From Mobula hypostoma (taxonomy: Eukaryota): a stretch of 64,000 bases of DNA. The stretch covers positions 15,128,001 through 15,192,000 of the forward strand of contig NC_086108.1 of the NCBI RefSeq assembly GCF_963921235.1, written 5' to 3'. Under the pieces are notes generated by a model that worked only from the letters and a program-made list of their open reading frames with translations, did no database searches and was not told the origin of the DNA. Below are positions 1-64,000 of the stretch, piece by piece; positions within the stretch are counted from its first letter, which is position 1; every line of letters starts with the position of its first letter. A program made the translations under genes and the position numbers.

Positions 1-3000
1 GACTCTGGGCCAGGTTGGGGATGAATAATTGACTCTGGGCCAGGTTGGGGATGAATAGTTGACTCTGGGCCAGGTTGGGGATGAATGGTTGACTCTGGGC
101 CAGGTTGGGGATGAATGGTTGACTCTGGGCCAGGTTTTGGGGATGAATGGTTGACTCTGGGCCAGGTTGGGGATGAATGGTTGACTCTGGGCCAGGTTGG
201 GGATGAATGGTTGACTCTGGGCCAGGTTGGGGATGAATAGTTGACTCTGGGCCAGGTTGGGGATGAATAGTTGACTCTGGGCCAGGTTGGGGATGAATGG
301 TTGACTCTGGGCCAGGTTGGGGATGAATGGTTGACTCTGGGCCAGGTTGGGGATGAATGGTTGACTCTGGACCAGGCTGGGGATGAATGGTTGACTCTGG
401 GCCAGGTTGGGGATGAACGGTTGACTCTGGGCCAGGTTGGGGATGAATGGTTAACTCTGGGCCAGGTTGGGGATGAACGGTTGACTCTGGGCCAGGTTGG
501 GGATGAATGGTTGACTCTGGACCAGGCTGGGGATGAATGGTTGACTCTGGGCCAGACAAGGGTTCGACAATGTCCTCTGGGCCAGGTTGGGGATGAACAC
601 TACCTTCTGGGCTAGGTTGGGGATGAATGGTTGACTCTGGGCCAGGTTGGTAATGAATAATTGACTCTGGGCCTGGTTGGGGATGAATAGTTGACTCTGG
701 GCCAGGTTAGGGATGAATGGTTGACTCTGGGCCAGGTTTTGGGGATGAATGGTTGACTCTGGGCCAGGTTGGGGATGAACAGTTGACTCTGGGCCAGGTT
801 AGGGATGAATGCTTGACTCTGGACCAGGCTGGGGATGAATGGTTGACTCTGGGCCAGACTGGGGTTCAACAATGTCCTCTGGGCCAGGTTGGGGATGAAC
901 ACTACCCTCTGGGCTAGGTTGGGGATGAATAGTTGACTCTGGGCCAGGTTGGGGATGAATGGTTGACTAGGGGCCAGGTTGGGGATGAATTGTTCACTCT
1001 GGCCTAGGTTGGGGATGAATGGTTGACTCTGGGCCAGGTTGGGGATGAATGGTTGACTCTGGGCCAGGTTGGGGATGAATGGTTGACTCTGGGCCAGGTT
1101 GGGGATGAATGGTTGACTCTGGGCCAGGTTGGGGATGAATGGTTGACTCTGGGCCAGGTTGGGGATGAATAGTTGACTCTGGCCCAGGTTGGGGATGAAT
1201 GGTTGACTCTGGGCCAGGTTGGGGATGAATGGTTGACTCGGAGCCAGGTTGGGTATGAATGGTTGACTCTGGACCAGGCTGGGGATGAATGGTTGACTCT
1301 GGGCCAGGTTGGGGATGAATAGTTGACTCTGGGCCAGGTTGGGGATGAATAGTTGACTCTGGCCCAGGTTGGGGATGAATGGTTGACTCTGGGCCAGGTT
1401 GGGGATGAATGGTTGACTCTGGGCCAGGTTGGGGATGAACGGTTGACTCTGGGCCAGGTTGGGGATGAACGGTTGACTCTGGGCCAGGTTGGGGATGAAT
1501 GGTTGACTCTGGGCCAGGTTTGGGGATGAATGGTTGACTCTGGGCCAGGTTGGGGATGAATAGTTGACTCTGGGCCAGGTTGGGGATGAATAGTTGACTC
1601 TGGGCCAGGTTGGGGATGAACACTACCCTCTGGGCTAGGTTGGGGATGAATGGTTGACTCTGGGCCAGGTTGGGGATGAATGGTTGACTCTGGGCCAGGT
1701 TGGGGATGAATAGTTGACTCTGGGCCAGGTTGGGGATGAATGGTTGACTCTGGGCCAGGTTGGGGATGAATGGTTAACTCTGGGCCAGGTTGGGGATAAA
1801 CGGTTGACTCTGGGCCAGGTTGGGGATGAACACTACCTTCTGGGCTAGGTTGGGGATGAATGGTTGACTCTGGGCCAGGTTGGGAATGAATAATTGACTC
1901 TGGGCCAGGTTGGGGATGAATGGTTGACTCTGGGCCAGGTTTTGGGGATGAATGGTTGACTCTGGGCCAGGTTGGGGATGAATGGTTGACTCTGGGCCAG
2001 GTTGGGGATGAATGGTTGACTCTGGGCCAGGTTGGGGATGAATAGTTGACTCTGGGCCAGGTTGGGGATGAATAGTTGACTCTGGGCCAGGTTGGGGATG
2101 AATGGTTGACTCTGGGCCAGGTTGGGGATGAATGGTTGACTCTGGGCCAGGTTGGGGATGAATAGTTGACTCTGGGCTAGGTTGGGGATGAATGGTTGAC
2201 TCTGGACCAGGTTGGGGATGAATGGTTGACTCTGGGCCAGGTTGGGGATGAATAGTTGACTCTGGGCCAGGTTGGGGATGAATGGTTGACTCTGGGCCAG
2301 GTTGGGGATGAATGGTTGACTCTGGGCCAGGTTGGGGATGAATGGTTGACTCTGGGCCAGGTTGGGGATGAATGGTTGACTCTGGGCCAGGTTGGGGATG
2401 AATAGTTGACTCTGGGCCAGGTTGGGGATGAATAGTTGACTCTGGGCCAGGTTGGGGATGAATGGTTGACTCTGGGCCAGGTTGGGGATGAATGGTTGAC
2501 TCTGGGCCAGGTTGGGGATGAATGGTTGACTCTGGACCAGGCTGGGGATGAACGGTTGACTCTGGGCCAGGTTGGGGATGAACGGTTGACTCTGGGCCAG
2601 GTTGGGGATGAATGGTTGACTCTGGGCCAGGTTGGGGATGAATGGTTGACTCTGGGCCAGGTTGGGGATGAATGGTTGACTCTGGGCCAGGTTGGGGATG
2701 AATGGTTGACTCTGAGCCAGGTTGGGGATGAATGGTTGACTCTGGACCAGGCTGGGGATGAATGGTTGACGCTGGGCCAGGTTGGGGATGAACACTACCC
2801 TCTGGGCCAGGTTGGGAATGAATGGTTGATTCTGGACCAGGCTGGGGATGAATGGTTGACTCTGGGCCAGACTAGGGTTCCACAGTGTCCTCTGGGCCAG
2901 GTTGGGGATGAACACTACCTTCTGGGCTAGGTTGGGGATGAATGGTTGACTCTGGGCCAGGTTGGGAATGAATAATTGACTCTGGGCCTGGTTGGGGATG

Positions 3001-6000
3001 AATAGTTGACTCTGGGCCAGGTTAGGGATGAATGGTTGACTCTGGGCCAGGTTTTGGGGATGAATGGTTGACTCTGGGCCAGGTTGGGGATGAATGGTTG
3101 ACTCTGGGCCAGGTTGGGGATGAATAATTGACTCTGGGCCAGGTTAGGGATAAATAGTTGACTCTGGGCCAGGTTGGGGATGAATGGTTGACTCTGGGCC
3201 AGGTTGGGGATGAATGGTTGACTCTGGGCCAGGTTGGGGATGAATGGTTGACTCTGGGCCAGGTTGGGGATGAATAGTTGACTCTGGGCCAGGTTGGGGA
3301 TGAATGGTTGACTCTGGGCCAGGTTGGGGATGAATAGTTGACTCTGGGCCAGGTTGGGGATGAATAGTTGACTCTGGGCCAGGTTGGGGATGAATGGTTG
3401 ACTCTGGGCCAGGTTGGGGATGAATGGTTGACTCTGGACCAGGTTGGGGATGAATGGTTGACTCTGGGCCAGGTCAGGGATGAATAGATGACTCTGGGCC
3501 AGGTTGGGGATGAATAGTTGACTCTGGGCCAGGTTGGGGATGAATAGTTGACTCTGGGCCAGGTTGGGGATGAATGGTTGACTCTGGGCCAGGTTGGGGA
3601 TGAATAGTTGACTCTGGGCCAGGTTGGGGATGAATGGTTGACTCTGGGCCAGGTTGGGGATGAATGGTTGACTCTGGGCCAGGTTGGGGATGAATGGTTG
3701 ACTCTGGGCCAGGTTGGGGATGAATGGTTGACTCTGGGCCAGGTTGGGGATGAATGGTTGACTCTGGGCCAGGTTGGGGATGAATAGTTGACTCTGGGCC
3801 AGGTTGGGGATGAATAGTTGACTCTGGGCCAGGTTGGGGATGAATGGTTGACTCTGGACCAGGTTGGGGATGAATGGTTGACTCTGGGCCAGGTTAGGGA
3901 TGAATAGTTGACTCTGGGCTAGGTTGGGGATGAATAGTTGACTCTGGGCCAGGTTGGGGATGAATAGTTGACTCTGGGCCAGGTTGGGGATGAATGGTTG
4001 ACTCTGGGCCAGGTTGGGGATGAATAGTTGACTCTGGGCCAGGTTGGGGATGAATAGTTGACTCTGGGCTAGGTTGGGGATGAATGGTTGACTCTGGACC
4101 AGGTTGGGGATGAATGGTTGTCTCTGGGCCAGGTTGGGGATGAATGGTTGACTCTGGGCCAGGTTGGGGATGAATGGTTGACTCTGGGCCAGGTTGGGGA
4201 TGAATGGTTGACTCTGGGCCAGGTTGGGGATGAATAGTTGACTCTGGGCCAGGTTGGGGATGAATGGTTGACTCTGGGCCAGGTTGGGGATGAATGGTTG
4301 ACTCGGAGCCAGGTTGGGTATGAATGGTTGACTCTGGACCAGGCTGGGGATGAATGGTTGACTCTGGGCCAGGTTGGGGATGAACGGTTGACTCTGGGCC
4401 AGGTTGGGGATGAATGGTTGACTCTGGGCCAGGTTGGGGATGAACGGTTGACTCTGGGCCAGGTTGGGGATGAATGGTTGACTCTGGACCAGGCTGGGGA
4501 TGAATGGTTGACTCTGGGCCAGACTGGGGTTCGACAATGTCCTCTGGGCCAGGTTGGGGATGAACACTACCTTCTGGGCTAGGTTGGGGATGAATGGTTG
4601 ACTCTGGGCCAGGTTGGGAATGAATAATTGACTCTGGGCCTGGTTGGGGATGAATATTTGACTCTGGGCCAGGTTAGAGATGAATGGTTGACTCTGGGCC
4701 AGGTTTTGGGGATGAATGGTTGACTCTGGGCCAGGTTTTGGGGATGAATGGTTGACTCTGGGCCAGGTTGGGGATGAATAGTTGACTCTGGGCCAGGTTG
4801 GGGATGAATAGTTGACTCTGGGCCAGGTTGGGGATGAATGGTTGACTCTGGGCCAGGTTGGGGATGAATGGTTGACTCGGAGCCAGGTTGGGTATGAATG
4901 GTTGACTCTGGACCAGGCTGGGGATGAATGGTTGACTTTGGGCCAGGTTGGGGATGAACGGTTGACTCTGGGCCAGGTTGGGCATGAATGGTTAACTCTG
5001 GGCCAGGTTGGGGATGAACGGTTGACTCTGGGCCAGGTTGGGGATGAATGGTTGACTCTGGACCAGGCTGGGGATGAATGGTTGACTCTGGGCCAGACGA
5101 GGGTTCGACAATGTCCTCTGGGCCAGGTTGGGGATGAACACTACCTTCTGGGCTAGGTTGGGGATGAATGGTTGACTCTGGGCCAGGTTGGGAATGAATA
5201 ATTGACTCTGGGCCTGGTTGGGGATGAATAGTTGACTCTGGGCCAGGTTAGGGATGAATGGTTGACTCTGGGCCAGGTTTTGGGGATGAATGGTTGACTC
5301 TGGGCCAGGTTGGGGATGAACAGTTGACTCTGGGCCAGGTTAGGGATGAATGCTTGACTCTGGCCCAGGTTAGGGATGAATGGTTGACTCTGGGCCAGGT
5401 TGGGGATGAATGGTTGACTCGGAGCCAGGTTGGGTATGAATGGTTGACTCTGGACCAGGCTGGGGATGAATGGTTGACTCTGGGCCAGGTTGGGGATGAA
5501 CGGTTGACTCTGGGCCAGGTTGGGGATGAATGGTTAACTCTGGGCCAGGTTGGGGATGAACGGTTGACTCTGGGCCAGGTTGGGGATGAATGGTTGACTC
5601 TGGACCAGGCTGGGGATGAATGGTTGACTCTGGGCCAGACAAGGGTTCGACAATGTCCTCTGGGCCAGGATGGGGATGAACACTACCTTCTGGGCTAGGT
5701 TGGGGATGAATGGTTGACTCTGGGCCAGGTTGGGAATGAATAATTGACTCTGGGCCTGGTTGGGGATGAATAGTTGACTCTGGGCCAGGTTGGGGATGAA
5801 TGGTTGACTCTGGGCCAGGTTGGGGATGAATGGTTGACTCTGGGCCAGGTTGGGGATGAATGGTTGACTCTGGGCCAGGTTTTGGGGATGAATGGTTGAC
5901 TCTGGGCCAGGTTGGGGATGAATAGTTGACTCTGGGCCAGGTTGGGGATGAATAGTTGACTCTGGGCCAGGTTGGGGATGAATGGTTGACTCTGGGCCAG

Positions 6001-9000
6001 GTTGGGGATGAATGGTTGACTCTGGGCCAGGTTGGGGATGAATGGTTGACTCTGGGCCAGGCTGGGGATGAATGGTTGACTCTGGGCCAGGTTGGGGATG
6101 AATGGTTGACTCTGGGCCTGGTTGGGGATGAATGGTTGACTCTGGGCCAGGTTGGGGATGAATGGTTGACTCTGGGCCAGGTTGGGGATGAATGGTTGAC
6201 TCTGGACCAGGCTGGGGATGAATGGTTGACTCTGGGCCAGACTAGGGTTCGACAATGTCCTCTGGGCCAGGTTGGGGATGAACACTACCTTCTGGGCTAG
6301 GTTGGGGATGAATGGTTGACTCTGGGCCAGGTTGGGAATGAATAATTGACTCTGGGCCAGGTTGGGGATGAATAGTTGACTCTGGGCCAGGTTGGGGATG
6401 AATGGTTGACTCTGGGCCAGGTTGGGGATGAATGGTTGACTCTGGGCCAGGTTGGGGATGAATAGTTGACTCTGGGCCAGGTTAGGGATGAATGCTTGAC
6501 TCTGGACCAGGCTGGGGATGAATGGTTGACTCTGGGCCAGACTGGGGTTCAACAATGTCCTCTGGGCCAGGTTGGGGATGAACACTACCCTCTGGGCAAG
6601 GTTGGGGATGAATAGTTGACTCTGGGCCAGGTTGGGGATGAATGGTGGACTAGGAGCCAGGTTGGGGATGAATAGTTGACTCTGGGCCAGGTTTGGGGAT
6701 GAATGGTTGACTCTGGGCCAGGTTGGGGATGAATAGTTGACTCTGGGCCAGGTTGGGGATGAATGGTTGACTCTGGGCCAGGTTGGGGATGAATGGTTGA
6801 CTCTGGGCCAGGTTGGGGATGAATGGTTGACTCTGGGCCAGGTTGGGGATGAATAATTGACTCTGGGCCAGGTTGGGGATGAATAGTTGACTCTGGGCCA
6901 GGTTGGGGATGAATGGTTGACTCTGGGCCAGGTTGGGGATGAATGGTTGACTCTGGGCCAGGTTTTGGGGATGAATGGTTGACTCTGGGCCAGGTTGGGG
7001 ATGAATGATTGACTCTGGCCCAGGTTGGGGATGAATGGTTGACTCTGGGCCAGGTTGGGGATGAATAGTTGACTCTGGGCCAGGTTGGGGATGAATAGTT
7101 GACTCTGGGCCAGGTTGCGGATGAATGGTTGACTCTGGGCCAGGTTGGGGATGAATGGTTGACTCTGGACCAGGTTGGGGATGAATGGTTGACTCTGGGC
7201 CAGGTTGGGGATGAATAGATGACTCTGGGCCAGGTTGGGGATGAATAGTTGACTCTGGGCCAGGTTGGGGATGAATAGTTGACTCTGGGCCAGGTTGGGG
7301 ATGAATGGTTGACTCTGGGCCAGGTTGGGGATGAATAGTTGACTCTGGGCCAGGTTGGGGATGAATAGTTGACTCTGGGCCAGGTTGGGGATGAATGGTT
7401 GACTCTGGGCCAGGTTGGGGATGAATGGTTGACTCTGGGCCAGGTTGGGGATGAATGGTTGACTCTGGGCCAGGTTGGGGATGAATGGTTGACTCTGGGC
7501 CAGGTTGGGGATGAATGGTTGACTCTGGGCCAGGTTGGGGATGAATAGTTGACTCTGGGCCAGGTTGGGGATGAATGGTTGACTCTGGACCAGGTTGGGG
7601 ATGAATGGTTGACTCTGGGCCAGGTTGGGGATGAATGGTTGACTCTGGGCCAGGTTGGGGATGAATGGTTGACTCTGGGCCAGGTTGGGGATGAATGGTT
7701 AACTCTGGGCCAGGTTGGGGATGAACGGTTGACTCTGGGCCAGGTTGGGGATGAATGGTTGACTCTGGACCAGGCTGGGGATGAATGGTTGACTCTGGGC
7801 CAGACTGGGGTTCGACAATGTCCTCTGGGCCAGGTTGGGGATGAACACTACCTTCTGGGCTAGGTTGGGGATGAATGGTTGACTCTGGGCCAGGTTGGGA
7901 ATGAATAATTGACTCTGGGCCAGGTTGGGGATGAATAGTTGACTCTGGGCCAGGTTGGGGATGAATGGTTGACTCTGGGCCAGGTTTTGGGGATGAATGG
8001 TTGACTCTGGGCCAGGTTGGGGATGAATGGTTGACTCTGGGCCAGGTTGGGGATGAATAGTTGACTCTGGGCCAGGTTGGGGATGAATAGTTGACTCTGG
8101 GCCAGGTTGGGGATGAATGGTTGACTCTGGGCCAGGTTGGGGATGAATGGTTGACTCTGGGCCAGGTTGGGGATGAATGGTTGACTCTGGACCAGGCTGG
8201 GGATGAATGGTTGACTCTGGGCCAGGTTGGGGATGAATGGTTGACTCTGGGCCAGGTTGGGGATGAATTGTTGACTCTGGGCCAGGTTGGGGATGAATGG
8301 TTGACTCTGGGCCAGGTTGGGGATGAATGGTTGACTCTGGACCAGGCTGGGGATGAATGGTTGACTCTGGGCCAGACGAGGGTTCGACAATGTCCTCTGG
8401 GCCAGGTTGGGGATGAACACTACCTTCTGGGCTAGGTTGGGGATGAATGGTTGACTCTGGGCCAGGTTGGGGATGAATAATTGACTCTGGGCCAGGTTGG
8501 GGATGAATAGTTGACTCTGGGCCAGGTTGGGGATGAATGGTTGACTCTGGGCCAGGTTGGGGATGAATGGTTGACTCTGGGCCAGGTTGGGGATGAATAG
8601 TTGACTCTGGGCCAGGTTGGGGATGAATGCTTGACTCTGGCCCAGGTTAGGGATGAATGGTTGACTCTGGGCCAGGTTGGGGATGAATGGTTGACTCGGA
8701 GCCAGGTTGGGTATGAATGGTTGACTCTGGACCAGGCTGGGGATGAATGGTTGACTCTGGGCCAGGTTGGGGATGAATGGTTGACTCTGGGCCAGGTTGG
8801 GGATGAATGGTTAACTCTGGGCCAGGTTGGGGATGAACGGTTGACTCTGGGCCAGGTTGGGGATGAATGGTTGACTCTGGACCAGGCTGGGGATGAATGG
8901 TTGACTCTGGGCCAGACAAGGGTTCGACAATGTCCTCTGGGCCAGGATGGGGATGAACACTACCTTCTGGGCTAGGTTGGGGATGAATGGTTGACTCTGG

Positions 9001-12000
9001 GCCAGGTTGGGGATGAATAATTGACTCTGGGCCTGGTTGGGGATGAATAGTTGACTCTGGGCCAGGTTGGGGATGAATGGTTGACTCTGGGCCAGGTTTT
9101 GGGGATGAATGGTTGACTCTGGGCCAGGTTGGGGATGAATGGTTGACTCTGGGCCAGGTTGGGGATGAATGGTTGACTCTGGGCCAGGTTGGGGATGAAT
9201 AGTTGACTCTGGGCCAGGTTGGGGATGAATAGTTGACTCTGGGCCAGGTTGGGGATGAATGGTTGACTCTGGGCCAGGTTGGGGATGAATGGTTGACTCT
9301 GGGCCAGGTTGGGGATGAATGGTTGACTCTGGACCAGGCTGGGGATGAATGGTTGACTCTGGGCCAGGTTGGGGATGAATGGTTGACTCTGGGCCAGGTT
9401 GGGGATGAATGGTTGACTCTGGGCCAGGTTGGGGATGAATGGTTGACTCTGGGCCAGGTTGGGGATGAATGGTTGACTCTGGACCAGGCTGGGGATGAAT
9501 GGTTGACTCTGGGCCAGACTAGGGTTCGACAATGTCCTCTGGGCCAGGTTGGGGATGAACACTACCTTCTGGGCTAGGTAGGGGATGAATGGTTGACTCT
9601 GGGCCAGGTTGGGAATGAATAATTGACTCTGGGCCTAGTTGGGGATGAATAGTTGACTCTAGGCCAGGTTAGGGATGAATGGTTGACTCTGGGCCAGGTT
9701 TTGGGGATGAATGGTTCACTCTGGGCCAGGTTGGGGATGAACAGTTGACTCTGGGCCAGGTTAGGGATGAATGCTTGACTCTGGACCAGGCTGGGGATGA
9801 ATGGTTGACTCTGGGCCAGACTGGGGTTCAACAATGTCCTCTGGGCCAGGTTGGGGATGAACACTACCCTCTGGGCAAGGTTGGGGATGAATAGTTGACT
9901 CTGGGCCAGGTTGGGGATGAATGGTTGACTAGGGGCCAGGTTGGGGATGAATTGTTGACTCTGGGCCAGGTTTGGGGATGAATGGTTGACTCTGGGCCAG
10001 GTTGGGGATGAATAGTTGACTCTGGGCCAGGTTGGGGATGAATGGTTGACTCTGGGCCAGGTTTTGGGGATGAATGGTTGACTCTGGGCCAGGTTGGGGA
10101 TGAATGGTTGACTCTGGGCCAGGTTGGGGATGAATAATTGACTCTGGGCCAGGTTAGGGATAAATAGTTGACTCTGGGCCAGGTTGGGGATGAATGGTTG
10201 ACTCTGGGCCAGGTTGGGGATGAATGGTTGACTCTGGGCCAGGTTGGGGATGAATGGTTGACTCTGGGCCAGGTTGGGGATGAATGGTTGACTCTGGGCC
10301 AGGTTGGGGATGAATGGTTGACTCTGGGCCAGGTTGGGGATGAATAGTTGACTCTGGGCCAGGTTGGGGATGAATAGTTGACTCTGGGCCAGGTTGGGGA
10401 TGAATGGTTGACTCTGGGCCAGGTTGGGGATGAATGGTTGACTCTGGACCAGGTTGGGGATGAATGGTTGACTCTGGGCCAGGTTAGGGATGAATAGTTG
10501 ACTCTGGGCTAGGTTGGGGATGAATAGTTGACTCTGGGCCAGGTTGGGGATGAATAGTTGACTCTGGGCCAGGTTGGGGATGAATGGTTGACTCTGGGCC
10601 AGGTTGGGGATGAATAGTTGACTCTGGGCCAGGTTGGGGATGAATGGTTGACTCTGGGCCAGGTTGGGGATGAATGGTTGACTCTGGGCCAGGTTGGGGA
10701 TGAATGGTTGACTCTGGGCCAGGTTGGGGATGAATGGTTGACTCTGGGCCAGGTTGGGGATGAATGGTTGACTCTGGGCCAGGTTGGGGATGAATAGTTG
10801 ACTCTGGGCCAGGTTGGGGATGAATAGTTGACTCTGGGCCAGGTTGGGGATGAATACTTGACTCTGGGCCAGGTTGGGGATGAATGGTTGAATCTGGACC
10901 AGGTTGGGGATGAATGGTTGACTCTGGGCCAGGTTAGGGATGAATAGTTGACTCTGGGCCAGGTTGGGGATGAATAGTTGACTCTGGGCCAGGTTGGGGA
11001 TGAATTGTTGACTCTGGGCCAGGTTGGGGATGAATGGTTGACTCTGGGCCAGGTTGGGGATGAATAGTTGACTCTGGGCCAGGTTGGGGATGAATAGTTG
11101 ACTCTGGGCCAGGTTGGGGATGAATGGTTGACTCTGGGCCAGGTTGGGGATGAATGGTTGACTCTGGGCCAGGTTGGGGATGAATGGTTGACTCTGGGCC
11201 AGGTTGGGGATGAATGGTTGACTCTGGGCCAGGTTGGGGATGAATGGTTGACTCTGGGCCAGGTTGGGGATGAATAGTTGACTCTGGGCCAGGTTGGGGA
11301 TGAATGGTTGACTCTGGGCCTGGTTGGGGATGAATGGTTGACTCTGGGCCAGGTTGGGGATGAATGGTTGACTCTGGGCCAGGTTGGGGATGAATAATTG
11401 ACTCTGGGCCAGGTTAGGGATAAATAGTTGACTCTGGGCCAGGTTGGGGATGAATGGTTGACTCTGGGCCAGGTTGGGGATGAATGGTTGACTCTGGGCC
11501 AGGTTTTGGGGATGAATGGTTGACTCTGGGCCAGGTTGGGGATGAATGGTTGACTCTGGCCCAGGTTGGTGATGAATGGTTGACTCTGGGCCAGGTTGGG
11601 GATGAATAGTTGACTCTGGGCCAGGTTGGGGATGAATAGTTGACTCTGGGCCAGGTTGGGGATGAATGGTTGACTCTGGGCCAGGTTGGGGATGAATGGT
11701 TGACTCTGGGCCAGGTTAGGGATGAATAGTTGACTCTGGGCTAGGTTGGGGATGAATAGTTGACTCTGGGCCAGGTTGGGGATGAATGGTTGACTCTGGG
11801 CCAGGTTGGGGATGAATAGTTGACTCTGGGCCAGGTTGGGGATGAATAGTTGACTCTGGGCCAGGTTGGGGATGAATGGTTGACTCTGGACCAGGTTGGG
11901 GATGAATGGTTGACTCTGGGCCAGGTTGGGGATGAATGGTTGACTCTGGGCCAGGTTGGGGATGAATGGTTGACTCTGGGCCAGGTTGGGGATGAATGGT

Positions 12001-15000
12001 TGACTCTGGGCCAGGTTGGGGATGAATAGTTGACTCTGGGCCAGGTTGGGGATGAATGGTTGACTCTGGGCCAGGTTGGGGATGAATGGTTGACTCTGGG
12101 CCAGGTTGGGGATGAATGGTTGACTCTGGACCAGGCTGGGGATGAATGGTTGACTCTGGGCCAGGTTGGGGATGAACGGTTGACTCTGGGCCAGGTTGGG
12201 GATGAATGGTTGACTCTGGGCCAGGTTGGGGATGAACGGTTGACTCTGGGCCAGGTTGGGGATGAATGGTTGACTCTGGACCAGGCTGGGGATGAATGGT
12301 TGACTCTGGGCCAAACTGGGGTTCGACAATGTCCTCTGGGCCAGGTTGGGGATGAACACTACCTTCTGGGCTAGGTTGGGGATGAATGGTTGACTCTGGG
12401 CCAGGTTGGGGATGAATGGTTGACTCTGGGCCAGGTTGGGGATGAATGGTTGACTCTGGGCCAGGTTTTGGGGATGAATGGTTGACTCTGGGCCAGGTTA
12501 GGGATGAATGCTTGACTCTGGACCAGGCTGGGGATAAATGGTTGACTCTGGGCCAGACTGGGGTTCAACAATGTCCTCTGGGCCAGGTTGGGGATGAACA
12601 CTACCCTCTGGGCTAGGTTGGGGATGAATAGTTGACTCTGGGCCAGGTTGGGGATGAATGGTTGACTCGGGGCCAGGTTGGGGATGAATAGTTGACTCTG
12701 GGCCAGGTTGGGGATGAATAATTGACTCTGGGCCTGTTTGGGGATGAATGGTTGACTCTGGGCCAGGTTGGGGATGAATAATTGACTCTGGGCCAGGTTG
12801 GGGATGAATAGTTGACTCTGGGCCAGGTTGGGGATGAATGGTTGACTCGGGGCCAGGTTGGGGATGAATAGTTGACTCTGGGCCAGGTTGGGGATGAATA
12901 ATTGACTCTGGGCCTGTTTGGGGATGAATGGTTGACTCTCGGCCAGGTTGGGGATGAATAATTAACTCTGGGCCAAGTTGGGGATGAATAGTTGACTCTG
13001 GGCCAGGTTGGGGATGAATGGTTGACTCTGGGCCAGGTTGGGGATGAATAGTTGACTCTGGGCCAGGTTGGGGATGAATAGTTGACTCTGGGCCAGGCTG
13101 GGGATGAATAGTTGACTCTGGGCCTGGTTGGGGATGAATGGTTGACTCTGGGCCAGGTTGGGGATGAATAATTAACTCTGGGCCAGGTTGGGGATGAATA
13201 GTTGACTCTGGGCCAGGTTGGGGATGAATGGTTGACTCTTGGCCAGGTTGGGGATGAATGGTTGACTAGGGGCCAGGTTGGGGATGAATTGTTGACTCTG
13301 GGCCAGGTTTGGGAATGAATGGTTGACTCTGGGCCAGGTTTGGGGATGAATGGTTGACTCTGGGCCAGGTTGGGGATGAATACTTGACTCTGGGCCAGGT
13401 TGGGGATGAATAGTTGACTCTGGGCCTGGTTGGGGATGAATGGTTGACTCTCGGCCAGGTTGCGGATGAATGGTTGACTCTGGGCCAGGTTGGGGATGAA
13501 TGGTTAACTCTGGGCCAGGTTGGGGATGAACGGTTGACTCTGGGCCAGGTTGGGGATGAATGGTTGACTCTGGACCAGGCTGGGGATGAATGGTTGACTC
13601 TGGGCCAGACTGGGGTTCGACAATGTCCTCTGGGCCAGGTTGGGGATGAACACTACCTTCTGGGCTAGGTTGGGGATGAATGGTTGACTCTGAGCCAGGT
13701 TGGGGATGAATGGTTGACTCTGGGCCAGGTTGGGGATGAATGGTTGACTCTGGGCCAGGTTGGGGATGAATGGTTGACTCTGGGCCAGGTTTTGGGGATG
13801 AATGGTTGACTCTGGGCCAGGTTGGGGATGAATAGTTGACTCTGGGCCAGGTTGGGGATGAATGGTTGACTCTGGGCCAGGTTGGGGATGAACGGTTGAC
13901 TCTGGGCCAGGTTGGGGATGAACGGTTGACTCTGGACCAGGCTGGGGATGAATGGTTGACTCTGGGCCAAACTGGGGTTCGACAATGTCCTCTGGGCGAG
14001 GTTGGGGATGAACACTACCTTCTGGGCTAGGTTGGGGATGAATGGTTGACTCTGGGCCAGGTTTGGAATGAATAATTGACTCTGAGCCTGGTTGGGGATG
14101 AATAGTTGACTCTGGGCCTGGTTGGGGATGAATAGTTGACTCTGGGCCTGGTTGGGGATGAATAGTTGACTCTGGGCCAGGTTGGGGATGAATGGTTGAC
14201 TCTGGGCCAGGTTGGGGATGAATAGTTGACTCTGGGCCTGGTTGGGGATGAATGGTTGACTCTGGGCCAGGTTGGGGATGAATAATTAACTCTGGGCCAG
14301 GTTGGGGATGAATACTTGACTCTGGGCCAGGTTGGGGATGAACACTACCCTCTGGGCTAGGTTGGGGATGAATGGTTGACTCTGGGCCAGGTTGGGGATG
14401 AATGGTTGACTCTGGGCCAGGTTGAGGATGAATAGTTGACTCTGGGCCAGGTTGGGGATGAATGGTTGAATCTGGGCCAGGTTTTGGGGATGAATGGTTG
14501 ACTCTGGGCCAGGTTGGGGATGAGTGGTTGACTCTGGGCCAGGTTGGGGATAAATAGTTGACTCTGGCCCAGGGTTGGGGATGAATGGTTGACTCTGGGC
14601 CAGGTTGGGGATGAATAGTTGACTCTGGGCCAGGTTGGGGATGAACGGTTGACTCTGGGCCAGGTTGGGGATGAATGGTTGACTCTGGACCAGGCTGGGG
14701 ATGAATGGTTGACTCTGGGCCAGACTGGGGTTCGACAATGTCCTCTGGGCCAGGTTGGGGATGAACACTACCTTCTGGGCTAGGTTGGGGATGAATGGTT
14801 GACTCTGAGCCAGGTTGGGGATGAATAGTTGACTCTGGGCCAGGTTGGGGATGAATGGTTAACTCTGGGCCAGGTTTTGGGGATGAATGGTTGACTCTGG
14901 GCCAGGTTGGGGATGAATGGTTGACTCTGGGCCAGGTTGGGGATAAATAGTTGACTCTGGGCCAGGTTGGGGATGAATGGTTAACTCTGGGCCAGGTTGG

Positions 15001-18000
15001 GGATGAACGGTTGACTCTGGGCCAGGTTGGGGATGAACGGTTGACTCTGGACCAGGCTGGGGATGAATGGTTGACTCTGGGCCAAACTGGGGTTCGACAA
15101 TGTCCTCTGGGCCAGGTTGGGGATGAACACTACCTTCTGGGCTAGGTTGGGGATGAATGGTTGACTCTGGGCCAGGTTTGGAATGAATAATTGACTCTGG
15201 GCCTGGTTGGGGATGAATAGTTGACTCTGGGCCTGGTTGGGGATGAATAGTTGACTCTGGGCCAGGTTGGGGATGAATGGTTGACTCTGGGCCAGGTTGG
15301 GGATGAATGGTTGACTCTGGGCCAGGTTGGGGATGAATAGTTGACTCTGGGCCAGGTTGGGGATGAATGGTTGACTCTGGGCCAGGTTGGGGATGAATAA
15401 TTAACTCTGGGCCAGGTTGGGGATGAATAATTGACTCTGGGCCTGTTTGGGGATGAATGGTTGACTCTCGGCCAGGTTGGGGATGAATAATTAACTCTGG
15501 GCCAGGTTGGGGATGAATAGTTGACTCTGGGCCAGGTTTGGGGATGAATGGTTGACTCTGGGCCAGGTTGGGGATGAATAGTTGACTCTGGGCCAGGTTG
15601 GGGATGAATAGTTGACTCTAGGCCAGGTTGGGGATGAATAGTTGACTCTGGGCCTGGTTGGGGATGAATGGTTGACTCTGGGCCAGGTTGGGGATGAATA
15701 ATTAACTCTGGGCCAGGTTGGGGATGAATAGTTGACTCTGGGCCAGGTTGGGGATGAATGGTTGACTCTGGGCCAGGTTGGGGATGAATGGTTGACTCTG
15801 GGCCAGGTTGGGGATGAATTGTTGACTCTGGGCCAGGTTTGGGAATGAATGGTTGACTCTGGGCCAGGTTTGGGGATGAATGGTTGACTCTGGGCCAGGT
15901 TGGGGATGAATACTTGACTCTGGGCCAGGTTGGGGATGAATAGTTGACTCTGGGCCTGGTTGGGGATGAATGGTTGACTCTGGGCCAGGTTGGGGATGAA
16001 TGGTTGACTCTGGGCCAGGTTGGGGATGAATGGTTGACTCTGGGCCAGGTTGGGGATGAATGGTTGACTCTGGGCCAGGTTGGGGATGAATGGTTGACTC
16101 TGGGCCAGGTTGGGGATGAATGGTTGACTCTGGGCCAGGTTGGGGATGAATAGTTGACTCTGGGCCTGGTTGGGGATGAATGGTTGACTCTCGGCCAGGT
16201 TGCGGATGAATGGTTGACTCTGGGCCAGACTGGGGTTCGACAGTGTCCTCTGGGCCAGGTTGGGGATGAACACTACCCTCTGGGCTAGGTTGGGGATGAA
16301 TGGTTGACTCTGGGCCAGGTTTGGAATGAATAATTGACTCTGAGCCTGGTTGGGGATGAATAGTTGACTCTGGGCCTGGTTGGGGATGAATAGTTGACTC
16401 TGGGCCAGGTTGGGGATGAATGGTTGACTCTGGGCCAGGTTGGGGATGAATAGTTGACTCTGGGCCTGGTTGGGGATGAATGGATGACTCTCGGCCAGGT
16501 TGGGGATGAATAATTAACTCTGGGCCAGGTTGGGGATGAATAGTTGACTCTGGGCCAGGTTGGGGATGAACACTACCCTCTGGGCTAGGTTGCGGATGAA
16601 TGGTTGACTCTGGGCCAGGTTGAGGATGAATAGTTGACTCTGGGCCAGGTTGGGGATGAATGGTTGACTCTGGGCCAGGTTTTGGGGATGAATGGTTGAC
16701 TCTGGGCCAGGTTGGGGATGAATGGTTGACTCTGGGCCAGGTTGGGGATGAATAGTTGACTCTGGGCCAGGTTGGGGATGAATGGTTGACTCTGGGCCAG
16801 GTTGGGGATGAATGGTTGACTCTGGGCCAGGTTGGGGATGAACGGTTGACTCTGGGCCAGGTTGGGGATGAATGGTTGACTCTGGACCAGGCTGGGGATG
16901 AATGGTTGACTCTGGGCCAGACTGGGGTTCGACAATGTCCTCTGGGCCAGGTTGGGGATGAACACTACCTTCTGGGCTAGGTTGGGGATGAATGGTTGAC
17001 TCTGAGCCAGGTTGGGGATGAATAGTTGACTCTGGGCCAGGTTGGGGATGAATGGTTGACTCTGGGCCAGGTTGGGGATGAATGGTTGACTCTGGGCCAG
17101 GTTGGGGATGAATGGTTGACTCTGGGCCAGGTTGGGGATGAATGGTTGACTCTGGGCCAGGTTGGGGATGAATAGTTGACTCTGGGCCAGGTTGGGGATG
17201 AATGGTTAACTCTGGGCCAGGTTGGGGATGAACGGTTGACTCTGGGCCAGGTTGGGGATGAACGGTTGACTCTGGACCAGGCTGGGGATGAATGGTTGAC
17301 TCTGGGCCAAACTGGGGTTCGACAATGTCCTCTGGGCCAGGTTGGGGATGAACACTACCTTCTGGGCTAGGTTGGGGATGAATGGTTGACTCTGGGCCAG
17401 GTTTGGAATGAATAATTGACTCTGAGCCTGGTTGGGCATGAATAGTTGACTCTGGGCCTGGTTGGGGATGAATAGTTGACTCTGGGCCAGGTTGGGGATG
17501 AATGGTTGACTCTGGGCCAGGTTTTGGGGATGAATGGTTGACTCTGGGCCAGGTTGGGGATGAATAGTTGACTCTGGGCCAGGTTGGGGATGAATGGTTG
17601 ACTCTGGGCCAGGTTGGGGATGAATAATTAACTCTGGGCCAGGTTGGGGATGAATAGTTGACTCTGAGCCTGGTTGGGGATGAATGGATGACTCTCGGCC
17701 AGGTTGGGGATGAATAATTAACTCTGGGCCAGGTTGGGGATGAATAGTTGACTCTGGGCCAGGTTGGGGATGAATGGTTGACTCTGGGCCAGGTTGGGGA
17801 TGAATAGTTGACTCTGGGCCAGGTTGGGGATGAATAGTTGACTCTAGGCCAGGTTGGGGATGAATAGTTGACTCTGGGCCTGGTTGGGGATGAATGGTTG
17901 ACTCTGGGCCAGGTTGGGGATGAATAATTAACTCTGGGCCAGGTTGGGGATGAATAGTTGACTCTGGGCCAGGTTGGGGATGAATGGTTGACTCTGGGCC

Positions 18001-21000
18001 AGGTTGGGGATGAATGGTTGACTCTGGGCCAGGTTGGGGATGAATTGTTGACTCTGGGCCAGGTTTGGGGATGAATGGTTGACTCTGGGCCAGGTTTGGG
18101 GATGAATGGTTGACTCTGGGCCAGGTTGGGGATGAATAGTTGACTCTGGGCCAGGTTGGGGATGAATAGTTGACTCTGGGCCAGGTTGGGGATGAATGGT
18201 TGACTCTGGGCCAGGTTGGGGATGAATGGTTGACTCTGGGCCAGGTTGGGGATGAATGGTTGACTCTGGGCCAGGTTGGGGATGAATGGTTGACTCTGGG
18301 CCAGGTTGGGGATGAATGGTTGACTCTGGACCAGGCTGGGGATGAATGGTTGACTCTGGGCCAGACTGGGGTTCGACAATGTCCTCTGGGCCAGGTTGGG
18401 GATGAACACTACCTTCTGGGCTAGGTTGGGGATGAATGGTTGACTCTGAGCCAGGTTGGGGATGAATAGTTGACTCTGGGCCAGGTTGGGGATGAATGGT
18501 TGACTCTGGGCCAGGTTTTGGGGATGAATGGTTGACTCTGGGCCAGGTTGGGGATGAATGGTTGACTCTGGGCCAGGTTGGGGATAAATAGTTGACTCTG
18601 GGCCAGGTTGGGGATGAATGGTTAACTCTGGGCCAGGTTGGGGATGAACGGTTGACTCTGGGCCAGGTTGGGGATGAACGGTTGACTCTGGACCAGGCTG
18701 GGGATGAATGGTTGACTCTGGGCCAAACTGGGGTTCGACAATGTCCTCTGGGCCAGGTTGGGGATGAACACTACCTTCTGGGCTAGGTTGGGGATGAATG
18801 GTTGACTCTGGGCCAGGTTTGGAATGAATAATTGACTCTGAGCCTGGTTGGGGATGAATAGTTGACTCTGGGCCTGGTTGGGGATGAATAGTTGACTCTG
18901 GGCCAGGTTGGGGATGAATGGTTGACTCTGGGCCAGGTTGGGGATGAATAGTTGACTCTGGGCCTGGTTGGGGATGAATGGATGACTCTCGGCCAGGTTG
19001 GGGATGAATAATTAACTCTGGGCCAGGTTGGGGATGAATACTTGACTCTGGGCCAGGTTGGGGATGAACACTACCCTCTGGGCTAGGTTGCGGATGAATG
19101 GTTGACTCTGGGCCAGGTTGGGGATGAATGGTTGACTCTGGGCCAGGTTGAGGATGAATAGTTGACTCTGGGCCAGGTTGGGGATGAATGGTTGACTCTG
19201 GGCCAGGTTTTGGGGATGAATGGTTGACTCTGGGCCAGGTTGGGGATGAATGGTTGACTCTGGGCCAGGTTGGGGATGAATAGTTGACTCTGGCCCAGGG
19301 TTGGGGATGAATGGTTGACTCTGGGCCAGGTTGGGGATGAATGGTTAACTCTGGGCCAGGTTGGGGATGAACGGTTGACTCTGGGCCAGGTTGGGGATGA
19401 ATGGTTGACTCTGGACCAGGCTGGGGATGAATGGTTGACTCTGGGCCAGACTGGGGTTCAACAATGTCCTCTGGGCCAGGTTGGGGATGAACACTACCCT
19501 CTGGGCTAGGTTGGGGATGAATAGTTGACTCTGGGCCAGGTTGGGGATGAATAGTTGACTCTGGGCCAGGTTGGGGATGAATGGTTGACTCTGGGCCAGG
19601 TTTTGGGGATGAATGGTTGACTCTGGGCCAGGTTGGGGATGAATGGTTGACTCTGGGCCAGGTTGGGGATGAATAGTTGACTCTGGGCCAGGTTGGGGAT
19701 GAATGGTTAACTCTGGGCCAGGTTGGGGATGAACGGTTGACTCTGGGCCAGGTTGGGGATGAACGGTTGACTCTGGACCAGGCTGGGGATGAATGGTTGA
19801 CTCTGGGCCAAACTGGGGTTCGACAATGTCCTCTGGGCCAGGTTTGGGATGAACACTACCTTCTGGGCTAGGTTGGGGATGAATGGTTGACTCTGGGCCA
19901 GGTTTGGAATGAATAATTGACTCTGAGCCTGCTTGGGGATGAATAGTTGACTCTGGGCCAGGTTGGGGATGAATGGTTGACTCTGGGCCAGGTTTTGGGG
20001 ATGAATGGTTGACTCTGGGCCAGGTTGGGGATGAATAGTTGACTCTGGGCCAGGTTGGGGATGAATGGTTGACTCTGGGCCAGGTTGGAGATGAATAATT
20101 AACTCTGGGCCAGGTTGGGGATGAATAGTTGACTCTGGGCCAGGTTGGGGATGAATGGTTGACTCTTGGCCAGGTTGGGGACGAATGGTTGACTAGGGGC
20201 CAGGTTGGGGATGAATTGTTGACTCTGGGCCAGGTTTGGGGATGAATGGTTGACTCTGGGCCAGGTTGGGGATGAATAGTTGACTCTGGGCCAGGTTGGG
20301 GATGAATAGTTGACTCTGGGCCAGGTTGGGGATGAATAGTTGACTCTGGGCCAGGTTGGGGATGAACACTACCCTCTGGGCTAGGTTGGGGATGAATGGT
20401 TGACTCTGGGCCAGGTTGGGGATCAATGGTTGACTCCAGGCCAGGTTGGGGATGAATAGTTGACTCTGGGCCAGGTTGGGGATGAATGGTTGATTCTGGA
20501 CCAGATTGGGGATGAATAGTTGACTCTGGGCCAGGCTGGGGACAAACGGTTGACTCGGGGCCAGGTTGGTAATGAATAGTTCACCCTGGGCCAGGTTGGG
20601 GATGAATAGTTGACTCTGGGCCAGGTTGGGGATGAATGGTTGACTCTGGGCCAGGTTGGGGAAGAATGGTTGACTCTGGGCCAGGTTGGGGATGAATGGT
20701 TGACTCTGGGCCAGGTTGGGGATGAATGGTTGACTATGGGCCAGGTTGGGGATGAATGGTTGACTCTGGACCAGGTTGGGGATGAATGGTTGACTCTGGA
20801 CCAGGCTATGATTGAATAATGCCCTCTGGGCCAGGTTGGGGATGAATGCTTGACTCTGGACCAGGCTGGGGATGAATGGTTGACTCTGGGCCAGACTGGG
20901 GTTCAACAATGTCCTCTGGGCCAGGTTGCGGATGAAAACTACCCTCTGGGCTAGGTTGGGGATGAATAGTTGACTCTGGGCCAGGTTGGGGATGAATGGT

Positions 21001-24000
21001 TGACTCTGGGCCAGGTTGGGAATGAATAATTGACTCTGGGCCTGGTTGGGGATGAATAGTTGACTCTGGGCCAGGTTAGGGATGAATGGTTCACTCTGGG
21101 CCAGTTTGGGGATGAATGGTTGACTAGGGGCCAGGTTGGGGATGAATTGTTGACTCTGGGCCAGGTTTGGGGATGAATGGTTGACTCTGGGCCAGGTTGG
21201 GGATGAATAGTTGACTCTGGGCCAGGTTGGGGATGAATAGTTGACTCTGGGCCTGGTTGGGGATGAATGGATGACTCTCGGCCAGGTTGGGGATGAATAA
21301 TTAACTCTGGGCCAGGTTGGGGATGAATACTTGACTCTGGGCCAGGTTGGGGATGAACACTACCCTCTGGGCTAGGTTGGGGATGAATGGTTGACTCTGG
21401 GCCAGGTTGGGGATGAATGGTTGACTCTGGGCCAGGTTGGGGATGAATAGTTGACTCTGGGCCAGGTTGGGGATGAATGGTTGACTCTGGGCCAGGTTGG
21501 GGATGAATGGTTGACTCTGGGCCAGGTTGGGTATGAATGGTTGACTCTGGGCCAGGTTGGGGATGAATAGTTGACTCTGGGCCAGGTTGGGGATGAATGG
21601 TTGACTCTGGGCCAGGTTGGGGATGAATGGTTGACTCTGGGCCAGGTTGGGGATGAATGGTTGACTCTGGGCCAGGTTGGGGATGAATGGTTGACTCTGG
21701 ACCAGGCTGGGGATGAATGGTTGACTCTGGGCCAGACTGGGGTTCGACAATGTCCTCTGGGTCAGGTTGGGGATGAATGGTTGACTAGGGGCCAGGTTGG
21801 GGATGAATTGTTCACTCTGGGCCAGGTTGGGGATGAATGGTTGACTCTGGGCCAGGTTGGGGATGAATAGTTGACTCTGGGCCAGGTTGGGGATGAATGG
21901 TTGACTCTGGGCCAGGTTGGGGATGAATGGTTGACTCTGGGCCAGGTTGGGGATGAATGGTTGACTCTGGGCCAGGTTGGGGATGAATAGTTGACTCTGG
22001 GCCAGGTTGGGGATGAATAGTTGACTCTGGGCCAGGTTGGGGATGAATGGTTGACTCTGGGCCAGGTTGGGGATGAATGGTTGACTCTGGGCCAGGTTGG
22101 GGATGAATGGTTGACTCTGGGCCAGGTTGGGGATGAATGGTTGACTCTGGGCCAGGTTGGGGATGAATGGTTGACTCTGGGCCAGGTTGGGGATGAATAG
22201 TTGACTCTGGGCCAGGTTGGGGATGAATAGTTGACTCTGGGCCAGGTTGGGGATGAATGGTTGACTCTGGGCCAGGTTGGGGATGAATGGTTGAATCTGG
22301 ACCAGGTTGGGGATGAATGGTTGACTCTGGGCCAGGTTGGGGATGAATAGTTGACTCTGGGCCAGGTTGGGGATGAATAGTTGACTCTGGGCCAGGTTGG
22401 GGATGAATAGTTGACTCTGGGCCAGGTTGGGGATGAATGGTTGACTCTGGGCCAGGTTGGGGATAAATAGTTGACTCTGGGCCAGGTTGGGGATGAATGG
22501 TTGACTCTGGGCCAGGTTGGGGATGAATGGTTGACTCTGGGCCAGGTTTTGGGGATGAATGGTTGACTCTGGGCCCGGTTGGGGATGAATGGTTGACTCT
22601 GGCCCAGGTTGGGGATGAATGGTTGACTCTGGGCCAGGTTGGGGATGAATAGTTGACTCTGGGCCAGGTTGGGGATGAATAGTTGACTCTGGGCCAGGTT
22701 GGGGATGAATAGTTGACTCTGGGCCAGGTTGGGGATGAATGGTTGACTCTGGACCAGGTTGGGGATGAATGGTTGACTCTGGGCCAGGTTGGGGATGAAT
22801 AGTTGACTCTGGGCCAGGTTGGGGATGAATAGTTGACTCTGGGCCAGGTTGGGGATGAATTGTTGACTCTGGGCCAGGTTGGGGATGAATGGTTGACTCT
22901 GGGCCAGGTTGGGGATGAATAGTTGACTCTGGGCCAGGTTGGGGATGAATAGTTGACTCTGGGCTAGGTTGGGGATGAATGGTTGACTCTGGACCAGGTT
23001 GGGGATGAATGGTTGTCTCTGGGCCAGGTTCGGGATGAATGGTTGACTCTGGGCCAGGTTGGGGATGAATGGTTGACTCTGGGCCAGGTTGGGGATGAAT
23101 GGTTGACTCTGGGCCAGGTTAGGGATGAATAGTTGACTCTGGGCCAGGTTGGGGATGAATGGTTGACTCTGGGCCAGGTTGGGGATGAATAGTTGACTCT
23201 GGGCCAGTTTGGGGATGAATGGTTGACTCTGGGCCAGGTTGGGGATGAATAATTGACTCTGGGCCAGGTTGGGGATGAATAGTTGACTCTGGGCCAGGTT
23301 GGGGATGAATGGTTGACTCTGGGCCAGGTTTTGGGGATGAATGGTTGACTCTGGGCCAGGTTGGGGATGAATAGTTGACTCTGGGCCAGGTTGGGGATGA
23401 ATGGTTGACTCTGGGCCAGGTTGGGGATGAATGGTTGACTCTGGGCCAGGTTGGGGATGAATGGTTGACTCTGGGCCAGGTTGGGGATGAATAGTTGACT
23501 CTGGGCCAGGTTGGGGATGAATGGTTGAATCTGGACCAGGTTGGGGATGAATGGTTGACTCTGGGCCAGGTTAGGGATGAATAGTTGACTCTGGGCTAGG
23601 TTGGGGATGAATAGTTGACTCTGGGCCAGGTTGGGGATGAATGGTTGACTCTGGGCCAGGTTGGGGATGAATAGTTGACTCTGGGCTAGGTTGGGGATGA
23701 ATAGTTGACTCTGGACCAGGTTGGGGATGAATGGTTGACTCTGGGCCAGGTTGGGGATGAATGGTTGACTCTGGGCCAGGTTGGGGATGAATGGTTGACT
23801 CTGGGCCAGGTTGGGGATGAATGGTTGACTCTGGGCCAGGTTGGGGATGAATGGTTGACTCTGGGCCAGGTTGGGGATGAATAGTTGACTCTGGGCCAGG
23901 TTGGGGATGAATGGTTGACTCTGGGCCAGGTTGGGGATGAATGGTTGACTCGGAGCCAGGTTGGGTTTGAATGGTTGACTCTGGACCAGGCTGGGGATGA

Positions 24001-27000
24001 ATGGTTGACTCTGGGCCAGGTTGGGGATGAATGGTTGACTCTGGGCCAGGTTGGGGATGAATGGTTGACTCTGGGCCAGGTTGGGGATGAATGGTTGACT
24101 CTGGGCCAGGTTGGGGATGAATGGTTGACTCTGGACCAGGTTGGGGATGAATGGTTGACTCTGGGCCAAACTGGGGTTCGACAATGTCCTCTGGGCCAGG
24201 TTGGGGATGAACACTACCTTCTGGGCTAGGTTGGGGATGAATGGTTGACTCTGGGCCAGGTTGGGGATGAATGGTTGACTCTGGGCCAGGTTGGGGATGA
24301 ATGGTTGACTCTGGGCCAGGTTGGGGATGAATGGTTGACTCTGGGCCAGGTTGGGGATGAATGCTTGACTCTGGACCAGGCTGGGGATGAATGGTTGACT
24401 CTGGGCCAGACTGGGGTTCGACAGTGTCCTCTGGGCCAGGTTGGGGATGAACACTACCCTCTGGGCTAGGTTGGGGATGAATGGTTGACTCTGGGCCAGG
24501 TTGGGGATGAATGGTTGACTCTGGGCCAGGTTGGGGATGAATAGTTGACTCTGGGCCAGGTTGGGGATGAATAATTGACTCTGGGCCAGGTTGGGGATGA
24601 ATGGTTGACTCTGGGCCAGGTTGGGGATGAATAATTGACTCTGGGCCAGGTTGGGGATGAATAGTTGACTCTGGGCCAGGTTGGGGATGAATGGTTGACT
24701 CGGGGCCAGGTTGGGGATGAATAGTTGACTCTGGGCCAGGTTGGGGATGAATAATTGACTCTGGGCCTGTTTGGGGATGAATGGTTGACTCTCGGCCAGG
24801 TTGGGGATGAATAATTTACTCTGGGCAAAGTTGGGGATGAATAGTTGACTCTGGGCCAGGTTGGGGATGAATGGTTGACTCTGGGCCAGGTTGGGGATGA
24901 ATAGTTGACTCTGGGCCAGGTTGGGGATGAATAGTTGACTCTGGGCCAGGTTGGGGATGAATGGTTGACTCTGGGCCAGGTTGGGGATGAATAATTAACT
25001 CTGGGCCAGGTTGGGGATGAATAGTTGACTCTGGGCCAGGTTGGGGATGAATAGTTGACTCTGGGCCAGGTTGGGGATGAATGGTTGACTAGGGGCCAGG
25101 TTGGGGATGAATTGTTGACTCTGGGCCAGGTTTGGGAATGAATGGTTGACTCTGGGCCAGGTTTGGGGATGAATGGTTGACTCTGGGCCAGGTTGGGGAT
25201 GAATAGTTGACTCTGGGCCAGGTTGGGGATGAATAGTTGACTCTGGGCCTGGTTGGGGATGAATGGTTGACTCTCGGCCAGGTTGGGGATGAATGGTTGA
25301 CTCTGGGCCAGGTTGGGGATGAATGGTTGACTCTGGGCCAGGTTGGGGATGAATAGTTGACTCTGGGCCAGGTTGGGGATGAATGGTTGACTCTGGACCA
25401 GGCTGGGGATGAATGGTTGACTCTGGGCCAGACTGGGGTTCGACAATGTCCTCTGGGCCAGGTTGGGGATGAACACTACCTTCTGGGCTAGGTTGGGGAT
25501 GAATGGTTGACTCTGAGCCAGGTTGGGGATGAATAGTTGACTCTGGGCCAGGTTGGGGATGAATGGTTGACTCTGGGCCAGGTTTTGGGGATGAATGGTT
25601 GACTCTGGGCCAGGTTGGGGATGAATGGTTGACTCTGGGCCAGGTTGGGGATAAATAGTTGACTCTGGGCCAGGTTGGGGATGAATGGTTAACTCTGGGC
25701 CAGGTTGGGGATGAACGGTTGACTCTGGGCCAGGTTGGGGATGAACGGTTGACTCTGGACCAGGCTGGGGATGAATGGTTGACTCTGGGCCAAACTGGGG
25801 TTCGACAATGTCCTCTGGGCCAGGTTGGGTATGAACACTACCTTCTGGGCTAGGTTGGGGATGAATGGTTGACTCTTGGTCAGGTTTGGAATGAATAATT
25901 GACTCTGAGCCTGGTTGGGGATGAATAGTTGACTCTGGGCCTGGTTGGGGATGAATAGTTGACTCTGGGCCAGGTTGGGGATGAATAGTTGACTCTGGGC
26001 CAGGTTGGGGATGAATGGTTGACTCTGGGCCAGGTTGGGGATGAATAGTTGACTCTGGGCCAGGTTGGGGATGAATGGTTGACTCTGGGCCAGGTTGGGG
26101 ATGAATAATTGACTCTGGGCCAGGTTGGGGATGAATAGTTGACTCTGGGCCAGGTTGGGGATGAATGGTTGACTCTGGGCCAGGTTTTGGGGATGAATGG
26201 TTGACTCTGGGCCAGGTTGGGGATGAATGGTTGACTCTGGGCCAGGTTGGGGATGAATAGTTGACTCTGGGCCAGGTTGGGGATGAATGGTTGACTCTGG
26301 GCCAGGTTGGGGATGAATGGTTGACTCTGGGCCAGGTTGGGGATGAATGGTTGACTCTGGGCCAGGTTGGGGATGAATAGTTGACTCTGGGCCAGGTTGG
26401 GGATGAATGGTTGACTCTGGGCCAGGTTGGGGATGAATGGTTGACTCTGGGCCAGGTTGGGGATGAACGGTTGACTCTGGGCCAGGTTGGTGATGAATGG
26501 TTGACTCTGGACCAGGCTGGGGATGAATGGTTGACTCTGGGCCAGACTGGGGTTCGACAATGTCCTCTGGGCCAGGTTGGGGATGAACACTACCTTCTGG
26601 GCTAGGTTGGGGATGAATGGTTGACTCTGAGCCAGGTTGGGGATGAATAGTTGACTCTGGGCCAGGTTGGGGATGAATGGTTAACTCTGGGCCAGGTTTT
26701 GGGGATGAATGGTTGCCTCTGGGCCAGGTTGGGGATGAATGGTTGACTCTGGGCCAGGTTGGGGATAAATAGTTGACTCTGGGCCAGGTTGGGGATGAAT
26801 GGTTAACTCTGGGCCAGGTTGGGGATGAACGGTTGACTCTGGGCCAGGTTGGGGATGAACGGTTGACTCTGGACCAGGCTGGGGATGAATGGTTGACTCT
26901 GGGCCAAACTGGGGTTCGACAATGTCCTCTGGGCCAGTTTGGGGATGAACACTACCTTCTGGGCTAGGTTGGGGATGAATGGTTGACTCTGGGCCAGGTT

Positions 27001-30000
27001 TGGAATGAATAATTGACTCTGAGCCAGGTTGGGGATGAATAGTTGACTCTGGGCCAGGTTGGGGATGAATAGTTGACTCTGGGCCAGGTTGGGGATGAAT
27101 GGTTGACTCTGGGCCAGGTTGGGGATGAATGGTTGACTCTGGGCCAGGTTGGGGATGAATAGTTGACTCTGGGCCAGGTTGGGGATGAATGGTTGACTCT
27201 GGGCCAGGTTGGAGATGAATAATTAACTCTGGGCCAGGTTGGGGATGAATAATTGACTCTGGGCCTGTTTGGGGATGAATGGTTGACTCTCGGCCAGGTT
27301 GGGGATGAATAATTGACTCTGGGCCAAGTTGGGGATGAATAGTTGACTCTGGGCCAGGTTGGGGATGAATGGTTGACTCTGGGCCAGGTTGGGGATGAAT
27401 AGTTGACTCTGGGCCAGGTTGGGGATGAATAGTTGACTCTGGGCCAGGTTGGGGATGAATAGTTGACTCTGGGCCAGGTTGGGGATGAATGGTTGACTCT
27501 GGGCCAGGTTGGGGATGAATAATTGACTCTGGGCCAGGTTGGGGATGAATAGTTGACTCTGGGCCAGGTTGGGGATGAATGGTTGACTCTGGGCCAGGTT
27601 GGGGATGAATGGTTGACTCTGGGCCAGGTTGGGGATGAATTGTTGACTCTGGGCCAGGTTTGGGAATGAATGGTTGACTCTGGGCCAGGTTTGGGGATGA
27701 ATGGTTGACTCTGGGCCAGGTTGGGGATGAATACTTGACTCTGGGCCAGGTTGGGGATGAATAGTTGACTCTGGGCCTGGTTGGGGATGAATGGTTGACT
27801 CTGGGCCAGGTTGGGGATGAATGGTTGACTCTGGGCCAGGTTGGGGATGAATAGTTGACTCTGGGCCAGGTTGGGGATGAATAGTTGACTCTGGACCAGG
27901 TTAGGGATGAATGGTTGACTCTGGACCAGGCTGAGGATGATTGGTTGACTCTGGGCCAGACTGGGGTTCAACAATGTCCTTTGGGCCAGGTTGGGGATGA
28001 ACACTACCCTCTGGGCTAGGTTGGGGATGGATGGTTGACTCTGGGCCAGGTTGGGGATGAATAGTTGACTCTGGGCCAGGTTGGGGATGAATGGTTGACT
28101 CTGGGCCAGGTTGGGGATGAATGGTTGACTCTGGGCCAGGTTGGGGATGAATAGTTGACTCTGGGCCAGGTTGGGGATGAATAGTTGACTCTGGGCCAGG
28201 TTGGGGATGAATGGTTGACTCTGGGCCAGGTTGGGGATGAATAGTTGACTCTGGGCCAGGTTGGGGATGAATAGTTGACTCTGGGCCAGGTTGGGGATGA
28301 ATAGTTGACTCTGGGCCAGGTTGGGGATGAATGGTTGACTCTGGGCCAGGTTGGGGATGAATAATTAACTCTGGGCCAGGTTGGGGATGAATAGTTGACT
28401 CTGGGCCAGGTTGGGGATGAATGGTTGACTAGGGGCCAGGTTGGGGATGAATTGTTGACTCTGGGCCAGGTTTGGGGATGAATGGTTGACTCTGGGCCAG
28501 GTTGGGGATGAATGGTTGACTCTGGGCCAGGTTGGGGATGAATACTTGACTCTGGGCCAGGTTGGGGATGAATAGTTGACTCTGGGCCAGGTTGGGGATG
28601 AATGGTTGACTCTGGGCCAGGTTGGGGATGAATGGTTGACTCTGGGCCAGGTTGGGGATGAATGGTTGACTCTGGGCCAGGTTGGGGATGAATAGTTGAC
28701 TCTGGGCCTGGTTGGGGATGAATGGTTGACTCTCGGCCAGGTTGGGGATGAATGGTTGACTCTGGGCCAGACTGGGGTTCGACAGTGTCCTCTGGGCCAG
28801 GTTGGGGATGAACACTACCCTCTGGGCTAGGTTGGGGATGAATGGTTGACTCTGGGCCAGGTTGGGGATGAATAGTTGACTCTGGGCCAGGTTGGGGATG
28901 AATGGTTGACTCTGGGCCAGGTTTTGGGGATGAATGGTTGACTCTGGGCCAGGTTGGGGATGAATGGTTGACTCTGGGCCAGGTTGGGGATGAATAGTTG
29001 ACTCTGGGCCAGGTTGGGGATGAATGGTTGACTCTGGGCCAGGTTGGGGATGAACGGTTGACTCTGGGCCAGGTTGGGGATGAACGGTTGACTCTGGACC
29101 AGGCTGGGGATGAATGGTTGACTCTGGGCCAAACTGGGGTTCGACAATGTCCTCTGGGCCAGGTTGGGGATGAACACTACCTTCTGGGCTAGGTTGGGGA
29201 TGAATGGTTGACTCTGGGCCAGGTTGGGGATGAATAATTGACTCTGGGCCAGGTTGGGGATGAATAGTTGACTCTGGGCCAGGTTGGGGATGAATAGTTG
29301 ACTCTGGGCCAGGTTGGGGATGAATGGTTGACTCTGGGCCAGGTTGGGGATGAATAGTTGACTCTGGGCCAGGTTGGGGATGAATGGTTGACTCTCGGCC
29401 AGGTTGGGGATGAATAATTAACTCTGGGCCAGGTTGGGGATGAATACTTGACTCTGGGCCAGGTTGGGGATGAACACTACCCTCTGGGCTAGGTTGGGGA
29501 TGAATGGTTGACTCTGGGCCAGGTTGGGGATGAATGGTTGACTCTGGGCCAGGTTGGGGATGAATAGTTGACTCTGGGCCAGGTTGGGGATGAATGGTTG
29601 ACTCTGGGCCAGGTTTTGGGGATGAATGGTTGACTCTGGGCCAGGTTGGGGATGAATGGTTGACTCTGGGCCAGGTTGGGGATAAATAGTTGACTCTGGG
29701 CCAGGTTGGGGATGAATGGTTGACTCTGGGCCAGGTTGGGGATGAATGGTTGACTCTGGGCCAGGTTGGGGATGAATGGTTGACTCTGGGCCAGGTTGGG
29801 GATGAATGCTTGACTCTGGACCAGGCTGGGGATGAATGGTTGACTCTGGGCCAGACTGGGGTTCAACAATGTCCTCTGGGCCAGGTTGGGGATGAACACT
29901 ACCCTCTGGGCTAGGTTGGGGATGAATGGTTGACTCTGGGCCAGGTTGGGGATGAATAGTTGACTCTGGGCCAGGTTGGGGATGAATGGTTGACTCTGGG

Positions 30001-33000
30001 CCAGGTTTTGGGGATGAATGGTTGACTCTGGGCCAGGTTGGGGATGAATGGTTGACTCTGGGCCAGGTTGGGGATGAATAGTTGACTCTGGGCCAGGTTG
30101 GGGATGAATGGTTGACTCTGGGCCAGGTTGGGGATGAATGGTTGACTCTGGGCCAGGTTGGGGATGAATGGTTGACTCTCGGCCAGGTTGCGGATGAATG
30201 GTTGACTCTGGGCCAGACTGGGGTTCGACAGTGTCCTCTGGGCCAGGTTGGGGATGAACACTACCTTCTGGGCTAGGTTGGGGATGAATGGTTGACTCTG
30301 GGCCAGGTTTGGGGATGAATAATTGACTCTGGGCCAGGTTGGGGATGAATAGTTGACTCTGGGCCAGGTTGGGGATGAATAGTTGACTCTGGGCCAGGTT
30401 GGGGATGAATGGTTGACTCTGGGCCAGGTTGGGGATGAATGGTTGACTCTGGGCCAGGTTGGGGATGAATAGTTGACTCTGGGCCAGGTTGGGGATGAAT
30501 AGTTGACTCTGGGCCAGGTTGGGGATGAATGGTTGACTCTGGGCCAGGTTGGGGATGAATGGTTGACTCTGGACCAGGTTGGGGATGAATTGTTGACTCT
30601 GGGCCAGGTTTGGGGATGAATGGTTGACTCTGGGCCAGGTTGGGGATGAATGGTTGACTCTGGGCCAGGTTGGGGATGAATAGTTGACTCTGGGCCAGGT
30701 TGGGGATGAATAGTTGACTCTGGGCCAGGTTGGGGATGAACACTACCCTCTGGGCTAGGTTGGGGATGAATGGTTGACTCTGGGCCAGGTTGGGGATGAA
30801 TGGTTGACTCCAGGCCAGGTTGGGGATGAATAGTTGACTCTGGGCCAGGTTGGGGATGAATGGTTGATTCTGGACCAGATTGGGGATGAATAGTTGACTC
30901 TGGGCCAGGCTGGGGACAAACGGTTGACTCGGGGCCAGGTTGGTAATGAATAGTTCACCCTGGGCCAGGTTGGGGATGAATAGTTGACTCTGGGCCAGGT
31001 TGGGGATGAATGGTTGACTCTGGGCCAGGTTGGGGATGAATGGTTGACTCTGGGCCAGGTTGGGGATGAATGGTTGACTCTGGGCCAGGTTGGGGATGAA
31101 TGGTTGACTCTGGGCCAGGTTGGGGATGAATGGTTGACTCTGGACCAGGTTGGGGATGAATGGTTGACTCTGGACCAGGCTGTGATTGAATAATGCCCTC
31201 TGGGCCAGGTTGGGGATGAATGCTTGACTCTGGACCAGGCTGGGGATGAATGGTTGACTCTGGGCCAGACTGGGGTTCAACAATGTCCTCTGGGCCAGGT
31301 TGGGGATGAAAACTACCCTCTGGGCTAGGTTGGGGATGAATAGTTGACTCTGGGCCAGGTTGGGGATGAATGGTTGACTCTGGGCCAGGTTGGGGAAGAA
31401 TGGTTGACTCTGGGCCAGGTTGGGGATGAATAGTTGACTCTGGGCCAGGTTGGGGATGAATGGTTGACTCTGGGCCAGGTTGGGGATGAATAGTTGACTC
31501 TGGGCCAGGTTGGGGATGAATTGTTGACTCTGGGCCAGGTTTGGGGATGAATGGTTGACTCTGGGCCAGGTTGGGGATGAATAGTTGACTCTGGGCCAGG
31601 TTGGGGATGAATAGTTGACTCTGGGCCTGGTTGGGGATGAATGGTTGACTCTCGGCCAGGTTGGGGATGAATAATTAACTCTGGGCCAGGTTGGGGATGA
31701 ATAGTTGACTCTGGGCCAGGTTGGGGATGAATGGTTGACTCTGGGCCAGGTTGGGGATGAATGGTTGACTCTGGGCCAGGTTGGGGATGAATGGTTGACT
31801 CTGGGCCAGGTTGGGGATGAATAGTTGACTCTGGGCCAGGTTGGGGATGAATGGTTGACTCTGGGCCAGGTTTTGGGGATGAATGGTTGACTCTGGGCCA
31901 GGTTGGGGATGAATGGTTGACTCTGGGCCAGGTTGGGGATGAATAGTTGACTCTGGGCCAGATTGGGGATGAATGGTTGAATCTGGACCAGGTTGGGGAT
32001 GAATGGTTGACTCTGGGCCAGGTTGGGGATGAATGGTTGACTCTGGGCCAGGTTGGGGATGAATGGTTGACTCTGGACCAGGCTGGGGATGAATGGTTGA
32101 CTCTGGGCCAGACTGGGGTTCAACAATGTCCTCTGGGCCAGGTTGGGGATGAACACTACCCTCTGGGCTAGGTTGGGGATGAATGGTTGACTCTGGGCCA
32201 GGTTGGGGATGAATAGTTGACTCTGGGCCAGGTTGGGGATGAATGGTTGACTCTGGGCCAGGTTGGGGATGAATGGTTGACTCTGGGCCAGGTTGGGGAT
32301 GAATGGTTGACTCTGGGCCAGGTTGGGGATGAATAGTTGACTCTGGGCCAGGTTGGGGATGAATGGTTGACTCTGGGCCAGGTTGGGGATGAATGGTTGA
32401 CTCTGGGCCAGGTTGGGGATGAATGGTTGACTCTGGACCAGGCTGGGGATGAATGGTTGACTCTGGGCCAGACTGGGGTTCAACAATGTCCTCTGGGCCA
32501 GGTTGGGGATGAACACTACCCTCTGGGCTAGGTTGGGGATGAATGGTTGACTCTGGGCCAGGTTTGGGGATGAATAGTTGACTCTGGGCCAGGTTGGGGA
32601 TGAATAGTTGACTCTGGGCCAGGTTGGGGATGAATAGTTGACTCTGGGCCAGGTTGGGGATGAATGGTTGACTCTGGGCCAGGTTGGGGATGAATAGTTG
32701 ACTCTGGGCCAGGTTGGGGATGAATGGTTGACTCTGGGCCAGGTTGGGGATGAATGGTTGACTCTGGGCCAGGTTGGGGATGAATGTTGACTCTGGATGA
32801 AATGGTTGAATAGTTGACTCTGGACCTCCAGGTTGGGGATGAATAGTTGACTCTGGGCCAGGTTGGGGATGAATGGTTGACTCTGGGCCAGGTTGGGGAT
32901 GAATAGTTGACTCTGGGCCAGGTTGGGGATGAATGGTTGACTCTGGACCAGGTTGGGGATGAATGGTTGACTCTGGGCCAGGTTGGGGATGAATAGTTGA

Positions 33001-36000
33001 CTCTGGGCCAGGTTGGGGATGAATAGTTGACTCTGGACCAGGTTAGGGATGAATGGTTGACTCTGGACCAGGCTGGGGATGATTGGTTGACTCTGGGCCA
33101 GACTGGGGTTCAACAATGTCCTTTGGGCCAGGTTGGGGATGAACACTACCCTCTGGGCTAGGTTGGGGATGGATGGTTGACTCTGGGCCAGGTTTGGGAT
33201 GAATAGTTGACTCTGGGCCAGGTTGGGGATGAATAGTTGACTCTGGGCCAGGTTGGGGATGAATAGTTGACTCTGGGCCAGGTTGGGGATGAATGGTTGA
33301 CTCTGGGCCAGGTTGGGGATGAATAGTTGACTCTGGGCCAGGTTGGGGATGAATGGTTGACTCTGGGCCAGGTTGGGGATGAATAGTTGACTCTGGGCCA
33401 GGTTGGGGATGAATAGTTGACTCTGGGCCAGGTTGGGGATGAACACTACCCTCTGGGCCAGGTTGGGGATGAATAGTTGACTCTGGGCCAGGTTGGGGAT
33501 GCATAGTTGACTCGGGGCCAGTTTGGGGATAAATAATTGACTCGGGGTCAGGTTGGGGATGAATGGTTGACTCTGGGCCAGGTTGGGGATGAATGGTTGA
33601 CTCTGGGCCAGGTTGGGGATGAATGGTTGACTCTGGGCCAGGTTGGGGATGAATAGTTGACTCTGGGCCAGGTTGGGGATGAATGGTTGACTCTGGGCCA
33701 GGTTGGGGATGAATGGTTGACTCTGGGCCAGGTTGGGGATGAATGGTTGACTCTGGGCCAGGTTGGGGATGAATGGTTGACTCTGGACCAGGCTGGGGAT
33801 GAATGGTTGACTCTGGGCCAGACTGGGGTTCAACAATGTCCTCTGGGCCAGGCTGGGGATGAACACTACCCTCTGGGCTAGGTTGGGGATGAATAGTTGA
33901 CTCTGGGCCAGGTTGGGGATGAATAGTTGACTCTGGGCCAGGTTGGGGATGAATGGTTGACTCTGGGCCAGGTTGGGGATGAATGGTTGACTCTGGGCCA
34001 GGTTTGGGGATGAATGGTTGACTCTGGGCCAGGTTGGGGATGAATAGTTGACTCTGGGCCTGGTTGGGGATGAATGGTTGACTCTCGGCCAGGTTGGGTA
34101 TGAATGGTTGACTCTGGGCCAGGTTTGGGGATGAATGGTTGACTCTGGACCAGGTTGGGGATGAATGGTTGACTCTGGGCCAGGTTGGGGTTGAACATTG
34201 TCCTCTGGGCCAGGTTGGGGATGAATGGTTGACTCTGGGCTAGGTTGGGGATGAATGGTTGACTCTGGGCCAGGTTTGGAATGAATAATTGACTCTGGGC
34301 CAGGTTGGGGATGAATAGTTGACTCTGGGCCAGGTTGGGGATGAATAGTTGACTCTGGGCCAGGTTGGGGATGAATGGTTGACTCTGGGCCAGGTTGGGG
34401 ATGAATGGTTGACTCTGGGCCAGGTTGGGGATGAATAGTTGACTCTGGGCCAGGTTGGGGATGAATGGTTGACTCTGGGCCAGGTTGGGGATGAATAATT
34501 AACTCTGGGCCAGGTTGGGGATGAATAGTTGACTCTGGGCCAGGTTGGGGATGAATGGTTGACTCTGGGCCAGGTTGGGGATGAATGGTTGACTCTGGGC
34601 CAGGTTTGGGAATGAATGGTTGACTCTGGGCCAGGTTTGGGGATGAATGGTTGACTCTGGGCCAGGTTGGGGATGAATAGTTGACTGTGGGCCAGGTTGG
34701 GGATGAATAGTTGACTCTGGGCCAGGTTGGGGATGAACACTACCCTCTGGGCTAGGTTGGGGATGAATGGTTGACTCTGGGCCAGGTTAGGGATGAATGG
34801 TTGACTCTGGGCCAGGTTGGGGATGAATAGTTGACTCTGGGCCAGGTTGGGGATGAATGGTTGATTCTGGACCAGATTGGGGATGAATAGTTGACTCTGG
34901 GTCAGGCTGGGGACAAACGGTTGACTCGGGGCCAGGTTGGTAATGAATAGTTCACCCTGGGCCAGGTTGGGGATGAATAGTTGACTCTGGGCCAGGTTGG
35001 GGATGAATGGTTGACTCTGGGCCAGGTTGGGGATGAATGGTTGACTCTGGGCCAGGTTGGGGATGAATGGTTGACTCTGGGCCAGGTTGGGGATGAATGG
35101 TTGACTCTGGGCCAGGTTGGGGATGAATGGTTGACTCTGGACCAGGTTGGGGATGAATGGTTGACTCTGGACCAGGCTGTGATTGAATAATGCCCTCTGG
35201 GCCAGGTTGGGGATGAATGCTTGACTCTGGACCAGGCTGGGGATGAATGGTTGACTCTGGGCCAGACTGGGGTTCAACAATGTCCTCTGGGCCAGGTTGG
35301 GGATGAAAACTACCCTCTGGGCTAGGTTGGGGATGAATAGTTGACTCTGGGCCAGGTTGGGGATGAATAGTTGACTCTGGGCCAGGTTGGGGATGAATAG
35401 TTGACTCTGGGCCAGGTTGGGGATGAATGGTTGACTCTGGGCCAGGTTGGGGATGAATGGTTGACTCTGGGCCAGGTTGGGGATGAATGGTTGACTCTGG
35501 GCCAGGTTGGGGATGAATGGTTGACTCTGGGCCAGGTTGGGGATGAATAGTTGACTCTGGGCCAGGTTGGGGATGAATAGTTGACTCTGGGCCAGGTTGG
35601 GGATGAATGGTTGACTCTGGGCCAGGTTGGGGATGAATAATTAACTCTGGGCCAGGTTGGGGATGAATAGTTGACTCTGGGCCAGGTTGGGGATGAATAG
35701 TTGACTCTGGGCTAGGTTGGGGATGAATGGTTGACTCTGGGCCAGGTTGGGGATGAATGGTTGACTCTGGGCCAGGTTGGGGATGAATAGTTGACTCTGG
35801 GCCAGGTTGGGGATGAATGGTTGACTCTGGGCCAGGTTGGGGATGAATAGTTGACTCTGGGCCAGGTTGGGGATGAATGGTTGACTCTGGGCCAGGTTGG
35901 GGATGAATGGTTGACTCTGGGCCAGGTTGGGGATGAATGGTTGACTCTGGGCCAGGTTGGGGATGAATGGTTGACTCTGGACCAGGCTGGGGATGATTGG

Positions 36001-37822
36001 TTGACTCTGGGCCAGACTGGGGTTCAACAATGTCCTTTGGGCCAGGTTGGGGATGAACACTACCCTCTGGGCTAGGTTGGGGATGGATGGTTGACTCTGG
36101 GCCAGGTTGGGGATGAATAGTTGACTCTGGGCCAGGTTGGGGATGAATGGTTGACTCTGGGCCAGGTTGGGGATGAATGGTTGACTCTGGGCCAGGTTGG
36201 GGATGAATGGTTGACTCTGGGCCAGGTTGGGGATGAATAGTTGACTCTGGGCCAGGTTGGGGATGAATGGTTGACTCTGGGCCAGGTTGGGGATGAATAA
36301 TTGACTCTGGGCCAGGTTGGGGATGAATAGTTGACTCTGGGCCAGGTTGGGGATGAACACTACCCTCTGGGCCAGGTTGGGGATGAATAGTTGACTCTGG
36401 GCCAGGTTGGGGATGAATAGTTGACTCGGGGCCAGGTTGGGGATGAATAGTTGACTCTGGGCCAGGTTGGGGATGAATGGTTGAATCTGGACCAGGTTGG
36501 GGATGAATGGTTGACTCTGGGCCAGGTTAGGGATGAATAGTTGACTCTGGGCCAGGTTGGGGATGAATAGTTGACTCTGGGCCAGGTTGGGGATGAATGG
36601 TTGACTCTGGGCCAGGTTGGGGATGAATAGTTGACTCTGGGCCAGGTTGGGGATGAATAGTTGACTCTGGGCCTGGTTGGGGATGAATGGTTGACTCTCG
36701 GCCAGGTTGCGGATGAATGGTTGACTCTGGGCCAGACTGGGGTTCGACAGTGTCCTCTGGGCCAGGTTGGGGATGAACACTACCCTCTGGGCTAGGTTGG
36801 GGATGAATGGTTGACTCTGGGCCAGGTTGGGGATGAATAGTTGACTCTGGGCCAGGTTGGGGATGAATGGTTGACTCTGGGCCAGGTTGGGGATGAATGG
36901 TTGACTCTGGGCCAGGTTGGGGATGAATGGTTGACTCTGGGCCAGGTTGGGGATGAATAGTTGACTCTGGGCCAGGTTGGGGATGAATGGTTGACTCTGG
37001 GCCAGGTTGGGGATGAATGGTTGACTCTGGGCCAGGTTGGGGATGAATGGTTGACTCTGGACCAGGTTGGGGATGAATGGTTGACTCTGGGCCAGACTGG
37101 GGTTCGACAATGTCCTCTGGGCCAGGTTGGGGATGAATTGTTGACTCTGGGCTAGGTTGGGGATGAATGGTTGACTCTGGGCCAGGTTGGGGATGAATAA
37201 TTGACTCTGGGCCAGGTTGGGGATGAATAGTTGACTCTGGGCCAGGTTGGGGATGAATGGTTGACTCTGGGCCAGGTTGGGGATGAATGGTTGACTCTGG
37301 GCCAGGTTGGGGATGAATGGTTGACTCTGGGCCAGGCTGGGGATGAATGGTTGACTCTGGGCCAGGTTGGGGATGAATGCTTGACTCTGGACCAGGCTGG
37401 GGATGAATGGTTGACTCTGGGCCAGACTGGGGTTCACTAATGTCCTCTGGGCCAGGTTGGGGATGAATAGTTGACTCTGGGCCAGGTTGGGGATGAATAG
37501 TTGACTCTGGGCCAGGTTTGGGGATGAATGGTTGACTCTGGGCCAGGTTGGGGATGAATAGTTGACTCTGGGCCAGGTTGGGGATGAATAGTTGACTCTG
37601 GGCCAGGTTGGGGATGAATGGTTGACTCTGGGCCAGGTTGGGGATGAATAGTTGACTCTGGGCCAGGTTGGGGATGAATAGTTGACTCTGGGCCAGGTTG
37701 GGGATGAATGGTTGACTCTGGACCAGGCTGGGATTGAATAATGCCCTCTGGGCCAGGTTGCGGATGAACAGTGCCCTCTGGGCCAGGCTGGGGATGAACG
37801 GTTGACACTGAGCCAGGCTGGG
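1..37822. repeat. Giant tandem array (minisatellite/satellite) of a 30-bp unit, about 1,260 copies, open at the left window edge
   Basis: Directly visible unit GACTCTGGGCCAGGTTGGGGATGAATGGTT. Recurrent variants: aatgg/aatag/aataa/aacgg, ggacc, ggctgg, +T or +TT after cagg, and marker units 'actggggttcgacaatgtcc' and 'aacactacc(t/c)tc'. Units degenerate at ~37730-37822. Confidence 0.99.
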
Positions 37823-37992
37823 AGGTGAGAGATGGTGGTGACAAAGAGCTGCAGTTGGTGGAATCTGAAAGGAGAGGAAGATGGAGCATGGAGTCAAGTA
37901 AGGGAGGTGTGGTGGAAAAGAAAACTGTGATAAGGGGATGATTTGGATGGATGTAGGGAGAACTGAGAAGACCAGAAGAGAGGGAAGGAACA

Positions 37993-38345
37993 AATAGAAA
38001 CATTGAAAACCTGCAGCACAATATAGGCCCTTCGGCCTACAAAGCTGGGCCGAACATGGCCTTACATTAGAAATTACCTAGGGTTACCCATAACCCTCTA
38101 TTTTTTAAGCTCCATGTGCTATCCAGGAGTCTCTTAAAAAAAACCCTATCGTATCCACCTTCACCACCATTGCTGGCAGCCCATTCCACACACTCAACAA
38201 TCTCTGCGTAAAAAAAAAACTTACCCCTGACATCTCCTCTGTACCTGCTTCCAAGCACCTTAAAACTGTGCCCTCACGTGCTGGCTATTTCAGCCCTGGG
38301 GAAAAGACGCTGACCATCCACACGATCAATGCCTCTCATCATCTT
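37993..38345 (-). mobile_element. CR1-clade LINE, 3' end (left part of a copy split by an L1 insertion)
   Basis: Reverse strand reads as a CR1 ORF2 C-terminus (RYRGDVRGKFF...) and 3' UTR, with a tail remnant 'atagaaacattgaaa'. It continues at 41032 after the duplicated ATCATCTT. Confidence 0.85.
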
Positions 38346-41031
38346 TCTTTTTTTTCAATATTTTCATTCGTTACTTACGTAAAATGTATTTATAAGAGTA
38401 CAGTAGGATATATAATGTATATAGATTACAATATATTGAAATCACAGATAAAGTGTAATTACCCTATATCCATATAAAATTAAATTTAAATATAATATTG
38501 AAAAGAGATAATTTTATTACACAAAAAAATCTAAACCCACTACCAGAAAAAAAAACAGCTGTTAGGTTAAAAAAAAGAAAAGGAAGAAATCCTTAACATA
38601 TGATAAAACATATTATTTTCCAACATCTGTGCTTAATAGCAAATCGAAGATTTTGAAAATAATTCAGAAAAGGTCCCCACAATGTTAAAAAATCTTGTCT
38701 AGGTTCAGAAATTGAACTAGCGAATCTTCTCTAAATTTAAGCAAGACATAACATCATGTAACCAATGAGTAGGAGTAGGCGGGGTGGCATCCTTCCACTT
38801 AAGCAACAATGCCCCCCTGGCTATGAGAGAAATAAAGGCCAAAATATGCAGATCATGTGTCTCCAAAATAATATAATTTCCTCCAACAATAAGGCAGTCA
38901 AAGGATTAGGTTTAAAATTTACTTTGAAAAGCACCAAAAAAGTTTGAAATACTTCCTTCCAATATTTTTCAAGACTCGCGGACAAGTCCAAAACACATGG
39001 ATTAGAGAAGCTTCTCCATTATTTACATCTATCACAAAAGGGAGATATATCTGAATAAAAACGAGACAGCCTATCTTTAGACATACGGGCTTTATGAACC
39101 ACTTTAAATTGTAAAAGGGAATGATGAGCACATAAATACGAGGTATTAACCAATTTAAAAATTTCATTCCAAGTGTCCTCAGAAATCGAAATCTGTAAAT
39201 CTTGTTCCCAAAGATTTTTAATTTTATCTAAAGGAATATTTCTCATTCCCAACAACATACCATAAATATTAGGTATAGATGCATTATGGAAGGATTTAAA
39301 ATTAAAAATTATATTAAGTAAATTTTTATCTGGACCTTTTGGAAATGTATGTACTTGAGAACACAAAAAGTCTCTAATTTCTAAATATCGAAAAAAGTGA
39401 GTTCTCGGTACGCTATATTTAACTGACAGTTGTTCAAATGAAGAGAGAGTATCTCCAACAAACAAATTATGAAAACATTTAATACCCAATCTATTCCAGT
39501 CTTTAAAAACTACATCAGACTTGGAAGGTTTAAAAAAAAAGTTAGAAAAAATGGGACTGGAAAGTGAAAAACTCAATAAACCAAAATATTTTCTAAATTG
39601 AACCCAAATCCTCAAAGTGTGTTTAGCTACAAAATTATCAGTTAAATTACTTAGAGATAAAGGAATTGAGGATCTGAGAAGAGAAATGATAGCGAATTTA
39701 TTAACAGAGCTTCTAAAGAAACCCAGACCGGACAGTCCTCTCGATTAATATAATATAACCAAAACATAAGATTCCGTATGTGACTGCCCAGTAATAAAAA
39801 ACTAAAATTGGGTAAGGCTAAACCTCCATTCTTTTTAGCTTTTTGAAGATGAACTTTATTTAATCGAGAAATTTTATTTTTCCATATATAAGAAGATATA
39901 ATAGAATCCAAAGAATCAAAAAAGGATTTGGGAATAAAAACAGGTATGGCCTGAAATAAATATAAAAATTTAGGCAAAATATTCATTTTAATGGAATTGA
40001 TTCAGCCAATCAACGATAAAGAGAGGGGCAACCAATTTGAAAGTGCCTGCTTAACATAATTCAGAAGTGTAAAAAATTTTCTTTAATGAGAAATTTATAA
40101 TTCCTAGTAATTGTTATGCCCAAATAAGTAAATTCATTTCTTACAATTTTAAAAGGAAGGTTAGTATTAACTAATACCAAATTATTCAAAGGAAAAAGTT
40201 CACTCTTATAAAAGTTAAGTTTATATCCAGAAAACTGACTAAAGCAGGAAAGTAGAAAAGGTAAAGAAGACTCCACATTAGAAATGTAGAGCAAAAAATC
40301 ATCAGCATAAAGCGAAACTTTGTGGGTAATACCCCTCCTTAAAATACCAGTGATATCATTAGATTCCCAGAAAGCAATAGCTGAAGGTTCTAAGACCAAA
40401 TCAAAAAGCAAAGGACTCAAGGGACAGCCTTGTCTAGTTCCACGATAAAGTTTAAATGGTTTAGAGTACTGAAAGTTAGTAAGAACCTGAGTGGAGGGAG
40501 ATAAATAAAGTAATTTAATCCATTGAATAAAATTGGGCCCAAAGTTAAATTTTTCTAAAGTTTTAAATAATTCCATTCAACCTGATCAAAGGCTTTCTCA
40601 GTATCTAAGGATATCACACATTCTGAAATCTCTTTAGAAGGAGAATAACATTCAATAAACAACGAATATTTAAGTGGGAGTATCGATTTTTGATAAATCC
40701 AGTATGATCATCAGAGACAATAGATGGCAAAATATTTTCAATCCTATTAGCCAAAAGTTTAGATATTTTAGTAGCAACATTAAGTAAGGAAATAGGTCTC
40801 TAAGAAGAGCATTCGATTGTGTCCTTGTTCTTTTAAAGAATAAGTGAAATAGAGGCTTCATAAAAAGATTGTGGCAACTTTCCTAATTTAAAAGAGTCAG
40901 AAAGGACTGAATATAAATGAGGTATAAGCAACGAGGAAAAAGCCTTATAAAACTCTCCAGAAAATCCATCGAGGCCCAGAGCCTTCCCCGAGTGCAAAGA
41001 ATGAACAACCTTGGCAATTTCCTCATAGGAA
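38346..41031 (-). mobile_element. 5'-truncated, frameshifted L1-clade LINE (ORF2 RT and C-terminal region, 3' UTR, poly-A)
   Basis: ORF fragments SGKALGLDGFSGEFYK, RGTRQGCPLSPLLF, VSLYADD, MNILPKFLYLFQAIP, GGLALPNF and CDRC...HVFWTCP. T-run (reverse poly-A) at ~38346-38356. TSD ATCATCTT at 38338-38345 and 41032-41039. Confidence 0.92.
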
Positions 41032-41330
41032 ATCATCTTATACACCTCTATCGGGTCACCTCTCATCCTCTGTCGCTCCAAAGAGAAACCTATTCTCATA
41101 AGGCATGCTCCCCAATCCAGGCAACATCCTTGTAAATCTCCTCTGCACCCTTTCTATGTTTTCCACATACTTCCTCTAGTGAGGTGACCAGAATTGAGCA
41201 CAGTACCCCAAGTGGGGTGTAACCAGGGTCCTATATAGCTGCAACATTACCTCTCGTCTCCTAAACTCAATCCCACGATTGATGAAGGCCAATGCACCGT
41301 ATATTTTCTGAACCACAGAGTCAACCTGCG
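41032..41330 (-). mobile_element. CR1-clade LINE ORF2 fragment (right part of the split copy)
   Basis: Translation YGALAFINRGIEFRRREVMLQLYRTLVTPHLGYCAQFWSPH, then ...MRGDPIEVYK, typical of the CR1 ORF2 C-terminus. Confidence 0.88.
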
Positions 41331-41594
41331 CAGGAGGAGCATGTTTCCTGAAATCAAAGAATTTAATGTTCACAAAATTGGCTTTTAGACATGGGTTTCA
41401 ACCTGCAGTAGGCATCCTCCCACTTTGTAACCAAACCCAATTATTGATTCCATTCAGCACTTTTAAGCTCTCATCACCAATTAAGTAGTTGTAGTAATTT
41501 CAATTGTAAATTCTATACTTTGTTTTTCATAGACAAGTTCAAACTTTGTTCTTTGAGTCTATGTGGTCTAACTGTTGTATCTTTACATGTCTAG

Positions 41595-41750
41595 TATTCC
41601 GATGAGGACCTAAAAGCAGTGAAGAAGTACAAAGACCATGACTACACTGCTCAGTACTCGCCCTGGTCCTGTGACACAATTAGTTCTTACATTGGCAGCA
41701 AAGATGCACAGCCCAAAGATATGATGACTTCCAGCAGCCTGGAAATGACG
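41595..41750 (+). CDS. RC3H1: Roquin-1 internal coding exon A (phase 0-0)
   Basis: ctag|TAT...ACG|gtaag, 156 nt. Encodes YSDEDLKAVKKYKDHDYTAQYSPWSCDTISSYIGSKDAQPKDMMTSSSLEMT, matching the Roquin-1 motif QYSPWSCDTIGSYIGTKDAKPKD (from memory). Confidence 0.92.
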
Positions 41751-42519
41751 GTAAGAGCAGTGTAAGTGTGCAGAGGAATGTTAACTTTGCCATGGAATAA
41801 CTGAGCTGTGCCAAACCGTTGAAATTAGGATTTGACTAAAATAGCAGCAGAGCAACCTGGAGTACATCTCTGGGGGTGGGTGGGGGAGCGGGTCCAGCAT
41901 TTCTGTGAATAAGATTACATAGGATGGAACTATCTATTGATTTTTGAGGTCCAGGCTGGTGAGCAAATGTTGACTATTTTGATGAGGCATGTGCAGACTT
42001 AGAGGGGCCAAGGAAAAATATCACAATTCCTGCTTAAGTTTCATTGAATTACCACAGCACATAATACTGATTGGTTTATTAACACAGTTCCTCTCTTGAA
42101 AATTGTGCTCAGTTAAAGTGTTAAAAAAAAAGGCAGCTGTGTACCACAGCTGAATATTAATATTTGGTACACGACAGAGTTGCTACAAAATTAAGCTCCC
42201 ACAATACTGTCTTATCAAACTATTCATGAAAGGAACAGCACAGAGTAAAAAGGGTTGAAAAGTGGGGAAAAAACTCTACACAATCCCATCAAAAACTTCC
42301 CAAAACAGGAGTTCATAGATTCATACCACCAAATATCAAGTTACTAAAATTATTCTTTCCATTTATGAGCATTTGGCTGTAGCCGCCTTTTCCATGGTGA
42401 TTTGAGTGCTCTTCCAAATGGTTCTTCAAAGTTGTGAGAATACCTGACTTCACTTTCTCAGGCAATGCATCCCCGATTGTAACCCCCTCTGGCTGAAGAA
42501 AGTATTTCCTCTATTCCTT

Positions 42520-43900
42520 TTGGAGAGAAACTAAAATCAGATGTATTGGTATTGCAGCTTAGTAAAGGCAACAACAGAGGCATGAGAGAGGACGTGGCCA
42601 AAGTTGATTGGAAGGCAGCACTAGTAAGGATGAAGGTAGAGCAGAATTGATTAGCGTTTGCTGATCTTTCTGTGGAAAACACAGAATTCGTTCATCCCAA
42701 ATAAGAATTATTAAGGATGAGGTTGCGAGGTACTTGGAGGCAGATGATAAAGTAGACTGAAGTCTGCATGTTTTCCTTCGGAGAAATCTTGCTTGACAAA
42801 TCTATTAGAATGTTTTTGAGGAAATAGCAGACAGGATAGACAAAGGAGAATCTGTGGATGTTGTTTGTTTGGACTTTCAGAAGGCCTTTGACAAGGTGCT
42901 ACACATGAGGCTGCTAAACAAGGTAAGAGCCCAAGGTTTTACTAGCATGACTGGCAGGAGGCAAAGAGTGGGAATAAAGGGGACCTCTTCTAGTTGACTG
43001 CCAGTGACTAGTAGTGTTCCACAGGAGTCAGAATTGGGGCCGCTGCTTTTCACATTATGTGTTATGATCTGGATGATGAAATTGATGGCTTTGTGGCCAA
43101 GTTTGCAGATGATACAAAAATAGGTTGAAAGGCAGGTAGTGTTGAGGAAGCAGGGAGTCTGCAGAAGGACTTAGACCGTTCGGGAGATTGGGCAAAGAAG
43201 TGGTAGGCGAAATATAGTTACAAGGAAGTAATAAAGGTGTAGACTATTTTCTAAAAGGGAGCAAATTCAGAAATTAGATGCAAAGGGTCTTGGGAGTCCT
43301 CGTGCAGAATTCCCTAAAGGTCAACTTGTAGATTGAGTCAGTGGTGAGGAAGCAATTGCAATCTTTGCATTCATTTCAAGAGGACTGAATAGAAGAACAA
43401 GGATGTAATGCCAAGGCTTTACAAGGCATTGGTCAGATAATATTTTGAGTATTATGAGCAGGTTTTGGGCCCGATATTTAAGAAGGGATAAGCTAGCATT
43501 GGGAAAAGGTCCAGAAGAGGTTTATAAGACTGAGCCTGGGAATGAAAGGGTTACTATATGAAGAGTATTCAATGTCTCTGGGCCTGTACTCACTAGAGTT
43601 TAGAAAAATGAGAGGACATCTCATTGAAGCCTACTGGATATTGAGAGGCCTGTATTGAGTAGACGTGCAGTGGATGTTTTCAATAGTAGGAAAGTCCTAG
43701 GGCCAGAGGGCACAGCCTCAGAATAAAAGGATATCCCTTTAGAAGAGAGATGAGGAGGAATTTCTTCACCAAGGGTGATGAATCTGTGGAATTTATTGTC
43801 ACGGGCAGCTGTGGAGTCCAACTCATTAGTTATCTTTAAAGTGGTGGTTGATAGATAATTAGCAAGGGAGAAGGCAGGAGAATGGGTTTGAGGCGGGAAA
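42520..43900 (+). mobile_element. Old degenerate CR1 LINE (RT region to 3' UTR), interrupted by the Tc1 element; 3' UTR resumes at 47549
   Basis: Decayed motifs LDFQKAFDKV, VPQ.S.LGP and VAKFADDTK with many stops and frameshifts. Boundaries approximate. Confidence 0.8.
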
Positions 43901-44147
43901 TACACTCGGGGCCACTTTATTACGTGCATCTGTACAACTGCTCGTTAATGCAAATATCAGCCAATCTTGTGGCGGCAACTCTGCATAAAAGCATGCAGAC
44001 ATAGTCAAGAGGTTCAGTTGTTCAGACCAAACATGGGGAAGAAATGTGTTCTAAGTGACTGACCGTTTTTTGGTGTCAGATGCAGTAATTTGAATATCTC
44101 AGAAAATACTGATCTCTTGTGAATTTCATGCACAACAGTCTCTCGAG

Positions 44148-46617
44148 CAAGCTTTCTCAAGTTTTTTGCCCTGAAGAAACCCTTGAATTAATTTTCAGGT
44201 CTCAGGGAACCCCTGTGTAAAAATTATTATATCTACAGCTCACAGTATGTAAGTGTGATCAGTAAGCTGTAGATATAATCCAAAAATAATTGTCAGTGCT
44301 CTTTTGTGCAGAGAATGAATTTTTCACCAACCTTTGAGAAAAACAGGTAGTTAGGCTTAGCTTACCTTTCTTGGAATTTATCTCTAACTTTCCATTTCAT
44401 AATTTTTAAATCTCATAAAACAAACATAAATTTCTGTTAAATAACTGGTTTAAGCCAAAATAGGATTTAATTTTTCTAAAGATAGGCTCAGTAGATTTAA
44501 TTTTAAATAAAGGCTGTAAATTGATTTTAGTGATTGCTATTTACTGCATGAAAATTTATTGACAATGTTGAATAGTAAAGTTACTAAAAATCATAAGCCT
44601 AAGAAATATGAATATTGCTGGAGCCATTGCTGTGTTTGTAAGTTGTTTGCTACAGACCAGGCACAATGGAATAGGACAACTTGGATCACCAGTCCATGTA
44701 AAACCCATTGAGAAGTAGCTTTCATTGTAAAGGCAGACTTTTTTGTGTCCATTGCTGCACTAGTGCATGGAATGACTCAGAAGATTGTTATTCTTCATCA
44801 TTAACCTTACCTGTATTGTCTGTAGGCCTGGCCTAGAATCCTCCTCTTCAAAAATCACCACTTTGGACTGTCAGACATGTCTGTAAAACACAAGGGTTAA
44901 TAAAATATAAAAATGTTTAAGTCCATTCATAGCTTGGAAAACACACTTCCCGTTCCTCATCAGCCTACTGTCCTCTCCTCTGTGCAATACAGCGCTTACA
45001 AATTATCAAGTCAAGTCAAGTCACTTTTATTGTCATTTCAACCATGACTGCTGGTACAGAACATAGTAAAAATGAGACAATGTTTTCCAGGACCATGGTG
45101 CTACATGAAACAATACAAAAACTACACTGAACTACGTAAGAAAAAACTCAAAAATTACACTAGACTACAGACCTACCCAGGACTGCATAAAGTGCACAAA
45201 ACAGTGCAGGCACTACAATAGATAATAAATAATAAGACAGTAGGCACAGTAGACGGTATAGTAGGTTGGTGTCAAGCCAGGCTCTGGGTATTGAGGAGTC
45301 TGATGGCTTGGGGGAAGAAATTGTTACATAGTCTGGTCGTGAGAGCCCGAATGCTTCGGTGCCTTTTTCCAGATGGCAGGAGGGAGACGAGTTTATATGA
45401 AGGGTGCGTGGGGTCCTTCATAATGCTGTTTGCTTTGCGGATGCAGCATGCGGTGTAAGTGTCTGTAATGGTGGGAAGAGAGACCCCAGTGATCTTCTCA
45501 GCTGACCTTACTATCTGCTGCAGGGTCTTGCTATCCGAGATGGTGCAATTTCCAAACCAGGCCGTGATTCAGCTGCTCAGGATGCTCTCAATACAACCTC
45601 TGTAGAATATGGTGAGGATGGGGTGGGGTGGGTGGGAGATGGACTTTTCTCAGCCTTCGCAGAAAGTAGAGACGCTGCTGGGCTTTCTTTGCTATGGAGC
45701 TGGTGTTGAGGGACCAGCTGAGATTCTCCGCCAGGTGAACACCAAGAAATTTGGTGCTGTTAATGATCTCTATGGAAGAGTTGTCGATGTTCAGCAGAGA
45801 ATGGTGGCTCTGGGTCCTGAAGTCAACAACCATCTCTTTTGTTTTGTTTACATTCGGACAGGTTGTTGGCTCTCCACCAGTCCGTTAGCTGCTGCACCTC
45901 CTTTCTGTATGCTGACTCATCATTCTTGCTGATGAGACCCACCATGGTCATGTCATCAGCAAACTTGATGTGGATTCGAGTTGTGTGTTGCAGCACAGTC
46001 GTGGGTCAGCAGAGTGAACAACAGTGGACTGAGCACACAGCCCTGGGGGGCCTCTGTGTTCAGTGTGATGGTGTTGGAGATGCTGCTTCCAATCCGTACT
46101 GACTGAGGTCTCCCAGTCAGGAAGTCTAGGATCCAATTGCAGAGGGAGATGTTCAGGTCCAGTAGGCTCAGCTTTCCAATCAGTTTCTGTGGAATGATTG
46201 TGTTGAATGCTGAACTGAAGTCTATGAACAGCATTCGAACTTATGTGTCTTTTTTTTGTCCAGGTGAGTTAAGGCCAGGTGGAGGGTGATGGCAATGGCA
46301 TCGTCTGTTGAACGGTTGGGACGGTACGCGAACTGCAGGGGGTCCAGTGAGGGGGGCAGTATCAACTACTGTCCTCCCCTATCTCGCGTCAAAAACTGAG
46401 AATGGTCTCAACCAAATAAATATGGTCCTACTGCACACTGCCCTACTGGGCTGAGAGATCTCTAATGAGATTGCTAATGAGGATGCTCGGTCACTAGCGA
46501 GCACTAGCAAAAAAGTTTTTAATATTGTGATTGTGATTTTTTTTTTTAAATCACTATCTCTTGCAGAGCACCTTGCGAAGCCATAGGGTTCCGCGGAACC
46601 CCAGTTGAGAAACCCTG
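44148..46617 (-). mobile_element. hAT (Charlie/Buster-type) deletion derivative nested in the Tc1
   Basis: TIRs CAAGCTTTCTCAA and TTGAGAAACCCTG. 8-bp TSD ctctcgag (44140-44147) / ttctagag (46618-46625) fits the NTCTAGAN Charlie target. Minus-strand remnant KKVCLYNESYFSMGFTWTGDPSCPIPLCLVCSKQLTNTAMAP (~44620-44745) resembles a Buster transposase N-terminal zinc finger. Confidence 0.85.
45010..46359 (-). mobile_element. 5'-truncated Rex1/Babar-like LINE nested in the hAT element
   Basis: RT fragments [15 protein letters not shown]...[16 protein letters not shown]...[12 protein letters not shown] and KAQQRLYFLRRLRK. (CTTGA)n tail seen as tcaagtcaagtcaag at 45006. Putative TSD tatcaa at 45004-45009 and 46360-46365. 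Confidence 0.85.
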
Positions 46618-47548
46618 TTCTAGAGTTTACAAAGAATGGTGTGAAAAACAAAAATCATCCAGTGAGCAAAAATGACTTGTTAATGAGAGAGGTCAGAGGA
46701 GAATGGCTGGACTGGTTCAAGCTGATAGGATGGTAACAGTAACTGAAATAAACACATGTTACCATAGAGGTATGCAGAAGGGCATCTCTGAACACATTAC
46801 ACTTTGAACCGTGAAGTGGATATGCTACAATGGTAGAAGACCACACTAGGTTCCACTCCCATCAGCTAAGAACAGGAATCTGAGGCTTCATTGGAAATAG
46901 GCTCAACAAAGTTGGACAGTTGAAGATTGGAAAAACACTGCCTGGTTGAAGCTGAATTTCTGCTGCAACATGCAGATGGTAGGATCAGAATTCAGTGCAA
47001 ACAACATGAATCCATGGATCCCTTTTCCCTTTTGTCAACAGTTCAGCTGGTGGTGGTGCTGTAATGGTGTGGGGAATGTTTTTCTTGGCACATAAGGCCC
47101 CTTAATATCAAATGAGTATCGTTTAAATGCCACAGCCTTCCTGTGTATTGTCGCTGACCATATGATCCCTTTATGGCTACGGCTACCCATTTTCTAAAGG
47201 CTGCTTCCAGCAGAACAATGCATCATGTCACAAAGTACACGTCATCTCAAACTGGTTCCACAAACATAACGAGCTCAGTGTACTCTAATGGCCTCCACAG
47301 TTACCCAATCTCAATCCAATAGGGTGCCTTTGGGATGTCGTAGAATGGAAAATTCACAGCATGAATGTGCAGCCAACAAATCTGCAGCACCTCTATATGC
47401 TATCATATCAACCTGGATCAGGAAATCTAAGGAATGTTTCTAGCACCTTGTGAATCCATGGCACAGAGAATTCAGGCTGCTCTGGGGGAAAAAGGGGGTT
47501 CTACCCAGTCCTAGAAAGGTATAGTTAATAAAGTGGCCACTGAGTGTA

Positions 47549-47625
47549 AATCAGCCATGATTGAATGATAGAGTAGATTCAATGGGTCAGGGGGCCTATT
47601 TCTTCTTATAAATCTTATGGTATTA
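47549..47625 (+). mobile_element. Remaining 3' UTR of the CR1 interrupted at 43900
   Basis: 'aatcagccatgattgaatg...tcttatggt' resembles the CR1 3' UTR at 51432 ('atcagccatgat...') and joins the sequence before 43901 across the TA duplication. Confidence 0.7.
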
Positions 47626-47659
47626 AATCTCTGAATCCTCAATTTATGTTTGCAGACAT

Positions 47660-47750
47660 TCCCAGGGCAAGGACAGATGGGTTAGAAACAGAGTAAAGAT
47701 CCCTCTGCACTGTCCCATCACACACTCCCAGGACAGGGACAGCAAGGTCA
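47660..47750. repeat. About 1.5 units of a dispersed/minisatellite-type motif (cccagggcaaggacag...acagagtaaagatccctctgcactgtcccatcacacactcccagg)
   Basis: Internal repetition of ccagg.ca.ggacag. A degenerate relative lies near 42230-42310. Resembles a repeat I recall as common in elasmobranch genomes. Confidence 0.45.
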
Positions 47751-48974
47751 AGCTGCAATCATTTCAGAAGAATGAAGTGGTTTGGTTGCTCATTGCTACA
47801 GACAATGGATTTTTGTGTTCCTTTTGATTTGTGATTTGAAGCAGCTCACTGTCGTTTGGGGTGCATGTACTGGAGAAGCACTAGTTATATCGTGTAGGAC
47901 CTTTACAACTACATGAAGAAAAAAGGCGTCCATCTCATCAATGTGACATCCCAGTCACATTCAAAAGATGCAACATAGTGGCTGACTAACAATAGAGCCC
48001 GGTTCCCAGTGCTGTAAATATTTGTAAAGCATTAAACCGAAGGACACTGCAAAGGGCAGCGATAGGAGCATGTTGTTGGGACAGGCGAGTGTGTGTTGAT
48101 TCTGCTGGGTTTTCCTCATGTGCTTGTTAATATAGTGAATTATTGACAAAAGATAAAGTACTGTTCTTAGAACAGTGTGTACAGTATATAAACATGACAA
48201 ACACGTGTGTAATCTTGGCAATCCTGAATACCTGGGACAGTATATATACTGAGATAAAATGTCCCCTTCCCTTCCAAGTAAGTAATAATGACTTGAATAC
48301 AATTTACTACAGGTTTGAAATGGGTCATGCTTGTGTGCGTAATGACAGAAACTATCAGGATTAGAATAATGACCTAACATCATTCACATTGTCTTTTAAG
48401 ACAGCTAGGATCCTTCCACTTCTGAAGGAATTAGGTTGTAGTGACTGTAATATACGGTAAACCACAAGAAATCCAGTAGATAATCCAGGGAAAAGTCTCC
48501 ACCCTGTGAATGTGCGGAGTGTGACACTCCATAGTGTAAGGAGCGTTTGAGGTAAACAGTGAAATAAACACCAGAGAGGGAAAGATGTTCCACTCGTGTA
48601 AGATGAGAAATGGTAGGAAGAGGCTTAATCAAAGCATGAACATTGTCATGGACAATTTTTAAAAAGTTATCAATGGACTTTGAGATGGAGACTTCAAGAT
48701 GGAGCCAGGGAGTTGGAGACTAGTAAAATTTCCGTGTGTTTCAATGTTCCAGTTTGAACACTTGAGAAAGCTTTGGATAGTGGTACCCAAATCAAAAGAC
48801 TCAGGGTCAATCAAATGCTCTGACTGGAGCTTTGAAATTGCTGTTTCACTCACCCTTCCTCCCTCTTCCCTCACCCTTTGCCCACCCATCAGAAAGGTGA
48901 AACATGGCATGCTCTGTGCTATGCAGCATAGAGAGAACCAGAGTGAGGACCCAAATGGTTTGCCAGGTTTTTAA

Positions 48975-49060
48975 GATTATACTTTATACTTTATTGTCGT
49001 CAAACAATTGATGCTAGAGCATACAATCATCATAGCGATATTTGATTTTGTGCTTCACAC
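48975..49060 (-). mobile_element. Short 3'-end fragment of a non-LTR retroelement
   Basis: Short tandem tail (tatactt)2 followed by 'tattgtc', the same architecture as the LINE tail at 45006-45035. Confidence 0.4.
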
Positions 49061-49128
49061 AAAATTGGACTTGTTGGTGCAGTTGGGTACTTTCTAATCA
49101 ATTATACGTGAATTAATATCTTTAACAG

Positions 49129-49351
49129 AATGTTGACAGTAAAGGCCTGCGGGAACAGCTGATGAACCTTGACATTCAGAGGAGAACCTCTGAAAACAAG
49201 GAGGAAGATCCCATTATCCCGTTCGGGGAGCTGCCAACTGTTTCGAAATTTGGTGCCATTTCTCGCACTTCCAAAACCAGTTATCAGACAACAGGACCAG
49301 TGCAAGCTATGGCTTCACAAAGCATTGCCACCAAGCCCATCAGTGTGTCAG
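49129..49351 (+). CDS. RC3H1: Roquin-1 coding exon B (phase 0-1)
   Basis: ttaacag|AAT...TCA G|gtaag, 223 nt. Encodes NVDSKGLREQLMNLDIQRRTSENKEEDPIIPFGELPTVSKFGAISRTSKTSYQTTGPVQAMASQSIATKPISVS, including the conserved Roquin PFG..PTVS.FGAISRTSKT motif. Confidence 0.93.
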
Positions 49352-49444
49352 GTAAGCAAGGTACAACAGCCTAACACAAAATTCTCGTAAATGTAGGAAA
49401 ATATCTCCCTCCTGGATATTGCAGTGAGTGAAGTACATTAACTC

Positions 49445-50200
49445 TAAGGTGCAGAGGACATTCACAGGATGTCGCCTGGGATGAAATGTTTCAGTTACAA
49501 GGAGAGACTAGGCCTGTTTTCCTTGAGGAGTTGAGAGTAGATGTGATTGAAGAATGTAAAATTGCATGGGTATTTATAGGGTGAATTGCAGGAAAATTCT
49601 CCCCATTTCAGAGGAACATCTTTTTCATCCAGAGGGTGGTAACCTGAACCATTGTAGATTGCCAAGATCTTGGTGCTATTATAAGTATTTGGTTCTGGAG
49701 TCCAGAACGAGTGGGTAGGGGATACTTAAGTAGGTAATTAGGATGGAAAAGAGGAGCACGAGTTATCACTTCAATTTTATAGAAAATTGCAAAGCATTTT
49801 GTAAGTATCTTAATGATAAGAGGATAGTTAGTTAATAAATGGGGCTATTTTGGACTCTTTGGTATTCACCCAAAGCAAAGGACTTTATAGTTGAAGAACT
49901 TGGGCAGAGAGACAGTGTTATCATTATAAAGGAGTTATGAGGCATATTCCATGCAATGAAAGGCATGGGAGGAGATAGCTGAGACCCTGACAACCATTCA
50001 AATTTTCACTGGCCACATGTGACACACCAAATGACAACAGGACATCAAGTGTTCAACGAGAGCATCATGGATAAACTGGGTAATTTACAAGTCCGTGAGT
50101 CTAAAGTCAGTGCTAGTGATGTTACAGGGAAAACATTCTGATAATAGGATTTACCTACACTTAGAAAAGTAAGAGTCGTTCAAGGACAGACAACATGGTT
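49445..50200 (+). mobile_element. Highly decayed CR1 fragments, including the 5' part of the old copy that continues at 51523
   Basis: 'gtgcagaggacattcacaggatgtcgcctggg' (VQRRFTRMLPG-like) and 'aaggacagacaacatggttt' (QHGF motif). Boundaries approximate. Confidence 0.6.
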
Positions 50201-50202
50201 TA

Positions 50203-51423
50203 ATGATCGGACAAAGTCAGCATGGTTTTGTGAAAGGAAAATCATGTCTGACGAATCTCATAGAATTTTTTGAGGATGTAACTAGTAGAGTGAATAGGGG
50301 AGAACCAGTGGATGTGGTATATTTGGATTTTCAAAAGGCTTTTGACAAGGTCTCACACAGGAGATTAGTGTGCAAACTTAAAGCACACGGTATTGGGGGT
50401 AAGGTATTGGTGTGGGTGGAGAATTGGTTAGCAGACAGGAAGCAAAGAGTGGGAATAAACGGGACCTTTTCAGAATGGCAGGCAGTGACTAGTGGGGTAC
50501 CGCAAGGCTCAGTGCTGGGACCCCAGTTGTTTACAATATATATTAATGACTTGGATGAGGGAATTAAATGCAGCATCTCCAAGTTTGCGGATGACACGAA
50601 GCTGGGTGGCAGTGTTAGTAGTGAAGAGGATGCTAAGAGGATGCAGGGTGACTTGGATAGGTTGGGTGAGTGGGCAAATTCATGGCAGATGCAATTTAAT
50701 GTGGATAAATGTGAAGTTATCCACTTTGGTGGCAAAAATAGGAAAACAGATTATTATCTGAATGGTGGCCAATTAGGAAAAGGGGAGGTGCAACGAGACC
50801 TGGGTGTCATTATATACCAGTCATTGAAAGTGGGCATGCAGGTACAGCAGGCGGTGAAAAAGGCGAATGGTATGCTGGCATTTATAGCGAGAGGATTCGA
50901 GTACAGGAGCAGGGAGGTACTACTGCAGTTGTACAGGGCCTTGGTGAGACCACACGTGGAGTATTGTGTGCAGTTTTGGTCCCCTAATCTGAGGAAAGAC
51001 ATCTTTGCCATAGAGGGAGTACAAAGAAGGTTCACCAGATTGATTCCTGGGATGGCAGGACTTTCATATGAAGAAAGACTGGATGAACTGGGCTTGTACT
51101 CGTTGGAATTTAGAAGATTGAGGGGGGATCTGATTGAAAAGTATAAGATCCTAAAGGGATTGGACAGGCTAGATGCAGGAGGATTGTTCCCGATGTTGGG
51201 GAAGTCCAGAACGAGGGGCCACAGTTTGAGGATAGACGGGAAGCCTTTTAGGACCGAGATTAGGAAAAACTTCTTCACACAGAGAGTGGTGAATCTGTGG
51301 AATTCTCTGCCACAGGAAACTGTTGAGGCCAGTTCATTGGCTATATTTAAGAGGGAGTTAGATATGGCCCTTGTGGCTACGGGGGTCAGGGGGTATGGAG
51401 GGAAGGCTGGGGCGGGGTTCTGA
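50203..51423 (+). CDS. CR1 ORF2 C-terminal portion (reverse transcriptase; no endonuclease domain; probably not expressed)
   Basis: QHGFVKGKSCLTNL, YLDFQKAFDKV, SGVPQGSVLGP, SKFADDTKL, RDLGV, EYCVQFWSP and FFTQRVVNLWNSLP, with no internal stops. Confidence 0.75.
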   Translation: MIGQSQHGFVKGKSCLTNLIEFFEDVTSRVNRGEPVDVVYLDFQKAFDKVSHRRLVCKLKAHGIGGKVLVWVENWLADRKQRVGINGTFSEWQAVTSGVPQGSVLGPQLFTIYINDLDEGIKCSISKFADDTKLGGSVSSEEDAKRMQGDLDRLGEWANSWQMQFNVDKCEVIHFGGKNRKTDYYLNGGQLGKGEVQRDLGVIIYQSLKVGMQVQQAVKKANGMLAFIARGFEYRSREVLLQLYRALVRPHVEYCVQFWSPNLRKDIFAIEGVQRRFTRLIPGMAGLSYEERLDELGLYSLEFRRLRGDLIEKYKILKGLDRLDAGGLFPMLGKSRTRGHSLRIDGKPFRTEIRKNFFTQRVVNLWNSLPQETVEASSLAIFKRELDMALVATGVRGYGGKAGAGF

Positions 51424-51518
51424 GTTGGATGATCAGCCATGATCATAATAAATGGCGGTGCAGGCTCGAAGGGCCGAATGGCCTACTCCTGCACCTATTT
51501 TCTATGTTTCTATGTTTC
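50205..51518 (+). mobile_element. Young 5'-truncated CR1 LINE with intact reading frame, 3' UTR and (TTCTATGT)n tail
   Basis: Uninterrupted 406-aa ORF2 portion. Octamer tail 'ttctatgtttctatgtttc' typical of CR1. Possible TSD taat at 50201-50204 and 51519-51522. Confidence 0.95.
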
Positions 51519-51522
51519 TAAT

Positions 51523-53015
51523 TATGGGGAGATCTTGGCTGTCCAATTTTAGTTTCAAAGAAGTGACAAAATGTATTGATGCAGTGCAGTTGATGTAATT
51601 TATAATGACTATATTAATCTCATTAACAAGACCCAACATGGAAGGCTGGTCTGTAAAGTTAGATGTTTGTTGTATTCATATGATAATATTTGGATTAAAG
51701 GTAGAAAGCATGAATTGCAAATTTGCTGATGACAAAGAAATTGTGCTGCTGTTGATAATAAGCACAGTAGTCAGGCTACAGAGTGACCTTGATCAGCTGG
51801 TAAACTGGGCAAAGCAATAGCTGAGGAATTTAATCAAAAACGCTGGAAATCTTGAGCAACATACACAAAATGCGGGAGGAATTCAGACAACGAGGTAGTA
51901 TCAATGGAAGGGAATAAACAGATTGGTAGCCTCCAATCTAATGGCAATTTCTCCCCCCCGCTTGCTTTTACCTTTCCCCTTTCTGATTATCTTCTCAGCT
52001 CTTCTCTTGTCTTTCACCTGCCCATCATTTCCATGTGGTTCCCCTTCTCCAGCCCTTTCTTCCATGGTCCAGTCATCTCCTATTAGATCTCTTCAGCCCT
52101 TTACCTCTTCCACCTATCCCCTCCCAGCTTCCAACTTCACTCCCCTCCTCCACTCACACATCTTCTGCCTCACCTGGTCTTCCTAGCATATTCCAGCTTA
52201 TACTCCTTCCCCTCCCCTCACCTTATTCTGTCTTCTGCCTCTGTCCTTTCCAGTCTTGATGAAAGGTTTCAGCACAAAACCTCAACTGTTTATTCCTCTC
52301 CATAGATACTACCTGGCTTGCTGAGTTCCTCCAGCATTTTGTGTGTTGCTCAGGAGGAATTTAGTCAAGTTTAGGAGGTCACCTAAAATTATGCAGTGAA
52401 TGGTAAGGCTATAGGGAATTGTTGAGGAACAGAGCAACCTTGATTTACAAGTACTAAGATCCCTGAAGGTGACAGCACTGGTAAATTGGGTGATTAAGAA
52501 GACACATGGGATATGTCTTCACACCGTAGGATATAACAGCAAAACTAGTGGGATTTTATAAAACATTGGTTAGACCGTAGCTGTGGTACTGTGTACAGTT
52601 CAGGTCACTACACTGCAGGAGGATATGATTGCACTGGAGAGTGTGCAGAGCAGATTCAGCAGGACATTGCTTGGAATGGAGCATTTCAGTTATGTGGAGA
52701 GACTAGATAGTTTGCTCTGAGGGGATCTAATAGAAGCATGTAGAATTGATTGGTGTATATTGGGCAGATAATGCAAAACTTTTTCCAAACAGGTGTGTCA
52801 AAAACTAGAGGCCATATTTTTAGGGTAATAGATTTAAAGGGGGTCTGACGAGGTTGGAATTTGGAACTCAGTGGTTGGTGGAGGCCTTACCATTACCACT
52901 GGATGAATTGCCAAGGACAGGTGACTGGTTTGTAGGATTAGTGTAAATAGGTGCTTGATGAATGTGATGGGCCATAAGGTCTGTGACCTTGCTGTATGAC
53001 CCTACAATTCTAAGA
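51523..53015 (+). mobile_element. Old degenerate CR1 (3' part), interrupted by the Penelope-type element at 51838-52353
   Basis: CKFADDKEI, RLQSDLDQLVNWAKQ, YKTLVRP.L.YCVQF and a degenerate tail near 53005. Confidence 0.7.
51838..52353 (+). mobile_element. Penelope-like retroelement remnant with inverted termini
   Basis: Inverted ends gagcaacatacacaaaatgc / gcattttgtgtgttgctc. 15-bp flanking direct repeat gaggaattta(a/g)tcaa at 51823-51837 and 52354-52368. 'GSLQSNG' at ~51925 resembles the GIY-YIG C-terminal LGSLQP.G.N motif. Pyrimidine-rich tract, then a degenerate hammerhead-like core. Confidence 0.65.
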
Positions 53016-53439
53016 ATTACCAATTTTAAAGTTAGCAGAAGGAGTGAAATCACTTTCCTGCAAAGATTCCCTAAAATACTGCGATGTTGTTGGAGAGTTA
53101 CTAAAGCATAAACTTTATACTGATCAGAGCATCAAGGTCCGCAAACACAGAGCAGTCAGCAGGAATCTGAAAGGTGGGACGTGTTCAAGGGGCCCAGTTG
53201 TTCTAAAGCCTCCTGTGAAGTCAGGCCAGCCTGCAATAGATTTATTTGCTCACATCTGAGGGGAATTTTCCAACGCATTCGAAGCAGCTGTTTATATAAG
53301 TATGTTAGAGCAGCTCATGGCAAATGGACCCCAAGTCTTCACAGTACTACTTGAGAATATTGTCACCATTACAGCTGCAGGTGAAATTAAAACTGGGCCC
53401 TTAGACTGTTCTAAACTTGCCTTTATTTCCCCTTGGCAG

Positions 53440-53533
53440 ATTATAATCCATATGGAAACCACAGCAGTTGGACAAACTCACCAGCCTCATATTCTCATCA
53501 AAGCTTACATGCTCAGGGACATTTTATTGACAG
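53440..53533 (+). CDS. RC3H1: Roquin-1 coding exon C (phase 1-2)
   Basis: ccttggcag|AT TAT...GAC AG|gtggg, 94 nt. Encodes (D)YNPYGNHSSWTNSPASYSHQSLHAQGHFID(R). Phase matches both neighbours. Confidence 0.88.
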
Positions 53534-53649
53534 GTGGGGAGTTCTAACCTCTTGTAATAACCTGCTGCTTCCCATGCTTCATTACCACCTACCGTTCCAG
53601 GTGGCCCAGTGCAGTAACAACACAGGTGTTGAGAAATTGGAACCATGTG

Positions 53650-53875
53650 AGCAACACACACAAAATGCTGGAGGAACTCAGCAGACCAACGAGTGTCTAG
53701 GAGAAGAGTAGGGTCGATGGTTTAGGTCGAAGGCTTTCGTGAGTCATGCTGAAGGGTTTTGGCCCAAAACGTCGACCCTACTCTTTTCCTAGATGCTGCC
53801 TGGTCTGCTGAGTTCCTCCAGCATTTTGTGTGTGTTGCTTGGATTTCTGGCATCTGCAGATTTTCTCCTGTTTGT
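53650..53875. mobile_element. Fold-back (palindromic) Penelope-type terminal-repeat element
   Basis: 190-bp inverted repeat at 53650-53839 with perfect 39-bp outer arms (agcaacacacacaaaatgctggaggaactcagcagacca). Same family as 51838-52353. Confidence 0.75.
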
Positions 53876-54119
53876 GATTGGAGCCACATGATGTGAGATT
53901 GAAAATGCTTTTGAAGAGCATGTTGGGTGAGTGTTTAGAAGAGAAAGGAGTGACAGAGGAATGCTTAACCTCAAACTGGTTTTGCTGTTTGATTTGTTTA
54001 TTGCTGCTCTGTGACCTAGTCTCCACCTCCTCTATCTACAAATTCCAACCCTCCTCTTCAGCCAAAACCCACCTCAGTCCACCGGTCACCTCTATGTCAC
54101 CAGTCCCCTTCTCTTTATG

Positions 54120-54250
54120 CTGGCTATCTCCTTTCTGCACTCAGTCCCAATGCAGGGTTCCGACCCAAAATGTTTACGCTTTCTTTCACCCCCACAGATG
54201 CTGCTTGCCTAGTTCTTGCAGCAGGTTGTTTGCTAATCCAAATTCCAGCT
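54120..54250 (+). mobile_element. Older, more degenerate copy of the same Penelope-type terminal repeat
   Basis: 'cagtcccaatgcagggttccgacccaaaatgtt...cacagatgctgc...agttcttgcagca' parallels 52251-52345 and 53742-53830. Confidence 0.5.
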
Positions 54251-54344
54251 TTGGTCCATATCCATTAATAGCTTTATTAACAAACTATTGATCTCAGATT
54301 AGTAATTAATTAACAACTTAAACCTAGCTCAGATGAAGTATTCG

Positions 54345-54635
54345 CTACGTCCCTGGGTGAGTGCAGCTCTAACAGTCATCAGGAAACTGAACACCATCCA
54401 AGATAGTGTTATTGCACTTGAGTGAGACCCCATCCACCACCCTAAACATTCACTCCTTCTGTCACTGGTGCATTGTGGCTGCAGTATAGGATGCAAAGTG
54501 GTTTCTGCCCCGACTGTCCCAACAGCACCTCCCTAGCCCACTAAGACACATTAGAGCAGCAGGTGCATGGGAATATAGGTTCCCAACCAAGTCTCACACC
54601 ATCCTGACAACGATCGCTATTACTTTGTTACCAGG
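54345..54635 (+). mobile_element. Decayed LINE 3'-region fragment (CR1/L2 group)
   Basis: 'aaactgaacaccatccaag', 'ccaccaccctaaacattcactcc' and 'cacaccatcctgac' resemble a common elasmobranch LINE end (recognition only). Confidence 0.45.
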
Positions 54636-54931
54636 CGGACTGCAGTATTCCCTCCGAAAGCTTACCTGCAGGTCATTTAATGGCACTAATTGCAGGTTCT
54701 AACAACCGTATCTCCATCTCAGCTGTTGAGTTACAAATCGACAATGAGATCCAAGAGAGTCGACAGGAGCCAAAGAAAAATTGATACCAGCTCAACAGAC
54801 TGGGACTAGGGTATGATCTGAAAGAAATACCAGCTGAGCAGACTGAGACCAGGGTATGATCTGAAACAGCGTCAGGCTTTTCAGACCTGATGAGGTAGTA
54901 TGGGACCCATTCTCAGACCCATAATGCAGAC

Positions 54932-54962
54932 TGTGTGTGTGTGTATGTGTGTGTTTGTGTAT
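54932..54962. repeat. Imperfect (TG)n microsatellite
   Basis: tgtgtgtgtgtgtatgtgtgtgtttgtgt. Confidence 0.85.
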
Positions 54963-55125
54963 GCATGCACATCAGAGGCTGAAGGTGGACGCTCCTCGCT
55001 GTCATACTATTTGAGAAGAATGTGTGCTGATTGTGAGGCTGTCTTTGGTGGGTGGGAGGAGAGGTTGGAGATCCTTTCTTGCCGATATTCCAATGTCGAT
55101 TTATTGTAGTGTTTGTACCACACAG

Positions 55126-55270
55126 AGAGAGGCTGAACGTACAGGAAATGACTCCCCATGGGAAGCACCCTGTGCCCCACATACCTCCAACGGACCGGGA
55201 CCAGCTGAGGCTGGAGCTGCAACAAGTCAACCAGCAGATCAGCCAGCACAGTCAGCTCCGAGGAATGGAG
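55126..55270 (+). CDS. RC3H1: Roquin-1 coding exon D (phase 2-0), first coiled-coil segment
   Basis: cacag|A GAG AGG...ATG GAG|gtatc, 145 nt. Encodes ERLNVQEMTPHGKHPVPHIPPTDRDQLRLELQQVNQQISQHSQLRGME, close to Roquin-1 EREQLRLELQQLNHQISQQTQLRGLE. Confidence 0.92.
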
Positions 55271-55668
55271 GTATCCAAATGTTCCTGCAGCTGAAATATC
55301 TGCACTTTAATCTAAGTGGGGGGGGGGGGGGGCGGTACCATTGACCAGAAGGCATTGTACTGCCCAACCATCAGGGTGTAATTGGATAGGAGAAAGGATC
55401 TCCTGGAAGGGTCAGGAGAGGTATCTGGGCCCAATGAGGGGAAAGGGTGAGTGCTCAGGAGAGTAACTTTGGAGTGGTCAACGGGAAGGGAAGGACAGGA
55501 GAGGGTGGGGAATATGGACAGGAGCTCGAGAAAATCAAGGTAGAAAGACCTTTCGCTAGAGTCTATTCACCTCCCTTCGTCTGTGTCCCTCAAGATCAGG
55601 TGCCATGGGGTGTGAAAAATGGGGAATGTACTGCAGGTTGACATTCTCTTACTCCTCTTGTTCCCTAG

Positions 55669-55824
55669 GTTGCCAGTAGCCCAGTGCTGGGCCAACGAGA
55701 GGTGGGAAGCCTCACCACACAGCAGCACAGTTCCTGGCCCAGTCGAATGTCCAGCGAGCAGCTGAGCTTGGAACTGCACCAGGTGGAGAGGGAGATCGGC
55801 AAGAGGAAGCATGAGCTGGAGACG
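55669..55824 (+). CDS. RC3H1: Roquin-1 coding exon E (phase 0-0), second coiled-coil segment
   Basis: Strong pyrimidine tract, ccctag|GTT...ACG|gtgagt, 156 nt. Contains [19 protein letters not shown], which I recall as identical in mammalian Roquin-1. Confidence 0.94.
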
Positions 55825-56986
55825 GTGAGTGGCCAGGACCTCAGCAGTGAAGCCTTGTCTGAAGATCATAATCCAGGTCAGGCATGGACCTAGGTAGCTC
55901 TTCAAATGTTTCTTCCATGCAATAAGGTCATGTTGAATCCTCAAGTCCACTTCTTGCCCCAGCTCCGTGATCTATTCCAAATGTCAACTGGGGTGTATTT
56001 GGTGTCTATCCATCCAGGGAACCTACAATGCCAGATAAAGGAAAGTTTAAGAGTTAACGTGCAAAGAACAGGGCAACAGTACAAAGCAGCATCACTATGA
56101 CAGAAAGCCACAGAGTATAGAAACAGCTGCAAATCAAGTCAGGGTTTAATGCTGTTCATCTGAATGCAGAATAGGCTAGAAATTAGTGCCTTTTTAAGGC
56201 ATGCAAATTCCTGAAAGGAATGTATAGGCTTGAATCCATAAGGTTGTCACTTCACGATGAATGTGGAAGCATCAAGGTGTTTCCCCTCTGCCCCCACACA
56301 CACGAATGAACGTTGTGAGGCTATTGAGATGGATTTGCCCACTGCTGAAGTGCTGCAGGTGTCTTCTGTTAGATAGGTTCTTGGTTCATGGCTGCATCTC
56401 CAGCCTGTAAACTGTTTGGATTACAAACATAACCCGGGTAGGACCAGTAATTGGCAATTTAGAGCCGATCTCAGGTAAAGTTCCTTTATCTGAGAATTTT
56501 CTCCCACTTCACAGGATTGTCAATGACCTGATGGTTGAGTGTATTCAAGGCAACAATGGATCTTTGGATAACAAGGGAAAGGAAAGATATGAGGATGTGG
56601 TCCCGAGGTAGAGTTTCAACCATGGTGTTTCTGAATGGCAGAACAGGGCCGAATGGACTGACTCCCATCAGTGGAGCGGATTGGCTTTCAGCTAGGCCTC
56701 GGGGCAGCCCTTCACTTTGTCCAGTTGTCTGGATTCAGGTACTGAGTATCAGCTGAACCCCGTTTACTTGGTTTGGATGAATCAGGAGGAGTAGAGACTT
56801 CTTTCTTCTGCATTGGAGAGATCCAGCAGTGTCCCTAAGATCTAGTGTGTATGCTGTATTTTCCACATTATAACATCTCAAATTAATGCTCCTTCCTAAC
56901 CTTACCTTAGGCTGCAACCAGAGCTGTACCATCATGATTGTATTACGTTATCTATCCCAGACAGTCAATTTATGTTTGTTACACAG

Positions 56987-57099
56987 GAAAGTCGACCCTC
57001 ACTGGAAGTGCAGTATAAGCTGGCATCGAGCCATCAGGCAGAGAACGGACAGCCTGAGCAGCAGCACAAGCCCTCAGAGGATCTGCAGCCTTCCCTCAG
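56987..57099 (+). CDS. RC3H1: Roquin-1 coding exon F (phase 0-2)
   Basis: acacag|GAA...CTC AG|gtaac, 113 nt. Encodes ESRPSLEVQYKLASSHQAENGQPEQQHKPSEDLQPSL(S), including the QAENGQPE motif of Roquin-1. Confidence 0.9.
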
Positions 57100-57662
57100 G
57101 TAACACCTAGTTATCAGTGCAGACCATTCTACAACTGATCTTCACAGTGTGTCAGAAACCTCCGCCTCCGTCCTATCCTGCTCCATTTAATGTTTTCTTT
57201 CCCGGAAATCTGCTTTAAAGCAAGACACTTTGACATTTAGTAAGTGCAGCTTTACGCCCTTAGCTTTCAGAATGGAGTAGTCCTGTGTGTGTGAGCAGTC
57301 AACAACCGTGGACACCCAGATACCCCTCTGCTGCATTCTGCTTGTACTGTATCAGATTAGTTAGTCCCATACTTGAGTGACTGCCATAGGTTCAGCCAAC
57401 GTCCTTGCTCTGGACTTGATTGTGGTGCCTTGTGGTCTAATACCCAGTGCGACCCACAGACTGACCTTGTGAACAGTGTGCCCAGTGAAGTGACTACTGT
57501 GCCTGTGTCCAGGCTTGTTGGGATTGACCATGGCGGGGTTAGGGTGCTGCAAACATTTTCTGTAAGGTATTATTTACTGTTGGTTGATGCAGGTCAGATT
57601 CTGGATCCATTTGGATTGTCAGTGTTTTACCCACAGTTGCCTGTGTTAACACTGCGCACATT

Positions 57663-57976
57663 CATAGAAACATAGAAAATAGGTGCAGGAGTAGGCCGTT
57701 CTGCCCTTCGAGCCTGCACCGCCATTTATTATGATCATGGCTGATCATCCAATTCAGAACTCCGCCCCAGCCTTCCCTCCATACCCCCTGACCCCCGTAG
57801 CCACAAGGGCCATATCTAACTCCCTCTTAAATATAGCCAATGAACTGGCCTCAACAGTTTCCTGTAGCAGAGAATTCCACAGATTCACCACTCTCTGTGT
57901 GAAGAAGTTTTTCCTAATCTCGGTCCTAAAAGGCTTCCCCTCTATCCTCAAACTGTGACCCCTCGTTCTGGACTTC
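57663..57976 (-). mobile_element. Young CR1 3'-end copy, same family as 50205-51518, opposite orientation
   Basis: Reverse complement of 51201-51514 with about 7 mismatches in 314 bp (hand count). Possible TSD ttcat at 57661-57665 and 57974-57978. Confidence 0.95.
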
Positions 57977-58074
57977 ATTATGATTGCTGAATATATTGAA
58001 GGGGAGGGGAGGTTTCTTGACAGAAAAGATGTCCAGAAGTATGAGGAGAGAGTGGTAATGAGACTTTAAAATAT

Positions 58075-58350
58075 ACGAGCAAAATAGAATGATTCAGACC
58101 ATTGAGTCTGTTCTGTAATTCAGTCATGGCTAACTATATTCTTCTGCCCTCACCATGTACCCCCCCCCCCCCGCCAATCAAGAGCCATCAATTTCTGTCT
58201 TAAATATACCCAATGACTTGGCCTCCATCACCCACTATCACAACAAATTCCACTGATCCCTCAATCCACCACCCCTCTGGCTGAAGAAATTGTTCCTTAT
58301 TTCAGTTTTAAAGGGGAGTCTCTTTATTCTGAAGCTGTGCCACCTGATCT
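58075..58350 (-). mobile_element. Decayed CR1 3'-end fragment
   Basis: 'tcttaaatatacccaatgacttggcctcca...aaattcca...ccctctggctgaagaaatt' parallels the young copy at 57826-57910. Confidence 0.6.
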
Positions 58351-58639
58351 TGTATTGATGAAGATGGCAGGTGCATCACATCAGGACTAATGAATGGGGA
58401 GCAGGATCTGTGGGCTCTTGTGTTCCTATTCCACTGGAGCTCAGGGTCCTGGAAGAGTTCTTTGTTTGGCTACAGAACTGTCACTGGTCAATGTGGGCTT
58501 CCCCCAAGCCCTTCACAGCTCTCCTTGCCAGCTGTGTAACTATGAAGGCGCATGCTGTGGCAGTGAGGGGCTCAGTATGGCTATGTGATTTTGCACATTC
58601 ATAGGGTAGTGTTATTTCTATTGACATCACTAGCTACAC

Positions 58640-58985
58640 TAGTCAAGCTTATTGTCATTTGCCCGATACAGGTGCAATGAGAAACTAGCAGCAGCTTCAT
58701 AAACAACACATGATGTAGATTATACAAGACAGTCACAAGAGAGGGGAAAAAAGCTGCCTTTGGTCGTAGGAGAATAGCATTCCTGAACCTGTTGCTGTGG
58801 GAAGTCTGATGGCAGCAGTAAGAAGGCGGCAAGATCCATGTAATGGAGATCCTTGATGATAAATACCACCTTCTTGAGGCAGCCTGTCCTGTAGATACTG
58901 TGCCTGTGATCCACTTCTCCCTGCAGCCTCTTGTATGCCTGTGCCAGACCATGATGCAACTACTAGTCAGGACTCTTTCAGCTTG
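58640..58985 (-). mobile_element. Decayed Rex1/Babar-like LINE 3' fragment
   Basis: Starts with 'agtcaagcttattgtcattt', like the tail at 45010-45040. CLKK...IIKD and FRN...P remnants on the minus strand. Confidence 0.45.
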
Positions 58986-59159
58986 GTCAGACAAAGTATG
59001 CTGACCAAAATCCTACCTCAGCTTCCCAATGAACAGAGAGCAGCAGGAGCCTGAACAATGTGAGCAGTTTAGGGCTGAGGATAGGCAACTTGTTAATGTC
59101 ACAGATGCACTCTGTCTATGCTTGAAATGCTAAAACCTTCTCTGTTTCTTGTTGCAAAG

Positions 59160-59301
59160 TGAAAGATGCAAGGTTGGGGCCTCTGGCTTCACTACAGACA
59201 GCTCCGTCAGCGCACTGACCAGCAAAGCCGCCTCTCTCAATCTGGCCCTTGACACAGAGGGAGCAGGGGACCACTGCGACAGCCAACAGAATGGCCTTTA
59301 A
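59160..59301 (+). CDS. RC3H1: Roquin-1 last coding exon G, to the TAA stop
   Basis: Pyrimidine tract then gcaaag|T GAA..., phase 2 matching exon F. Encodes ERCKVGASGFTTDSSVSALTSKAASLNLALDTEGAGDHCDSQQNGL*, similar to the recalled Roquin-1 end (LSNKTSSLNLSEDPEGGGDNNDSQRSG). The acceptor could be 6 nt downstream. Confidence 0.82.
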
Positions 59302-62036
59302 ACGAATGGAGACAGCAACTGTCTTGGACAAGTCCACTCAACATCGTGTTAAAATATACAGCACTGCAAGCAATGGACTTGACACACCACTCATCTAGAT
59401 GCAATGCGTCAAAGTAGCATTGAGTTTTTTCTTGTTGTTGTGTGTGTGTAAACTTTATTTTATTAGCATGCATGCCTTGGCTTGCAAGGCATGGGACATA
59501 TTCTTATGATTACCTGGTTAATCTTAGTGAAGTAATCTCACCTTATGTACCCCAACTTCAGAACTGTGCCTGCAACAGCGCAAGTTATTGAAGTCACATT
59601 CCCATGGGATTCTGAGATGATGTGACGAAGGTCAACGTCACAGATGGAACCTTTTTAGTTCCACCGCAGTGAGGAGCAAATACTTCCGCTAACACATGTA
59701 ATCAAAAGCTGTTACTTTCTGATAGATAGAAGCTCTGACCTCTTCCTTTGAGCAACCTTCCTCAGAAGGTGAGTGAGGAGGGAAGAACCAGTCAGAAAGG
59801 CTTTCACCAAGGGGAAAGTAACACTCTTAAATATTGTTGTTGTATTTACTTTCCACAGGGTGGAAATTAACTAATCCAAGAGCAGCCTAAGAGGAAAGGG
59901 TTACTGCTTTCTGAAAATGAACTTTATTGAAGTTAATGCCTCTCTTTGCTTAGCCCATGTTAACTGCTGAGGAGTAGCCACATCCCAAAGGTCATGGGGT
60001 AGCTGAAAGGTCACGCCTTCTGGTTCCAGTGAGAGGGTGGTCATCCCAAGATCAGACTATCAGGTACCCCATTGAAGAGGAAGCTGGGTGGAGCTCTAGC
60101 TTGTGTGTCTGGACTGACCTGTCAGTGAAGGCAGAGATCTGGGCCATGTTTCTCAAGCCATAGTCTCTGATCGGAGAGGAAGTTGAGCTAAACTTCCAGT
60201 AGAGAGGAGATGAGGCATGAATTCCCAGTGCATGATTGATTTGAGAGATTGGAACCACTGTGGGCTTGAATTGGAGTGATAGGTTTGTGTAAAAAGGGCT
60301 GGGTTGTAAGTCAGAAGGTCTTGGATACAGTGCAGAATTGTTTGCAAGATACTACTATGCTGCAGTGACCTTTCAGTTCCTCTGTGTTGGCTTGTGAAAG
60401 TGGTATGAGATTAGGCCGTCACACAGCTGCACTCCAAGGAACGATATTGTATGTTATCAGTTTTTTTTTTCGGTAAAGCTGTTCAGATAAACCTGAATCA
60501 CAAATGATGGGAAAAAAGCCCCATAAAAAGCAGATTCTGGGTGCCATTCTAAAGGCTTGCTCTTTTTTTTCATATCCGCAGCTAGATTAGACTGAATGGG
60601 TAATTAGTGCTGATTCTCTGGGGCTGGTTGAGTGATGGGTTTGTGAATCCCAGGCCCTGCTTGTGTGGGTCTGATTATAGGATTCCAGTGTAGAGCTGTA
60701 CATATCTGAAACAAAAATGATTAAGCTGTGAAGGCAGGTGCTGGCTGCTTGGTACCTCTGCAGTATATCTCTCTCTCAAAGCTAACCGGGACTAACACTT
60801 TCAGATTGAATCTTGATGGAAAAGATTGTTGGCTGGGAGTGTTATTCAGCTTTATGCAGTTTGTTTTGAAAGATCCTTGTGAAAAATAACATTTAACTAA
60901 TCGTGTACTTTACTACAAATGTTCTTAAGACCATGGAGGCTGGTATAATTTCAAAATGTGCTTCCAAAATCTGTTCTGTTTTATTTCAGACCCAGCTGTG
61001 TTTCTCTGACCTTGTGTGTCTTTTCCTGTTCGACAGTGTTGATCACAGCAGCTTTGCACTGTTGGTTCCGACTAAACTGGGGGGCTAGGACTGCCACCTC
61101 AAAGTGGGGTAGGGACTGACATTAATCGACAAGGGATGTGAGCCTAGCAGTTCCCCAAAGCCTTGGCTTCGATTTGCTTCTCCTCTCCTCTCCCCCCCAC
61201 CCCCCCCATGCGGCCCCTACCATTTCAGTGGAATTGGCCTTGGTCAGTACTTTGCCCACAGGTTAATACCCTTTGTATCTCAGCTAGAACCTTTGCTGTC
61301 AAGGAGGTTATGTCAATAAATCAATATTGTCCTCAAACATTAATGGTAGAGGGTTCACAAAATGATTCCCAAATCCCTGGGAATCAACCTGAAGCTGGAA
61401 GGTGTTCTTAGTCCAGGCAAATGATACTACATCTCTTGTAAGCACTTCCAAATGAGGATTAATTCCTTTCCATCCTCTCCTCCACCTTCTGTATTCAGTC
61501 CTGACGTTGACATAATGTCAGTGATCCCTCCCAAATAAATGCTTCCCCACCTCCCCCAGCTTTAAAGTCTTTTATCTTGCGTCAGATCTCTAGTGTGCAC
61601 TTTGCCCTCGCTGGGCGCCAGTGTGAGTGGGCAAGCTGCCTAAATGAGGATCTGTTGTAGCCTGCTGTAAGGAAAGGGCCATCAGCTCTCACTGAAACAA
61701 CTGATGGGGAGTTTCAGCACTCCCCTGTATTATTTTATGTTGGCTGATTTCTGGTGTAGAGTACTGCCTATTGCAGTGATATTTATTTTCTCAGCTATGT
61801 GATTGTAATTTTGATACTTTTATTAGATATTTTCCTTCAAATCCATGCCAATACTAAGCACTGATATTCAGTCTGCAGTTGTCTGGCCCCACAGTGGCTT
61901 GTGATGGTGTAGAGTGCATGGAGTCACAGTGTGTCAGTGCAGTGGGAGGTGTACCCTTCTGACACTAATGCTGACAAGTCCTTGCCCAGCAGCAGCTTCT
62001 CCCGCTTGCAGTTCCCCATCCTCCATCTTGTCACAA

Positions 62037-62053
62037 TGACTTCTGTGAAGTTG
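62037..62053 (+). promoter_or_regulatory. Candidate constitutive decay element (CDE) tri-loop hairpin
   Basis: tgacTTC-TGT-GAAgttg: UUCYRYGAA core, Py-Pu-Py loop, 5 Watson-Crick pairs plus 2 G-U pairs. Confidence 0.5.
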
Positions 62054-63903
62054 CTTTCTTTGGAAGATCTGCAAACTGCTGACTGGGACACCATCCACGC
62101 TGCTGCCTCCATGCACAGGTACCTGGGCTTTCTGGGGCATTATGGTGGCAGGGGTTGGGGTTGGGAAGTAGTGGAAACAAGTGGTCAGGTGACCCTCAGA
62201 GTGATGCTGATGTCCAGATTACAGAGTGGAGTCCAACCTTTCCATTGAGGATAGGCTAAGTGAGGCGGTGAACTTTATTCATTATTCTGGTACAGCTGAG
62301 TGGTGGTGTTATCTGGGAGAGGAGAGGAAGTGAGGTATCACCTACCCAGGTTTACAGTGAAACCACATCGGGGCCCAGGTGCCCACAGCTTGGTCCTCAC
62401 ATCAAGGCTGATCACAGCAGTCTGTGGTCAGGCCCAGGATTTTCCAAAACACCATTATCTTCAGCCTTCTCCCTGTCCAGCTTATTTTATTCTCCAGGTT
62501 CCAGCCGTGACTCAGTAGCAGTCAGTCGTCAGTCCTATTCACCCCACACCCACCACTCTTGTTTCTGGAGAGCTGTGCCCCTCTCACTTTCCCAAGCCCA
62601 GGTTTACAATCTGCCATATTGCCAGGACAAAGTACTCCTCCGTCTTCCTCATCTATGGGAGTGAATGGGACAAGGTGCCCAACATCTCACCCATATCCTT
62701 CCTGCCTTGCCCTCTTGCCTTTGATCTTACCCGTAATCATTTTGTATCCCGCTGATAATCAGTGAGGGATCAAGAGTGAGCACCCACAAGTTGGAGTCTG
62801 AGTTGGGTATATTGGAATTAGTCCTCTTGGCTGGTGAAACTCAAGACTGGGAGGGTTTGGTTTGGAGAGCATTGGCTTTAACTGTATCCTACACTTCAAC
62901 ATGAAGTATGTTTTATTTAACCCTGCCAATACAGGAAAGCCATCAGCTGGGCATGTTTATGAAAAAGCATGAGTTAGCAACCTCATGCCACCTAGTGTTT
63001 GCGTCGTTGCTAGCCATTTATTGCTAGCTCCTGGGGTGGAAACAGTTTCATTCTTCAGACAGAGCAGTGATAATGTGTGAGATGTATGCCATCAGATTAG
63101 ACTTGTTTGGTGTGGAGAGAACATTACCACCACCAGCACCAGACCATAGGGCAGATTACTGGCAAAACGTCAGGGATCATACCAAGCCATTCATTTATAC
63201 CGGTACATCAGACAGATCAGTACGCAGACTGTCTTGCTTCCAGTCTCTCCATCAAATTCTCTCCTGCAACTTTTCCCCAGCTCTCATTACCCCCCTCTCT
63301 CTCTAAAACATTCAGCCTCCCATACACCATCAATTCATCCTCCCTTCCTCTGCCTTCTCTCCACTCTGTCCCACCCTCTCCTAACACCTAACCTGATCTC
63401 TCTGCCCATTCCCCCCTTGCTTCACCCCTCACCCTTCGCTCCAAACCCTTTCACCCTCACAACAGCTCCTTCCCACTTGCTCCAGCTCTTCACCGCTCAT
63501 GCTCCCCTGCCTGCAGGTTCTAGTGAGGGTCAGAGTGTATGGGAGAGGTTGCGCTCCACTTTGTACCCCGTGTGCTGCAGACAGTGGGCAATGATGTTCC
63601 TGGGGTGAGTTGGACTAATGCCCTGCCTGTAAACCCTGGCCGTTTCACCCACCTGTAGCACATGCTGGGGGCAGCCGCTGTGTCTACCCTGTACTTTGCT
63701 CTGAGCTCCTGCTCTCTGTTCAGAGGCCTACCATTATTTGGTGCTGCCAGAGGTCCTGTGGAGAGAGTGCACGATGGGTGCCCTGAGCATGTAACATTGT
63801 TAGAAGAAGAGCCCCAGAAACCACCTGATGTCGATCCTCGTGCAGAGAGTATTGCCTTCTCACACATCAGCTTGTTTAGTTTTCTTAAATTAAGGTAAAA
63901 AAA

Positions 63904-63909
63904 AATAAA
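63904..63909 (+). terminator. Candidate distal polyadenylation signal
   Basis: AATAAA followed by T/GT-rich sequence. No transcript evidence. Confidence 0.3.
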
Positions 63910-64000
63910 TTTCCTGAAAATTTTGTTTGATATACTCCAGTATGGAATGTTTTAGAATATCTTTCTCCAATGTGGAATGTAGCTTTTTTCCTTTGTAATG

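Follow-up and report, generated by a model that had tools for sequence, protein, structure and literature searches.

A 30-bp minisatellite of at least 37.8 kb, probably intronic, beside the last coding exons of roquin-1 in a ray genome

The closest known case to the repeat described here is the 30-bp variable number tandem repeat (VNTR) in intron 3 of human CACNA1C, which, in the sections of PMC11118589 that describe the locus, has 158 distinct unit variants, a usual allele of 5.7 kb and alleles of up to 61 kb, and expanded in humans from the single copy present in chimpanzee by tandem and kilobase-scale block duplication. Other human-specific VNTR expansions, including those of ABCA7 and WDR7, are presented in the relevant part of PMC8327921 as single-locus, non-coding repeats that grew by duplication and deletion, and the intronic ABCA7 VNTR affects splicing. 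In Drosophila, the Y-linked genes kl-3 and kl-5 carry gigantic introns filled with satellite DNA, as described in the matching portion of PMC6508621.

The array analysed here shares with the CACNA1C VNTR a 30-bp unit, a probable intronic position, a lineage-specific expansion, tandem and block growth, and a nearly equal number of unit variants (157 versus 158). It differs from it in size, as the ray allele reaches at least 37.8 kb. The seed was apparently a few diverged units, unlike the one unit of CACNA1C, the host genes differ, and the link to expression demonstrated for CACNA1C has no counterpart among the present results. With the ABCA7 and WDR7 repeats it has in common that a non-coding minisatellite expanded in one lineage, but unlike for ABCA7, no effect on splicing was seen. 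Like the kl-3 and kl-5 introns it would be satellite DNA transcribed within an intron, for which the RNA support in the ray is rough; however, those introns are megabase-sized and require a special spermatocyte programme, whereas the ray array measures tens of kilobases, in a probable intron of which at least 41.6 kb can be seen, with no such programme indicated, and RC3H1 is not known as a germline-specific gene. Our literature search found no paper on this array, and neither 'roquin' nor 'RC3H1' occurs in the main text of the mobulid genome preprint, whose supplements may hold repeat tables.

The window, by which we mean the whole 64-kb stretch of DNA analysed, contains no N letters and opens within the array. 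TRF reports a period of 30, 1,257.6 copies and 90% matches over positions 1-37,822; the left edge of the window cuts the repeat, so that 37,822 bp and 1,258 units are minimum values. Decomposition into monomers gave 1,258 units, 1,191 of them exactly 30 bp and the others 27-33 bp long, with no non-unit insert between positions 1 and 37,822. These head-to-tail units with variants, within the 7-100 bp range, make the array a minisatellite. The original prediction had described about 1,260 homogeneous units without transposable elements; the unit number and the freedom from inserts hold, but homogeneity was overstated, since the array is a mosaic in which only 404 of the 1,258 monomers are identical to the consensus. 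Monomers diverge from the consensus by 5.9% on average and from one another by about 10%, whatever distance separates them. The unit has a near-palindromic core, and on the RC3H1 sense strand the array is G-rich (G 40%, C 15%).

Within the array, duplicated blocks of 0.45-1.3 kb recur at lags of 74-393 units, and six-unit words recur at 21% of positions, versus 0.6% after shuffling. Divergence within the seven best-scoring block pairs is 0.32-0.87%, values biased low by selection on best score (a wider pair differs by 1.6%), and private changes among units amount to 0.3% per base. Both the best-pair divergence and the private changes lie below the 1.7% intron divergence between the organism of the window (organism A) and a close relative (organism B). 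Tandem growth combined with block duplication is also the pattern of the CACNA1C expansion. A regular higher-order repeat of the centromere type was rejected, as autocorrelation peaks did not exceed 0.215 (0.137 expected) and the 49 relic units recur at irregular intervals of 8-83 units.

The original prediction had called for a comparison with related species, and public contigs allowed one with organism B and with organism C, which diverges by 6.4% from organism A. Relative to single-copy depth, the bin at the array end reached 5,134 in A, 2.8 in B and 1.1 in C, while a transposon control bin scaled alike in the three (84,653, 114,258 and 138,565); these sums of contig depth are neither copy numbers nor expression values. 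This contrast between organism A, with roughly 5,100 times the single-copy depth, and the relatives, with 2.8 and 1.1 times, is what is new here, and few units in relatives is again what a CACNA1C-type expansion shows. One contig of B bridges the same junction between array and flank with 6 differences in 248; adjacency at the junction thus comes from B, C is represented by depth and by a contig over position 37,761, and arrays less than 85% alike would escape detection in either. Organism A is represented by one DNA sample with this stretch among the runs listed. B and C appear to retain only seed-like units, and the diverged terminal units of the window probably survive from the short array of the ancestor. 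Because the relatives lack the expansion and internal duplications differ by only 0.3-0.9%, the expansion is apparently recent and lineage-specific, which also explains the absence of transposons in the array; the suggestion of a recent expansion is thereby supported, and the continuous homogenisation proposed beside it is not needed to account for the array.

An assembly in which the array is over-expanded had been named as grounds for rejection, and roughly no such excess is seen. Summed depth points, in direction only, to units beyond the 1,258 that are visible. Array lengths estimated from simulated unitigs were 50-57 kb in two of six settings, while the remaining four gave 1.5-26 Mb, which is implausible; the estimate is unstable and varies with the contig-length filter assumed.

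To the right of the array the window contains the seven last coding exons of roquin-1 (aa 813-1154; Table 1). All have canonical AG/GT borders, and inside the exons there is no difference from two full-length roquin-1 models of Mobula in RefSeq (P0124 and P0131), which carry no low-quality flag and are sited on chromosomes of about 118 Mb. The matching C-terminal exons, the Pfam domains of P0124 and the RING, ROQ and CCCH domains of full-length relatives identify the gene as roquin-1, and roquin-2 does not appear as a match name among the best 120 of 166 protein matches listed.

Table 1. Features located in the 64-kb window.
Feature	Positions	Strand	Evidence
Giant minisatellite/VNTR, 30-bp units, 1,258 visible, running on leftward	1-37822	+	TRF, monomer decomposition
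Terminal diverged units	37712-37822	+	Junction-bridging contig (X5 record 17); X5 and X10 contigs over 37,761
Degraded fragment similar to an interspersed repeat (51,940-52,360), opposite orientation	37816-37990		Local alignment
Broken LINE of about 2.7 kb (RT domain) inside an older high-copy repeat, 8-bp target-site duplication	38345-41032	-	Contig joint
RC3H1 coding exon, aa 813-864, first right of array, phase 0, preceded by AG	41595-41750	+	Protein match; exon-limited depth in X9
RC3H1 coding exon, aa 865-938	49129-49351	+	Protein match
RC3H1 coding exon, about aa 939-970	53440-53533	+	Protein match
RC3H1 coding exon, about aa 970-1018	55126-55270	+	Protein match
RC3H1 coding exon, aa 1019-1070	55669-55824	+	Protein match
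RC3H1 coding exon, aa 1071-1108	56987-57099	+	Protein match
RC3H1 final coding exon, aa 1108-1154 to TAA stop, then 3' UTR	59160-59301	+	Protein match

As had been predicted, the array ends 3.8 kb short of an internal RC3H1 exon, across a gap of 3,772 bp (37,823-41,594), and no exon for aa 1-812 was found by protein search of the 64-kb window: that query gave only low-complexity matches within the array, at roughly 19-27% identity, besides two at noise level (E 1.7 and 6.4). Since the exons equal those of full-length models and no earlier exon lies in the array or in the gap, the array probably occupies the RC3H1 intron preceding aa 813. For the intronic position originally proposed this support is indirect; the upstream exon lies beyond the window, together with the left end of the array.

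The array stops where the likeness to an interspersed repeat starts (37,816-37,990), a weak match (p 0.015 against 200 resamples, one of 12 comparisons). An origin of the 30-bp unit from the neighbouring interspersed element is unsupported, as the two gave no alignment (p 0.91). The target site of the LINE in the gap is seen as a joint from 38337 to 41032 with 8 letters fitting both sides.

It had also been proposed that the whole array is transcribed within the pre-mRNA. Roughly in agreement, one unstranded run from one sample (X9), whose RNA nature is a guess from its exon-limited depth, covers the array at about 5.7 per copy, the adjacent intron at 3.6-6.3 and the exon at about 110-115, some 25 times above intron level; transposon bins have a median of 0.8 (range 0.37-2.8, 22/22). 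Depth is zero at 41,394-41,549, within the same intron as the array, and among the rows listed none places an RNA joint or a loose end at 41,595. Together these depths give a rough hint of read-through of the array and of normal splicing of the Roquin-1 pre-mRNA. Folding of a 180-nt array RNA gave z -2.13, with 5 of 200 shuffles as good, although shuffling destroys the periodicity, and Rfam had no match in 36,000-64,000.

We favour, with a probability of about 0.7, the following account. In the ancestor of these rays, the RC3H1 intron ahead of aa 813 would have held a short 30-bp minisatellite whose units had already diverged. Only in the lineage of the window would this minisatellite have expanded at its original site, reaching at least 37.8 kb and perhaps 50 kb or beyond, as single units and blocks of 0.6-3 kb were duplicated again and again, presumably through slippage or unequal sister-chromatid exchange. 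RNA polymerase II would traverse the array within the pre-mRNA, and the array would be removed with the intron, most likely as a tolerated, near-neutral passenger. More speculatively, a sense strand rich in G and a nearly palindromic core of the unit may favour R-loops or hairpins, which would feed instability.

It is unlikely, in our view, that the length or unit make-up of the intronic array tunes Roquin-1 output, whether by elongation delay, R-loop or G4 pausing, binding of transcription factors or hnRNPs, or some 900 donor-like CAG|GTTGG sites before G-runs. The parts of the sources that bear on this link the CACNA1C VNTR to an approximately two-fold lower expression (PMC11118589) and report autoimmunity in heterozygous RC3H1 carriers (PMC6803705); the latter lends the gene's supposed dosage sensitivity some human support, tempered by redundancy with Roquin-2 (PMC6803705). 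In the G-rich array itself, CAGGTTGG occurs 901 times along the sense strand and never along the antisense strand, and there are 497 long-loop G3 patterns. No canonical short-loop G4 was found in the array, however; G4Hunter windows of at least 1.2 make up 4.2% of it, versus 2.5% of the rest of the window, and it holds no AATAAA or ATTAAA. Its CpG count is 122 versus 2,225 expected, and this poverty weakens a methylation-silencing model. The high exon depth relative to the intron and the existence of full-length RefSeq isoforms also argue against such tuning, and close relatives without the expansion argue against a conserved role. Mammalian elongation proceeds at 2-4 kb per minute, at which about 38 kb adds only some 10-20 minutes, and elasmobranch genes commonly have long introns. 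We consider very unlikely the stronger form in which a giant, length-variable, species-specific repeat acts as a Roquin-1 rheostat in one ray lineage: the donor-like sites and G-runs would slow elongation or divert splicing towards isoforms without the C-terminal region, and immune tone would differ between sister species and between allele lengths.

Other readings question the place of the array rather than its effect. Quite improbably, a satellite block from elsewhere was joined to the seed units, or the array was mis-sized: long arrays are typical join points, contigs tie only 84 bp of terminal units to the flank and are too short to phase them to the bulk array, and the copies in excess of those visible could sit at other loci. 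A contig of run X1 does span the array end and flank (37,739-38,034) with 0 differences, possibly from the assembly's own sample. Against a mis-join, the window has no N, the mosaic of variants and the duplicated blocks continue without interruption across all 37.8 kb, organism B has seed units at the same junction, the per-copy RNA depth fits this intron and not the genome background, and depth gives no sign of over-expansion. Alternatively, the RC3H1 sequence here could be an incomplete 3' copy, or a 3' portion driven by a promoter of its own, with the array outside the gene. This would fit the lack of any upstream exon in the 41.6 kb left of the first exon and the split of some shark annotations into partial models (P0011, 703 aa; P0146, 445 aa); we regard it as highly improbable, as that exon follows an AG and starts precisely at the E812/Y813 boundary in phase 0, none of the seven exons is damaged and all equal those of full-length models, and one X1 contig covers the exon region with zero differences. 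A coding repeat of an antisense gene, finally, was prompted by a minus-strand unit free of stops in all frames (longest frames 1,113 and 1,488 aa), and is ruled out for practical purposes: the sequence of the unit itself accounts for three open frames, 64 of the 1,258 monomers shift the frame, and the relatives lack the expansion.

Should it have no effect on expression, the array would be an ordinary, though large, repeat expansion. If confirmed, in-place growth of an intronic array would provide a parallel to the CACNA1C VNTR outside mammals. It would also amount to a natural experiment: a single intron of a conserved immune regulator would be longer by 37 kb or more of repeat in one of two close relatives that have diverged by 1.7%, so that any cost of a young giant intronic array in elongation, splicing or expression would be directly measurable. 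It would mean, too, that ray introns can lengthen by in-place minisatellite bursts, besides transposon insertion.

Tandem Repeats Finder recovered a single array at 1-37,822 (period 30, 1,257.6 copies), and wrap-around alignment resolved it into 1,258 monomers, 1,191 of 30 bp and the others of 27-33 bp, with neither a foreign insert nor an N among them, in agreement with the original prediction of a transposon-free array of more than 37 kb and about 1,260 units. The array is already under way at base 1, so that its left end lies outside the window. Its units, predicted to be homogeneous, form instead a mosaic of 157 distinct monomers, in which 404 of the 1,258 are identical to the consensus and the mean distance to it is 5.9%. 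Unit-to-unit divergence is about 10% at separations of either 40 bp or 30 kb, and autocorrelation, with peaks no higher than 0.215 where 0.137 is expected, gives no regular higher-order period. Blocks of 0.45-1.3 kb have been duplicated at scattered places in the array. Six-unit words recur at 21% of positions versus 0.6% in shuffles; divergence is 0.32-0.87% in the seven best-scoring block pairs and 1.6% in a wider one, and private changes account for 0.3% per base. Forty-nine strongly diverged monomers recur within a 3-4-unit cassette similar to the terminal units, and are probably left over from the short ancestral array, copied along as it expanded.

Over-expansion of the array in the assembly, for which read depth had been proposed as a check, was indicated by none of six settings of a simulation from window k-mers; two gave observed/expected depths of 1.3-1.5, equivalent to 50-57 kb, and four gave absurd values. 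Extra copies of the unit could lie elsewhere than at this locus.

The exon at 49,129, used as query, matched 166 of 171 candidate proteins; among the 120 listed matches the best are shark roquin-1, and the name roquin-2 is absent. The ray cluster includes full-length RefSeq models of 1,154 aa from Mobula hypostoma (P0124) and M. birostris (P0131), both on ~118-Mb sequences and neither labelled low quality; bases in RefSeq models can come from transcripts. Seven window exons, all AG/GT-bounded, encode aa 813-1154 and are identical to both models within exon limits, the first starting at 41,595 in phase 0. For aa 1-812, which include the RING, ROQ and CCCH domains, the window yields low-complexity noise only, and the predicted absence of these upstream exons holds. 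Provided that the window belongs to one of the two annotated assemblies, the earlier exons have to be sited to its left, which places the array inside the intron before aa 813; judged from the window exons and the full-length models, the predicted intronic position is likely (probability about 0.85). Downstream of the stop codon, 59302-64000 is mostly repeat-poor and possibly a long 3' UTR of RC3H1.

Neighbouring repeat elements in the window
Feature	Coordinates	Orientation or location	Remarks
Broken LINE, ~2.7 kb	38345-41032	antisense	RT domain
Young CR1-like LINE fragment	50173-51520	RC3H1 intron	intact 416-aa RT frame
Second LINE 3' fragment	57663-57976	antisense, RC3H1 intron	97.8% identity to 50173-51520 fragment over 314 bp
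Two-copy 43-bp tandem duplication	54784-54866		Tandem Repeats Finder

The broken LINE was inserted into an older repeat of high copy number and has an 8-bp target-site duplication; other copies of this host repeat, in which 38,337 joins 41,032, were seen in all four runs compared. By eye, 46360-47550 resembles a Tc1/mariner-type transposon that has decayed and carries an insertion within it.

The region 36,800-42,300 is partly present in 20 of 24 public runs listed, none recorded as RNA. Four, all of them contig sets, were compared over 37,650-42,300, the summed depth being neither copy number nor expression and therefore rough. X1, a DNA run of the window's organism (A) and possibly the assembly's own sample, shows no differences across 1,027 unique bases, nor in a contig (37,739-38,034) spanning the array end and flank. 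Two relatives, B and C, carry intron substitutions at 17 of 993 and 52 of 816 bases. Array-end depth relative to single-copy depth was 5,134 in A versus 2.8 in B and 1.1 in C, where an array less than 85% alike would go unseen; this contrast is not a filter effect, because transposon bin depth scales alike in all three. A contig of B crosses the same array-flank junction (37,776-38,023, 6 differences), and low-depth contigs of B and C cover the terminal, diverged units (37,761), with flank adjacency seen in B. The simplest reading is that the ancestor had a short minisatellite, its units already diverged, which grew explosively in lineage A once A and B had split; this fits a unit diversity of 10% beside block divergence below 1%. 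Of the two explanations originally offered for the lack of transposons, recent expansion is thus favoured, and continuous homogenisation is not needed.

X9, a single unstranded run from another sample of A, RNA by guess, has a depth of ~110-115 within the exon only, against 0 immediately before it and 3.6-6.3 immediately after it, as expected of spliced RNA plus some pre-mRNA. Scaled by X1, and assuming equal array length in both samples, its array depth is ~5.7 per copy, near the intron level; transposon bins scaled likewise have a median of 0.8 (0.37-2.8, 22/22 bins). Contig totals of 241 million letters, versus 2,650 million in X1, argue against X9 being genomic DNA at 5-fold depth. Transcription of the array therefore seems to match that of this intron, as expected from read-through, in rough support of the claim that all of it enters the pre-mRNA. 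At 37,806-37,961, X9 reaches a scaled depth of 48 and a summed depth 3.4x that of X1, far above every other repeat bin, probably reflecting transcripts of paralogous elements.

Growth would most likely have proceeded by unequal sister-chromatid exchange or slippage, discussed as a model for the human CACNA1C VNTR (PMC11118589). The G-rich sense strand (G 40%, C 15%) and nearly palindromic unit core could favour R-loops or hairpins, but support from G4Hunter is slight, scores of at least 1.2 occurring in 4.2% of array windows versus 2.5% elsewhere. Folding of 180 nt as RNA gave z -2.13, with 5 of 200 shuffles folding equally well, although shuffling also removes the periodicity. The sense strand of the array holds 901 donor-like CAGGTTGG motifs, the array contains no AATAAA or ATTAAA, and CpG is scarce in it. 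No effect on Roquin-1 was seen: exon depth in X9 is ~25x above intron level and full-length RefSeq models exist. The gene's presumed dosage sensitivity has some human support, but so does redundancy with Roquin-2 (PMC6803705).

We found no account of the Mobula array in the literature searched, including the main text of the mobulid genome preprint. A close analogue is the CACNA1C intron-3 VNTR (PMC11118589), whose 30-bp unit occurs just once in chimpanzee; it has 158 variants of the unit, duplications on the kilobase scale and alleles as long as 61 kb, and is linked to expression. VNTR expansions restricted to one lineage are an already described class (PMC8327921), and elasmobranch genomes have long introns; in the red stingray, simple tandem repeats dominate many regions (bioRxiv 2025.06.08.657570). 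The array is real, recent, lineage-specific and probably intronic, a giant minisatellite belonging to a known class that, with no functional consequence seen, offers a tidy natural experiment.
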